Below, piece by piece: positions 1 to 32,000 of a DNA stretch of 32,000 bases. The translations under genes were made by a program, and so were the position numbers. Every line of letters starts with the position of its first letter. Within the stretch, counting starts at the first letter, position 1. The notes under the pieces are model-generated. The model did not search any database. It worked only from the letters and a program-made list of their open reading frames with translations, and was not told the origin of the DNA. This stretch comes from Geobacter metallireducens GS-15 (GTDB lineage Bacteria > Desulfobacterota > Desulfuromonadia > Geobacterales > Geobacteraceae). The DNA lies in NCBI RefSeq assembly GCF_000012925.1, contig NC_007517.1, positions 2,520,001 to 2,552,000 on the forward strand, in the 5' to 3' direction.

Positions 1-1872
1 GAGGTTGGACCCCATGAAATAGCGGGTACGATTCCCTGCTATCATGTGATAGGGGTAAAGGGCCGGGTCGTCCACTTCCGGCGTGCTGTAGGGTGGCCCC
101 TCGTAGACAGGGAGAGCTTCAATACCTGCCCTTTCAAACATGGTCGGTAACAGCTCTACCTTTCCCGACGGGGTGGCAAACCCCTGTTGTTCGTGTTTTT
201 TGTGCATGAGACGGGGAGCCTGGTAATTCCGCTCCTCTTTGGTCCACTGGGCAAAGGAACGCCCCGACGGAGCGAGGAACAGGTTGAGCATCCCTTCCAG
301 GTCTGCCGGCCATCGGTCTTCCTGTCCCAGCCTCTTGCCAAGTCCTTTCCAGAGTTCATAATCGTTGCGCCGCTCAAAGAGAGGCTCCACCGCCTGCTCC
401 CCGCACACGAAGAGGTGGGTCAACCCCCAGTGCATGCTGATGTCAGGCCGTTCCAGATAGTGGGCCGCGGGGAGAACATAATCAGACAGCTGGGCTGTAG
501 GGGTCATGAACAGATCCATAGTCACCAGCAGATCAAGATTGGGGCTCGTGAACGCATCATGGGCAGCCCGTGCTCCCCCCATGGAGAGGAGCGGCTCTCC
601 GTTCTGGACGATGACGGCCTTTACCGGATAGGGCTCTTCTGCAAGTACAGCGCGATAGATGGCGTTCTGGTTGGCAAACAGCATGTAGGCGGCCGCGTTG
701 TGCCCCTTGGGGTGGAGACGGGCCTGGGTTTCGCGGAAGCGTTTGTATGCCTCGACGCCGATAATGGGGAACTCGGCGGAGCCAAGGGTATCCCGTGTGC
801 GCAGGGGGTGATGCACCAGGGCATCCCAATGAATGTTGTCCAGCCAGGCGAACTGTCCCTCATCGTATTTCATGGCCAGGGGGTCGCCTCCCAGCACATC
901 GAGATTGCCGGAGATTGCAACAAGAATCGCCCGCACAAGGGTGGCTGTACGACTGGCACCTTGACCAGCCTGCACCAATGCTACTCCGGGCACAAGACGG
1001 GCAGGACGCACTGTGCCGTACAAACGGGCCACCTCCTCGATCATCTCAACCGGAATTCCGCAGATTGCAGCGACCCGCTCCGGCGGATACTGCTCAATCA
1101 CTTCCCGGGCCTCATCAAACCCTTGGCAATATGCAGCAACAAACTCCCGATCATAGAGCCCTTCACGAAGCATGACATGGGCGATACCCAGAGCCAGGGC
1201 CCCGTCAGTGCGTGGCCGGACCGGTACCCATATATCGGCAATTTCCGCCACACGGGTCTTGCGCGGATCAACGACCACTATTTTCATTCCTTGCTTCTTT
1301 CCCTGGATAAGCCGTTCCATCACCGTAGTACCTGATTCCGCGGGATTAGACCCCCAGATCAAGGCAAGCATGGTCTTACCCGGATGGACAGCCGCATACA
1401 TCGTGTCATAACCATAAACCGAACTCTCGGCGAGAATATGCCCTACCCCGCAGTTACGCCCCTGGTTAACGAAATTGGGAGTACCGAACAGGTTGCAGAA
1501 CCGCCAGGAGGACCAATCGCCCGGCCCCTTGTGGGTACCACCGAGGGTGGCCAGCATTTCGGGTCCGAACTGGTCGCGCAGAGATGACAACTTTGCCGCG
1601 ATCTCGTCCAGAGCCTGCTCCCAACTGATCTGTTCCCATTTCATCTCGCCACGCGCCCCGATCCGCTTAAGTGGATAATTGAGGCGGCCCGGATGTTCAT
1701 GAAGATCGAGGACACGTGGCCCCTTGACACACAAGCTCCCACTGCCGATGGGGCTCGTGGGATCACCCTTTACAGCAACGGGTCGTCCGTCCTTCACGGT
1801 AACGAGAACACCGCAATGTTGCGGGCAAATTGTACAGAAAGTGCGCTTTGTACAACTGTTACTTTCAGTCAT
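1..1872 (-). CDS. Molybdopterin (Mo/W-bisPGD, DMSO-reductase superfamily) oxidoreductase catalytic subunit. First 624 codons only; the 3' end runs off the left window edge.
   Basis: Absent from the supplied ORF track because it is open at the window edge. My translation of the minus strand starts at the ATG at 1872-1870 (RBS AGAGG 7 nt upstream). It reads MTESNSCTKRTFCTICPQHCGVLVTVKDGRPVAVKGDPTSPIGSGSLCVKG..., which is the CxxCxxxC...C [4Fe-4S] motif of MopB N-termini. It continues ...LIWGSNPAESG...MKIVVVDPRKT...VQNGEPLLSMGG...GNRTRYFMGSNL. I translated the frame to nt 1 without a stop. There is no twin-arginine signal. Confidence 0.85.
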   Translation of the reverse strand, partial: MTESNSCTKRTFCTICPQHCGVLVTVKDGRPVAVKGDPTSPIGSGSLCVKGPRVLDLHEHPGRLNYPLKRIGARGEMKWEQISWEQALDEIAAKLSSLRDQFGPEMLATLGGTHKGPGDWSSWRFCNLFGTPNFVNQGRNCGVGHILAESSVYGYDTMYAAVHPGKTMLALIWGSNPAESGTTVMERLIQGKKQGMKIVVVDPRKTRVAEIADIWVPVRPRTDGALALGIAHVMLREGLYDREFVAAYCQGFDEAREVIEQYPPERVAAICGIPVEMIEEVARLYGTVRPARLVPGVALVQAGQGASRTATLVRAILVAISGNLDVLGGDPLAMKYDEGQFAWLDNIHWDALVHHPLRTRDTLGSAEFPIIGVEAYKRFRETQARLHPKGHNAAAYMLFANQNAIYRAVLAEEPYPVKAVIVQNGEPLLSMGGARAAHDAFTSPNLDLLVTMDLFMTPTAQLSDYVLPAAHYLERPDISMHWGLTHLFVCGEQAVEPLFERRNDYELWKGLGKRLGQEDRWPADLEGMLNLFLAPSGRSFAQWTKEERNYQAPRLMHKKHEQQGFATPSGKVELLPTMFERAGIEALPVYEGPPYSTPEVDDPALYPYHMIAGNRTRYFMGSNL

Positions 1873-1922
1873 TATTAGGCCTCTTTCTTTGGGGTAGTTA
1901 CTTCTCGTACCACAGGCCGGCA

Positions 1923-2378
1923 TCATTCAGTAGAAGGAATTGCGCGATTATATATTTTGGGCAAGGCAACGGTGAACGCCTCCGGTACAGGGGAAATCTG
2001 TCTTTGCTCGTAATCGAAAAACAGCATGGCCATTTTGGCTATTGCTATTTCCTCTCCCGTTCTCTCGTTCGTTACCCGATAGAAGGCATCGAAACCGTAT
2101 ATACCCGATGGAATAATCCCTAAATCGACACGAAGCATGTCCCCATGCGCAGCCTCAGTTTTGTAGATCACGGCGAGGTCTGCATCGATCAGGTTCATCT
2201 TCGTACCGAACATCCCGATGACACCTGCTTCGCGAAAGAACAGGAGCAATGCCTCATTGAGATAAGAGATAAGCATATGGTTGCCCATGTGGAAACCGGC
2301 CGCTACATCCCCTATACGTACCTGTAGTTTGGTAGAATAAATAAACTTATCGGGTAAATCTATCTGAACACGGGCCAT
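1923..2378 (-). CDS. Hotdog-fold (4HBT/YbgC-like) acyl-CoA thioesterase
   Basis: ORF 1923..2387. The size (about 150 aa) and sequence style (MARVQIDLPDKFIYSTKLQVRIGDV...HMGNH...) are typical of 4HBT-type thioesterases. The ATG at 2378 (MARVQ) has GGAAAGG upstream and is preferred over the TTG at 2387. The gene lies 50 nt upstream of the Mo-enzyme gene. Confidence 0.65.
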   Translation of the reverse strand: MARVQIDLPDKFIYSTKLQVRIGDVAAGFHMGNHMLISYLNEALLLFFREAGVIGMFGTKMNLIDADLAVIYKTEAAHGDMLRVDLGIIPSGIYGFDAFYRVTNERTGEEIAIAKMAMLFFDYEQRQISPVPEAFTVALPKIYNRAIPSTE

Positions 2379-2532
2379 GGTCTTCAACCTTTCCGGAGCG
2401 ACTCGGCAGCCACTAAATACAAATTTCTTTTGTCATCCGTTCTTGCTGCAGCGGACCAGCGTCATTCAATAAATTTCTGTTTCCGCCATTAGAAAAGCGA
2501 CGACGTCACCGCAACGTTAAGGTTGAACCACA

Positions 2533-4074
2533 TCAGAATTCGGCATGATACCCTTGCGCGGCAAGCCATTCCTTAACCTGTCGGCGGAGTACCTTGCCGG
2601 TTGCCCCGATGGGAAGTTCATCAATGCAGAAGATTCGGCGAGGGCGCTTAAAGCGCGCCAGTGTCGAGTGTGTAGTACAGAACTCCAGAATTCTCTCCGC
2701 ATTGGACGTGGCTCCCGGGCGAAGTTCGACAACCGCGCACGCAGCCTTCCCCCATTCAGTGTGAGGTTCCGGAAAACAAAAAGCCTTGGTGACATCTGGA
2801 TGGAGAACAAGGGCAGCCTCAATTTCCGACGGATAAACGTTTTCTCCACCCGATTGGAACATGTCATCGACTCGACCGACGGTGTAATAATAGCCATCTT
2901 CGTCCCGCCTCACCATGTCACCGGTATAGTACCACCCCTCCGCATCGAATTTTCGTCCCGTCTGTTCCGGATCATGCCAATAACCTGGAGTTACGTTGTC
3001 ACCCCGCACGGCAAGCTCGCCAGAACCTGCACCTTCGATAACACAGCGGCTTTCTGGATCAACAAGTCGAACTTCTTCAATCCGGTCAAACGGTTTGCCG
3101 CACGAAGAGAGAGGAGCGTCCTTTCCTGGAGCAAAGACCTGCGTGCACGCCTCGCTCATTCCGAAACCTTCGCGCATGGACGCCCCTGTCACACGAAACC
3201 ACCGCTCCTTGAGTTCTACCGGGACTGGCTCCCCACCAACTGCACATATTTTGAGGCTTGAGCAATCGGTGGTTAAAAACTCGTCACAGCGTGACATCTG
3301 TTGGTACAGTGTCGTAGCCGCGATCATACAGGTAACACGATGTTTCTTCACCAAGTGAAGGGCCGTCACCGGATTCCATTTCGGAAGAAGGACATGGGAA
3401 GCGCCGGTAGTATAAGACAAGGCCATGGCATCCAAAACTCCACCGACATGCCATAGGCTGAGACAGCCGAAGAATACCTCAGAAGCACGGCTCAACTGGT
3501 ATCGCTCGTACCATACATAGTTGTGCGCCCGGAGCATCCCGGCAGTCAGTTGAACGCCCTTTGGCCGCCCGGTGGTGCCCCCCGTATAGGCAATAAAGGC
3601 CACCTCACTGTCGCGCATAGGAAGCGTCTCTAATTCCGCGGAAGCGGTACCGACCAGTTCGCCCAGAGAGAGAAAGCCAAGGGAAGCATCATCTGCCATC
3701 AGTATTTTGAGTTCAGGGAGTTCCTGAAGCACCTCGCGTGCAAACTCGACGGACTCAGCTCCTACGACGAGGACCTTAGCCTCAAGCCCCCGGAGCAGGT
3801 CAATAACAATAACATTGTTTTCGCGCATTGAGAGGGGACAGCCGATAGCACCTAGTTTCAGTGCTCCAAGCAGCACCGCTTCATGCTCCGGTGTGTTCGG
3901 CAGGTATGTGGCAACACGCTCTCCCTTGGATACGTCAAGGTCAGCCAACACATTACCGATACAGTTTGTCCAGGAACTCATTTCTCCATAAGTGACAATT
4001 TTGTCGTTACAGTACACTAGCGGCTTGTGCGGATTTTCTCGTGTTCCCCACTCAAGGTAGTCTGCCCAGTTCAT
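2533..4074 (-). CDS. AMP-dependent acyl-CoA synthetase/ligase (ANL superfamily)
   Basis: ORF 2533..4128. ANL motifs are present: YTGGTTGRPKGV, GFGMSE, YYTGDMVRRDEDGYYYTVGRVDDM and PIGATGKVLRR. The likely start is the ATG at 4074 (MNWADYLEW), preceded by GGGGGTGA. The annotated upstream start at 4128 has no RBS. Confidence 0.9.
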   Translation of the reverse strand: MNWADYLEWGTRENPHKPLVYCNDKIVTYGEMSSWTNCIGNVLADLDVSKGERVATYLPNTPEHEAVLLGALKLGAIGCPLSMRENNVIVIDLLRGLEAKVLVVGAESVEFAREVLQELPELKILMADDASLGFLSLGELVGTASAELETLPMRDSEVAFIAYTGGTTGRPKGVQLTAGMLRAHNYVWYERYQLSRASEVFFGCLSLWHVGGVLDAMALSYTTGASHVLLPKWNPVTALHLVKKHRVTCMIAATTLYQQMSRCDEFLTTDCSSLKICAVGGEPVPVELKERWFRVTGASMREGFGMSEACTQVFAPGKDAPLSSCGKPFDRIEEVRLVDPESRCVIEGAGSGELAVRGDNVTPGYWHDPEQTGRKFDAEGWYYTGDMVRRDEDGYYYTVGRVDDMFQSGGENVYPSEIEAALVLHPDVTKAFCFPEPHTEWGKAACAVVELRPGATSNAERILEFCTTHSTLARFKRPRRIFCIDELPIGATGKVLRRQVKEWLAAQGYHAEF

Positions 4075-4201
4075 ATTTTCACCCCCAGTATATATTGTCG
4101 AAACCGAGGCAAACTTGGTAGTCGCCACTTTGTAACGACATGAACTGCATGTTTACTCCTCCTCACCCAAGCCAACAGCTCGCATTGACAACGGTGTGCA
4201 C

Positions 4202-5305
4202 CTAGCCCGCAACCAGATTCCGGTAATCCCGCGCATAATGGGCAAATGTTGTAGGATAGACGATGCCGGGCGCGGCCTCGCACACGACAGGAATAGTCTG
4301 AATCATGGGCATTGCTGTGGCGTAGTACCCTGGAGTCGTGTTGTCACCCTCGCGGTAGTGAAGGTCTTTCTCCACCGATGCCATCAGGTCCATCTTCATG
4401 TTGACCGATACAGGTTTCCCCTCGATGATAATCCGATAGTGGTCGCCCTTTGTCTCCACCGGACAATATTCCTGGCCTAGATAGAAGATTTCATCCAGGA
4501 AAAAGAAGGGCTTGCCGTCGACATAACCGGTCCAGGTATGCTCCCAGCAAGCCACCTCGCCCTTCTTGATCGTGACACCGGAAGCTTTAAGGTGCATATC
4601 TTCACGCGCCGGTGTGAACGTGGACTTCACTGCGATACGCTCCACGTCGTGCCCCAGGATATGACACGCATGAGCCACCGTGGAATGGTAGTAGTTTTCC
4701 GAGCCCTTTTCGATCCGACCGATTATGCTCTGTGCCTTTTCCAGGGTCATGCCGAAGGTACAGGCCTTGAGCATGCGTACCGCCTCAACATTTTTCAGGT
4801 CAAAGTATTCCTGGCAGCGGATATAGTCGATCTCGTTCACCATACCTGTAAGGGTTACCGCCAGTCGTTCGGCAAAAAATCCCGGATTGATGCCGGTACC
4901 ATGCAGGCTCACCCCACCTTTCTGACAGGCGTTGGTGAGCATTGCCACGAATTCCGGACCGTGTATCTGGGGGAAATGGTACGACGGCGCGGCAATGACG
5001 TTTTTGCCCGATTCCAGCAGTCGGACCACCTCCTGGTTGCGGGGTGTGTCATCCATAATGTTGGTGCCGGCATGGAGCACACAGTCGGCCTTCATATTAA
5101 ATATCTTTTCCTGGTCGGTCGTCATGGTCACGCCGATCGGATCGATCCCCAGCAGTTCCCCCACATCCTTGCCGTTTTTGCTCTCACTGTAGGCCAGTAC
5201 GCCGACCAACTCGAATTCCGGACGCTTGAGAATTTCCCGGATACAGGCAGTACCGAGATATCCCGGCGCCCAGACAATCACTTTGTAAGGAGTCTCCCTG
5301 CGCAT
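4202..5305 (-). CDS. DapB-like (dihydrodipicolinate-reductase N-domain family) NAD(P)-dependent oxidoreductase
   Basis: 367-aa ORF with a GGAGG RBS. The N-terminus YKVIVWAPGYLGTACIREILKRPEFELVGVLAYS resembles the Rossmann N-domain of DapB and amine-dehydrogenase-like enzymes. The family assignment is from memory, so the function is uncertain. Confidence 0.55.
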   Translation of the reverse strand: MRRETPYKVIVWAPGYLGTACIREILKRPEFELVGVLAYSESKNGKDVGELLGIDPIGVTMTTDQEKIFNMKADCVLHAGTNIMDDTPRNQEVVRLLESGKNVIAAPSYHFPQIHGPEFVAMLTNACQKGGVSLHGTGINPGFFAERLAVTLTGMVNEIDYIRCQEYFDLKNVEAVRMLKACTFGMTLEKAQSIIGRIEKGSENYYHSTVAHACHILGHDVERIAVKSTFTPAREDMHLKASGVTIKKGEVACWEHTWTGYVDGKPFFFLDEIFYLGQEYCPVETKGDHYRIIIEGKPVSVNMKMDLMASVEKDLHYREGDNTTPGYYATAMPMIQTIPVVCEAAPGIVYPTTFAHYARDYRNLVAG

Positions 5306-5356
5306 GATATTCCTCCATAACCTTCTTCGTTATCGACTCGCTAGATTCCACACCCG

Positions 5357-6130
5357 TTAGGCCAGCATACCTCCATCAACCCATAAAACCGATCCCGTGA
5401 CGTAGCGTGAGGCATCAGCGGCCAAAAAGAGCGCTGCCCCTTTGAAATCGTCCTTTTCACCAAGGCGTCCAAGCGGCACTGCAGCTTCCATGACCGCTTT
5501 TTGCGGGCCGACCATCAGGGTTTTGCTGATCTCTGTCGGGAAAATGCCGGGTGCGATGGCATTGACGCGAATGTTGTGCTTGGCCCAGTTGCGGGACAGA
5601 TGCTTTGTCAGTGCTATGATCGCCCCTTTGGTAGAAGCGTACGCGGGGAATGTCACCACCTTTGGATCCGTTGAGCGCACTCCGCCGATGGAGACGATGT
5701 TAATGATATTCCCGCCGCCGCCGGCAATCATGGGGGAGACGACTTCAGTGGTAAAGAAATAGTTGCCGCGAACATTGGTGCTGTAGAGCTGATCCCATTT
5801 CTTGAGCGGCGTGTCCTGCAGTTCCCCACCCCACGAGATGCCGGCATTGTTCACCAGGATGTCGATCTTTCCGAACCTGTTCATCGTATGGGCCACCACG
5901 GCCTTGACCTCATCCTGTTCCCCGATGTCACAGCGCAGGGCATCGCATTCCACACCAAGTTTGCGGATATTGGCCGCCGCGTCCTCGCACTGCTCCAAAT
6001 TTCTCGAGCAGAGAACAAGACTGGCTCCCGCCTCTGCAAACCCTTCCGCCATCATCAGACCCAGTCCCCTCGAGCCTCCGGTGATGATGGCTGTTTTTCC
6101 TTTCAGGCTGAACAATTCGCTGACATGCAT
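5357..6130 (-). CDS. Short-chain dehydrogenase/reductase (classical SDR)
   Basis: 257 aa with TGGSRGLG, NNAG and the catalytic YASTK. There is a GGAGG RBS. Confidence 0.9.
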   Translation of the reverse strand: MHVSELFSLKGKTAIITGGSRGLGLMMAEGFAEAGASLVLCSRNLEQCEDAAANIRKLGVECDALRCDIGEQDEVKAVVAHTMNRFGKIDILVNNAGISWGGELQDTPLKKWDQLYSTNVRGNYFFTTEVVSPMIAGGGGNIINIVSIGGVRSTDPKVVTFPAYASTKGAIIALTKHLSRNWAKHNIRVNAIAPGIFPTEISKTLMVGPQKAVMEAAVPLGRLGEKDDFKGAALFLAADASRYVTGSVLWVDGGMLA

Positions 6131-6179
6131 GAGGCATCCTCCAATTTGCCGTTTCTGGAAAGCTTGAACCCAGATGGGC

Positions 6180-6545
6180 CTATCCTTTCAAATCCTTCAT
6201 AAGCTTGGCGCTGTCGAATTTAGCCTCTATGGACACCAGCTTGCCGTTAGAGAAAGTCATCCAACTGAACGCATTGAAAACAACGGTCTTACCTTCAGGT
6301 GTGGTATTGGTTACAACGACCTTTACGACCGCCTCATTGCCTGAAATCACATACTTGACCGGATCGTCATAATGTTTCGCATACATGGCTGGCAGAGACT
6401 GATAGAACTTCCGAAAAGACTCTTTACCCTTTAGTACCCCCAGCATAGGAATATCGAAGGTACCGTTGTCGTTCCACAGTTCGAGCAGACCATCTACGGA
6501 GTCGCTGTTAACCAGTTCAAAATACTTTTTGATAATTGTTTCCAT
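6180..6545 (-). CDS. SnoaL/NTF2-like (ketosteroid-isomerase-like fold) small protein
   Basis: 121 aa with an AAGGAGA RBS. The length and the alpha+beta cone-like pattern (YFELVNS...LLELW.DNGTF...) are typical of NTF2-like proteins. The function is not assignable. Confidence 0.55.
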   Translation of the reverse strand: METIIKKYFELVNSDSVDGLLELWNDNGTFDIPMLGVLKGKESFRKFYQSLPAMYAKHYDDPVKYVISGNEAVVKVVVTNTTPEGKTVVFNAFSWMTFSNGKLVSIEAKFDSAKLMKDLKG

Positions 6546-6596
6546 GTTTATCTCCTTTCATAATGCGCAATAAATGTTAACCTACGCTACCAACAT

Positions 6597-6612
6597 AATC
6601 GACCGTTCGGTT
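6597..6612. promoter_or_regulatory. Operator-like site A (AATCGACCGTTCGGTT; reverse complement AACCGAACGGTCGATT)
   Basis: Lies in the 178-bp intergenic region upstream of the SnoaL-like gene. On the coding strand a possible -10 (TATGAT) sits 8 nt upstream of the site. It shares the 10-nt core CGAACGGTCG with sites B and C, and 9 of 10 positions with site D. Confidence 0.45.
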
Positions 6613-6723
6613 CATTCGTATCATAAAAAAAACCAGTTTTCTATAAATAATTCAGATCCGCTCTCTGATTCCCATAATTACTTTTGGAATACCGACCACC
6701 ACAACCATTGCACAGACAGTTGA

Positions 6724-7674
6724 TCACCCCGGAGAACTCTCTCCTCCTTTCTCTGCCACAACATAGTTCCAGACAGCCTTCGCCATGGAAAAATAGTTTT
6801 TTTCCAACTCAACCTGTCCTCTGGTACTTTGCCGGACGCTGGCAAGGAGGGTTGCAGCACGCGACAGAAAATCCTGCAATCCCCCTCCTCCGTAGAAAAC
6901 ATCGCGACAAAGATCCGAGATCGTAATAATTTGGCTAGTTGCCGAGAGAATGTATGGCATTGCCGGCTCCCACAAGCCGAAATGGGTGGCATATATTCGT
7001 CGGGGAGAAAGCTTGGCAATACGCTCGACCGACTGTACATAGGCGGGGATATCTCCTTTTGGAGGGGAAACCCCTGGCATGGAAACGTACTCGCCAAAAG
7101 GATGTTTCCCTCTAAAAAAAGCGCCAAGGGCGTCGCCAGAGAAGACTCCCCGGGTCGATTCCTCGAAAAACGCCACATGATGGGAGGTGTGACCTGGGGT
7201 ATATAGCACCTTGATACGTCGGACATCGTCAATCTCGATGATTTCACCATCCCCCAATTCCACTACTCGCTCGGCCGGAGCAGGGAGCATGGGGCCAAGC
7301 AGGTCAAAATCTTTTTCCCACACTACCTTGGCGTGGGAAAGGAGTCGCTGCGGATCTAGAATATGCCTCACCCCTAGAGGGTGAATACCGATACGTGCGT
7401 TGGGGAGGTGCCGCAACAACTCACCTGCACCGCCGGCATGGTCCAGGTGAACATGAGTGAGCAGTATCCACCGAATGCTCTCCAAGGGGATACCGGCCTG
7501 TTTGAGACCGGCGAGCCACAAAGGGACAGCAGCTCCGGCACCGGTTTCAACGATACAATTATACCGTTTCCCCCTGACCAGCCAGCCGCCTGCATATCCT
7601 TTCACTCCCCTGTCAAGGGTATCCATGAACATAAAACCAGACGCCGGTTCTTTCAGCACCTTCCCACTCACCAT
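6724..7674 (-). CDS. MBL-fold metallo-hydrolase
   Basis: 316 aa with the HVHLDHAGG (HxHxDH) motif and downstream His/Asp ligand positions. There is a GAGGAG RBS. Confidence 0.85.
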   Translation of the reverse strand: MVSGKVLKEPASGFMFMDTLDRGVKGYAGGWLVRGKRYNCIVETGAGAAVPLWLAGLKQAGIPLESIRWILLTHVHLDHAGGAGELLRHLPNARIGIHPLGVRHILDPQRLLSHAKVVWEKDFDLLGPMLPAPAERVVELGDGEIIEIDDVRRIKVLYTPGHTSHHVAFFEESTRGVFSGDALGAFFRGKHPFGEYVSMPGVSPPKGDIPAYVQSVERIAKLSPRRIYATHFGLWEPAMPYILSATSQIITISDLCRDVFYGGGGLQDFLSRAATLLASVRQSTRGQVELEKNYFSMAKAVWNYVVAEKGGESSPG

Positions 7675-7733
7675 CCTGCTCCTCTAATCCTCCCCCCTAG
7701 GGACGATACTCATGCCGTAAATTCCACTCTGGA

Positions 7734-8168
7734 CTACGTATAAGTCGGGACACGCGGATTCATCTTTTTCAATACCCCGGAAAAAGCCAGCAGGACCTGC
7801 TCGTCGTGGAAAATCTTGCCACGGGCAAAAATCAGTGTTCCGGTCTCATGCACAACCTCTCCGGTCGACTCCAGAAACTGCCCCTCTCCTCCTCCGCCAA
7901 TGAAGTCCACCGTGATCGAGACGGTGACAGCTGTGATCCCCTGAAGGCAGTCCCGCGCAAAGACAAAGAGAGAGTAATCGGCAAAGGTCATCAGCGCCCC
8001 GCCGTGCATCCTTCCTTCGGAGTTCATGGAATGGCGGCCAGTGATAGTGGCACAGCGGTAATGGCCGTTTTCTTCCTTCTGGAAGTAGTAGGGACCGGAC
8101 TGTTCCTCCCAGGGATCGACCCCTTCCCATTTCCGGTATTCTGCAAGACGAGGGTCAGACTGGGTCAT
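7734..8168 (-). CDS. PaaI-family hotdog thioesterase
   Basis: ORF 7734..8237. The motif GRMHGGALMTFADYSLF is typical of PaaI and 4HBT class II thioesterases. The ATG at 8168 (MTQSDPRL) follows AGGAG and avoids overlap with the upstream ADH gene. Confidence 0.75.
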   Translation of the reverse strand: MTQSDPRLAEYRKWEGVDPWEEQSGPYYFQKEENGHYRCATITGRHSMNSEGRMHGGALMTFADYSLFVFARDCLQGITAVTVSITVDFIGGGGEGQFLESTGEVVHETGTLIFARGKIFHDEQVLLAFSGVLKKMNPRVPTYT

Positions 8169-8206
8169 GTAATTGCCGCTCCTGAAGTATTCAATAGATG
8201 CTGGTG

Positions 8207-9229
8207 TCAACGTCCCGGTTCCACCACTACCTTGCAATGCTCCCCGGGGGTTCTGAGAGACTCGAATGTCTTTGGTAAATCGTCTAAAGAAACGGCGGCG
8301 GTAATCATTGGTTTTACCGAGATACGGCCAGATGAGAGCATGTCAACAATGAACTGGAAATCGGACTTGTTGTTACCGATGGAAAATTTGACCGTAATCT
8401 CCTTCAGCATCGCTAGAGCCGGGACAAAGGTATCCGGACGCATGCAAAAGCCGACTACGACAATCTCTGCTCCGAATGCTGCCCTGTCAACGCATTGGGC
8501 GATAAGGCCGGGAATTCCCACACATTCGAAAATCAGTTCCGGCAACTCCCCGGTTATCTCCTGGTACTGGGCACCCACATCAGCTTTTGCATCGACGGCG
8601 TGGGTCGCCCCCATGGCAAGAGCCATCTTCGAGCGTTCAGGATCAAATTCGCTTACGACCACCTGTCTGGCGCCGAAAAATCGGCACCAGAGCGCGACAG
8701 CTAGACCGATAGGGCCCGCACCAGTAACCAGGACACTTTTCCCCGCGACACCGCGAGAAAGACGCACTGCATGAAGACCGATTGCAAGCGGCTCCACCAA
8801 GGCACCTTCCTGCCAACTGACCGAGACCGGCAACCTGACCGCCTCATTGACATGCACACGGGCGTATTCTGCAAAGCCGCCAGCAGTTTGAATTCCAATG
8901 ACTTTTTTCAGCTTGCATTGCCACGGCATACCGGTGAGGCAGGCAAGACAGTGGCCGCAGCCGATGTACGGCAGTGTACAGAGTCGGTCACCTTGCGCCC
9001 AGCCCACGGCTACCTGTGGCCCGACCTCGACAATTTCACCTGCAAACTCGTGTCCCAGGACTGTACCGTCGGCAAGGCGCATTTCCTTGTCCGCCGTTGC
9101 ATGAATATCGGTGCCACAAATTCCGCATGCCTTTACGTTAACGATTACCTCACCATCTAAAGGTATCGGATCATTTAGTGATTCAATGGCAAGAGGCTTT
9201 CCGATTTGGTGAAAGACAGCCGCTCTCAT
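8207..9229 (-). CDS. Zinc-dependent medium-chain alcohol dehydrogenase (MDR family)
   Basis: Contains CGICGTDIH, GHEFAGEIVEVG, a structural-Zn Cys cluster (CGHCLACLTGMPWQC) and the GAGPIG Rossmann motif. The ATG at 9229 (MRAAVFH), preceded by GGAG, is preferred over the GTG at 9238. Confidence 0.9.
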   Translation of the reverse strand: MRAAVFHQIGKPLAIESLNDPIPLDGEVIVNVKACGICGTDIHATADKEMRLADGTVLGHEFAGEIVEVGPQVAVGWAQGDRLCTLPYIGCGHCLACLTGMPWQCKLKKVIGIQTAGGFAEYARVHVNEAVRLPVSVSWQEGALVEPLAIGLHAVRLSRGVAGKSVLVTGAGPIGLAVALWCRFFGARQVVVSEFDPERSKMALAMGATHAVDAKADVGAQYQEITGELPELIFECVGIPGLIAQCVDRAAFGAEIVVVGFCMRPDTFVPALAMLKEITVKFSIGNNKSDFQFIVDMLSSGRISVKPMITAAVSLDDLPKTFESLRTPGEHCKVVVEPGR

Positions 9230-9319
9230 AAGACACACTCCATAAATTTTTCGAGCTTAAACCATGTATATCCTAAACACCTATGCAAAGTTTTAAGATA
9301 AACAGCCTCTTTAGCAGGG

Positions 9320-10120
9320 TTAAACCAGCATCGCACCGCCGTCAACAAGTATGGTTGTGCCAGTGATGTACGCTGCTGAATCCGATGCGAGAAAAAGCAC
9401 TGTTCTGGCTATGTCGTCTGGTTGGCCAAACCCGCCGAGGGGAATGGTGGCACCAATGGATTGCAGTGAATCCTTTTCCTCGCTCTGTTTCAGATTGGAA
9501 CGGACCCCTCCCGTCAGGATCCCCCCCGGAACAACGGCTACAGCGCGTATCTTGTGTGGCGCCAGTTCCAGGGCCGTGCTTCGCGTAAGATTTACAACCC
9601 CTCCTTTTGAGGCTCCATAATGGGCCAGACCCGGAAAGCATGGTTTTAGTGCTGCCATGGAAGATATGTTGACAATCACTCCTCCCGTCCCCTGCCGGAC
9701 CATGATACGACCAGCTTCCTGAGAACAGAGGAAGGCACTTTCAAGATTGATCCTGATTACCTCCCGCCACTGCTCTAGCGACATATCCAAAATTTTGGTG
9801 GCAGGATAAATTCCGGCATTGTTCACCAAGATATCAACACCGCCAAAGCTATCAGCAACGTACGAGAACAAAGATTTTATATCGGCTTCCCGGCCGGCAT
9901 CTGACACCAGACTTTTAACTTTACACTTCATGCTGCTCAATCTATGTTCCGCCTCTTCAATCGCTTCTCGATTGATATCAGTAATCAGAACAGTGGCTCC
10001 CGCCTCCGCCAGCCGTTTGGCAATCGCATAGCCAATTCCAGCTGCCGCGCCAGTAACAACCGCCCTTTTGCCTGAAAGATCAAGAAGACCGGAAACCGGT
10101 TTGTCTTCAATTTTTAACAT
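9320..10120 (-). CDS. Short-chain dehydrogenase/reductase (FabG-like)
   Basis: 266 aa with TGAAAGIG, NNAG and the catalytic YGASK. Confidence 0.9.
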   Translation of the reverse strand: MLKIEDKPVSGLLDLSGKRAVVTGAAAGIGYAIAKRLAEAGATVLITDINREAIEEAEHRLSSMKCKVKSLVSDAGREADIKSLFSYVADSFGGVDILVNNAGIYPATKILDMSLEQWREVIRINLESAFLCSQEAGRIMVRQGTGGVIVNISSMAALKPCFPGLAHYGASKGGVVNLTRSTALELAPHKIRAVAVVPGGILTGGVRSNLKQSEEKDSLQSIGATIPLGGFGQPDDIARTVLFLASDSAAYITGTTILVDGGAMLV

Positions 10121-10161
10121 GGAGCCCCCCCTTTACTGATGGACAGCATTCCTGGAAAGAT

Positions 10162-10650
10162 TTACGGGTAGGTCTTGTCAGGTGGAATATATTGCAGATT
10201 TTCCGGAATCCGGTAAATTTCTGTAATACACGACAGTGCATCGGTAGTATCCAGATATACATAACCCATACCGGCACTGGTGGTCCCTTCAAGCAGAACC
10301 TTAATGTCCTTCTTTTGCATTGATGCCATGGTTTCTTCGAAATTGCGCACACCACAGGCGATGTGATGAATCCCCTCCCCATGCTCACGTAGAAAATCGC
10401 TATAGATGCTCTCGTCGAGTGGCTCGATCAGCTCGAGTTGGACCCCTCCCAAGTCAGTAAAAGCAACTTTCATGGAAAATTCAGCTTTTTCGCCGCGCAT
10501 TTTCATATCGTGCATATTTGATTTGTCCAGGTTATAAAACTGCCAGGGCCCGATTCCAAAGTCGTCCGCGTATGTTCGAACGGCTTTCTCCAAGTCATGC
10601 ACAACAATTCCCACCTGCAGAACTTTTTTAAAAACAGGCTGTTTAGCCAT
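10162..10650 (-). CDS. VOC-family protein (glyoxalase/dioxygenase fold, methylmalonyl-CoA-epimerase-like)
   Basis: 162 aa. The sequence LQVGIVVHDLEKAVRTY...LELIEP...EGIHHIA is typical of VOC/epimerase-like proteins. The substrate is unknown. Confidence 0.7.
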   Translation of the reverse strand: MAKQPVFKKVLQVGIVVHDLEKAVRTYADDFGIGPWQFYNLDKSNMHDMKMRGEKAEFSMKVAFTDLGGVQLELIEPLDESIYSDFLREHGEGIHHIACGVRNFEETMASMQKKDIKVLLEGTTSAGMGYVYLDTTDALSCITEIYRIPENLQYIPPDKTYP

Positions 10651-10689
10651 AATAAGCTCCCTATCAGTTATTACATTTACACCGCCATA

Positions 10690-10705
10690 AATCGACCGTT
10701 CGATG
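10690..10705. promoter_or_regulatory. Operator-like site B (AATCGACCGTTCGATG; reverse complement CATCGAACGGTCGATT)
   Basis: Lies in the 101-bp gap between the tesB stop and the VOC gene start. On the coding strand a possible -10 (TATATT) sits 9 nt upstream. 13 consecutive nt (AATCGACCGTTCG) are identical to site A. Confidence 0.45.
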
Positions 10706-10751
10706 CATGGAAAATATACACCTTTCCCTTACGCGCTTACACATGAAGGAA

Positions 10752-11606
10752 TCAAGCGACTGACAAACGACGCTCTCGTATCAGCCCTTCCTGAGCCACA
10801 GAAGCAATAAGTCTGCCGTCACGGGAAAAAAACTGCCCCTGCGAAAAACCACGAGCATTGGAAGCACTCGGGCTCTCGGCGACATAAAGGACCCACTCAT
10901 CCATCCGGAAATCACGATGGTACCACAGGGCATGGTCAAGGCTCGCCTCAAGGTACTTACCCTTTTGGGAAGGTACATCGTGCGGCAGACCTGCCGTGGT
11001 AATCAACCCATAGTCAGAAGCGTAGGCCAAGGCGGCTTGGTGGAACCCGACACAGTCGGAAAGCCGGTCTGTAGATCGAAGCCATACACTTGAAAAAGGA
11101 AGATACATGCCAGATGCATAGGGATTAACGGGTTTAACGGGACGTATTTCAATAGGGAAATTATTAAAAAAGTTCTGCAGGCGCCTGTTGGGAGCGGCCA
11201 TCTTTCCCAAGGTTTCAACCAAGGTCGGAAGTTCTTCGGGGGCAGGAACCTCGGGCATGGAAGCTTGGTGTTCAAGTCCTTTCTCTTCGATCTGAAACGA
11301 TGCCGTCATGGCAAAGATCGCACGCCCACGCTGGATGGCCACCACTCTGCGGGTCGCAAAACTGTGACCCTCATGAATACGGTCCACCTCATACATGACC
11401 GGAAGCTTATTGTCACCCATGAGGAGAAAATAGGCGTGGAAAGAATGAGCCTTACGTCCAATAACAGTTTTTCCTGCGGCAGCCAAGGCCTGACCGAGAA
11501 CCTGGCCACCATAGATTCGGTTAACGCCAAGATTCTGACTGAGTCCCCGGTAAAGGTTCTCCTCAATCTGTTCGAGTTCAAGGATCTCTGGCAATATTTG
11601 TTTCAT
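10752..11606 (-). CDS. tesB: Acyl-CoA thioesterase II (double hotdog)
   Basis: ORF 10752..11714. The sequence ...LYRGLSQNLGVNRIYGGQVLGQALAAA... and the second hotdog half are typical of TesB. The ATG at 11606 (MKQILPEIL) gives about 284 aa, the usual TesB length. The longer form would overlap the upstream gene. Confidence 0.8.
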   Translation of the reverse strand: MKQILPEILELEQIEENLYRGLSQNLGVNRIYGGQVLGQALAAAGKTVIGRKAHSFHAYFLLMGDNKLPVMYEVDRIHEGHSFATRRVVAIQRGRAIFAMTASFQIEEKGLEHQASMPEVPAPEELPTLVETLGKMAAPNRRLQNFFNNFPIEIRPVKPVNPYASGMYLPFSSVWLRSTDRLSDCVGFHQAALAYASDYGLITTAGLPHDVPSQKGKYLEASLDHALWYHRDFRMDEWVLYVAESPSASNARGFSQGQFFSRDGRLIASVAQEGLIRERRLSVA

Positions 11607-11661
11607 ATCACGCGACACCTTCTTCCGTTTTACAGCACTACCGTCCGGTAATCCAACAACA

Positions 11662-12777
11662 TCAGGCTTTATCTTTTTGACTCCATGCTGCAAACAGTTG
11701 CCTGCCGGTATCAAACGGTTCCTGATAGGTTTGTCGTTCTTTTAGTGAAATCGCCTGGGTAGGACAAGTCGTTACGCAAAGTCCACATCCTATGCATTTC
11801 TCCTCGCTTATGTGTAACGGCCCCATGATTGACGTAACACCCCGGACTGGGCACCTCTTTGCACATAAGCCACAAGCGATACATCGTGCTTGCTCTACTC
11901 CGGCAATAAACCTAGATTTCGCCATGGCGTGGGGTTTGTGGGCAATGGCCTGCAATTGTGTACAGCAGCAGGGACAACAACTGCACATAGAAACACCCAT
12001 CTCTTTTGCATTGCCAACCACGTGAACCAATCCGGCCTTTTCTGTCTGATCCAGGATCTCCAAGACTTCTGTTTGGTCCACTTCCCGTCCGTACCCTCTC
12101 TCACTCATAAAGCGGGCAAGATCTCCAAAATGAAAGCAGACCTCCGTGACTTTACCGCAACTGCTTCCACTAAGCTCTGCTGACTTCCTACAAGGGCAAT
12201 GAATCACCACAGCAAAATCATATCGCTTAATAAGCTCTGCCGCCTTCTCGTAGGGGAAAATCTCCTGACTAGTATCTATCGATTTCCCCACAGGAATGAC
12301 TCGTGTGAATGGAGCTCCCCCTAACATGCTCTTGCCCCATCCACTTTTGTAGTATTCCTGCCAAAGCCTGGCCAACTGCTCAGTTCGCGGGTTCCTTTCT
12401 CCTGTGGCAAACGAGGTTTCCCACAATCCCACAGCCGTTGGTAGAAGGCAGTACAGTTCCTTGGCCACTCCATCCTGGGTAATATTCTTTTTATAGACTA
12501 GTGCCTTATCCGCCATTCGTTCAAGAACAGGACGCAATACATTTACATCCAAGTTGCCACGCTGTGCGAGCTTTGTTATTTCCACATGTTGCTGACTCAG
12601 AATCAAGGCAGCTCCAGCCTCTTCAGGAGTGAATCGGATACGGAGGATTCCAAGAATCGATTCCGCCTCGGGGGCACTCAGGACAAACGTATCCAAGTGT
12701 TTACGTAGTTTCACATAGACGTCATCAAGACTTTCGCTTCCGTCGTCCACAGCACTTAATATCAATTCGCCACCCAC
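11662..12777 (-). CDS. Cys-rich iron-sulfur protein with a C-terminal 2x[4Fe-4S] ferredoxin domain
   Basis: Two CxxCxxCxxxCP motifs are present (CIACGLCAKRCP and CIGCGLCVTTCP). It also has HCPCRKSAELSGSSCGKVTEVCFH and a CSCCPCCC cluster (nt 11962-11985). The start is a GTG at 12777 and is uncertain. Confidence 0.75.
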   Translation of the reverse strand: MGGELILSAVDDGSESLDDVYVKLRKHLDTFVLSAPEAESILGILRIRFTPEEAGAALILSQQHVEITKLAQRGNLDVNVLRPVLERMADKALVYKKNITQDGVAKELYCLLPTAVGLWETSFATGERNPRTEQLARLWQEYYKSGWGKSMLGGAPFTRVIPVGKSIDTSQEIFPYEKAAELIKRYDFAVVIHCPCRKSAELSGSSCGKVTEVCFHFGDLARFMSERGYGREVDQTEVLEILDQTEKAGLVHVVGNAKEMGVSMCSCCPCCCTQLQAIAHKPHAMAKSRFIAGVEQARCIACGLCAKRCPVRGVTSIMGPLHISEEKCIGCGLCVTTCPTQAISLKERQTYQEPFDTGRQLFAAWSQKDKA

Positions 12778-12863
12778 TCATTATCTGCCATGATACCCAA
12801 CTCAAGCCCGGAACCTTCAGTCAAAATGGAAAAAAATTGTTCAGCTACATCTCCAATACTTAA
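12762..12863 (-). pseudogene. Orphaned 3' coding remnant of the TetR gene, separated from its body by the IS
   Basis: Joining 14209 to 12863 across one TTAA copy keeps the TetR frame open for 33 more codons: LSIGDVAEQFFSILTEGSGLELGIMADNEWVAN, then a stop at 12764-12762. That stop overlaps the GTG start of the Fe-S gene by 16 nt, an arrangement typical of translational coupling. Confidence 0.5.
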
Positions 12864-12880
12864 CAGGTTGTTGAAAAACT
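12864..12880 (+). repeat. IS left terminal inverted repeat (CAGGTTGTTGAAAAACT)
   Basis: Matches the reverse complement of 14188-14204 (CAGGCCGTTGAAAAACT) at 15 of 17 positions. Confidence 0.8.
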
Positions 12881-12958
12881 AAACCTTTTTGATTCAATAA
12901 GTTAGCGAACTGTGCTATATTTTTACGCGTAACAATCTGAATTTACAGGAGAAAAGTT

Positions 12959-14035
12959 ATGCGCGGCGCCGAGACAAAAACCGAAGCTCTGTTCTGTTAT
13001 CTCTCCCCTGAGTCGTACGTCCCGAAGGACCACCCCTTGCGGTCGATCAGGGCGATGGTGGATAAGGCCCTTGCAGAGCTCAGCCCGCAATTCGAGGCCA
13101 TGTACTCCCACACCGGCCGGCCCTCGATTCCTCCTGAGCAGTTGCTTAAAGCACTTCTGCTTCAGGCGCTGTACACCATCAGGAGTAACCGTCTGCTGGT
13201 GGAGCAGATCAGCTACAGCATCCTGTTCCGCTGGTTTGTGGGATTGGCCCTGGACGAGAAGGTCTGGGACCACTCCTCGTTTTCCACCAACCTGGAGCGG
13301 TTGATCGATACCGACGTGGCACGGCTGCTCTTGGCAAAAGTAGTTGAGCAGGCCCGAAGGGCAAAGCTGTTGTCCGACGAGCACTTCAGCGTTGACGGCA
13401 CCCTCATCGAGGCGTGGGCTTCTATCAAGAGCTTTCGGCCCAAGGATGGACCAAAGCCTCCAGTGGGTCGTAACACGGAGCGTGATTTCCACGGCGAAAA
13501 GCTCAAAAACGACACCCATGCCTCCACCACCGATCCGGATGCGCGGATTGCCAGGAGAAGCTCGGGCAAAGAGGCGAAGCTCAGTTACCACGGGCACGCT
13601 CTCATGGAGAACCGCAACGGGATCATCGTCGATGCCAGAATCACCCACGCAACCGGTACCGCTGAGCGGGATACCGCAGTCGAGATGATCGCAGACGTCG
13701 CCGGTAACAAGCGGATCACCATGGGCGGCGACAAGGGCTACGACACCAAAGAGTGCGTCAAAGATCTGCGAGCACTCAAGGTAACCCCTCACATTGCTCA
13801 GAACACCGCTAACCGCCGCTCAGCCATCGATGGCAGGACTACCCGCCACGAAGGCTACAAAACCAGCCTGAGGATTCGCAAGCGGATCGAAGAGGCCTTC
13901 GGCTGGCTCAAGACTGTCGGCAATCTCCGCAAGACCCGGCATCGGGGAATAGCGAAAGTCGACTGGTACTTCACCATGGCCATTGCGGCATACAATCTGG
14001 TCCGGCTGCGCAATCTCGGGACGAAAACGGCATAA
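12959..14035 (+). CDS. IS5-family DDE transposase
   Basis: 358 aa with an AGGAGAA RBS. The N-terminus is like the IS5-type transposase N-domain (...HTGRPSIPPEQLLKALLLQALYTIRSNRLLVEQISYSILFRWFVGL...). The C-terminal DDE region includes DKGYD and ...RIEEAFGWLK... Confidence 0.9.
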   Translation: MRGAETKTEALFCYLSPESYVPKDHPLRSIRAMVDKALAELSPQFEAMYSHTGRPSIPPEQLLKALLLQALYTIRSNRLLVEQISYSILFRWFVGLALDEKVWDHSSFSTNLERLIDTDVARLLLAKVVEQARRAKLLSDEHFSVDGTLIEAWASIKSFRPKDGPKPPVGRNTERDFHGEKLKNDTHASTTDPDARIARRSSGKEAKLSYHGHALMENRNGIIVDARITHATGTAERDTAVEMIADVAGNKRITMGGDKGYDTKECVKDLRALKVTPHIAQNTANRRSAIDGRTTRHEGYKTSLRIRKRIEEAFGWLKTVGNLRKTRHRGIAKVDWYFTMAIAAYNLVRLRNLGTKTA

Positions 14036-14187
14036 TCAGGGGAATAATGCGACTCTTGGTGGCAAAGCCCGCCCGAAAAGGCCAAATCAAGGTAAAAAGC
14101 AAAGTTTCAAAGAACGAATAGGGCGAGATCAATGCAACTATCGGCCTAAAATGATCTCCTTGAAGGGGATTGCCCTGGAAATGAAGG

Positions 14188-14204
14188 AGTTTTTCAACGG
14201 CCTG
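14188..14204 (-). repeat. IS right terminal inverted repeat
   Basis: AGTTTTTCAACGGCCTG on the plus strand. It pairs with 12864-12880. Confidence 0.8.
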
Positions 14205-14790
14205 TTAAAATATCATTTTTCTTGTACCAAACGCACGCATGATTACACATCCCCATGATTGCCTTGGCTGTAACATGAGGATCAAGGTCTTTGAACAAGT
14301 TTGTTTCTTCTGACTGTATCTGTTGAATTATTCTAACCACCTGTTGTCCATAAAGCCTTTGTTGTTGTTGATATACAGTCCTGCTTTTACCAGTAAGAAA
14401 TTTACCATCTTTGATATTAATTGACAGAACATCCTTCCTTTCTGCCACCATTTTCATATGAAAATGGACAAACTTATTCAATTTTGTAACTCCATCAAGA
14501 CTTTTGTTATTGAGTACTGGTTTGAATTCATCAATATACGCGGGTAGAAAGTTTTCCATTACAGCTAGAAGGATACCTTCCTTACTCTTGAAATAGTGTA
14601 TCACTGTGCTCTTTGAAATCCCTACCATATCCGCAAGAATCCCTATTGACATACCTTTATAACCAACTTCGCTCATAACCATAATCGCAGTTTTTATTAA
14701 TTTATCATAGGTACTGCACTCAATTTTGCCATTATCCCTTTCACTCTCGTACGTGAGGAAATCAACTGAACAATGTCTCTTTGCAGACAT
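14194..14790 (-). CDS. TetR/AcrR-family transcriptional regulator whose last codons and stop are supplied by the IS (C-terminally truncated allele)
   Basis: The N-terminal HTH is KLIKTAIMVMSEVGYKGMSIGILADMVGISKSTVIHYFKSKEGIL. The ORF ends ...WYKKNDILTGR. Codons TGR and the stop lie inside the IS right inverted repeat (14194-14204). Confidence 0.8.
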   Translation of the reverse strand: MSAKRHCSVDFLTYESERDNGKIECSTYDKLIKTAIMVMSEVGYKGMSIGILADMVGISKSTVIHYFKSKEGILLAVMENFLPAYIDEFKPVLNNKSLDGVTKLNKFVHFHMKMVAERKDVLSINIKDGKFLTGKSRTVYQQQQRLYGQQVVRIIQQIQSEETNLFKDLDPHVTAKAIMGMCNHACVWYKKNDILTGR

Positions 14791-14870
14791 TTATTACCTC
14801 CGTGATAGAAGGGAGTCTTGGACAACCCGGCAGGTTATAATATTTTTCGTAAGCATCAGTAAACCAAGAA

Positions 14871-14890
14871 GCCCCCCCTAGCTGGGGGGG
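14871..14890 (-). terminator. GC hairpin downstream of the Cache-protein gene (C7-TAGCT-G7)
   Basis: The sequence is GCCCCCCCTAGCTGGGGGGG. On the minus strand the stem is followed by CTTCTTGGTTT. It lies 6 nt after the stop at 14896. Confidence 0.6.
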
Positions 14891-14895
14891 ATCCA

Positions 14896-15765
14896 TTATT
14901 GCGTATAATAGCCTACTGCAATAAGGTAATTGTCTACTTTACGAAATATAGTGTTCTTAACTTCTATTTTCCCCGTTAATAAATTCCTCCAACGATATGT
15001 CAATGTTCCTTTTCCCTTTTTTTTGGCAATGCCAATCATCTCCTTGACAATTGATTTACCATCAGGGTTTCTCAACTCCATTGCATCTGTGTTGACGAGT
15101 CGCGGTGTAGCACCATGAGCGCGGAAAATATTATCTTTCAAATCTACAACAAATACGTAAAGATCATCCTGTATAAACTTGCTATTAAGATCATTAAAAG
15201 CATTACACGCAGAGACAGGGTCTTTCTTCAGCGTTTCAACAGCCTGCGCAAGGAGAGCATAGGCCTGTACATCACTTGCATGCGGAATGTAGAACCCAAC
15301 AGCAATTATTCGATCCCCTATTCTTTGGAAATAAGTATGTTTGTGTTCAGGCTTCCCATCCAAACGATTGAGCCATTTGTATTCAACCGCACCGGCATTT
15401 TGACTCTTTGCCGTATCTATCATCTCACGAAAAAATAGTTTACCTTCAGCATCTCGCATGTTTGATACGTCCCGACCAATCAAAACTGATGACGATCCAC
15501 CGCTTGCGAGAAATTTCCCATTTGTTCCGATCACATAAACATAGAGATTACCCTTGACGAATTGACCCTGCATGGAGAAGTCTGCAAATGAACGATCCTT
15601 TTTTTTGTTATAGAGCTCGACAGCTCGGGCAAGCATTTCCTTAGCGTTTTTGGAATCATAGCTTTCTTCAGGCTTGGCAGTCGAAGGCTTTATTTGTTCA
15701 GCAGCAAACAACAAATGTGCTGACAACAATGTAATGAGAGCTGTAACGAGGACTACTTTTCTCAT
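14896..15765 (-). CDS. Secreted tandem Cache-like (two sCache-type repeats) protein with no output domain
   Basis: ORF 14896..15813. The ATG at 15765 follows AAGGAGA. The signal peptide is MRKVVLVTALITLLSAHLLFAAEQ. Two homologous halves each contain ...LYV(Y/F)V(I/V)...G... and end in ...IAVGFY and ...IAVGYY. No TM or signalling domain follows. Confidence 0.7.
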   Translation of the reverse strand: MRKVVLVTALITLLSAHLLFAAEQIKPSTAKPEESYDSKNAKEMLARAVELYNKKKDRSFADFSMQGQFVKGNLYVYVIGTNGKFLASGGSSSVLIGRDVSNMRDAEGKLFFREMIDTAKSQNAGAVEYKWLNRLDGKPEHKHTYFQRIGDRIIAVGFYIPHASDVQAYALLAQAVETLKKDPVSACNAFNDLNSKFIQDDLYVFVVDLKDNIFRAHGATPRLVNTDAMELRNPDGKSIVKEMIGIAKKKGKGTLTYRWRNLLTGKIEVKNTIFRKVDNYLIAVGYYTQ

Positions 15766-16009
15766 AATTGTCTCCTTTTCAACTAAATTCGTCACTCTCA
15801 ATGCAAGCTCCACATTTGTATTTGGCCCTATCGACTATCCATTATCCTACAGTCAAACCGCTCTTGTGAGATGTTTCTACTGTTGCCAAAACAGCATGTC
15901 TCCTAAGATAGTAGTCGTATCTTGCATAATCGAAAGTGAGGATTATTCATTCAAAAGCTTTATTGAACTCTGGCGCACAACAAACTATAATCTACCGCTC
16001 AATCACCAA

Positions 16010-16387
16010 TCAGTGGTTAGGAATCTGTATTAAACATTCGCTATTGGGTTGCGTTGCAATGTCTCCTGACATTATTTGACCCTCTGTAACAACTGCTTGA
16101 ACGTAATGGTCCCCCAATTCCTTGACGACCCTAATTTTTCCTACTTCAGTTTTAATCAAATAGAATCCTTCCCCCATACGATAAACCGGAACTATGGCAC
16201 CAGGACAAAATTCCTCTTTAGCCGTTTTACTATGCGCATAATAAAGGTTGACAGTATCTCCCTGTTCGGCAATGCCTCCATCTCTCACCACTGCCCGGGC
16301 CTCAGGTTGAATTGAAGCACACGCTGTCATTAAACCGGCCATCACGATAATTGCAAGTCCCGTTACCAACCGCTTAGCTCTGTTCAT
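16010..16387 (-). CDS. Small lipoprotein of unknown function
   Basis: The ATG at 16387 follows AAGGAGA. MNRAKRLVTGLAIIVMAGLMTAC is a lipobox-like signal ending in Cys. I recognise no family. Confidence 0.55.
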   Translation of the reverse strand: MNRAKRLVTGLAIIVMAGLMTACASIQPEARAVVRDGGIAEQGDTVNLYYAHSKTAKEEFCPGAIVPVYRMGEGFYLIKTEVGKIRVVKELGDHYVQAVVTEGQIMSGDIATQPNSECLIQIPNH

Positions 16388-16494
16388 ACTATCTCCTTTT
16401 CGTTGGGGTAGATTCAAATTAAATTGCATCGGAGTCTAAATAATCAGTACACACTTAGTCAACATAACTTAGAAAACACAAATCTTACTACTTA

Positions 16495-18990
16495 TCAATA
16501 ATTGTTGCTGCATTCCTTTTGCACTTCAACTGAACTTTCTTCTTCCTCAGTAGCAAATGAAACCTCGGACATGTTTACTGTCTCACTGTCAGCAACCGGT
16601 TTATTGAGCAAAAAATGCGACAATGCAGGAATCATTATCAATGCCCCGAACATATTCCACAGAAACATAAATGTAAGCAGGATTCCCATGTCTGCCTGGA
16701 ACTTGATAGGAGACCAGGCCCACGTAACCACTCCGGCAGCCAACGTAATGCCTACAAGCGCAACCACCTTTCCGGTGAAAAGAACCGCCCGTTTGTAAGC
16801 TGCTGTCAGCGTCAAACCTGCACGCTGATAGTCAAGTTGAACACTCAGCAGGTAGAGAGCGTAGTCGACTCCAATACCCACTCCGAGTGCTATTACCGGC
16901 AGAGTAGCAACCTTCACACCGATACCCAGCGCGACCATAAGCGCTTCACATAGAATGGAGGTGATCATGAGTGGGATCACTGCCACCAGGACGGCACGCC
17001 AGTTACGGAAAGTGATAAAACAAAGTAATGTGACCGCAGCATATACATAAAGCAACATTGTGCGATTCGCACGCTTAACTACTATATTAGTTACAGCATC
17101 AATACCGCTAGAGCCCGCAGCCATAAGAAACTGCCTTTCCTTGACATTATGTTGCGCGGCAAACTGCTCCACAACCTTCACTACGCGATCCAGAGTCTCT
17201 GCCTTATGATCAGTGAGATAAACCACAACTGGAACTATTGAACATGCCTTGTCGACGACATCCGGGTTGTCAGTCAGGTTCCATTGCACCGCACCACCCA
17301 ACATCATTGCATTGTTGGGAATAGCAAGCCATTTAGGATTTCCTTCAGCCAAGCCTGCCACTGTCTGCATTATGTTATCAGACAACGCAGTTGTGCCCTG
17401 TACCCCCGGGACATCTCGCAATATATTGGAAAGACGATCTATCTCATAAAGAGTTTCATAGGTACCGGCACCATTTTCTGGAGTTTTGACAATCACAACA
17501 AACTGGTCACTGGACAACTTATAGTTATTTGTAATAAAAGAATTGTCTCGATTGTAACGAGAGTCCGGCCGCAATTCCGGCGCACCGGCATCCAAATCAC
17601 CGATCTTCAACTGTGAACTCACAACGAGTCCAATGACCGCCAATATCGCCGACACTACAATGACCCTAATGGCCCAGGTTCTCTCGGTAAAACGGTCCAA
17701 GAAGTTCCAAAGCGACCCCAAACCTCTGCCACGACTCTCTACTACATCCTCATTAAGGGCGCGCCTAGCCGCAGATGGACTTACGCCTGTATAGGAAAGA
17801 AATACAGGCAGCAGCAGTAAATTGGTAAAAATCAGAATAGCCACTCCGAAACTGGCGGTTAAAGCCAGATCACGAATCACCGGGATATCAATCAACATGA
17901 GCACGCCAAAACCTACCGCATCGGCCATCAAGGCGGTTGCCCCCGCAAGAAACAGGCGTCGGAATGTGTACCGGGCTGCAACCGTTTTGTGCGTACCACG
18001 TCCAATGTCTTGCATGATACCGTTCATCTTCTGTGCACCGTGACTTACTCCGATGGCAAAGATAAGAAATGGCACAAGAACTGAGTAGGGATCAAGTTCG
18101 TAACCAAGCGTAGCAATAATTCCCAATTGCCACACAACGGCAACAAGCGAACAGAAAATAACCAACAGCGTACTACGGACGCACCGTGTGAAGGTATAGA
18201 TGATAACTGCAGCTATAACAGCTGCAACGGCAAAATAAATCATCATGAGGTACAGACCGTCAATCAGGTCACCGGCAAGTTTAGCAAAACCTATGATATG
18301 AATTTTGATCTTACCTTGGCTTGCAGACTCGTATTTTGTGCGAATTTTCTCCAGATCACGTGAAAAAGCGCCATAATCAAGTCGCTTACCTGTTTCATTG
18401 TTTGTATCCATAAGAGGCAACACGATCATGATTGATTTATAATTGTTGCCCACCAGACTACCTACAATGCCTGCCCTACGAATGTTCGAGTTGAATTTTT
18501 GCAAAGACTCAGGCGTATCGTAACTATCCGGCATCACAGCTCCGCCCCTGAACCCTTCTTCGGTTACCTCTGTCCATCGCACTCCGGCCATCCATATAGA
18601 CTTAACCCAAGGACGATCCACACCAGGGGTCAAATACAACTCTTCATTGATCTGTCTTGTAGTTTCAAGGAAATTTGTATTGAAAATATCGCCTTCAGTA
18701 TTTTCAACTACTACTCGGATATTGTTCCCCGCCGCTGGCAAATCTTTTTTGTTCTCAAAGTAGTTTTTGATATAGGGATGGTTCTGAGGAATCATTTTTT
18801 CAAAGCTGGCATTAACAACCAGTTTACTCAACTGGAATGCTAACAGAATCGTAATCAGGGCACATATACCAATAAGCCAATGCCGATTGTTGAAAACCAA
18901 TCTCTCCAACAGGTTGCCCGAGTTTTTATCAAAGTTTTTTGGATCAGACACAACCGGCATTGCATCGACTTGTTCAGTTTGGATTGCCAT
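16495..18990 (-). CDS. RND-superfamily transporter (MMPL/HpnN-like, single polypeptide)
   Basis: 831 aa. It has two repeats, each a large soluble loop followed by a block of hydrophobic helices (about aa 230-400 and 640-800). This is typical of the MMPL-like RND proteins that accompany DUF1302/DUF1329 genes. There is a GAGGA RBS. Confidence 0.8.
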   Translation of the reverse strand: MAIQTEQVDAMPVVSDPKNFDKNSGNLLERLVFNNRHWLIGICALITILLAFQLSKLVVNASFEKMIPQNHPYIKNYFENKKDLPAAGNNIRVVVENTEGDIFNTNFLETTRQINEELYLTPGVDRPWVKSIWMAGVRWTEVTEEGFRGGAVMPDSYDTPESLQKFNSNIRRAGIVGSLVGNNYKSIMIVLPLMDTNNETGKRLDYGAFSRDLEKIRTKYESASQGKIKIHIIGFAKLAGDLIDGLYLMMIYFAVAAVIAAVIIYTFTRCVRSTLLVIFCSLVAVVWQLGIIATLGYELDPYSVLVPFLIFAIGVSHGAQKMNGIMQDIGRGTHKTVAARYTFRRLFLAGATALMADAVGFGVLMLIDIPVIRDLALTASFGVAILIFTNLLLLPVFLSYTGVSPSAARRALNEDVVESRGRGLGSLWNFLDRFTERTWAIRVIVVSAILAVIGLVVSSQLKIGDLDAGAPELRPDSRYNRDNSFITNNYKLSSDQFVVIVKTPENGAGTYETLYEIDRLSNILRDVPGVQGTTALSDNIMQTVAGLAEGNPKWLAIPNNAMMLGGAVQWNLTDNPDVVDKACSIVPVVVYLTDHKAETLDRVVKVVEQFAAQHNVKERQFLMAAGSSGIDAVTNIVVKRANRTMLLYVYAAVTLLCFITFRNWRAVLVAVIPLMITSILCEALMVALGIGVKVATLPVIALGVGIGVDYALYLLSVQLDYQRAGLTLTAAYKRAVLFTGKVVALVGITLAAGVVTWAWSPIKFQADMGILLTFMFLWNMFGALIMIPALSHFLLNKPVADSETVNMSEVSFATEEEESSVEVQKECSNNY

Positions 18991-19016
18991 ATTGTCCTCG
19001 CATGTTGATAGTTTCG

Positions 19017-20075
19017 CTATTTAAGTGATTCAGTTATGACACCCCGCGAACCCACCGCAACAATGCCATTCTTGCCAGCTGGTGCCACACTGGAAAAGGC
19101 CATTGGACTTGAAACCTTCGCGGGCACAAATGTTTCGCTGCCAACGTCAATCACCAGAACCTGCCCGTCCTGACTCACCAAAACAGCACGGCCATCATCG
19201 AGAAATGTTCCTCCCGTAAGTCCAGCAGTGGTATTGGTATTCAACTTGCGCCATGTATTCCCGCGGTCGCTGCTGCGAAATGCGTTGCCACGCAGGCCGA
19301 ATGCAAGGATGGTCGTATCTTTTGCCAACAGCCCGAAAAAAGTTCCTTTGTACGGAGATGCTATTGTCACAAAACGTTGGCTGGCGCGGTCCCAGCGACG
19401 CAACATCCCCATCTCGCCGGCAAGATAAACTTCCTTACCAACCCCCTTGAGTGCATAAATGTGCAAGTTTTTTGGGTTATCTGTGCGCTCAAACAGGGGC
19501 ACCCACGTCTTACCGGCATCGGTTGTATGCATAATCAGATTAAATGCACCGGCAACAAAACCTTCTTTCTCATCAAGAAACCAAACATCCATAAAGGGCT
19601 TATCGGCCCCTTCCTGTAAAATACGTTGAATATCTGGAAGAATCTTGGAGGCAGCGGCATCTCCCTCTGCAGCCAGTTTTTCGTAATGTTTAAGCATTAT
19701 CTTGGCCACCTGATTGCCGTCAAGCTGTTTGGACCAGGTACGTCCACCGTCACCACTATGCAAAACGACACCATCATGGCCGACAGCCCAGCCTTGATCA
19801 GGCACCGGGAACTGCACTGACACAAGATTCGAACTGACCGGCACAGCAACCTGTTGCCACTTTTTCCCATTGTCGTCCGAAAGAAGAACGAGCCCCCTCG
19901 CCCCGACTGCAGCAAGTCTATTACCATTACGGGTAACCGCAGTGAGTTGGCTAGTCGTCGCATGGAGCTTCATAGACGCAGGGGTCTCAAGCGGTCCTTT
20001 GAATGCTTGTGCCGTTGTCACCCAACAAGTCATGAAAATGAAACATAACGATGTCTTTAATATTTTCGACAGCAT
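19017..20075 (-). CDS. Secreted BNR/Asp-box beta-propeller protein (Ycf48-like)
   Basis: The signal peptide is MLSKILKTSLCFIFMTCWVTTAQA. Four Asp-boxes are present: SDDNGKKW, SGDGGRTW, TTDAGKTW and SSDRGNTW. There is a GGAGG RBS. Confidence 0.8.
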   Translation of the reverse strand: MLSKILKTSLCFIFMTCWVTTAQAFKGPLETPASMKLHATTSQLTAVTRNGNRLAAVGARGLVLLSDDNGKKWQQVAVPVSSNLVSVQFPVPDQGWAVGHDGVVLHSGDGGRTWSKQLDGNQVAKIMLKHYEKLAAEGDAAASKILPDIQRILQEGADKPFMDVWFLDEKEGFVAGAFNLIMHTTDAGKTWVPLFERTDNPKNLHIYALKGVGKEVYLAGEMGMLRRWDRASQRFVTIASPYKGTFFGLLAKDTTILAFGLRGNAFRSSDRGNTWRKLNTNTTAGLTGGTFLDDGRAVLVSQDGQVLVIDVGSETFVPAKVSSPMAFSSVAPAGKNGIVAVGSRGVITESLK

Positions 20076-20210
20076 TTATGAACCTCCATTCTTCTTAATT
20101 ATTCTATTGGCAGCAGTAATCCGTTCTGCATGAAATTCCGGATGAAAAAACGGCATAAGTTATGGGCACAATTAGCCCAAAAGATACTCTTGTCCATGAA
20201 GAAGCATAAC

Positions 20211-21764
20211 TCAACACTTTAACTTACTACTTTCGTATTTCTTCTTGAGAGCAAGTTTGTCAATTTTCCCTGTAGCCGTATGTAGCAAGGCATCGGTGAA
20301 AACAACTGTCTTAGGCTTCGCATAGTTGGCCATTCTTGGCCGGCAGAATTCAATCACCTCTTCCTCGGTAAGGATTTCACCCTTTTTGGGAACGACAACT
20401 GCTTTTACCGCTTCGCCCCAGGTATCGTCCTGCACACCTATTACTGCGACTTCGGCAATCTTGGGATGATCGTGCAGCACATTTTCCACCTGCGCCGGAT
20501 AGACATTTTCACCGCCGGTAATGATCATGAAAGCCTTCCTGTCAACTAGATAGATATATCCCTCATCATCCACCATTGCCATGTCTTTGGTGTGGAGCCA
20601 ACCGCTTCGTATGGCTTCGGCAGTCTCCTCCGGTTTGTTCAAATATCCGGTCATGACCAATCCTCCACCGATCAGAATTTCACCAACCTCACCAGGTTTC
20701 ACATCCTGCCCTTTTTCGTTGACCACTCGTACAATGCAAAAAGCGGCCTCTCTCCCACATGAACCCATCCTCCGAACCGATTCACTTGATCCATTCAAAG
20801 CGGCAGCATGTTCCTCCGGTCTCAGGTAAACGACTCCAAAACTCTCAGAACAACCGTAGCACTGCGTAAACTTGCAGTCAGGAAGCAATTTCATGGCCTT
20901 TTTCAGAGTCTCCATAGGCATGGGTGCCGCGCCATACTTTATTAACTGCAAACTATTCAGATCATATTTCGCCGCATCCGCCCAATTCACCAGGAAATTC
21001 ACCACCACCGGCGCAAGATTTGTTTTGTTTATTTTATAATCCTGCACAGAACTGCAAAATTTCTGAGGATCCCATTCCCGTAGAATGGCAACAGTCGCCC
21101 CCCTGGAAAGGAACGCCAATGAGGTATAAAAGCCCACATGAAAAAGTGGAAATACATTAAGAAACCTATCATCGACGTCTACATAAAGTTCTATGAGCTC
21201 ACTACTGATTCTGTTCATTGCAATCTGGCGTGTCGCCATGGCCCCTTTTGGGGCACCGGTAGTGCCGGTCGTATATATAATGTGCGCAAGATCTTCGCCG
21301 GAAGTTGACACATCGGGTTCCATAGTAGAAGCCTTGGCAATAATGGATTCATATTCATGCATCCCTGTCACTTTGGTCCCGACCGATATACAGGTTTCAA
21401 GAAATGGCAGGTGAGGTCTCAGGGAATTGATGGTGTCGACAAATTCGGCACCTACCAATAGCACGCGGCAGCCCATATCCTCGATCACCTTTTTAATCCC
21501 TTCAGGAGCAAGACGATAATTTACCCCACCGACCGCAACACCGGCCTTGGCACCGGCAGCATAGGCATCAATAATCTCAGCACAATTCATCAGAAGAAAC
21601 CCGAGGCAATCCCCCTTCTTAAGACCACAATCAACAAGGACATTGGCGAGTCGATTCCATCTATCCCCTGCCTCTCTATAGGTAAATCGTCTATCTCCGT
21701 CTATTATTGCACTTTTGGTAGGGAATAATTTGGGGCCTCTGTTGAATATTTCTTTAAGAAGCAC
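20211..21764 (-). CDS. AMP-dependent acyl-CoA synthetase/ligase
   Basis: 517 aa with a GTG start after AGGGGG. Motifs are YTTGTTGAPKGA, TKDMAMVDDEGYIYLVDRK, ITGGENVYP and TATGKIDK. Confidence 0.9.
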   Translation of the reverse strand: MLLKEIFNRGPKLFPTKSAIIDGDRRFTYREAGDRWNRLANVLVDCGLKKGDCLGFLLMNCAEIIDAYAAGAKAGVAVGGVNYRLAPEGIKKVIEDMGCRVLLVGAEFVDTINSLRPHLPFLETCISVGTKVTGMHEYESIIAKASTMEPDVSTSGEDLAHIIYTTGTTGAPKGAMATRQIAMNRISSELIELYVDVDDRFLNVFPLFHVGFYTSLAFLSRGATVAILREWDPQKFCSSVQDYKINKTNLAPVVVNFLVNWADAAKYDLNSLQLIKYGAAPMPMETLKKAMKLLPDCKFTQCYGCSESFGVVYLRPEEHAAALNGSSESVRRMGSCGREAAFCIVRVVNEKGQDVKPGEVGEILIGGGLVMTGYLNKPEETAEAIRSGWLHTKDMAMVDDEGYIYLVDRKAFMIITGGENVYPAQVENVLHDHPKIAEVAVIGVQDDTWGEAVKAVVVPKKGEILTEEEVIEFCRPRMANYAKPKTVVFTDALLHTATGKIDKLALKKKYESSKLKC

Positions 21765-21867
21765 GACGCACCCCCTGTTGTTGATTGCAATCTTTTGTCA
21801 TATTGTTCGCTTTATTCATAATGTAGAATCAGAATGCAGTTCGTTTATCTATTTGTGCGTTTTCCAT

Positions 21868-21903
21868 GTGGTTCCGCAGCGGTTATCACCGCTGCGGAAC
21901 CAC
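21868..21903. other. Perfect 16-bp stem / 4-nt loop hairpin between the DUF1329 gene and the CoA ligase gene
   Basis: The sequence is GTGGTTCCGCAGCGGT-TATC-ACCGCTGCGGAACCAC. It starts 8 nt after the DUF1329 stop. No U-tract follows on either strand. Confidence 0.6.
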
Positions 21904-21910
21904 AACCAAC

Positions 21911-23245
21911 TTACTTCATATTCTCTTTAAGAATGAACGAAGTCATCGAATCTTGAGTCAGCTTACCGGGGGGGAGGAAGCGTACTGGCTTGTACCCGAA
22001 CTCAGGTACTTGTGTGTAAAAGATTCCAGTCACGAGATTATGGAATTGCTGTACATCTACGGCTGGAGCTTTGACATCATAGTTCGGCATGAGGGGAACA
22101 ATTTCAGACATAAAGAGTTTGCCCTTCGAGTCATAATCATCCATTACGCCGCCAAACCATGCGTCCTCGTCCAAGTAAATCATGCGTTTGCTGTAGATAT
22201 GGCGTTTACCCGGCTTCAGCCTCGCCTCGACCACCCACACACGGTGCAATTCCCAACGCATCACATCCGGGTTGGCAAACCCAGCCCTAAGTTGCTGTTC
22301 TTTTTTTGTCAAACAAAGTTTGTAGGTATTATAAGGGATATACATTTCCTTCTTTCCGACAAGTTTGAAGTCAAACCGGTCCATCAACCCACTGAACATG
22401 TCAGCGTCGTCATACGTATACACACCCGCTACCTGGGAAATCGGCGTATCGGCAGCCGCATCGGGTGACAGTCTGACACGGCGCGAAGCCGGCTGGTACG
22501 AGTATGCACGCCGTCCGATTTTCGAATCCACATAGTCAGTAATTATACTTGTCTGTCCATTGATACGAGCAGGGCCGATATACTCCCCACGATACATCCA
22601 GTATTGGTCAGGATTTTTCTTGCTCGGATTGTAGATACCATACTCTCTGTACATGAAAGTCGACTGGGTTTGCACTACTTCACCCGACGGCTTTACAAAG
22701 TAACCACCGACTTTGTAAATCATTGCAGGGAGCGCAGGTCGGGCAAAGTGGTTCCACATAACCTCGTAGCCGTTCTTGGGCACAGGAAAGGGGATACCAT
22801 GGCCACATCCTTTAGAGGTATCTAGAGATATTCCTCCATCGGTAGTTCTACATCTTGTCATATTCTTTTCTGTGTTCTCTTCAAAACTTTGGGTGTACGC
22901 TGCCGAACGTCGGGTTTGATATACATCCATCCGGAAGTTAGGATATTTTTTCAGCAAAGCCTTTTGCCCATCAGACAATTTATCAGCGTATTTATCCATG
23001 TTTTTTCCCGTTATCGAGAACAGGACCTTATCGCTGGCAAATGGATCCGGCAAATTCCCCATCCCCTTTACAAACCCTGCTGGCCGGCCGGTATAACCAC
23101 CTGTCCACGCAGGAATGGTGCCGTCCTTGTTACCAGCCTTTTCCGCTCCAGCTGGAGTAAGATGGGAAGGTAGGCCTGCCTGGGCCCCCCCTACATACGA
23201 TGTAGACACCACTAAGGCACCGATGATGATTTTTGTGAATTTCAT
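21911..23245 (-). CDS. DUF1329-family periplasmic protein (LolA-like fold family)
   Basis: Has a signal peptide followed by the characteristic N-terminus ...LTPAGAEKAGNKDGTIPAWTGGY... It is 444 aa with an AAGGAGA RBS and sits directly downstream of the DUF1302-like barrel gene. Confidence 0.8.
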   Translation of the reverse strand: MKFTKIIIGALVVSTSYVGGAQAGLPSHLTPAGAEKAGNKDGTIPAWTGGYTGRPAGFVKGMGNLPDPFASDKVLFSITGKNMDKYADKLSDGQKALLKKYPNFRMDVYQTRRSAAYTQSFEENTEKNMTRCRTTDGGISLDTSKGCGHGIPFPVPKNGYEVMWNHFARPALPAMIYKVGGYFVKPSGEVVQTQSTFMYREYGIYNPSKKNPDQYWMYRGEYIGPARINGQTSIITDYVDSKIGRRAYSYQPASRRVRLSPDAAADTPISQVAGVYTYDDADMFSGLMDRFDFKLVGKKEMYIPYNTYKLCLTKKEQQLRAGFANPDVMRWELHRVWVVEARLKPGKRHIYSKRMIYLDEDAWFGGVMDDYDSKGKLFMSEIVPLMPNYDVKAPAVDVQQFHNLVTGIFYTQVPEFGYKPVRFLPPGKLTQDSMTSFILKENMK

Positions 23246-23296
23246 AGTATCTCCTTTGCTTGGTGCAAGACTGTTAATACCGCCAAATTGATCTAC

Positions 23297-24931
23297 CTAG
23301 AATGCATACTTGTACGTGAATGATAACCAGCCACGATCCTGGAGTTGTGAACCATTGCTCGCGGTAATTGTACTGCCATTGTCCTTGTATGTTGCCAGAT
23401 AGCCGTTATATGCCAGACTGAACGTATGCAGGGTGTTGTAAATCGCATTGAAACCTACTCCATAGGAACCGGCACCTTCATTACCGCCCCCCATAGTTGC
23501 TCCGTTACCAAACAAACCATAAGAGACACTCATCGGCATCTCAAGATCCCAGCCCTCAGCGAAAGCTGTCCACGCGGGAGTGAATTTGAGATATCCCACC
23601 ATGTTCTCGTCTGTCACACAACCGTATGCAGCACTGTCTTTTCCTGGAGCCTTCTTGTAACAAGCATTGAACAGGTTTTCGTTATCAGTGACTCGAAGAT
23701 ACTTGCTGAATGCAAATTCGGCTATTACTGACGAGTTGGTCCATAATGGCGTATGGCCAAAGCTGCCGATCGCATTTGCCAAGATATGGACTGTATCGCC
23801 ACGTGCACCCTCGAGGGATCCATTGGCTATTGAACTGTTCAATGCCGTATTATGTCGATAACTGAACTCTGAACCGAAACTAAAACCTAAAAGCTGCTTA
23901 GAGAAACTGATACCCACGAGATGAGCATTCTTTGCGTAAACAGCTCTGTAGCTCCCGGCACCAGGGTTTAAGCTCACCCAGGGAGAGGTCTCGTCAAACA
24001 TCCGGTAATATAGACCAAGAGTTCCATCCAACCATTGGGGACTCCACCTGGCGCTAAGACCGAAGTCGCCATACGTATCCGGTTTTACTGCACCCTCTCG
24101 CCTCAGAAAAACGCCGGGTGCAAGTGAGAATCGATCTGGCCCATTAAGAATGAAATCGGTAGCAGCCAAATAGGTGCCCCCTTCCGGGAACCGGCTCCCT
24201 CGCCATTCCAAATAATATTGGCCTGCAACGGAGAGTTCCGGAGTCAGCTGTATTTTACCCGCAATCTGGGTAATCGGCATGGAGACTTCCTTTGCATCAA
24301 CACCAGGAGTTGAAAGTGCTTTCACTACATCGGTAGGAGCCTGAGCATAGGAAACGCTATGGGCGGACAAGACGACCGTTTCACCCCAAAGAACCGTCTG
24401 GCGCCCTATCGCCACATTAACCGGCATATCGCCAAGATCGAAGCTGCCCCACACATTTGCATCCAGCAATTCTCCCGAAGGTCCAATATAATATCGTTTT
24501 GTGTACGAGTTGTACTTGCCGCCGGAATAACTTCCACGGTCAGCCAAGGAAGGATTGGTCTTGGCATTATCATTGTACGCAACGTCAGCCCAAACCGCCC
24601 CACTCACGCGGATGCCCAATTTCTTTTTGTAGCTGAAATCAAGCTCTGACAAGAGGTCAAGCCGATTCGTCACCAAGTCTCCACTTTTGTCAAACTTGTA
24701 ATCACCTTCATCTGAAGACGCGGTGTTGCCAATCTTGTGGTCCATACTCTGGATACGCATGCCGAGGTTATAACGGATGTTATTTCCCCATGCCAGGAAC
24801 AGGTCTGGATTGCCTGTGTTAATTTCAAAGGCATTTGCCGCAACCAGTGAACCGAGAACACATGTTACTGCCACTAGAGAAACAACCGGGAAGCGGCACA
24901 ATTTCCATTTCGCTTTAAAAATATCGCTCAC
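23297..24931 (-). CDS. DUF1302-family outer-membrane beta-barrel protein
   Basis: The GTG start follows AGGAGG. It has a signal peptide (...VTCVLGSLVAANA), long stretches of alternating hydrophobic residues rich in Gly, Tyr, Asn and Ser, and a C-terminal ...FTYKYAF with terminal Phe (OMP signature). The family call comes from its pairing with DUF1329. Confidence 0.7.
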   Translation of the reverse strand: MSDIFKAKWKLCRFPVVSLVAVTCVLGSLVAANAFEINTGNPDLFLAWGNNIRYNLGMRIQSMDHKIGNTASSDEGDYKFDKSGDLVTNRLDLLSELDFSYKKKLGIRVSGAVWADVAYNDNAKTNPSLADRGSYSGGKYNSYTKRYYIGPSGELLDANVWGSFDLGDMPVNVAIGRQTVLWGETVVLSAHSVSYAQAPTDVVKALSTPGVDAKEVSMPITQIAGKIQLTPELSVAGQYYLEWRGSRFPEGGTYLAATDFILNGPDRFSLAPGVFLRREGAVKPDTYGDFGLSARWSPQWLDGTLGLYYRMFDETSPWVSLNPGAGSYRAVYAKNAHLVGISFSKQLLGFSFGSEFSYRHNTALNSSIANGSLEGARGDTVHILANAIGSFGHTPLWTNSSVIAEFAFSKYLRVTDNENLFNACYKKAPGKDSAAYGCVTDENMVGYLKFTPAWTAFAEGWDLEMPMSVSYGLFGNGATMGGGNEGAGSYGVGFNAIYNTLHTFSLAYNGYLATYKDNGSTITASNGSQLQDRGWLSFTYKYAF

Positions 24932-25096
24932 TAGACACCTCCTGCATTGTAAGGGTTATCCCATCTTCCCGAAATTTCCTTTCCGTCGATCTTTAAATTC
25001 CTCGTAGGTGACCTGTCTCTTCTGTATCGACAAAACATGTAAACCACTTTTTAATCCTCCTTTTCACTAGTCTAACCGGCCACCCAAAATAAAATT

Positions 25097-25112
25097 GTTC
25101 GAACGGTCGTTA
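25097..25112. promoter_or_regulatory. Operator-like site C (GTTCGAACGGTCGTTA)
   Basis: Lies 166 nt upstream of the DUF1302 gene start, inside a 674-bp AT-rich intergenic region. On the coding strand a possible -10 (TACTAT) sits directly upstream. It carries the same 10-nt core as sites A and B, in the opposite orientation. Confidence 0.4.
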
Positions 25113-25605
25113 TAGTACAACTGAACTATACACCGAATACAAGGTCAAGAAAAAAATCTGTAAAAAATACTTACGTTCTATTTAAAAACAAAAGGCATTA
25201 ATTTTACAACTTGTCGTATTTACATAGCTTTTAATGCCGCGCAAAGCAAATAACCAATAATCCCGGCCGCACATCAAAAAAATGGGAAACTTTGTTCTAT
25301 TGTTTACCGTGAAGCGAGAAAAAGACACAACTGTATAAATTAAAACTACAGCTGATATCTATCCGGATAGATGATCTCAACGATTACGCGAAAAAATTAT
25401 GGAAAGAAGTTCGTTAAGGAAGGACTACAAAGATTACCAATTTGCATGCAGTTGTCTCAGCATTCAAAATGAGGAGGTTGACGCTTTTTACCGTAAAGCT
25501 CCTTATAGACTGCCTTACAAAAATTCAGCAACTGTTTGTTCGGAAAGTGCACGCGGCAATTGCCGCTCTAGCCGCAAACATGCGGCAATCATTGCCTCAG
25601 GAGGT

Positions 25606-26388
25606 TCAAGGCATCGGCTTATCTTGCAAATAGACCCCACAGGACCAAGCACCGTCCACTGCCAGTTCCGCCCCCGAAATATATGATGAGTCATCGCTTG
25701 CCAGAAAAAGACTGGCGCGAGCAATTTCCTCTGATTGTCCAACACGGCTCAAGGCGATTCCAGGAAATTTGATTTTCAGTTCTGCATTAACCTCTTCGAA
25801 GGACTTACCATCCGGGTTATTCATCGGCGTTACGATCCACCCAGGATGTAGAGAGTTAACACGGATGCCGAAAGGGCCCACCTCCATGGCAACACACTTG
25901 GTCAGACCACGCACTCCCCACTTACTTGCCGAATAGGCACCCGATCCGGAAGATCCGCGCAACCCGTTCACAGACGAAACATTAATAATAGAACCACGTC
26001 GGTTCTTTTTCATCGTGGGGATAACTGCCTTCATCCCCAAATATGGGCCAATCAGGTTAATATCAAGAATCCGACGAAAAGCTTCGCTCCGGGTTTCATC
26101 AATCGGCGAAGAAAAGAAAACGGCCGCATTGTTCACAAGTATGTCGATGCAGCCATACCTATCAATAATGCCTTCCACCAATTGCTCCCATCCCTGCTCG
26201 TCAGTCACATCAAGATGCTGATACATTGTGTTGCGGCCAAGTCTCTTTGCCAAGGCCTCGCCCTCAACATCAAGAACATCAACAATCACCACACTGGCGC
26301 CTTCTTGGACAAAAACCTCTGCAGTCGTTTGGCCCATACCACGGGCACCACCAGTCACAATGGCCACTTTGCCGTCAAGTTTTCCCAT
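25606..26388 (-). CDS. Short-chain dehydrogenase/reductase (3alpha/20beta-hydroxysteroid-dehydrogenase-like subgroup)
   Basis: 260 aa with GKVAIVTGGARGMG, NNAA and the catalytic YSASK. There is an AGGAGAG RBS. The subgroup assignment is only by resemblance. Confidence 0.85.
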   Translation of the reverse strand: MGKLDGKVAIVTGGARGMGQTTAEVFVQEGASVVIVDVLDVEGEALAKRLGRNTMYQHLDVTDEQGWEQLVEGIIDRYGCIDILVNNAAVFFSSPIDETRSEAFRRILDINLIGPYLGMKAVIPTMKKNRRGSIINVSSVNGLRGSSGSGAYSASKWGVRGLTKCVAMEVGPFGIRVNSLHPGWIVTPMNNPDGKSFEEVNAELKIKFPGIALSRVGQSEEIARASLFLASDDSSYISGAELAVDGAWSCGVYLQDKPMP

Positions 26389-26457
26389 TGATACTCTCCT
26401 TACTGTTTCTTAGTGACACAAGTCCCTAAAACCGCGGATAAAAATTTTCTTTCTACT

Positions 26458-27276
26458 TTATTGTGGTTTTTCTGTAATGACTCCATGCTCAGTATCATCG
26501 AAAAGTTTCTCAATTTCAGCGCCCGTCTTTACACCATCTACGACCCGCCCATCGGATAAAACGGTAGTGGGCGTCATGCGAATTCTCAGTTCTTTGAACA
26601 GAGTTTTCCCTTCTTCGGCATAGTCCCTGCCGCAGGTTATATCTGCAATCGCAGTACCATTGAAACTTTCTTCCAGAAGTCGCAGCCCTTTATCCATTCC
26701 GTCCTGTGCCGCGCACAAAATGGAGTTGGTTACAGCAGAAGCTCGGGGATGAATATCAAGAGGAGTAAGTATGATACGGACCCCTAACTGCGGGTCCTCT
26801 TTGGTCAGTGCAACAAGCTCCCGATGGAACTTGGCGCAAAACGGACATTCCGGGTCGGTGAAGACATAAATATTTCTGCTGCCAGTTGCGTTACCGAGGA
26901 CGAGAGCATTGTCAAGCGGGAGTTTTGATGGGTCAATACGCCGCACCCGATTAAGGGCGGTTGCGGTTACGTCTTTCTTGCTGCCAGTATCAAGTATTCT
27001 GCCTGCAATGAGGAATTTCTTCGAAAAATCAAGATATATGATGCCAGTGCTATCATTATGTCTTATTATTATTTCAAATAATCCCCGCACGGGAGAAGGC
27101 CCGACCGATTCTACCGTAGTAGCAGGGTCAACATTCTTAACCAAGGCTACGACCTCTTCCTTCTTGATAGTGTGGCAGGCTATGCAGTTTCCACTACATC
27201 CTTCCGTTCCCGTTCCGAAACCATATGCCGTCGATACAAACGCAAACGGCAGGAGAATTCTCATCAACCATTTCAT
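26458..27276 (-). CDS. Periplasmic DsbC/DsbG-like thiol:disulfide interchange protein with an extra N-terminal CXXCH motif
   Basis: ORF 26458..27312. The ATG at 27276 follows a G-rich RBS. The signal peptide is MKWLMRILLPFAFVSTAYG. The thioredoxin-fold active site is FTDPECPFCAKFH. CSGNCIACH follows directly after the signal peptide (CIACH at nt 27172-27186). Confidence 0.75.
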   Translation of the reverse strand: MKWLMRILLPFAFVSTAYGFGTGTEGCSGNCIACHTIKKEEVVALVKNVDPATTVESVGPSPVRGLFEIIIRHNDSTGIIYLDFSKKFLIAGRILDTGSKKDVTATALNRVRRIDPSKLPLDNALVLGNATGSRNIYVFTDPECPFCAKFHRELVALTKEDPQLGVRIILTPLDIHPRASAVTNSILCAAQDGMDKGLRLLEESFNGTAIADITCGRDYAEEGKTLFKELRIRMTPTTVLSDGRVVDGVKTGAEIEKLFDDTEHGVITEKPQ

Positions 27277-27380
27277 ATTGCCCCCCCAGAAGAACCGGAT
27301 CATTTGGTGCACGTTTGCCAGGAGTGATCAATTTGGCAGGATGTTGCATTTCTTTGGCTGAGAAATTAAACCCCTCTCAA

Positions 27381-28706
27381 CTAGGAGAAATCCGCCCCGA
27401 TTTTATCATCAAGCTTACTTTCAACAGTTACCACAGCATTCGATACGGGAGGCTTGGCAAATAATACTAGAATAGCTCCCAGAAGAGCGATAGTCGCCCC
27501 TCCGTATAAGGCCAATACATAGCTGCCGAAACGATCGTAGACGATCCCGGCTAAAAGTGGTGCAATAGCACTGCCCCCATTTGTAAGGGGAAGGGCCACT
27601 CCCATGAGTGGGGCAAAAGATTTGACGCCATAATAGTTGGCCAAAATTGTCGGCATGGCAACGAAGCTTGCACCAAAACCGACCCCAACGCAGCAGGCGT
27701 AAAGGTAAACCACGGCAGTATTAGTGGCATTTGCAAGCGCAACTGCTCCCAGCAGGGTCGAAAACACAGCCGCACTTAAGATAAACCGCGGCTCTATACG
27801 ATCACCTAAAATACCGGCAAACAACTTGCCGCCTACACTGCAAAGCAGTAACAAACCGGCGGACAGGGCAGCAAACTGCGGAGAATGTCCAAGGCTGCGC
27901 AAATGAATCACACCATGAGCGACACATGTATTAAAGACGGCAAGAAAACTGAAAGAGGCAATAATGATCAACCAGAATATTTTCGTTTTTAATACTTCCC
28001 TGACAGGCCAAAATTCGCTCGATTGATATATCCGCGAGGAGCGGACCTGCGCATTGCGGGCAGTGTTTTCAGAGCTTTTTCCCGGCGGCACCCCATCAGG
28101 AAACTGTCCCATTGAAGCCGGAGTGTTTCTGACCCCCCCAGCAGCTATAGTTGCAGCTGCCAAACCGGTGGCCACAACTACCAACCAGCCGTTTTTCCAG
28201 TTACCGTTGGAAGCGGCAATGATTTTATTCAAAAGTGGAGCTGCAATGAACGAGCCGAAGCCGGCTGCCGAAAGCGCAATAGACATGGCAAGAGCTCTTC
28301 GCCTGACAAACCAATTGGTCACACCGGTCTGTATGGGGATAACCGTACCCAAACCAACGCCTGTACCAATAACAACCCCAAAAGTCAGAACATACTGCCA
28401 TCCCTTCGATACCGTCAGCGCCATAAGCAACGCCCCAAAAGCCACGATCAGCCCGCCTGAGGCAAGGGTAAAACGAATACCTTTTTTGTTGACGCAGTAC
28501 GCCACCAGTGGCCCAGAAAGCGCCGAGGAGAGGACAAAAAGGGAAAATCCAAGTCCAACGATACTTTTAGTTATTCCAATACTTTCAGCCATATAGCTGT
28601 TAATTACACTTGCGCCAACGTAGGGAAAGGTAGCATTCAGAAAATAAATTCCAAAAAACATCCCGACCAGCGTCCATCCGTAAAACCTCGTGGCTTGCTG
28701 TGCCAT
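27381..28706 (-). CDS. MFS transporter (oxalate/formate-antiporter-like, probable carboxylate carrier)
   Basis: 441 aa with about 12 hydrophobic helices and a central hydrophilic loop (...GQFPDGVPPGKSSENTARNAQVRSS...). There is an AGGAGG RBS. Confidence 0.8.
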   Translation of the reverse strand: MAQQATRFYGWTLVGMFFGIYFLNATFPYVGASVINSYMAESIGITKSIVGLGFSLFVLSSALSGPLVAYCVNKKGIRFTLASGGLIVAFGALLMALTVSKGWQYVLTFGVVIGTGVGLGTVIPIQTGVTNWFVRRRALAMSIALSAAGFGSFIAAPLLNKIIAASNGNWKNGWLVVVATGLAAATIAAGGVRNTPASMGQFPDGVPPGKSSENTARNAQVRSSRIYQSSEFWPVREVLKTKIFWLIIIASFSFLAVFNTCVAHGVIHLRSLGHSPQFAALSAGLLLLCSVGGKLFAGILGDRIEPRFILSAAVFSTLLGAVALANATNTAVVYLYACCVGVGFGASFVAMPTILANYYGVKSFAPLMGVALPLTNGGSAIAPLLAGIVYDRFGSYVLALYGGATIALLGAILVLFAKPPVSNAVVTVESKLDDKIGADFS

Positions 28707-28738
28707 TGCGCCTCCTGCTTAAAGCTGATATAAGACTT

Positions 28739-30398
28739 TCAATTTGTCGAAGGCAAATTGAATTCCTTCACACCAATTTCACGTAATTTGAATTTTTGAA
28801 CTTTTCCAACAGCGGTTCTTGGAATCTGAGACTCTGTAACAAACTTTAGGTATCTGGGTATTTTATATTTACCGATTTTACCTTCGCAGAAGGCTATAAT
28901 GTCGTTTGCGTCTGCCTGTATTCCTTCTTTGAGAATAACAAAGACACCGACCAGTTCCCCCATGCGCTTATCGGGCAGCCCCACTGCAAAACAACACGCA
29001 ACGGCGGGATGTTGTGTGATTATCTGTTCAACTTCGAGTGGATCGATATTCAAGCCACCGGAAATAATGAGCTCTTTCAGCCTCCCTGTTAACTTCAAAT
29101 AGCCATTTTCATCCATCTCACCAAGATCTCCAGTCAAAAACCAACCATCCTTGTCAAACGACTTTGCATATTGATCCGGATTGTTATAATAGCCGGGGGT
29201 AACATTCCATCCCCGAGTCAATATCTCACCCTGCTGTCCGCAAGGCAGTTCCAACCGGCTCTTTATATCTACAATTTTGATATCACACCCTTCGTTGAAT
29301 TTTTTGCCTACCGAGTTGGCAATAAGTTCCGGCGTATCGCCAGCTTCGGAAAAGGTTGTCAACCCGGTATTTTCTGTCATTCCGTAGGCAGCAAACAGGG
29401 ACATGCCAAATTTTTCCGTGATTTCTCTGACCCAAGGTGGGCGTATACGGCGCCCCCCCAATATCCCCTACCCTCATCGACATGAATTTTGCAGGACTGA
29501 AATCGCCATCGTTCATGAGCATGGTAAACATTGCAGGGGTTCCAGCAAACATCGTAATATTGTGTTTTTGAACTCCTTCAATTATTTCAGCGGTATTAAA
29601 TGTTTCAAAAATGACAATCCTCGTGCCAAAGAGCTCACCTAACTTTATAGTGGTCAGGAGCCCGAAATTTGTGAAGAAAGGGGTGCAGCCAAGGATTGCA
29701 TCATTTTCAGCCAATTGAAACACTTTGCCCATTTTAGCGAAGACCCGATTGCTCTGATGGTGTGTGGTCAACACCCCCTTAGGTACTCCGGTTGTTCCCG
29801 AGGTAAATAATACTGTGCTCACATCATGTGGAGTAACGGCTGTCATGGCTGCGTTAAGGTCCTTGTCGGAAATGCCCTGCCCCGACTCAAGAAAATCCGA
29901 AAAGCGGAACATTCCCCCATGATTATTCGGACTCAAACAAATCACGGTTTGCAAATAAGGCAACTCTGGCAAAGCGATCTTTCCCGGGGCAAACCCACTC
30001 AATCCTGGGCAAACCGTATACAGCAACTCGATAAAGTCGATGCCAACCGCCGTGTCCATTATGAATAGCGCATTAACTTCCCCAGAACTAAGAATCATTT
30101 CCAGTTCATGGGTCTTGTAGCGGGTGTTGATAGGCACCAGCCAAGCACCGATCCATGCAACAGCATTTCTGACAACAATCCACTCCGGAATGTTCGTCAT
30201 CATAATGCCTACCCGATCACCTTTTTTAATACCCGCCCTCAATAACGCTTTTGCCAACTTGGATGAGAGCTCGCGCAATTCCCCCCATGACAGAATTCGA
30301 TCCTTAAAAATGATCGCCGTTTTGTCACGATCAACCTTGCTGACCGTCTCATGTAGAAGTTGTGCTTGGTTCAAATTGCAATAATCCATGATATCCAT
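28739..30398 (-). pseudogene. AMP-dependent acyl-CoA synthetase/ligase disrupted by a +1 frameshift (or affected by an assembly error)
   Basis: The N-terminal part is in ORF 29283..30527 (FTSGTTGVPKGV ... SMRVGDIGGAP). The C-terminal part is in ORF 28739..29461 (...PPWVREITEKFGMSLFAAYGMTENTG ... TGDLGEMDENGYLKLTGRLKE ... PRTAVGKVQKFKL). The two frames overlap at 29283-29461, and the switch must occur within about 29431-29461. The likely start is the ATG at 30398 (MDIMDY), preceded by GAGGA. Confidence 0.8.
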
Positions 30399-30703
30399 AG
30401 GACATATCCTCTGCGATGGGGCTCGTTGTAATTGACCGGAAAAACTGCCATCGCCGTGAGATTTGCACCAACGTGCAAATCTCACGGCTACGTTCGTATT
30501 ACTGCTGGGAAACAAGGTACGATACATTATAAAATGTAGTTTTGTATAATTACACTTTCAGTCCATATCTATATTATTCATTCTAATGAACCAGCTAACT
30601 TCAAGTCCACAGAAACCTCAGCATGTCATCAATTACCGCTATTAGGCGCTCTCGCTCCACCATGCAACCATGCTCAGTTACTGGCAAAACAGACCAACCC
30701 CAC

Positions 30704-30723
30704 GCAACCGAACGTTCGGTTGC
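30704..30723. promoter_or_regulatory. Operator-like site D: perfect 20-bp palindrome GCAACCGAACGTTCGGTTGC
   Basis: The sequence is self-complementary over all 20 nt. It begins 6 nt downstream of the -10 hexamer of the promoter below, and its core is related to sites A-C. Confidence 0.6.
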
Positions 30724-30729
30724 ATACAT

Positions 30730-30759
30730 ATATTAGTTTTTTTCAGCTCGACATGTCAA
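30730..30759 (-). promoter_or_regulatory. Sigma70-type promoter for the ligase-MFS-DsbC-SDR gene string
   Basis: The minus strand reads TTGACA (30759-30754), then an 18-nt spacer, then TAATAT (30735-30730). It lies about 330 nt upstream of the ligase start. Confidence 0.6.
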
Positions 30760-31002
30760 GTTAAAAATAGATAAATGGAACAATGTTATATATGATTTTA
30801 GATTTAACGGATCGTGTCCTAACGGGTCAATTTTGTAACAGGAGAGGCTATATGGTGAGATGTGAAAGGGGATCAGCAGGAGGAAACGGTTCACATACGA
30901 AAAAGACGATATGAATGTGCTTCAAGAGAAGTTTTTTTGTCGTAAGCCCATCAGGCTGTCCGAAATCGACGCCTGATAATCTTCACTGCCATAGCACTGG
31001 CC

Positions 31003-31446
31003 TCAATCCACGCGGGGCAGACATGAAAAACTAGAAAGCGACTGGATCATGAAAGTCCCCGTCGCCACGGCCGCCAATGCACCATCGGGGGCGAAAAGCT
31101 CTGCGCGACTGACCCCGATATTCTTCCCGCGCCTGATAACACTGGCATCGGCACGCAGAATATTTCCTCGCACAGGAAGCAGATAATTTACCTTGATTTC
31201 AATACTTGAGCAGGTTATGCCAGGGGGAAGCTCACTGAGAATAGCGGAACAGAGAGCGGAATCGGCAAGGTTTGCCAGAAAACCACCATGCACCGTTCCC
31301 AAGGTGTTCAGAAACTCCGGCCGTACCGGAAGCTCCAGATGCACAAATCCAGGCTTGTGTCTGACAAGGCGTACCCCTAACCACGTTTGATAATTCTTCT
31401 CGGTAAAGGAACGCTCAAGCTCTGTTAAAAGCGCACTGTTTTCCAA
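31003..31446 (-). CDS. PaaI-family hotdog thioesterase
   Basis: 147 aa with a TTG start 9 nt after GGGAG. It carries the motif GTVHGGFLANLADSALCSAI. Confidence 0.75.
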   Translation of the reverse strand: MENSALLTELERSFTEKNYQTWLGVRLVRHKPGFVHLELPVRPEFLNTLGTVHGGFLANLADSALCSAILSELPPGITCSSIEIKVNYLLPVRGNILRADASVIRRGKNIGVSRAELFAPDGALAAVATGTFMIQSLSSFSCLPRVD

Positions 31447-31513
31447 GCAAGGTTACTCCCAAATCTTAAGATACTGTCATTGCAATATAATAGATTTAAA
31501 TATGATCAGAAAA

Positions 31514-31984
31514 TCAATTCTCGGGTAAAAAGTATTCTTCGTAGAGATCTTCCAGTATTTGAAGATGGAGTGATTCCTCTGCCAATAGCTGTCCGAACAG
31601 GACATCGTTCTGCGCCCCGCCACTCTCATTGGCCATATGATTGTAAAAATCAATAGCCCCCTTTTCCACATGGATGGCATAGGCTAACGCCTCACGTGCG
31701 TCCGAATCAGAATGAAGCATTTTTTTGGGCAAGACATAATGGAGGTTCATAGTCGGAACCGGCCGGGTTAAGGCAGAACTCTCCAATCTTCCCTTTATCA
31801 AGGCCTTTTCCAGACGGTTTTTATGAACCAGTTTCGCAAGGGCGACCCGCCTGAGCGTTTTCTTAGCCCATTCATTCCGCACTATGTTCATAGCGTCCAG
31901 ATAGTTGTGGATGTTGTCAGTCTCAAATTTGACCGCCTTTTTCAACACAGTCTCAAATACGCCTTCATCCTTGTTCTCATACAT
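31514..31984 (-). CDS. Ferritin-like/rubrerythrin-like four-helix-bundle protein (tentative)
   Basis: 156 aa with a GGAGGTGA RBS. Two helical segments carry Glu/His spacing: AVKFETDNIHNYLDAM and AIHVEKGAIDFYNHMA. This is a weak call made by pattern only. Confidence 0.4.
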   Translation of the reverse strand: MYENKDEGVFETVLKKAVKFETDNIHNYLDAMNIVRNEWAKKTLRRVALAKLVHKNRLEKALIKGRLESSALTRPVPTMNLHYVLPKKMLHSDSDAREALAYAIHVEKGAIDFYNHMANESGGAQNDVLFGQLLAEESLHLQILEDLYEEYFLPEN

Positions 31985-32000
31985 TGTTTCACCTCCGTTC

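Follow-up and report, generated by a model that had tools for sequence, protein, structure and literature searches.

The window, the whole stretch of 32,000 nucleotides (32 kb) of Geobacter metallireducens GS-15 DNA that was analyzed (NC_007517, 2,520,001-2,552,000), contains several strings of minus-strand genes and belongs to the 300-kb "aromatics island," where these genes occupy the low-GC part. Pfam annotation agrees with the gene strings as named in the first-pass annotation. Unit A encodes SnoaL, SDR, DapB-like, CoA ligase, thioesterase, and molybdopterin-type oxidoreductase (Mo-oxidoreductase) proteins, the last of them in a minus-strand open reading frame that runs past the left end of the window. 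Unit B consists of VOC, SDR, Zn-ADH, 4HBT thioesterase, and MBL genes. The string below site C encodes DUF1302, DUF1329, CoA ligase, BNR, and RND/MMPL proteins and may continue through a Cache gene, the TetR gene, a Fer4 gene, and a thioesterase gene. Unit D comprises ligase, MFS, DsbC, and SDR genes. The predicted features are as follows.

6597..6612, minus strand: candidate operator A, AACCGAACGGTCGATT (motif counts, PWM, Pfam)
6620..6647, minus strand: sigma-70-like promoter of unit A, TTTATA-16 nt-TATGAT (promoter scan)
10690..10705, minus strand: candidate operator B, CATCGAACGGTCGATT (motif counts, PWM, comparison with locus L099, Pfam)
12762..12863, minus strand: displaced 3' end of the TetR gene, encoding LSIGDVAEQFFSILTEG... 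(homolog alignment)
12864..14204, plus strand: insertion sequence (IS), 1341 bp (Pfam, repeat ends)
14194..14790, minus strand: TetR-family regulator Gmet_2241, TetR_N plus TetR_C_24, truncated form (Pfam, homolog alignment)
25097..25112, plus strand: candidate operator C, GTTCGAACGGTCGTTA (motif counts, PWM, Pfam)
30704..30723, no strand assigned: candidate operator D, 20-nt perfect palindrome GCAACCGAACGTTCGGTTGC (motif counts, PWM, Pfam)
30730..30759, minus strand: sigma-70-like promoter of unit D, TTGACA-18 nt-TAATAT, 10/12 matches (promoter scan)

The first-pass annotation had described four 16-mers with a common core, and the sequence read-out finds all four exactly where it placed them, with no other strong match anywhere in the 32 kb. 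As it also proposed, each lies in an intergenic gap upstream of a minus-strand gene string; intergenic DNA makes up 4015 nt (12.5%) of the window and holds all four sites. The center of operator A is 59 nt 5' of the SnoaL-like gene Gmet_2232, and that of operator B is 47 nt 5' of the VOC/glyoxalase gene Gmet_2237. Operator C is found 173 nt 5' of the DUF1302 gene Gmet_2248, and operator D is 186 nt 5' of a frameshifted CoA-ligase gene, Gmet_2252. The 10-mer CGAACGGTCG, the supposed identical core of A, B, and C, is indeed present in exactly 3 copies in the window, versus ~0.05 expected from base composition, and allowing one mismatch adds site D alone. Operator D is fully symmetric, as had been noted: its 16-nt core, AACCGAACGTTCGGTT (30706-30721), is a perfect palindrome within the 20-nt one. 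Operator C, with weak outer arms, is the weakest match of the four. The motif is a 16-bp palindrome with an invariant central CG and the arms WAYCRA/TYGRTW, a size that fits TetR operators (~14 to 20 bp).

This motif is specific to these sites within the window. With a four-site PWM, A to D score 16 to 26 bits, and no other position there reaches 10 bits. A PWM built from the sites of other genomes only likewise ranks A to D first in the window, at 13.4 to 18.1 bits versus 8.8 for the next position; with this matrix, Markov-simulated 32-kb sequences average 0.65 positions of 10 bits or more. At the scale of the window, the PWM check suggested in the first-pass annotation thus places A to D far above all other positions, and motif and PWM scans of the 32 kb detect no further copy inside its genes. 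The sequence GATTGAGCGGTAGATT (15989-16004), located 5' of the Cache gene, was considered as the operator of the TetR gene itself and rejected, as it reaches only 6 to 10 bits and falls below the threshold with the improved matrix.

Promoter scans show that operator A begins 7 nt past the -10 hexamer TATGAT, so that it covers the predicted transcription start, and that the 16-mer of operator D begins 8 nt past the -10 hexamer TAATAT. At site B, a TATATT followed by 7 nt, with a poor -35, is recognizable by eye; the scan called no promoter at sites B and C. The claim that each site lies about 10 nt past a -10 box accordingly holds for A and D, is limited to visual inspection for B, and has no support from the scan for C. 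Among ~20 sites, including those in other genomes, the arrangement is TTGACA, ~17 nt, a -10 hexamer, and then the operator; in most of the other-genome sites examined, the promoter is of the near-canonical TTGACA/-10 type and its -10 box directly adjoins the operator. Overlap with core promoter elements is therefore seen at A, D, and most other-genome sites, but is not supported by the scan at B and C.

The TetR-family regulator Gmet_2241 is not intact, as the first-pass annotation had already held. Its gene is interrupted by the 1341-bp IS, which is flanked by a TTAA target duplication (12860-12863 and 14205-14208), has the terminal inverted repeats CAGGTTGTTGAAAAAC and the reverse complement of CAGGCCGTTGAAAAAC, and encodes the transposase Gmet_2240 (12959-14035) with DUF772 and DDE_Tnp_1 domains. 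An IS copy identical to this one is reported at Gmet_2091 (PMC1924859), ~150 genes away from the copy that cuts the TetR gene. The insertion replaces residues 196 to 227 with TGR-stop, removing the last 32 residues and leaving a 198-aa product in place of the reconstructed 227-aa protein. The displaced C terminus (LSIGDVAEQFFSILTEG...) matches the conserved C terminus of all homologs and corresponds to predicted helix α9. In nine-helix TetRs, α8 and α9 form the dimer interface. The same is stated for MbdR (PMC4424350). Lacking α9, part of that interface, the IS-truncated Gmet_2241 is probably defective. PWM scans detect no operator in the 105-nt gap 5' of Gmet_2241, so the gene could be autoregulated only by way of transcripts that read through from site C.

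An intact paralog, probably Gmet_2216, is encoded outside the window. It is 66% identical to Gmet_2241 and has an identical recognition helix, SKSTVIHYF, which is invariant throughout this TetR clade. The GS-15 sequence scanned consists of the 32-kb window and ~15 kb outside it (loci L016 and L097). A fifth site is found in L097 (1787-1802), 5' of the rubrerythrin gene Gmet_2254 and ~100 nt past the right end of the window, and two more, at 7726 and 10806 of L016, adjoin the paralog. The caveat that more copies may exist, including inside genes, is thus justified outside the window and not for the genes within it. The single-repressor regulon proposed for the window keeps its common operator and has to be extended past the window, to the fifth site and the two sites next to the paralog. 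As for its natural regulator, which the first-pass annotation took to be the TetR at 14194-14790, the motif is tied to the clade of that protein, but, given the truncation, the intact paralog is at least as good a candidate for the repressor that is active in GS-15.

These data leave considerable room, somewhat short of even odds, for a variant in which the operator is the same and the regulator in GS-15 is a different one. Gmet_2241 would then be dead, and either the intact paralog alone would occupy the sites or they would be unoccupied and the island constitutively derepressed. The loss of the whole predicted helix α9 from the dimer interface agrees with this variant, as does the existence of a paralog with the same recognition helix and its own sites, although the truncated protein may still be stable and able to dimerize. 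A takeover by the paralog is also complicated by the arms of the palindrome, which read AAYCGA at the window sites versus TACCRA next to the paralog and in other genomes and could reflect paralog-specific preferences.

The palindrome WAYCRAMCGKTCGRTW recurs beside Gmet_2241 orthologs in other Desulfuromonadales genomes. Matches of at least 12 bits number 11 in 88 kb of close-homolog loci versus 6 in 984 kb of distant-TetR loci, and the palindrome is ~20-fold enriched at ortholog loci relative to loci with unrelated TetRs. Of the control-locus matches, the one examined (L076/L086) was dismissed as a chance match, since it lies inside an ORF. In six loci (L006, L007, L017, L020, L025, and L101), the site is located 60 to 190 nt 5' of the TetR gene itself. 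These ortholog loci thus combine a nearby TetR gene with an operator before it, whereas in the window the TetR gene lies in the cluster and its own gap has no site. Locus L099 is syntenic with the window and contains TetR, Fer4, ligase, thioesterase, VOC, SDR, ADH, 4HBT, and MBL genes. There, TACCGAACGGTCGATA is found 51 nt 5' of the orthologous VOC gene and corresponds to window site B, so that phylogenetic footprinting, another check suggested at the outset, finds the site kept before the orthologous VOC operon. The PWM scan detected no site in the ortholog contig L098 and in several short contigs. In relatives, HypA/CobW or LarB/C/E nickel-cofactor genes adjoin the regulator.

The palindrome is essentially the same as the operator of PfmR (TTHB023) from Thermus thermophilus HB8, whose consensus is TACCGACCGNTNGGTN (PMC7022988; facts on PfmR are from this paper and PMC10636190). 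The genomic sites 5' of pfmR are TACCGACCGGTCGGTG and TACCGACCGGTTGGTT, and a PWM derived from the Desulfuromonadales sites recognizes exactly these two, at 22 to 23 bits versus 4.4 for the next best position. PfmR is homologous to the Geobacter TetR over its full length, albeit with only 22 to 27% identity (BLASTP E value of 6e-16 at 22% identity). Its structure (3VPR) is the second-best PDB match of the TetR profile (E value of 1e-19, full length) and is among the top Foldseek matches, with TM scores of 0.81 to 0.85; PfmR also has the best E value in 7.3 Gb of plasmids. In both systems, the sites overlap core promoter elements and the regulon includes an acyl-CoA ligase, a PaaI-type thioesterase, SDRs, and a thiolase. 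However, the host of PfmR is an aerobic thermophile from another phylum, and the Geobacter regulon adds the DUF1302/DUF1329/BNR/RND envelope module, the Mo-oxidoreductase, an MFS transporter, and DsbC. Unlike pfmR, the repressor gene of the window is interrupted by an IS and lacks an operator directly 5' of it. The motif, rather than the contact residues, suggests that PfmR and the Geobacter TetR have a common DNA specificity.

A second match is the operator of Burkholderia cenocepacia PaaR, ACCGACCGGTCGGT(T), which was defined by mutagenesis and EMSA (PMC2770484, PMC9493321). The operator of PaaR (BCAL0210), ACCGACCGGTCGGTT, or ACCAACCGGTCGGTT at the paaH promoter, is the core of several Desulfuromonadales sites, such as TACCAACCGGTCGGTA, and the sites in L017, L025, and L101 have the unchanged Burkholderia inverted repeat as their core. 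Geobacter-type sites thus match an experimentally defined PfmR/PaaR-type operator, ACCGAMCGKTCGGT. PaaR further resembles the proposed Geobacter system in having its operator within the core promoters of several separate operons and in the relief of its repression by a CoA thioester, phenylacetyl-CoA. The Burkholderia site is, however, located between -35 and -10, whereas the Geobacter site is at or after -10. In addition, the Geobacter window and related loci lack the paaABCDE ring-oxygenase genes: Pfam searches find no PaaA-E or PaaZ there, but only PaaK-like ligases, PaaI-like thioesterases, and thiolases. The gene content of the window thus does not fit the PaaR regulon that serves phenylacetate catabolism in aerobes. 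The Thermus PaaR consensus CNAACGNNCGTTNG was considered as the same operator and rejected, as its first ten positions fit CGAACGGTCG but its dyad center is off by 2 nt. The motif of Corynebacterium PaaR is probably ACTNACCGNNCGNNCGGTNAGT and forms no part of the evidence.

Foldseek searches show that the other structural neighbors with a known ligand are mostly acyl-CoA binders, namely FadR (YsiA) of Bacillus, AibR of Myxococcus, and KstR2 of Mycobacterium; DarR, whose ligand is c-di-AMP/cAMP, is the exception. FadR, AibR, and KstR2 share the fold and the TetR_C_24 ligand-domain family with the Geobacter TetR and, as proposed for the latter, repress CoA-dependent catabolic operons, with acyl-CoA relieving the repression. 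Their operators are not known to resemble this palindrome. With scores of 52.3 and 54.5 bits versus a cutoff of 200 for the NCBIfam FadR equivalog NF053878, the Geobacter proteins fall far short of a Bacillus-type FadR assignment.

The claim that the motif is the operator of a TetR-type repressor is thus supported by its co-occurrence with the clade, the sites 5' of TetR genes, the arrangement in L099, and the match to PfmR and PaaR. With a probability of roughly 0.8, A to D are operators of a PfmR/PaaR-like, acyl-CoA-type TetR repressor and form part of a larger GS-15 set. The 16-bp palindrome would be bound by one TetR dimer or possibly by two. Because the palindrome is located on or just past the -10 box of sigma-70-type promoters and covers their transcription start, the bound repressor is expected to block initiation of at least five transcription units. 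These would encode CoA ligases, hot-dog thioesterases, SDR/Zn dehydrogenases, an MBL-fold enzyme, the Mo-oxidoreductase, and the DUF1302/DUF1329/BNR/RND envelope module. Release is expected once the TetR_C_24 ligand domain takes up a CoA thioester formed by the ligases of the regulon itself. The likely cognate regulators are Gmet_2241 and its paralog, with the latter as the putative working repressor in GS-15. The regulon is real but ordinary, its motif is not new, being already known from PfmR and PaaR, and no new mechanism is implied.

It is improbable that a regulator of another family binds the palindrome and that the association with TetR is a by-product of gene clustering. That the TetR is the only transcription factor identified by Pfam is a statement about the window alone, and this explanation conflicts with the six independent loci where the site precedes the TetR gene itself and with the proven role of the same sequence as a TetR operator in Thermus and Burkholderia. 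Still less credible is a nonregulatory origin of the copies, whether by chance or as leftovers from promoter duplication, from a REP element, or from a mobile repeat of the MITE type. G. metallireducens is rich in multicopy intergenic sequences (PMC2700814), but the motif is not listed among the multicopy families in the supplements to that paper, the similarity of the copies stops at the palindrome borders, the exact copies far exceed expectation, and the motif is kept at orthologous promoters across genomes. A function in RNA, with the palindromes forming hairpins or terminators where one operon follows another on the same strand, would suit the location of A, B, and D between same-strand genes and the 20-nt perfect palindrome at D, yet it is very unlikely, as the scans called no T-run-bearing, terminator-like structure at any of the sites, the central CG leaves no loop, and the sites in other genomes are found in divergent promoter regions, abutting -10 boxes.

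Neither the motif nor the IS disruption of the TetR gene is mentioned in the text and supplements of the genome paper (PMC2700814) or in the aromatics-island paper (PMC1924859), and the microarray supplement of the latter, on benzoate versus acetate, does not list the genes of these units. Within the library searched, no paper cites the locus tags of the regulators.

The assignment of A to D to a PfmR/PaaR-like repressor groups ~30 kb of poorly annotated aromatics-island genes into one predicted coregulated system, and naming a CoA thioester as the likely signal class provides a handle on the substrate of the regulon. Tentatively, and with the balance leaning against it, the PfmR/PaaR-type TetR and its operator may define a so far uncharacterized anaerobic CoA-dependent catabolic regulon of Desulfuromonadales, which in G. 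metallireducens would comprise ~35 genes and at least 7 promoters. If so, this regulon would include the DUF1302/DUF1329/BNR/RND envelope module and the Mo-oxidoreductase, and in the type strain GS-15 an IS would have inactivated one of its two paralogous repressors. Together with the frameshifted first ligase gene of unit D, this knockout would point to an island that is deregulated or decaying, and the disrupted local repressor could affect expression studies of the island in this laboratory strain. A near-identical operator across Deinococcota, Betaproteobacteria, and Desulfuromonadales, at ~25% protein identity, would then represent an unusually conserved TetR recognition code. The extension of the PfmR/PaaR operator to a third phylum provides a ready-made, experimentally grounded motif that can be used for regulon prediction in anaerobes.

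All four 16-mers of the first-pass annotation are present in the window, and Pfam bears out its four gene strings, all of them on the minus strand:

Operator A, 6597-6612, minus strand; unit A, minus strand: SnoaL-like, SDR, DapB-like, AMP-ligase, thioesterase, and Mo-oxidoreductase genes
Operator B, 10690-10705, minus strand; unit B, minus strand: VOC, SDR, Zn-ADH, 4HBT, and MBL genes
Operator C, 25097-25112, plus strand; unit C, minus strand: DUF1302, DUF1329, AMP-ligase, BNR, and RND/MMPL genes
After the unit C string: small ORF, periplasmic Cache protein, TetR, insertion sequence (IS), Fer4 protein, and thioesterase II
Operator D, 30706-30721, a perfect palindrome; unit D, minus strand: AMP-ligase, MFS, DsbC, and SDR genes

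The motif is specific to these sites. The 10-mer CGAACGGTCG occurs in 3 copies in the window, versus approximately 0.05 expected. A position weight matrix (PWM) built from sites A to D assigns them 16 to 26 bits and all other window positions less than 10, so that the proposed scan, run on the window, returns only these four as strong matches; a PWM made solely from sites of other genomes ranks the same four first to fourth. As previously claimed, each lies in an intergenic gap (4 of 4, with an intergenic share of the window of 12.5%). The operator consensus is WAYCRAMCGKTCGRTW, in which positions 7 and 10 each tolerate two bases, explaining the seeming asymmetry of the core first described (CGAAC/GGTCG). 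Homology among the copies ends at the palindrome borders; they are therefore neither duplicated promoters nor a mobile repeat. No terminator-like features coincide with sites A to D.

By the supplementary coordinates and locus tags, the window (NC_007517, 2,520,001-2,552,000) runs from Gmet_2227 to Gmet_2254 and belongs to the final, low-GC third of a 300-kb "aromatics island" (PMC2700814, PMC1924859). The first gene of unit D, the CoA ligase gene Gmet_2252 (28739-30527, minus strand), consists of two overlapping reading frames, 29283-30527 and 28739-29461, which align with residues 17-281 and 343-508, respectively, of the intact ligase Gmet_2246. The split is a frameshift and points to either pseudogene formation or an error in sequencing; the gene table of PMC1924859 omits the tag.

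The TetR alignment was scanned against genome and metagenome collections, yielding 14 loci with close homologs (33 to 60% identity), along with the paralog locus in GS-15, and a control set of about 80 loci with distant TetRs. The operator is linked to the close clade: matches of at least 12 bits number 11 per 88 kb in the close loci versus 6 per 984 kb in the distant ones, an approximately 20-fold difference, and the one control match inspected lies inside an ORF. The operator is also conserved in position. Phylogenetic footprinting, likewise proposed earlier, finds it 60 to 190 nt upstream of the TetR gene in six loci (L006, L007, L017, L020, L025, and L101), and at other loci it precedes thiolase, HpaB-like, or divergent KASIII-like genes. 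Locus L099, syntenic with the window, comprises TetR, HypA, CobW, Fer4, ligase, thioesterase II, VOC, SDR, methyltransferase, ADH, 4HBT, and MBL genes, in this order; in it, TACCGAACGGTCGATA precedes the VOC gene by 51 nt, compared with 47 nt between site B and the VOC gene of the window. In a Desulfuromonadaceae MAG (L004, 774-789), the palindrome ahead of the TetR ortholog is not the standard operator but AATTACCCTGGTAATT.

Genes for nickel or metal cofactors directly follow the TetR gene in several relatives: HypA and CobW in L098 (4013-5075) and L099 (908-2030), and LarE/LarB/LarC-like genes (NAD_synthase-like, AIRC, and Ni_insertion) in L101 (7073-9478). They precede Fer4, ligase, or MBL genes and are not found in the G. 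metallireducens cluster; their presence hints that the pathway involves a metal-dependent enzyme.

The same motif appears in work on Burkholderia cenocepacia, where later reports describe EMSA and release by phenylacetyl-CoA (PMC2770484, PMC9493321). Thermus thermophilus PfmR (TTHB023) binds the consensus TACCGACCGNTNGGTN with nanomolar affinity (PMC7022988), and its structure is 3VPR (PMC10636190). Despite an overall identity of just 22 to 27%, PfmR is the second-best PDB match for the Geobacter TetR profile (E value of 1e-19, full length), a top Foldseek neighbor (TM scores of 0.81 to 0.85), and the best E-value match in a search of the plasmid collection. The PWM of Desulfuromonadales sites, applied to 12.5 kb around pfmR, finds exactly two sites, both in the pfmR promoter (22 to 23 bits versus 4.4 for the next best), matching the pair of PfmR sites published for this promoter (PMC7022988). 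These matches to the PfmR and Burkholderia operators, along with the co-occurrence with the TetR clade, support the original reading of a TetR-type operator. Pfam detects no paaABCDE genes in the window, which rules out a phenylacetate regulon of the Burkholderia type. Most other structural neighbors with known ligands, such as FadR, AibR, and KstR2, bind acyl-CoA, DarR (c-di-AMP/cAMP) being the exception; the Geobacter proteins score below the NCBIfam cutoff for the FadR equivalog.

Aligning some 20 sites in the orientation of their downstream genes reveals a common layout: TTGACA, approximately 17 nt, a -10 hexamer, and then the operator, directly or at most 8 nt further on. The earlier suggestion of a -10 hexamer just upstream of every site is backed at A and D, where a promoter scan independently called such a layout; at B and C the scan called none. 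A half-site-like TTGGTA/TTGGTG lies 3 nt past the operator at window site A (6588-6596, minus strand) and at its L099 counterpart (5477-5482), and in L005 (5780-5795) a second full but weaker palindrome, GACCGACCGATTGGTC, follows 2 nt after the first. Such arrangements may point to binding in tandem or as a dimer of dimers, of the kind reported for QacR-like TetRs; PfmR, like QacR, binds each site as two dimers.

Further operators are found in G. metallireducens outside the window:

32098-32113 in window numbering (1787-1802 of L097): fifth operator, TACCGAACGGTCGATA, approximately 100 nt beyond the right end
7726-7741 and 10806-10821 of L016 (probably the Gmet_2216 locus): two operators adjoining an intact paralogous TetR gene

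The fifth operator has the best score of all sites. It follows a TTGACA-17-TAATAA promoter ahead of the genes for rubrerythrin and a thioesterase, and the rubrerythrin ATG (window position 31984) lies 129 nt further downstream. In the older annotation this gene reaches 2,552,194, which would put promoter and operator inside the ORF (PMC1924859); the shorter ORF is preceded by GGAGG as a ribosome-binding site and still includes the entire Pfam domain. One L016 operator precedes an HpaB-like gene (4-hydroxyphenylacetate hydroxylase/4-hydroxybutyryl-CoA dehydratase family), and the other coincides with the beginning of an amidohydrolase gene, the annotated start of which may have been placed too far upstream.

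The TetR gene of the window, Gmet_2241 (14194-14790, minus strand), whose product matches a G. metallireducens GS-15 protein with 99% identity, is interrupted near its 3' end:

12864-14204 (12860-14208 with the TTAA duplication): IS of 1341 bp inside the 3' end of Gmet_2241

The ends of the IS, at 12864 and 14204, are 16-nt inverted repeats bordered by the TTAA target duplication, and the element encodes the transposase Gmet_2240 (DUF772/DDE_Tnp_1 in Pfam). When the IS and one TTAA copy are excised in silico, the TetR ORF continues in frame into 12863-12762 and encodes a 227-aa protein whose restored C terminus, LSIGDVAEQFFSILTEG, aligns without gaps with the conserved C termini of 19 homologs. 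The AlphaFold model of P0002, an ortholog with 72% identity, has nine helices (pLDDT of 88.5), and the IS junction falls just ahead of α9, so that the GS-15 protein is predicted to lack this helix entirely; the truncated Gmet_2241 has presumably lost its function. Gmet_2240 has been listed as an IS 100% identical to Gmet_2091, with no mention of the disrupted regulator (PMC1924859). The intact paralog P0007, probably Gmet_2216, is 66% identical and encoded outside the window; the recognition helix, SKSTVIHYF, is invariant across the whole TetR clade. Gmet_2242 (14896-15813, minus strand), located between the TetR gene and the RND module, is a 305-aa protein made up solely of a signal peptide plus a Cache domain, with neither a transmitter nor an MCP module, and may be a periplasmic ligand-binding protein.

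The DNA-binding activity would be that known from the homologs, and we infer that the Geobacter TetR proteins bind these operators and that the effector is a CoA thioester. Most likely, the repressor acts in the classical TetR manner, blocking at least five promoters at their -10/+1 regions, and a CoA thioester made by ligases of the regulon itself would lift the repression. The system belongs to the already known PfmR/PaaR-type TetR operators and is not a new type; the first-pass annotation is extended by the assignment of the operator to this family, by the additional sites, by a paralogous regulator, and by the IS found in the local repressor gene.

Follow-up and report, generated by a model that had tools for sequence, protein, structure and literature searches.

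What has become of a regulator gene whose last codons do not seem to belong to it, and can its original end still be read? The question arises in the window considered here, by which we mean the whole stretch of 32,000 nucleotides analysed (positions 2,520,001-2,552,000 of the Geobacter metallireducens GS-15 chromosome, to whose first base all the positions below refer). On its minus strand, in the low-GC part of a 300-kb aromatics island, lies the TetR-type ORF Gmet_2241 (14194..14790), which the RefSeq record WP_011365995.1 describes as an ordinary TetR regulator of 198 aa. Residues 1-195 are native, and these are followed by T-G-R, so that the protein closes as ...NDIL-TGR*, the three final residues having their origin in an insertion junction and in the right inverted repeat of the mobile element that adjoins it.

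As it now stands, the gene retains the front part of a TetR regulator. The ATG is preceded, at a distance of 6 nt (TAATAA), by a GGAGG Shine-Dalgarno sequence, the TetR_N helix-turn-helix is found at residues 31-77 (Pfam PF00440, 42.5 bits), and the ligand domain TetR_C_24 scores 57.3 bits, although only over profile positions 3-93 of 114; the complete C-terminal ligand/dimerisation domain (α4-α9) is not present, as α9 is missing. The original prediction that this is the only regulator of the window holds among the 30 ORFs scanned with Pfam (those of at least 120 aa without a longer overlapping ORF, plus the overlapped 6678-7250), in which it carries the sole DNA-binding domain. Between the gene and the upstream Cache-domain gene there is a GC-rich hairpin that runs into a T-rich tail (14872..14891, minus strand), which suggests that the TetR gene begins a transcription unit of its own; an Rfam scan of the whole window gave no matches.

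The element that interrupts the gene occupies 12864..14204 on the plus strand (1,341 bp, with its ends set by the inverted repeats as well as by five other copies), with a GC content of 0.55 vs 0.39-0.47 in the flanks, and it carries Gmet_2240, with whose coordinates this copy coincides. Its transposase (12959..14035, plus strand, 358 aa) matches DUF772 with 84 bits and DDE_Tnp_1 with 59 bits in Pfam, the assignment as a DDE transposase being made at the level of these HMMs, and reaches 293 bits (cutoff 140) in the NCBIfam model of the IS5 family, NF033581, in agreement with the family first proposed; the IS1182, ISNCY, IS982 and IS4 models all scored below their cutoffs. The exact protein is named in NCBI and UniRef as an "IS5-like element ISGme1 family transposase", and at least four identical accessions of it exist in GS-15. 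The left inverted repeat, CAGGTTGTTGAAAAACT (12864..12880, plus strand), and the right one, CAGGCCGTTGAAAAACT (14188..14204, minus strand), agree in 15 of their 17 positions, the mismatches being at positions 5-6, and TTAA stands on both sides (12860..12863 and 14205..14208), all as predicted; this direct repeat is of exactly 4 bp, because the adjoining bases differ on both sides. It had also been said that the right inverted repeat contains the foreign TGR and the stop, and this is true of 14194-14204, which provide the TGA stop, the codons for R and G and two bases of the one for T, but not of 14205, the base with which the Thr codon begins, as it belongs to the target duplication.

Elements of the IS5 family have short terminal inverted repeats and duplicate 4 bp at YTAR sites on insertion. 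The other copies of ISGme1 fit this rule, as the original prediction had given it, and place the ends of the element at the same bases: five other contigs (Logan) carry the same termini, CAGG...CCTG, one of these contigs being exactly 1,341 bp long, and the flanks seen at single junctions are CTAG in three cases, TTAA in two and CTAA in one, both flanks being visible together only for the 12864-14204 copy.

If the element and one TTAA are removed, the TetR frame continues beyond it to give an ORF of 227 aa that ends in ...LSIGDVAEQFFSILTEGSGLELGIMADNEWVAN, with its stop at 12762-12764, in other words the reconstruction that had been anticipated. Excision with 0, 2, 3 or 5 bases of duplication leads in each case to premature stops (194-202 aa), and these lengths are thus rejected. 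The orphaned 3′ remnant (12762..12859, minus strand) together with the A of TTAA at 12860 encodes residues 196-227 (SIGDVAEQFFSILTEG...), that is, helix α9 and a disordered tail, and ends in the TGA at 12762-12764. With it, the TetR_C_24 match rises by 9 bits to 66.3 and extends over profile positions 3-113 of 114, which bears out the claim that the end of the domain had been removed. Thus, on sequence grounds, the ancestral Gmet_2241 is reconstructed as a protein of 227 aa with a complete C-terminal domain.

It could be objected that the open frame past the element is a coincidence, and that the gene natively ended near residue 195, with the insertion falling just beyond it. Frames of 33 open codons are indeed not rare in such a composition, with a probability of about 0.10-0.12 on recomputation, which replaces the earlier estimate of roughly 1 in 5; this figure loses its relevance, however, because the extension is homologous to the C-termini of other proteins. 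Against a profile of these, the 33 aa score 27.3 bits (E = 5e-7), while the best of 5,000 shuffled versions reaches 10.9 bits; none of 19 homologues ends at the break point, at or near ...WYKKNDIL, since all 19 continue with LSIxEIAEQFFxILTxG, including the GS-15 paralogue Gmet_2216, whose alignment passes the junction without gaps as far as residue 211. The homologue motif, the profile score and the gap-free alignment refute the coincidence, whose probability we consider negligible. The same genes for Fe-S, ligase, thioesterase, glyoxalase and SDR proteins also lie downstream of uninterrupted homologues. The nearest uninterrupted relative in the protein database is 72% identical, that database holding no near-identical 227-aa allele; the exact 24-mer of the excised junction has no match in metagenome contigs, and look-ups of the Cache, Fe-S and 198-aa TetR sequences gave Logan contigs only and none from strain RCH3, which thus provides no comparator.

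The insertion itself could be illusory or of another kind, as repeated IS copies are a classic source of misassembly, and Butler et al. (2007; PMC1924859), who had already listed Gmet_2240 and found it 100% identical in nucleotides to Gmet_2091, suggested that this identical pair could form a composite transposon. Both possibilities are very improbable. The two junctions reappear base for base, each with 26 nt of IS sequence, in independent assemblies of the read sets SRR9436585 and SRR9436586, and the same TTAA on both sides of the element, together with a gene that continues in frame from one flank to the other, argues that this is neither the end of a composite transposon nor the product of recombination between IS copies. 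As both flanks continue one gene, the copy must have arrived by a simple insertion of its own, a result that qualifies the earlier composite-transposon suggestion.

The best explanation of the whole, to which we would give a probability of about 0.9, is then that a resident copy of ISGme1 transposed into TTAA, a YTAR target, between codons 195 and 196 of Gmet_2241, leaving the 4-bp duplication typical of the IS5 family. The reading frame now runs into the right inverted repeat and stops behind three foreign residues, for a product of 198 aa, and the last 32 native codons, with helix α9 (residues 197-208) and the disordered tail, are left beyond the element. The event is evolutionarily recent, as was first supposed, given that the remnant has neither stops nor frameshifts, that the duplication is intact and that the Gmet_2091 copy is 100% identical; the identical copies and the multiple identical transposase accessions in GS-15 are also indirect signs that ISGme1 may be active in transposition.

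The consequences for the protein depend on what has been lost. In an AlphaFold model of the reconstruction (pLDDT 83), nine helices follow a disordered and non-conserved N-terminal leader (residues 1-26); α8 occupies residues 171-188, and the break falls just before α9, which is modelled with a pLDDT of about 90 and is better conserved in all 19 homologues than any other part of their C-terminal region. The functional unit of the TetR family is a dimer. In AibR, the dimer contact is made by α8 together with α9. The best structural matches of the model (Foldseek, probability 1.00) are PfmR (3VPR), AibR (5K7H), Bacillus FadR (3WHB, 5GP9) and KstR2 (4W97), with target-normalised TM-scores of 0.79-0.88 and profile E-values down to 1e-19; they share with it the nine-helix fold and a ligand domain of the TetR_C_24 type, and each has the C-terminal helix that Gmet_2241 now lacks, although the identity in sequence is only 17-23%. 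The FadR equivalog model (NCBIfam NF053878) gives 52.3 bits (cutoff 200), so the protein is FadR-like and not an orthologue of FadR. Since the hydrophobic dimer interface of the acyl-CoA-type TetR subgroup is built from α8 and α9, the 198-aa protein would most likely neither form stable dimers nor repress, judging by the model and by its relatives. The paralogue Gmet_2216 is identical in sequence over residues 56-76, a stretch that includes the modelled helix α3 (60-67), and may take its place in part.

There are, nevertheless, readings in which little would have changed. The truncated protein could still be a working repressor and the insertion nearly neutral for regulation, either because α9 is dispensable or because Gmet_2216 covers for it, and several features speak in this direction: the helix-turn-helix and α4-α8 are intact, with TetR_C_24 still at 57 bits, the Shine-Dalgarno sequence is strong and the frame has been kept, the RefSeq annotation is that of an ordinary TetR, and Gmet_2216 is 66% identical overall to Gmet_2241 and identical over ISKSTVIHYFKSKEGILLA. 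We regard this persistence of function as unlikely, in view of the conservation and the confident modelling of α9, its part in the dimer contact of AibR and the dimeric nature of TetR regulators in general.

The other side of the question concerns the genes that formerly came next after the TetR gene: those for a Fe-S protein, a thioesterase, a glyoxalase, an SDR and the Zn-ADH Gmet_2235, a predicted benzyl-alcohol dehydrogenase. The first of them, the 4Fe-4S protein gene Gmet_2239 (11662..12777, minus strand), begins by annotation at a GTG (12775-12777). The TetR stop had been described as overlapping this start codon, which is not correct in that form, as the TGA lies at 12762-12764 and it is the two ORFs that have 16 nt in common; if the gene began instead at the TTG of 12763-12765, the overlap would shrink to the 4 nt TTGA. 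The insertion puts 1.34 kb between the TetR promoter and Gmet_2239, and this untranslated antisense sequence would uncouple the former downstream genes from that promoter, so that their expression could be derepressed or could be reduced by polarity. By gene order, Gmet_2241 would have controlled the downstream cluster and its own expression. No operator palindrome was seen upstream of Gmet_2241, nor one shared with Gmet_2216 and two homologues; apart from the terminator hairpin, the comparison of these four upstream regions yielded no more than a single shared 8-mer, which is taken as chance.

It is possible, if doubtful, that polarity and not derepression would be the main effect, in that the element would block read-through, for instance through Rho-dependent termination within 1.4 kb of antisense RNA that is not translated, and silence the downstream Fe-S, thioesterase and dehydrogenase genes. 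The ancestral overlap of the TetR ORF with the start of the Fe-S gene implies their co-transcription and translational coupling, the transposase gene and the operon point in opposite directions, and a consensus scan for promoters and terminators over 12500-15000, whose counts do not exceed the shuffled expectation, gave no outward promoter in the element and none at its left end. On the other hand, the minus strand within the element holds one weak terminator-like hairpin, in a scan whose counts are not above chance, and no strong intrinsic terminator; the downstream genes could have internal promoters; and in homologous clusters a gap of 30-70 nt separates the TetR gene from the next one, other genes preceding the Fe-S gene, which means that the coupling is not a conserved feature. 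A broader proposal, which we hold only tentatively, is that the insertion would have been a regulatory rewiring and not a neutral scar, the removal of α9 from a repressor of the acyl-CoA type leaving the horizontally acquired, low-GC catabolic cluster, with Gmet_2235, constitutively expressed, or else polarity silencing it. If this were true, the domestication of newly acquired aromatic-degradation genes would in either case be shaped by resident IS elements.

Insertion sequences are known to inactivate repressor genes of the TetR family, as in acrR and in efflux regulators of the mexZ/nfxB type. The present case resembles these in that a mobile element disrupts a local repressor of the TetR type beside its presumed targets, and differs from them in that the gene is broken at its very 3′ end, with only α9 removed, and in that ISGme1 also separates Gmet_2241 from the co-directional genes downstream. 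The truncation itself appears to be unreported: no literature report of it was found, nor any in Butler et al. or Aklujkar et al., and the main text of Butler et al. (2007) does not mention TetR. Its main value is one of annotation, in that Gmet_2241 (WP_011365995.1) should be flagged as disrupted, with its last helix 1.3 kb away, and it leads to a testable question, namely whether the Fe-S/thioesterase/dehydrogenase cluster, including Gmet_2235, is misregulated in the type strain.

As for the element, both ISGme1 and the position of Gmet_2240 have already been published, the name being the one that Aklujkar et al. (2009) assigned for ISfinder, and insertions of this kind are routine; the 12864-14204 copy shows no difference from the catalogued element. 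With IS5 of Escherichia coli and its group it shares a single DDE transposase with an InsH-like N-terminal domain (DUF772), the short terminal inverted repeats and the 4-bp YTAR duplication, whereas its termini (CAGG...) differ in sequence. Outside G. metallireducens, a scan of genome contigs (at least 80 loci) gives relatives of the transposase with 58-79% identity among the matches listed, which are hosted by deltaproteobacterial, Azospirillum and Acidobacteria genomes.

The TetR-family gene Gmet_2241 of Geobacter metallireducens GS-15 (ORF 14194-14790, minus strand; deposited protein ABB32468.1 / WP_011365995.1) lies at chromosome positions 2534194-2534790, followed by the transposase gene Gmet_2240 at 2532959-2534035 and the Fe-S protein gene Gmet_2239 at 2531662-2532777 (supplementary table, Butler et al., 2007, PMC1924859), and the window as a whole (chromosome 2,520,001-2,552,000) falls within the final third, low in GC, of the 300-kb “aromatics island” (PMC1924859). 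The present product ends in ...NDIL followed by T-G-R and a stop, and the original prediction, that the last three codons and the stop lie within the right inverted repeat of an insertion sequence, is accurate except for the first base of the Thr codon. Deletion of the element together with exactly one copy of TTAA creates an ORF of 227 aa; where a duplication of 0, 2, 3 or 5 bases is supposed instead, the deletion yields just 194-202 aa.

The probability that 33 open codons arise by chance, earlier put at roughly 1 in 5, is about 0.10-0.12 when computed, and whatever this figure, the question of the 33-codon frame is decided by sequence homology. With the Pfam model TetR_C_24 the truncated protein scores 57.3 bits over positions 3-93 of 114, and the reconstruction 66.3 bits over positions 3-113. 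In a set of 19 homologues (188-222 aa, 40-69% identity across the whole alignment), all 19 carry LSIxEIAEQFFxILTxG after WYK..., a motif that in the reconstruction reads LSIGDVAEQFFSILTEG, and none stops at the break point. Against a profile made solely from the homologue C-termini the extension scores 27.3 bits (E = 5e-7), the top score among 5,000 shuffled controls being 10.9 bits, and the alignment to the GS-15 paralogue Gmet_2216 (66% identity) is gap-free over residues 26-211, spanning the junction. The Pfam gain, the shared motif, the profile match and this alignment bear out the claim that the ancestral C-terminus is readable beyond the element, and together they show that the 227-aa reconstruction is correct. 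At the other end of the protein, residues 1-23 (14722-14790, minus strand) form an N-terminal leader of 22-23 residues, MSAKRHCSVDFLTYESERDNGKIE, disordered by prediction (pLDDT <50) and without counterpart in the 19 homologues, which begin at ME.NTYDKL; a strong Shine-Dalgarno sequence, GGAGG, precedes the ATG at 14790.

The element itself is an IS5-family insertion sequence of 1,341 bp (12864-14204) lying between the two copies of the TTAA target-site duplication (12860-12863 and 14205-14208), and its terminal inverted repeats, CAGGTTGTTGAAAAACT and, as reverse complement, CAGGCCGTTGAAAAACT, are identical at 15 of 17 positions, just as had been claimed. Its sole ORF (12959-14035, plus strand) encodes a transposase of 358 aa with the Pfam domains DUF772 and DDE_Tnp_1, which reaches 293 bits with the NCBIfam model NF033581 “IS5 family transposase” (cutoff 140); scores with the IS1182, ISNCY, IS982 and IS4 models were under each model's cutoff. 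In the databases this very transposase sequence goes by the name “IS5-like element ISGme1 family transposase”, with at least four GS-15 accessions (ABB30528, ABB31309, ABB32320 and ABB32467). The same transposase is present on five short contigs that derive from unrelated runs, one of which is exactly 1,341 bp long and extends from CAGG to CCTG; the flanks of the others are CTAG/CAGG (twice), TTAA/CAGG, CCTG/CTAG and CCTG/TTAA. A diverged relative, about 91% identical over 689 nt, occupies positions 3906-4594 of contig AGJM01000020.1 of G. metallireducens strain RCH3, at the contig end and beside MlaE/MlaF/MlaD genes, where it is annotated as “ISGsu3 transposase, partial”; its target junction is CTAA/CAGG. 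The boundaries proposed at 12864 and 14204 are thus those of other copies, and YTAR fits every target seen among the ISGme1 contigs and the RCH3 relative.

That the insertion might be an assembly artefact is excluded by contigs that match the window exactly in the assemblies of two read sets, SRR9436585 and SRR9436586, in which both junctions recur: at the right junction contigs from both runs (L090 and L091) end 26 nt into the element, at window position 14179, and at the left junction a contig from SRR9436585 (L094) also ends 26 nt into it, at 12889, which is the assembler behaviour expected at a repeat. Butler et al. (PMC1924859) reported the Gmet_2240 copy to be 100% identical to Gmet_2091 and suggested that the two could form a composite transposon; however, the duplication is common to both flanks and one reading frame runs across them, so the event was the simple insertion of a single copy, and this copy does not mark one end of a Gmet_2091...Gmet_2240 insertion unit, which qualifies that suggestion. 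The intact duplication, the undamaged 33-codon remnant and the identity to Gmet_2091 together point to a recent insertion; no empty-site allele was found in the collections searched (protein database and metagenome contigs). The GC content of the element (0.55-0.59) is near the genome mean of 59.5%, whereas that of the TetR gene is 36% and that of the surroundings 0.39-0.47, which indicates that a resident ISGme1 hopped into AT-rich, newly acquired DNA.

ISGme1, its family and the location of the Gmet_2240 copy are already published and in databases, and its disruption of Gmet_2241 is no new kind of system. No statement in the literature was found that this copy truncates Gmet_2241, nor any mention of ISGme1 in searchable papers, among which only Butler et al. 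(PMC1924859), whose main text nowhere uses the term “TetR”, mentions any of Gmet_2216, Gmet_2239-2242 and Gmet_2244. Since RefSeq names the truncated product as a normal TetR regulator, the truncation represents a useful annotation correction, and poses a small testable physiological question.

In the AlphaFold model of the reconstruction (mean pLDDT 83, pTM 0.75) a disordered leader (residues 1-26, missing in the homologues) precedes the nine helices of the TetR architecture, among them α8 (171-188) and the last helix, α9 (197-208); residues 215-227 are predicted to be disordered (pLDDT <50), and conservation among the homologues ceases past about residue 211. The break after residue 195 removes the whole of α9. 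The nearest solved structures, PfmR (3VPR), KstR2 (4W97), AibR (5K7H) and FadR (3WHB/5GP9), with target-normalised TM-scores of 0.79-0.88 and sequence-profile E-values of 1e-19 to 1e-15, are TetR regulators responsive to acyl-CoA or CoA-ester, and each has a helix equivalent to the one lost, from which we infer that the 198-aa product would dimerise poorly and be a defective repressor. The reconstruction is not a FadR orthologue, because it obtains just 52 bits with NF053878 (cutoff 200).

As for regulation, where we infer all the functional consequences of the insertion, the net effect could be derepression, if the repressor is dead, or it could be polarity, the element separating the TetR and Fe-S genes by 1.34 kb with the transposase gene on the opposite strand, and presenting a long untranslated antisense stretch. 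A consensus scan yielded neither an outward promoter nor a convincing terminator, with counts at chance level, and a search of the upstream regions of Gmet_2241, Gmet_2216 and two homologues found no operator. Gmet_2216 and Gmet_2241 are identical over ISKSTVIHYFKSKEGILLA, which suggests that the paralogue may provide back-up.

Between the Cache-domain gene and the downstream TetR gene a hairpin rich in GC runs into a T-rich tail (14891-14872, minus strand), and for this reason the TetR gene probably starts its own transcription unit. Downstream of it, all on the minus strand, are genes for a 4Fe-4S protein, an acyl-CoA thioesterase II, a glyoxalase-fold protein, an SDR and a Zn-ADH, as well as additional thioesterase, metallo-β-lactamase-fold, SnoaL, SDR and CoA-ligase genes; the Zn-ADH, probably Gmet_2235 to judge by neighbouring published coordinates, is a predicted benzyl-alcohol dehydrogenase (Butler et al., PMC1924859). 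On two metagenomic contigs an uninterrupted TetR homologue is followed by genes for HypA-like, CobW and Fe-S proteins, a CoA ligase, a thioesterase, a glyoxalase and an SDR, a similar set, so the link between the TetR gene and its downstream cluster is conserved. There the HypA-like and CobW/HypB-like metallochaperone genes (L086 4013-5075 and L087 908-2030) separate TetR from the Fe-S gene, genes that GS-15 does not have in this position, a hint that metal must be inserted into the Fe-S protein.

The ancestral TetR ORF would end 16 nt within the annotated Fe-S ORF of GS-15; if the true Fe-S start were the TTG at 12763-12765, which follows GGGTGG, a TTGA stop/start overlap with the ancestral TetR would result. 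Fe-S homologues start 15-27 residues further in than annotated Gmet_2239 (11662-12777, minus strand), whose GTG start is probably too far upstream.

Upstream of TetR, at 16495-24931 (minus strand), lies an uptake-type module that comprises DUF1302 (544 aa), DUF1329 (444 aa), AMP-binding ligase, BNR/YCF48-like (352 aa) and MMPL/RND (831 aa) genes, after which comes the output-less Cache-domain protein (14896-15813); delivery or sensing of the cluster's substrate may be the role of this module. At 28739-30527 (minus strand) an AMP-binding acyl-CoA ligase gene consists of two overlapping ORFs with a shift near 29425-29435, the one at 29283-30527 covering Pfam positions 6-305 and the one at 28739-29461 covering 293-384 plus AMP-binding_C; the conserved ...GGAPYTPTL / (V)REITEKFGMSLFAAYGMTEN carries on in the next frame, which suggests either a frameshift pseudogene or an error in the sequencing. 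Finally, an ORF of 382 aa without a Pfam match (187-1335, plus strand) is on the strand opposite to nearly all the genes of the window, where the surrounding GC content, 0.59, is the window maximum.

What the first reader, a model, noticed from the sequence alone, without database searches (positions are those of the whole stretch)
16010..24931. The DUF1302 barrel, DUF1329, BNR propeller and RND/MMPL envelope module has an acyl-CoA synthetase embedded in it: a candidate trans-envelope uptake-plus-activation system
The gene order on the minus strand is:
- an outer-membrane barrel (DUF1302-like, C-terminal ...YKYAF)
- a periplasmic DUF1329 protein (LolA-like family)
- a cytoplasmic CoA ligase
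- a secreted Asp-box propeller
- an MMPL-like RND protein
- a small lipoprotein

The DUF1302/DUF1329/BNR/RND quartet recurs in proteobacterial genomes near genes for hydrophobic-substrate metabolism. To my knowledge it has no established mechanism or transport direction. Here a CoA ligase sits between the periplasmic and inner-membrane components. The whole unit is preceded by operator site C. This points to import of a hydrophobic carboxylate coupled to thioesterification (vectorial acylation, by analogy with FadL/FadD) rather than export. This is the most plausible poorly described system in the window.
Basis: partly seen in the sequence, partly recalled or inferred. Interest (0 to 1): 0.7.

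Follow-up and report, generated by a model that had tools for sequence, protein, structure and literature searches.

The report
Envelope transporter operon carrying a CoA ligase
This is a Geobacter metallireducens copy of a widespread but mechanistically unsolved four-protein envelope transport system (AmeABCD type) with an acyl-CoA ligase gene inserted into it, and relatives of that ligase sit next to the same system in other bacteria, which ties the system to breakdown of a hydrophobic acid without showing the direction of transport.

Summary
Window 16010-24931 (minus strand) is Gmet_2243-2248 in the aromatics island of Geobacter metallireducens GS-15. It encodes a DUF1302 barrel, a DUF1329 LolA-fold protein, an AMP-forming ligase, a Ycf48-like BNR propeller, an HAE3/MMPL RND protein and a small lipoprotein.

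The four envelope genes are a known kind: AmeABCD of Castellaniella, PP_0765/6 plus PP_2018/9 of P. putida, and Sama_1588-91. The published readings conflict (efflux, cell-wall export, esterase, substrate transport).

New here:
- None of 61 canonical quartets surveyed has a ligase between DUF1329 and BNR. That junction is a natural seam marked by a conserved stem-loop. Other lineages carry an acyl-CoA dehydrogenase or a stress-protein gene there.
- The Gmet_2246 ligase clade lies beside DUF1329-family genes in 4 of 7 independent contexts. One is an orthologous five-gene module in Noviherbaspirillum with the ligase first.
- A palindromic operator motif occurs four times in the window, always intergenic. 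It links this operon to neighbouring catabolic operons.

The ligase is therefore functionally tied to the system. Import rather than export remains an inference; I put it at about 0.5. The small lipoprotein is not a conserved component. Verdict: a new variant of a known, unsolved system, of moderate interest.

The parts
25097..25112 (-). Operator-like palindromic site (core CGACCGTTCG at 25100-25109), 169 nt upstream of the DUF1302 start.
   Evidence: The motif CGAMCGTTCG has four sites in the window, all intergenic (6600, 10693, 25100, 30709), against 0.09 expected. The site at 30709 is a perfect 20-nt palindrome. The motif also occurs upstream of DUF1302 in the 78% relative L082.
23297..24931 (-). 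Gmet_2248, DUF1302 outer-membrane beta-barrel (AmeA-like)
   Evidence: Pfam PF06980 E 1e-100. Signal peptide and C-terminal YKYAF. The AF2 model has pLDDT 85.6, and its best PDB fold matches are OccK1/OpdK, OccAB and other porins at TM about 0.5, not TolC or FadL.
21911..23245 (-). Gmet_2247, DUF1329 periplasmic LolA-fold protein (AmeB-like)
   Evidence: Pfam PF07044 E 1e-120. 100% identical to ABB32474 of G. metallireducens. The AF2 model has pLDDT 87.6. Foldseek matches are LolA3 9tp6 (TMt 0.82), the DUF1329 protein 4z48 (0.76) and LolA.
21867..21904 (-). Perfect 17-bp stem-loop directly after the DUF1329 stop, with no U-tract. It marks the seam between the outer-membrane and inner-membrane modules.
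   Evidence: z = -5.1. The equivalent position is strongly structured in 43 of 61 other quartets, with mean -30 kcal/mol against -15 and -16 at the other junctions. Only 1 of 61 has a T-tract after it.
20211..21764 (-). Gmet_2246, cytoplasmic AMP-forming acyl-CoA ligase (FadD13-like). A lineage-specific insertion at the seam.
   Evidence: Pfam AMP-binding plus AMP-binding_C. The best NCBIfam hit, PRK06187, is below its cut-off. The best PDB hit is Mtb FadD13, 3e-79. A good SD precedes the GTG start. There are no terminators in the 146-nt or 135-nt flanks. Clade relatives lie next to quartets in L086, L092 and L094.
19017..20075 (-). Gmet_2245, secreted Ycf48-like BNR/Asp-box beta-propeller (AmeC-like)
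   Evidence: Pfam PSII_BNR 1e-23. PDB Ycf48 5ojr and 2xbg at about 1e-16. Signal peptide and four Asp-box-like motifs.
16495..18990 (-). Gmet_2244, HAE3/MMPL-type RND inner-membrane protein (AmeD-like)
   Evidence: Pfam MMPL 3e-18 and TIGR00921 HAE3 1e-43. Weak C-terminal match to HpnN 6wu0. Hydropathy fits the RND topology. 78% identical to the RND of L001 and 65% to that of L094.
16010..16387 (-). Gmet_2243, small probable lipoprotein (about 125 aa from M15). Co-oriented, but not a conserved member of the system.
   Evidence: Lipobox LMTAC. The family has 54 representatives and no Pfam entry. It is absent from all quartet loci held. The nearest relative lies between a Cus/Czc-type RND operon and a Cu-ATPase gene.
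14896..15765 (-). Gmet_2242, secreted protein made of two sCache_2-type domains with no output domain. An occasional accessory of the quartet and a possible periplasmic ligand binder.
   Evidence: Pfam dCache_2 and sCache_2. Signal peptide from M17. Homologues at 52-53% identity lie directly after the RND gene in L022 and near the quartet in L077. Weaker ones are in L065 and L071.
14872..14891 (-). Terminator-like GC-rich hairpin after the Cache-like gene. Probable end of the transcription unit.
   Evidence: 7-bp stem with 6 GC pairs, followed by a T-rich tail.
14194..14790 (-). Gmet_2241, TetR-family regulator (TetR_N plus TetR_C_24). Candidate binder of the palindromic operator. Its last codons come from the inverted repeat of IS Gmet_2240.
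   Evidence: Pfam. IS inverted repeats at 12860-12880 and 14188-14208. In-silico excision changes only the last few residues. A regulator with the same Pfam architecture lies near the L094 module.

Best explanation
Gmet_2248-2244 is an AmeABCD-type four-component envelope system. It has two modules.

- Outer-membrane module: a porin-like DUF1302 barrel and a periplasmic LolA-fold DUF1329 protein with a cavity suited to hydrophobic ligands.
- Inner-membrane module: a Ycf48-like propeller bound to an HAE3/MMPL RND protein driven by the proton-motive force.

I propose that the system handles a poorly soluble organic substrate of the adjacent catabolic genes, and that the net direction is inward:
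1. The barrel and DUF1329 take the molecule across the outer membrane and periplasm.
2. The propeller-RND pair hands it to the inner membrane.
3. The FadD13-like ligase Gmet_2246, at the cytoplasmic face, traps the carboxylate as a CoA thioester.

The unit is co-regulated with neighbouring catabolic operons through a shared palindromic operator, probably bound by the TetR protein Gmet_2241.

Shown: the identities and folds of the parts, the two-module seam, the recurrent linkage of this ligase clade to the system, and the shared operator motif.
Inferred: co-transcription, physical contacts (from published AlphaFold models of homologues), the carboxylate nature of the substrate, and above all the inward direction.
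For: - Family and fold assignments.
- The locus lies in the 300-kb aromatics catabolic island, in a low-GC segment (0.46, against 0.55-0.59 for the IS and the window edge) flanked by an IS. That is an accessory catabolic context, not a housekeeping one.
- The ligase clade is linked to the system. In L094 (Noviherbaspirillum) the order is ligase (53% identity), DUF1302 (51%), DUF1329 (48%), BNR (46%), RND (65%), followed by ETF-QO and enoyl-CoA hydratase genes. In L086/87 a partial quartet cut by the contig end (DUF1329-BNR-MMPL) is followed by a Gmet_2252-type ligase, a Gmet_2251-type MFS and four Gmet_2246-type ligases. In L092 three paralogues lie with an OprD gene and a DUF1329-DUF1302 pair.
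- Ligases in general are associated with the quartet. Of 61 quartets, 24 have an AMP-ligase within 10 kb and 9-10 have one directly adjacent on the same strand.
- Other cytoplasmic genes occupy the same seam elsewhere: an acyl-CoA dehydrogenase in L035 and a universal stress protein gene in ORM2a.
- The outer-membrane partner resembles substrate-specific uptake channels (OccK1/OpdK with vanillate, BenF-like). No TolC-type or membrane-fusion protein is present among the six proteins scanned.
- Published phenotypes fit substrate acquisition. P. putida mutants fail specifically on Tween 20 and butyl stearate. An ameB transposon mutant grows poorly on monoterpenes and perillic acid. A Delftia DUF1329 mutant is impaired on phenanthrene, and the homologous cluster is very highly expressed in a benzene degrader.
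- Published AF-multimer models predict DUF1302-DUF1329 and DUF1329-BNR-RND contacts.
- The operator motif is shared by four operons.
- There are no terminators around the ligase.
- Precedent for a ligase in a lipid-import operon: fadD5 in mce1.
Against: - To my knowledge (memory, not tested here), all characterised bacterial RND proteins export.
- The only direct study of a homologous quartet (AmeABCD) concluded efflux and tolerance, though its evidence was modest.
- The ligase position is unique to this genome (0 of 61). It lies downstream of a strong stem-loop, so its co-expression with the outer-membrane genes is unproven.
- Ligases adjacent to other quartets belong to different subfamilies (25-34% identity). 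This fits pathway co-regulation without any mechanistic coupling.
- An MFS monocarboxylate-type carrier next door (Gmet_2251, conserved with the set in L086) could be the real inner-membrane importer.
- Three of the seven ligase-clade contexts show no quartet within the DNA held.
- No expression or mutant data exist for Gmet_2243-2248. They do not appear in the held text of the second supplementary file of Butler 2007, presumably the benzoate microarray table.
Confidence: 0.5

Rival explanations
1. Efflux and tolerance pump, as published for AmeABCD. The RND-propeller pair extracts a toxic hydrophobic substrate or intermediate from the inner membrane or periplasm. DUF1329 and the DUF1302 barrel pass it out. 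This keeps intracellular levels tolerable while the catabolic enzymes, including the ligase, work. The ligase is only a co-regulated pathway gene that landed in the operon.
For: - RND precedent: AmeD is an HAE3 protein, and the ameABCD deletion lowers monoterpene tolerance and slightly raises Nile Red accumulation.
- The ligase insertion is lineage-specific and sits at a permissive seam.
- Ligases adjacent to other quartets come from unrelated subfamilies.
- A separate MFS importer with its own ligase gene sits next door.
- From general knowledge: solvent efflux pumps are commonly encoded beside catabolic genes.
Against: - There is no TolC-type outer-membrane factor or membrane-fusion protein. 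The barrel resembles uptake channels.
- P. putida mutants fail on butyl stearate, which is not an obvious toxicant, and show no reported defect on free fatty acids.
- The AmeABCD efflux evidence is weak. The Nile Red difference was seen only in CCCP-treated cells, and biomass was reduced on monoterpene as sole carbon source.
- The same ligase clade is repeatedly linked to the system in three other organisms.
Confidence: 0.3
2. Envelope-remodelling system. The four proteins move an endogenous lipid or cell-wall component to the outer membrane, or build outer-membrane vesicles or 'nanopods' that help capture hydrophobic substrates. The ligase activates or recycles the lipid concerned.
For: - Price et al. 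proposed export of a cell-wall component, based on pleiotropic cofitness phenotypes in Shewanella and P. stutzeri.
- DUF1302 and DUF1329 proteins were found in Delftia nanopods.
- The HAE3 relatives HpnN and BstA move endogenous lipids outward.
Against: - This copy lies in a horizontally acquired, IS-flanked catabolic island and has a repressor-type operator shared with catabolic operons.
- Many genomes carry several paralogous copies next to different catabolic clusters.
- Similarity to HpnN and BstA is marginal and far below the equivalog cut-offs.
Confidence: 0.1
3. DUF1302/DUF1329 act as an esterase or hydrolase for hydrophobic esters at the cell surface (the hypothesis of Thompson et al. 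2020). The released acid is then activated by the ligase.
For: - Specific fitness defects on Tween 20 and butyl stearate in P. putida.
- A ligase in the operon would fit activation of a released acid.
Against: - No hydrolase domain or fold was found. DUF1329 models as a LolA-type carrier and DUF1302 as a barrel.
- The group that proposed the idea later re-read these proteins as transport components.
Confidence: 0.03

Closest known systems
AmeABCD of Castellaniella defragrans 65Phen (PMC6394551)
   Same: The same four families: DUF1302 barrel, DUF1329 LolA-like protein, COG4447/Ycf48-like propeller and HAE3 RND. It is also encoded in a catabolic island of an anaerobic degrader of hydrophobic compounds and is inducible.
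   Different: ameABCD is contiguous, whereas here a ligase separates B from C. Here there are also a TetR-type operator and extra downstream genes (lipoprotein, Cache-like protein). AmeABCD was interpreted as an exporter. No experiment exists for the Geobacter copy.
P. putida PP_0765/PP_0766 plus PP_2018/PP_2019, Shewanella Sama_1588-1591 and P. stutzeri Psest_1122-3 / 1923-4 (RB-TnSeq cofitness groups; 10.1101/072470, 10.1101/2020.07.04.188060, PMC10866462)
   Same: The same four families, shown by cofitness to work together. In Pseudomonas the set is split exactly at the DUF1329|BNR junction where the Geobacter ligase sits. They lie near fatty-acid catabolic genes.
   Different: LuxR-type regulation in Pseudomonas. 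No ligase inside the unit. The phenotypes (Tween 20, butyl stearate) are known there and unknown here.
'Nanopod' cluster of the benzene-degrading Desulfobacterota ORM2a (PMC13101534)
   Same: Anaerobic aromatic degrader in the same broad lineage. The order is porin-like protein, DUF1329, then cytoplasmic genes, then Ycf48-like protein and MMPL, so there is an insertion at the same seam. The outer-membrane pair is more abundant than the inner-membrane pair.
   Different: The inserted genes are a universal stress protein and a hypothetical protein, not a ligase. The DUF1329 proteins are only distantly related.
FadL/FadD vectorial acylation (E. coli; from general knowledge)
   Same: The concept is the same: an outer-membrane channel for a hydrophobic acid plus a cytoplasmic-face acyl-CoA synthetase that traps it.
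   Different: FadL is a 14-stranded hatch barrel of a different family, with no periplasmic carrier, propeller or RND. The fadL and fadD genes are unlinked.
Mce1 fatty/mycolic-acid importer with fadD5 as the first operon gene (M. tuberculosis; PMC2867952, 10.1101/2024.10.29.620959)
   Same: A long-chain acyl-CoA synthetase gene is encoded inside a trans-envelope lipid-import operon. FadD5 is among the better PDB sequence matches of Gmet_2246.
   Different: Mce systems are ABC-driven with MlaD-like subunits. No component other than the ligase is homologous.
HpnN / MmpL / BstA lipid-exporting RND proteins; NPC1-NPC2 (the latter from general knowledge)
   Same: HAE3/MMPL-type RND proteins that move very hydrophobic lipids and work with soluble lipid carriers rather than TolC. 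NPC2-to-NPC1 shows that an RND protein can accept a lipid from a soluble carrier and insert it into its own membrane.
   Different: Sequence similarity to HpnN is marginal (E about 1e-5 over 140 residues). Those systems have no DUF1302, DUF1329 or propeller partners. The bacterial examples move endogenous lipids outward.

Membership tests
AmeABCD-type quartet (DUF1302 / DUF1329 / Ycf48-like BNR / HAE3 RND) | DUF1302 outer-membrane beta-barrel | tested here: met
   PF06980 E 1e-100 over the full model. The AF2 model is a large barrel with pLDDT 85.6.
AmeABCD-type quartet (DUF1302 / DUF1329 / Ycf48-like BNR / HAE3 RND) | Periplasmic DUF1329 protein with LolA-like fold | tested here: met
   PF07044 E 1e-120. 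Foldseek matches 9tp6, 4z48, 3bk5 and LolA. Signal peptide present.
AmeABCD-type quartet (DUF1302 / DUF1329 / Ycf48-like BNR / HAE3 RND) | Secreted COG4447/Ycf48-like BNR propeller | tested here: met
   PSII_BNR 1e-23. Ycf48 structures at about 1e-16. Signal peptide present.
AmeABCD-type quartet (DUF1302 / DUF1329 / Ycf48-like BNR / HAE3 RND) | HAE3/MMPL RND protein with 12 TM segments and two periplasmic loops | tested here: met
   MMPL is above its cut-off. TIGR00921 scores 1e-43 but is below its subfamily cut-off. The hydropathy pattern fits. 44-78% identity to the RND genes of other quartets.
AmeABCD-type quartet (DUF1302 / DUF1329 / Ycf48-like BNR / HAE3 RND) | Four genes contiguous in the order A-B-C-D | tested here: not met
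   The order is kept, but a 1.55-kb ligase gene separates B from C. 61 of 81 surveyed loci are contiguous, and none has a ligase there.
AmeABCD-type quartet (DUF1302 / DUF1329 / Ycf48-like BNR / HAE3 RND) | Induced by, and needed for growth on or tolerance of, a hydrophobic substrate | not testable with these tools
   No expression or mutant data were found for Gmet_2243-2248.
Canonical tripartite RND efflux pump (AcrAB-TolC type) | TolC-family outer-membrane factor (OEP) | tested here: not met
   No OEP hit in the cluster proteins. The outer-membrane protein is a porin-like DUF1302 barrel.
Canonical tripartite RND efflux pump (AcrAB-TolC type) | Membrane-fusion (HlyD/AcrA-like) adaptor and ACR_tran-type RND | tested here: not met
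   No such Pfam hits. The RND matches MMPL/HAE3, and HAE1 structures match only at E about 6e-4 over one TM bundle.
FadL/FadD vectorial acylation | FadL-family (14-strand hatch) outer-membrane channel | tested here: not met
   The barrel is DUF1302. No entry described as FadL appears among the 50 fold matches shown, which are Occ/OprD-type channels and general porins.
FadL/FadD vectorial acylation | FadD-type long-chain acyl-CoA synthetase | tested here: inconclusive
   The AMP-binding superfamily assignment is clear, and the best structure match is FadD13. The FadD equivalog models are far below their cut-offs (226 bits against 884) and PRK06187 is just below (454 against 476). The substrate is unknown.
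HpnN/MmpL endogenous-lipid exporters | Equivalog-level similarity to HpnN, MmpL or BstA | tested here: not met
   TIGR03480 scores 67 bits against a cut-off of 752. BstA scores 26 against 1400. PDB HpnN matches at E 9e-6 over the C-terminal 140 residues only.
TetR-repressed catabolic regulon | Palindromic operator shared by several promoters, plus a TetR gene in the cluster | tested here: inconclusive
   Four intergenic sites against 0.09 expected, one of them a perfect 20-nt palindrome. A TetR_N plus TetR_C_24 gene is present. Binding was not tested.

The most novel reading that the evidence does not exclude
The DUF1302/DUF1329/propeller/RND machine is a proton-motive-force-driven inward conduit. 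A porin-like barrel and a LolA-fold carrier deliver a hydrophobic acid to an RND protein that inserts it into the inner membrane, as NPC2 does for NPC1. A dedicated membrane-facing acyl-CoA ligase then completes vectorial uptake. This would be the first bacterial RND protein shown to work in nutrient import. It would also assign a function to one of the most widespread 'dark' envelope systems of Proteobacteria.
Probability: 0.3. Interest if true: 0.8.

Novelty: new variant of a known kind. Interest (0 to 1): 0.48.

Why it matters
DUF1302/DUF1329/BNR/RND systems are very common. The word-indexed search scored more than 7,900 DUF1329 relatives at E <= 1e-20. They are highly expressed in hydrocarbon degraders and were recently ranked among the top uncharacterised envelope proteins of P. 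aeruginosa (PMC13499233). Their substrate and direction of transport are still disputed.

A ligase clade that travels with the system gives a concrete handle: find what Gmet_2246 and its relatives activate, and the cargo is probably identified. G. metallireducens is, as far as I recall, genetically tractable, so uptake versus efflux could be tested directly.

The conserved stem-loop at the seam also explains why the system splits into two operons in Pseudomonas, and why foreign genes accumulate at that point.

Tried and rejected
- **Terminators or promoters isolating the ligase.** The consensus scan found none in the 146-nt and 135-nt flanks. The stem-loop after DUF1329 has no U-tract.
- **Small lipoprotein as a fifth conserved component.** Rejected. 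It has no homologue in any quartet locus. Its nearest relative sits in a metal-RND/Cu-ATPase cluster.
- **TetR truncated and inactivated by the IS.** In-silico excision restores an ORF only 3 residues longer, so only the last few codons are replaced. I do not claim inactivation.
- **Operator motif conserved across all quartet loci.** The 10 matches in 87 loci are about what chance gives. Only the L082 site, in the 78% relative, is credibly homologous.
- **Sigma-54 promoter upstream of Gmet_2248.** It is present in the relatives L001 and L082 but absent here.
- **L093 as a copy of the window's SDR/SnoaL/glyoxalase gene set.** Only the ligase is close (58%). The rest is about 34% or undetected.
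- **Rfam scan of the whole window.** Nothing reached the gathering thresholds.
- **Exact-sequence look-ups of the window's own proteins.** These mostly failed, so the locus was identified through the 100% hit P0001 and the coordinates in the Butler 2007 supplement.
- **Limit of the neighbourhood survey.** The figure of 0 of 61 therefore does not exclude other embedded ligases. The L094 module was missed by that survey and was found only from the ligase side.


Full report
**Where the window comes from**

The DUF1329 protein is 100% identical to ABB32474 of Geobacter metallireducens GS-15. The gene coordinates in Additional file 1 of Butler et al. 2007 (PMC1924859) equal the window coordinates plus 2,520,000.

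The finding therefore covers Gmet_2243 to Gmet_2248. These lie inside the 300-kb 'aromatics island' (Gmet_2037-2284). The segment is low in GC: 0.46 for 14194-24931. The IS element has 0.55 and the window edge 0.59. The IS Gmet_2240 abuts the segment, and Butler et al. report that it is 100% identical to Gmet_2091. This is an accessory, horizontally acquired catabolic context.

**Check of the observation**

The six minus-strand ORFs are at the stated coordinates.

| Gene | Coordinates | Assignment | Evidence |
|---|---|---|---|
| Gmet_2248 | 23297-24931 | DUF1302 barrel | Pfam 1e-100 |
| Gmet_2247 | 21911-23245 | DUF1329 | Pfam 1e-119 |
| Gmet_2246 | 20211-21764 | AMP-forming ligase | AMP-binding 4e-70, AMP-binding_C 3e-22 |
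| Gmet_2245 | 19017-20075 | Ycf48-like BNR propeller | PSII_BNR 1e-23 |
| Gmet_2244 | 16495-18990 | RND | MMPL 3e-18; HAE3 TIGR00921 1e-43, below its cut-off |
| Gmet_2243 | 16010-16429 | small lipoprotein | no family |

- The sequences show signal peptides on the barrel, DUF1329 and the propeller. The barrel ends in YKYAF. The small protein carries LMTAC. The ligase has a P-loop and no export signal. The RND shows an RND-type hydropathy pattern.
- An AlphaFold model of DUF1329 (pLDDT 87.6) matches LolA-fold structures, including the solved DUF1329 protein 4z48.
- A model of DUF1302 (pLDDT 85.6) is a large barrel. Its nearest solved folds are the OccK1/OpdK, OccAB and BenF-like uptake channels and general porins, at TM about 0.5. 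No TolC or FadL entry appears among the 50 matches shown.
- The propeller matches Ycf48 structures.
- The ligase is closest to M. tuberculosis FadD13. Feruloyl-CoA synthetase, FadD8 and FadD5 follow.

Two more genes lie downstream on the same strand.

- A secreted protein built of two sCache_2-type domains with no output domain (Gmet_2242, 14896-15765). A terminator-like hairpin follows it at 14872-14891.
- A TetR gene (Gmet_2241).

Homologues of the Cache-like protein at 52-53% identity lie directly after the RND gene in a Geobacter MAG (L022) and near a quartet in Zoogloea (L077).

The small lipoprotein is a different case. It belongs to a small family of 54 representatives. That family is absent from every quartet locus I hold. 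Its nearest relative lies between a Cus/Czc-type RND operon and a copper ATPase gene. I treat it as a passenger.

**Regulation**

CGAMCGTTCG occurs four times in the window, each time between genes:

- upstream of the SnoaL-like gene (6600);
- upstream of the glyoxalase-like gene (10693);
- 169 nt upstream of the DUF1302 start (25100);
- upstream of the ligase pseudogene Gmet_2252 (30709).

Shuffles predict 0.09 matches. The site at 30709 is a perfect 20-nt palindrome, GCAACCGAACGTTCGGTTGC. The 78%-identical relative L082 has the motif upstream of its DUF1302 gene. There it lies just downstream of a sigma-54-type promoter that the Geobacter copy lacks.

The envelope operon therefore appears to belong to one regulon with at least three neighbouring catabolic operons. 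The TetR protein is the obvious candidate binder, but that is untested.

**What is already known**

The quartet is not undescribed.

- It is AmeABCD of Castellaniella defragrans. The proteins are induced by monoterpenes. [quoted passage not shown] The deletion mutant is less tolerant, and the authors concluded efflux.
- Price et al. found the four families cofit in Shewanella, Kangiella and Pseudomonas. They proposed export of a cell-wall component.
- Thompson et al. found that PP_0765/6 and PP_2018/9 are needed on Tween 20 and butyl stearate. They proposed an esterase.
- The same group later used AlphaFold co-folding to predict DUF1302-DUF1329 and DUF1329-propeller-RND complexes. They re-read the proteins as a transport system.
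- A 2026 paper reports ipTM 0.84 for the barrel-DUF1329 pair. It notes that no structure or function has been established.
- A benzene-degrading Desulfobacterota strain expresses a homologous cluster at very high level.

Direction and cargo remain open.

**How unusual the embedded ligase is**

I fetched 80 loci from GTDB species representatives with a DUF1329 profile. I annotated them by tblastn with the window's proteins.

- 61 have a strictly canonical, contiguous DUF1302-DUF1329-BNR-RND set. None has a ligase between DUF1329 and BNR.
- The closest full relative, L001, has the plain quartet followed by an MFS gene and CoA-metabolism genes. Its identities to the Geobacter proteins are RND 78%, BNR 70%, barrel 68% and DUF1329 62%.
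- Butler's table lists four consecutive orthologues for Gmet_2244, 2245, 2247 and 2248 in the comparison genome, presumably Geobacter FRC-32. It lists none for the ligase.

The position inside the quartet is therefore a lineage-specific insertion.

**The insertion site is a natural seam**

- Pseudomonas splits the quartet at exactly this junction.
- ORM2a has a stress-protein gene and a hypothetical gene there.
- An Aromatoleum MAG (L035) has an acyl-CoA dehydrogenase gene there.
- The 70 nt after the DUF1329 stop codon are strongly structured in most quartets. The mean MFE is -30.2 kcal/mol and 43 of 61 fold at -25 or lower. The means after the DUF1302 and BNR stops are -15.4 and -16.0. One caveat: the two control stretches run into the next coding region sooner.
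- Only 1 of 61 hairpins is followed by a T-tract.
- In the window the element is a perfect 17-bp stem at 21867-21904. The first 70 nt after the DUF1329 stop fold at -37.2 kcal/mol, and the whole intergenic gap has z = -5.1. The ligase lies just downstream of it.

I read the hairpin as an intercistronic stabiliser or attenuator that sets a higher level of the outer-membrane pair. This agrees with the protein ranks reported for ORM2a. It is an inference.

**The ligase is not a random passenger**

- Ligases in general are over-represented near quartets. 24 of 61 have one within 10 kb. 9-10 have one directly adjacent on the same strand. From my rough estimate that AMP-ligases make up about 0.6% of genes, I would expect fewer than one adjacent case.
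- Those adjacent ligases are only 25-34% identical to Gmet_2246. They belong to other subfamilies.
- Gmet_2246 belongs to a distinct clade, at 49% identity or more, followed by a drop to about 42%.

I examined seven independent contexts of this clade:

| Context | What lies near the ligase |
|---|---|
| Gmet | Ligase embedded in the quartet |
| L094, Noviherbaspirillum sedimenti | Ligase (53%) immediately upstream, same strand, of DUF1302 (51%), DUF1329 (48%), BNR (46%) and RND (65%). A TetR_C_24 regulator is nearby. ETF-QO and enoyl-CoA hydratase genes follow. |
| L086/87 | A partial quartet cut by the contig end (DUF1329-BNR-MMPL), then a Gmet_2252-type ligase, a Gmet_2251-type MFS, four Gmet_2246-type ligases and a Gmet_2239-type Fe-S protein |
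| L092 | Three paralogues with an OprD gene and a DUF1329-DUF1302 pair about 3 kb downstream of the last ligase |
| L084, L085, L093 | No quartet in the DNA held |

So 4 of 7 contexts link this ligase clade to DUF1329-family genes. The position of the ligase varies: first, third, or after the quartet. This pattern is what one expects of a functional partnership maintained by selection.

**Mechanism and its limits**

I favour a catabolic substrate-handling role with net inward movement, followed by CoA trapping. My confidence is about 0.5. The reasons:

- the accessory catabolic context;
- the shared operator;
- the ligase linkage;
- an outer-membrane partner that resembles uptake channels;
- the absence of TolC and adaptor proteins;
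- published mutant phenotypes on non-toxic esters.

The mce1-fadD5 operon is a precedent for a ligase gene inside a lipid-import operon.

Against this reading:

- To my knowledge, every characterised bacterial RND protein exports.
- The one direct study of a homologue argued for efflux.
- A neighbouring MFS monocarboxylate-type carrier (Gmet_2251) could be the inner-membrane importer. In GS-15 its paired ligase Gmet_2252 is frameshifted.

Nothing I could compute separates import from efflux. The decisive experiments are listed in the next-steps field.

**Verdict**

This is a new operon variant of a known but unsolved system. The added value is the conserved ligase partnership and the seam architecture. 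Interest is moderate.

Noticed in passing
window 21867-21904; equivalent positions in L001-L081: A strongly structured stem-loop without a U-tract follows the DUF1329 stop codon in most DUF1302/DUF1329/BNR/RND clusters (43 of 61 at -25 kcal/mol or lower). It marks a seam where the operon is split in Pseudomonas, or where foreign genes are inserted (ligase here, acyl-CoA dehydrogenase in L035, stress-protein gene in ORM2a).
   Followed up: yes
window 28739-30527 (-): The second AMP-ligase (Gmet_2252) is broken into two overlapping ORFs by a frameshift near 29430-29460 and is missing from the published protein table, so it is probably a pseudogene. An intact relative (54-59% identical) in L086 sits between the RND gene and the MFS gene, in the same ligase-then-MFS order as here.
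   Followed up: partly
window 12860-14208: IS element Gmet_2240 (IS5-type DDE transposase) has 21-nt inverted repeats at 12860-12880 and 14188-14208. The right repeat supplies the last codons and the stop of the TetR gene Gmet_2241. In-silico excision gives an ORF only 3 residues longer, so the effect on the repressor is unclear.
   Followed up: yes
window 16010-16429 (-); L088 8001-8405: The small lipoprotein Gmet_2243 belongs to an unnamed family of about 125-aa lipoproteins (54 representatives, no Pfam entry). Its closest relative, and a second, more distant copy, lie in a copper/RND/P-type ATPase cluster. This hints at a metal-related or general RND-associated role rather than a role in this system.
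   Followed up: partly
window 14896-15765 (-): Gmet_2242 is a secreted protein made only of two sCache_2-type domains, with no transmembrane or signalling output. It may be a periplasmic small-molecule binder. Homologues sit directly after the RND gene in L022 and L065.
   Followed up: partly
window 1-1926 (-) and 187-1335 (+): The window starts inside a molybdopterin oxidoreductase gene on the minus strand (642 residues open to the edge, with an N-terminal Cys motif). The 382-aa plus-strand ORF is its antisense shadow. It matched the antisense strand of a molybdopterin oxidoreductase gene in L093 at 37% identity.
   Followed up: partly
L086 5389-16434 (and L087): A metagenomic contig carries six AMP-ligase genes and one MFS gene in a same-strand row directly after a DUF1329-BNR-MMPL set. 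Four of the ligases are Gmet_2246-type paralogues. EthD, a Gmet_2239-like Fe-S protein and acyl-CoA dehydrogenases follow. This suggests a pathway for a family of related acids.
   Followed up: partly
window 30453-30488: A perfect 16-bp inverted repeat with a 4-nt loop lies inside the annotated 5' end of the Gmet_2252 ORF. Homology to relatives starts only at residue 44, so the repeat is probably in the 5' leader. Its function is unknown.
   Followed up: no
window 1000-32000: Nearly the whole window has 39-55% GC, while its first kilobase and the IS have 58-59%. The lowest values are in the TetR and Cache genes (0.36-0.41). This suggests a foreign segment within the aromatics island.
   Followed up: partly
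window 1923-2387, 7734-8237, 10752-11714, 31003-31446 (all -): There are four thioesterase genes (three hotdog 4HBT-type and one TesB-like) and three AMP-ligase genes in 32 kb, with no acyl-CoA dehydrogenase, enoyl-CoA hydratase or thiolase. This is an unusual composition for a CoA-dependent catabolic cluster.
   Followed up: no
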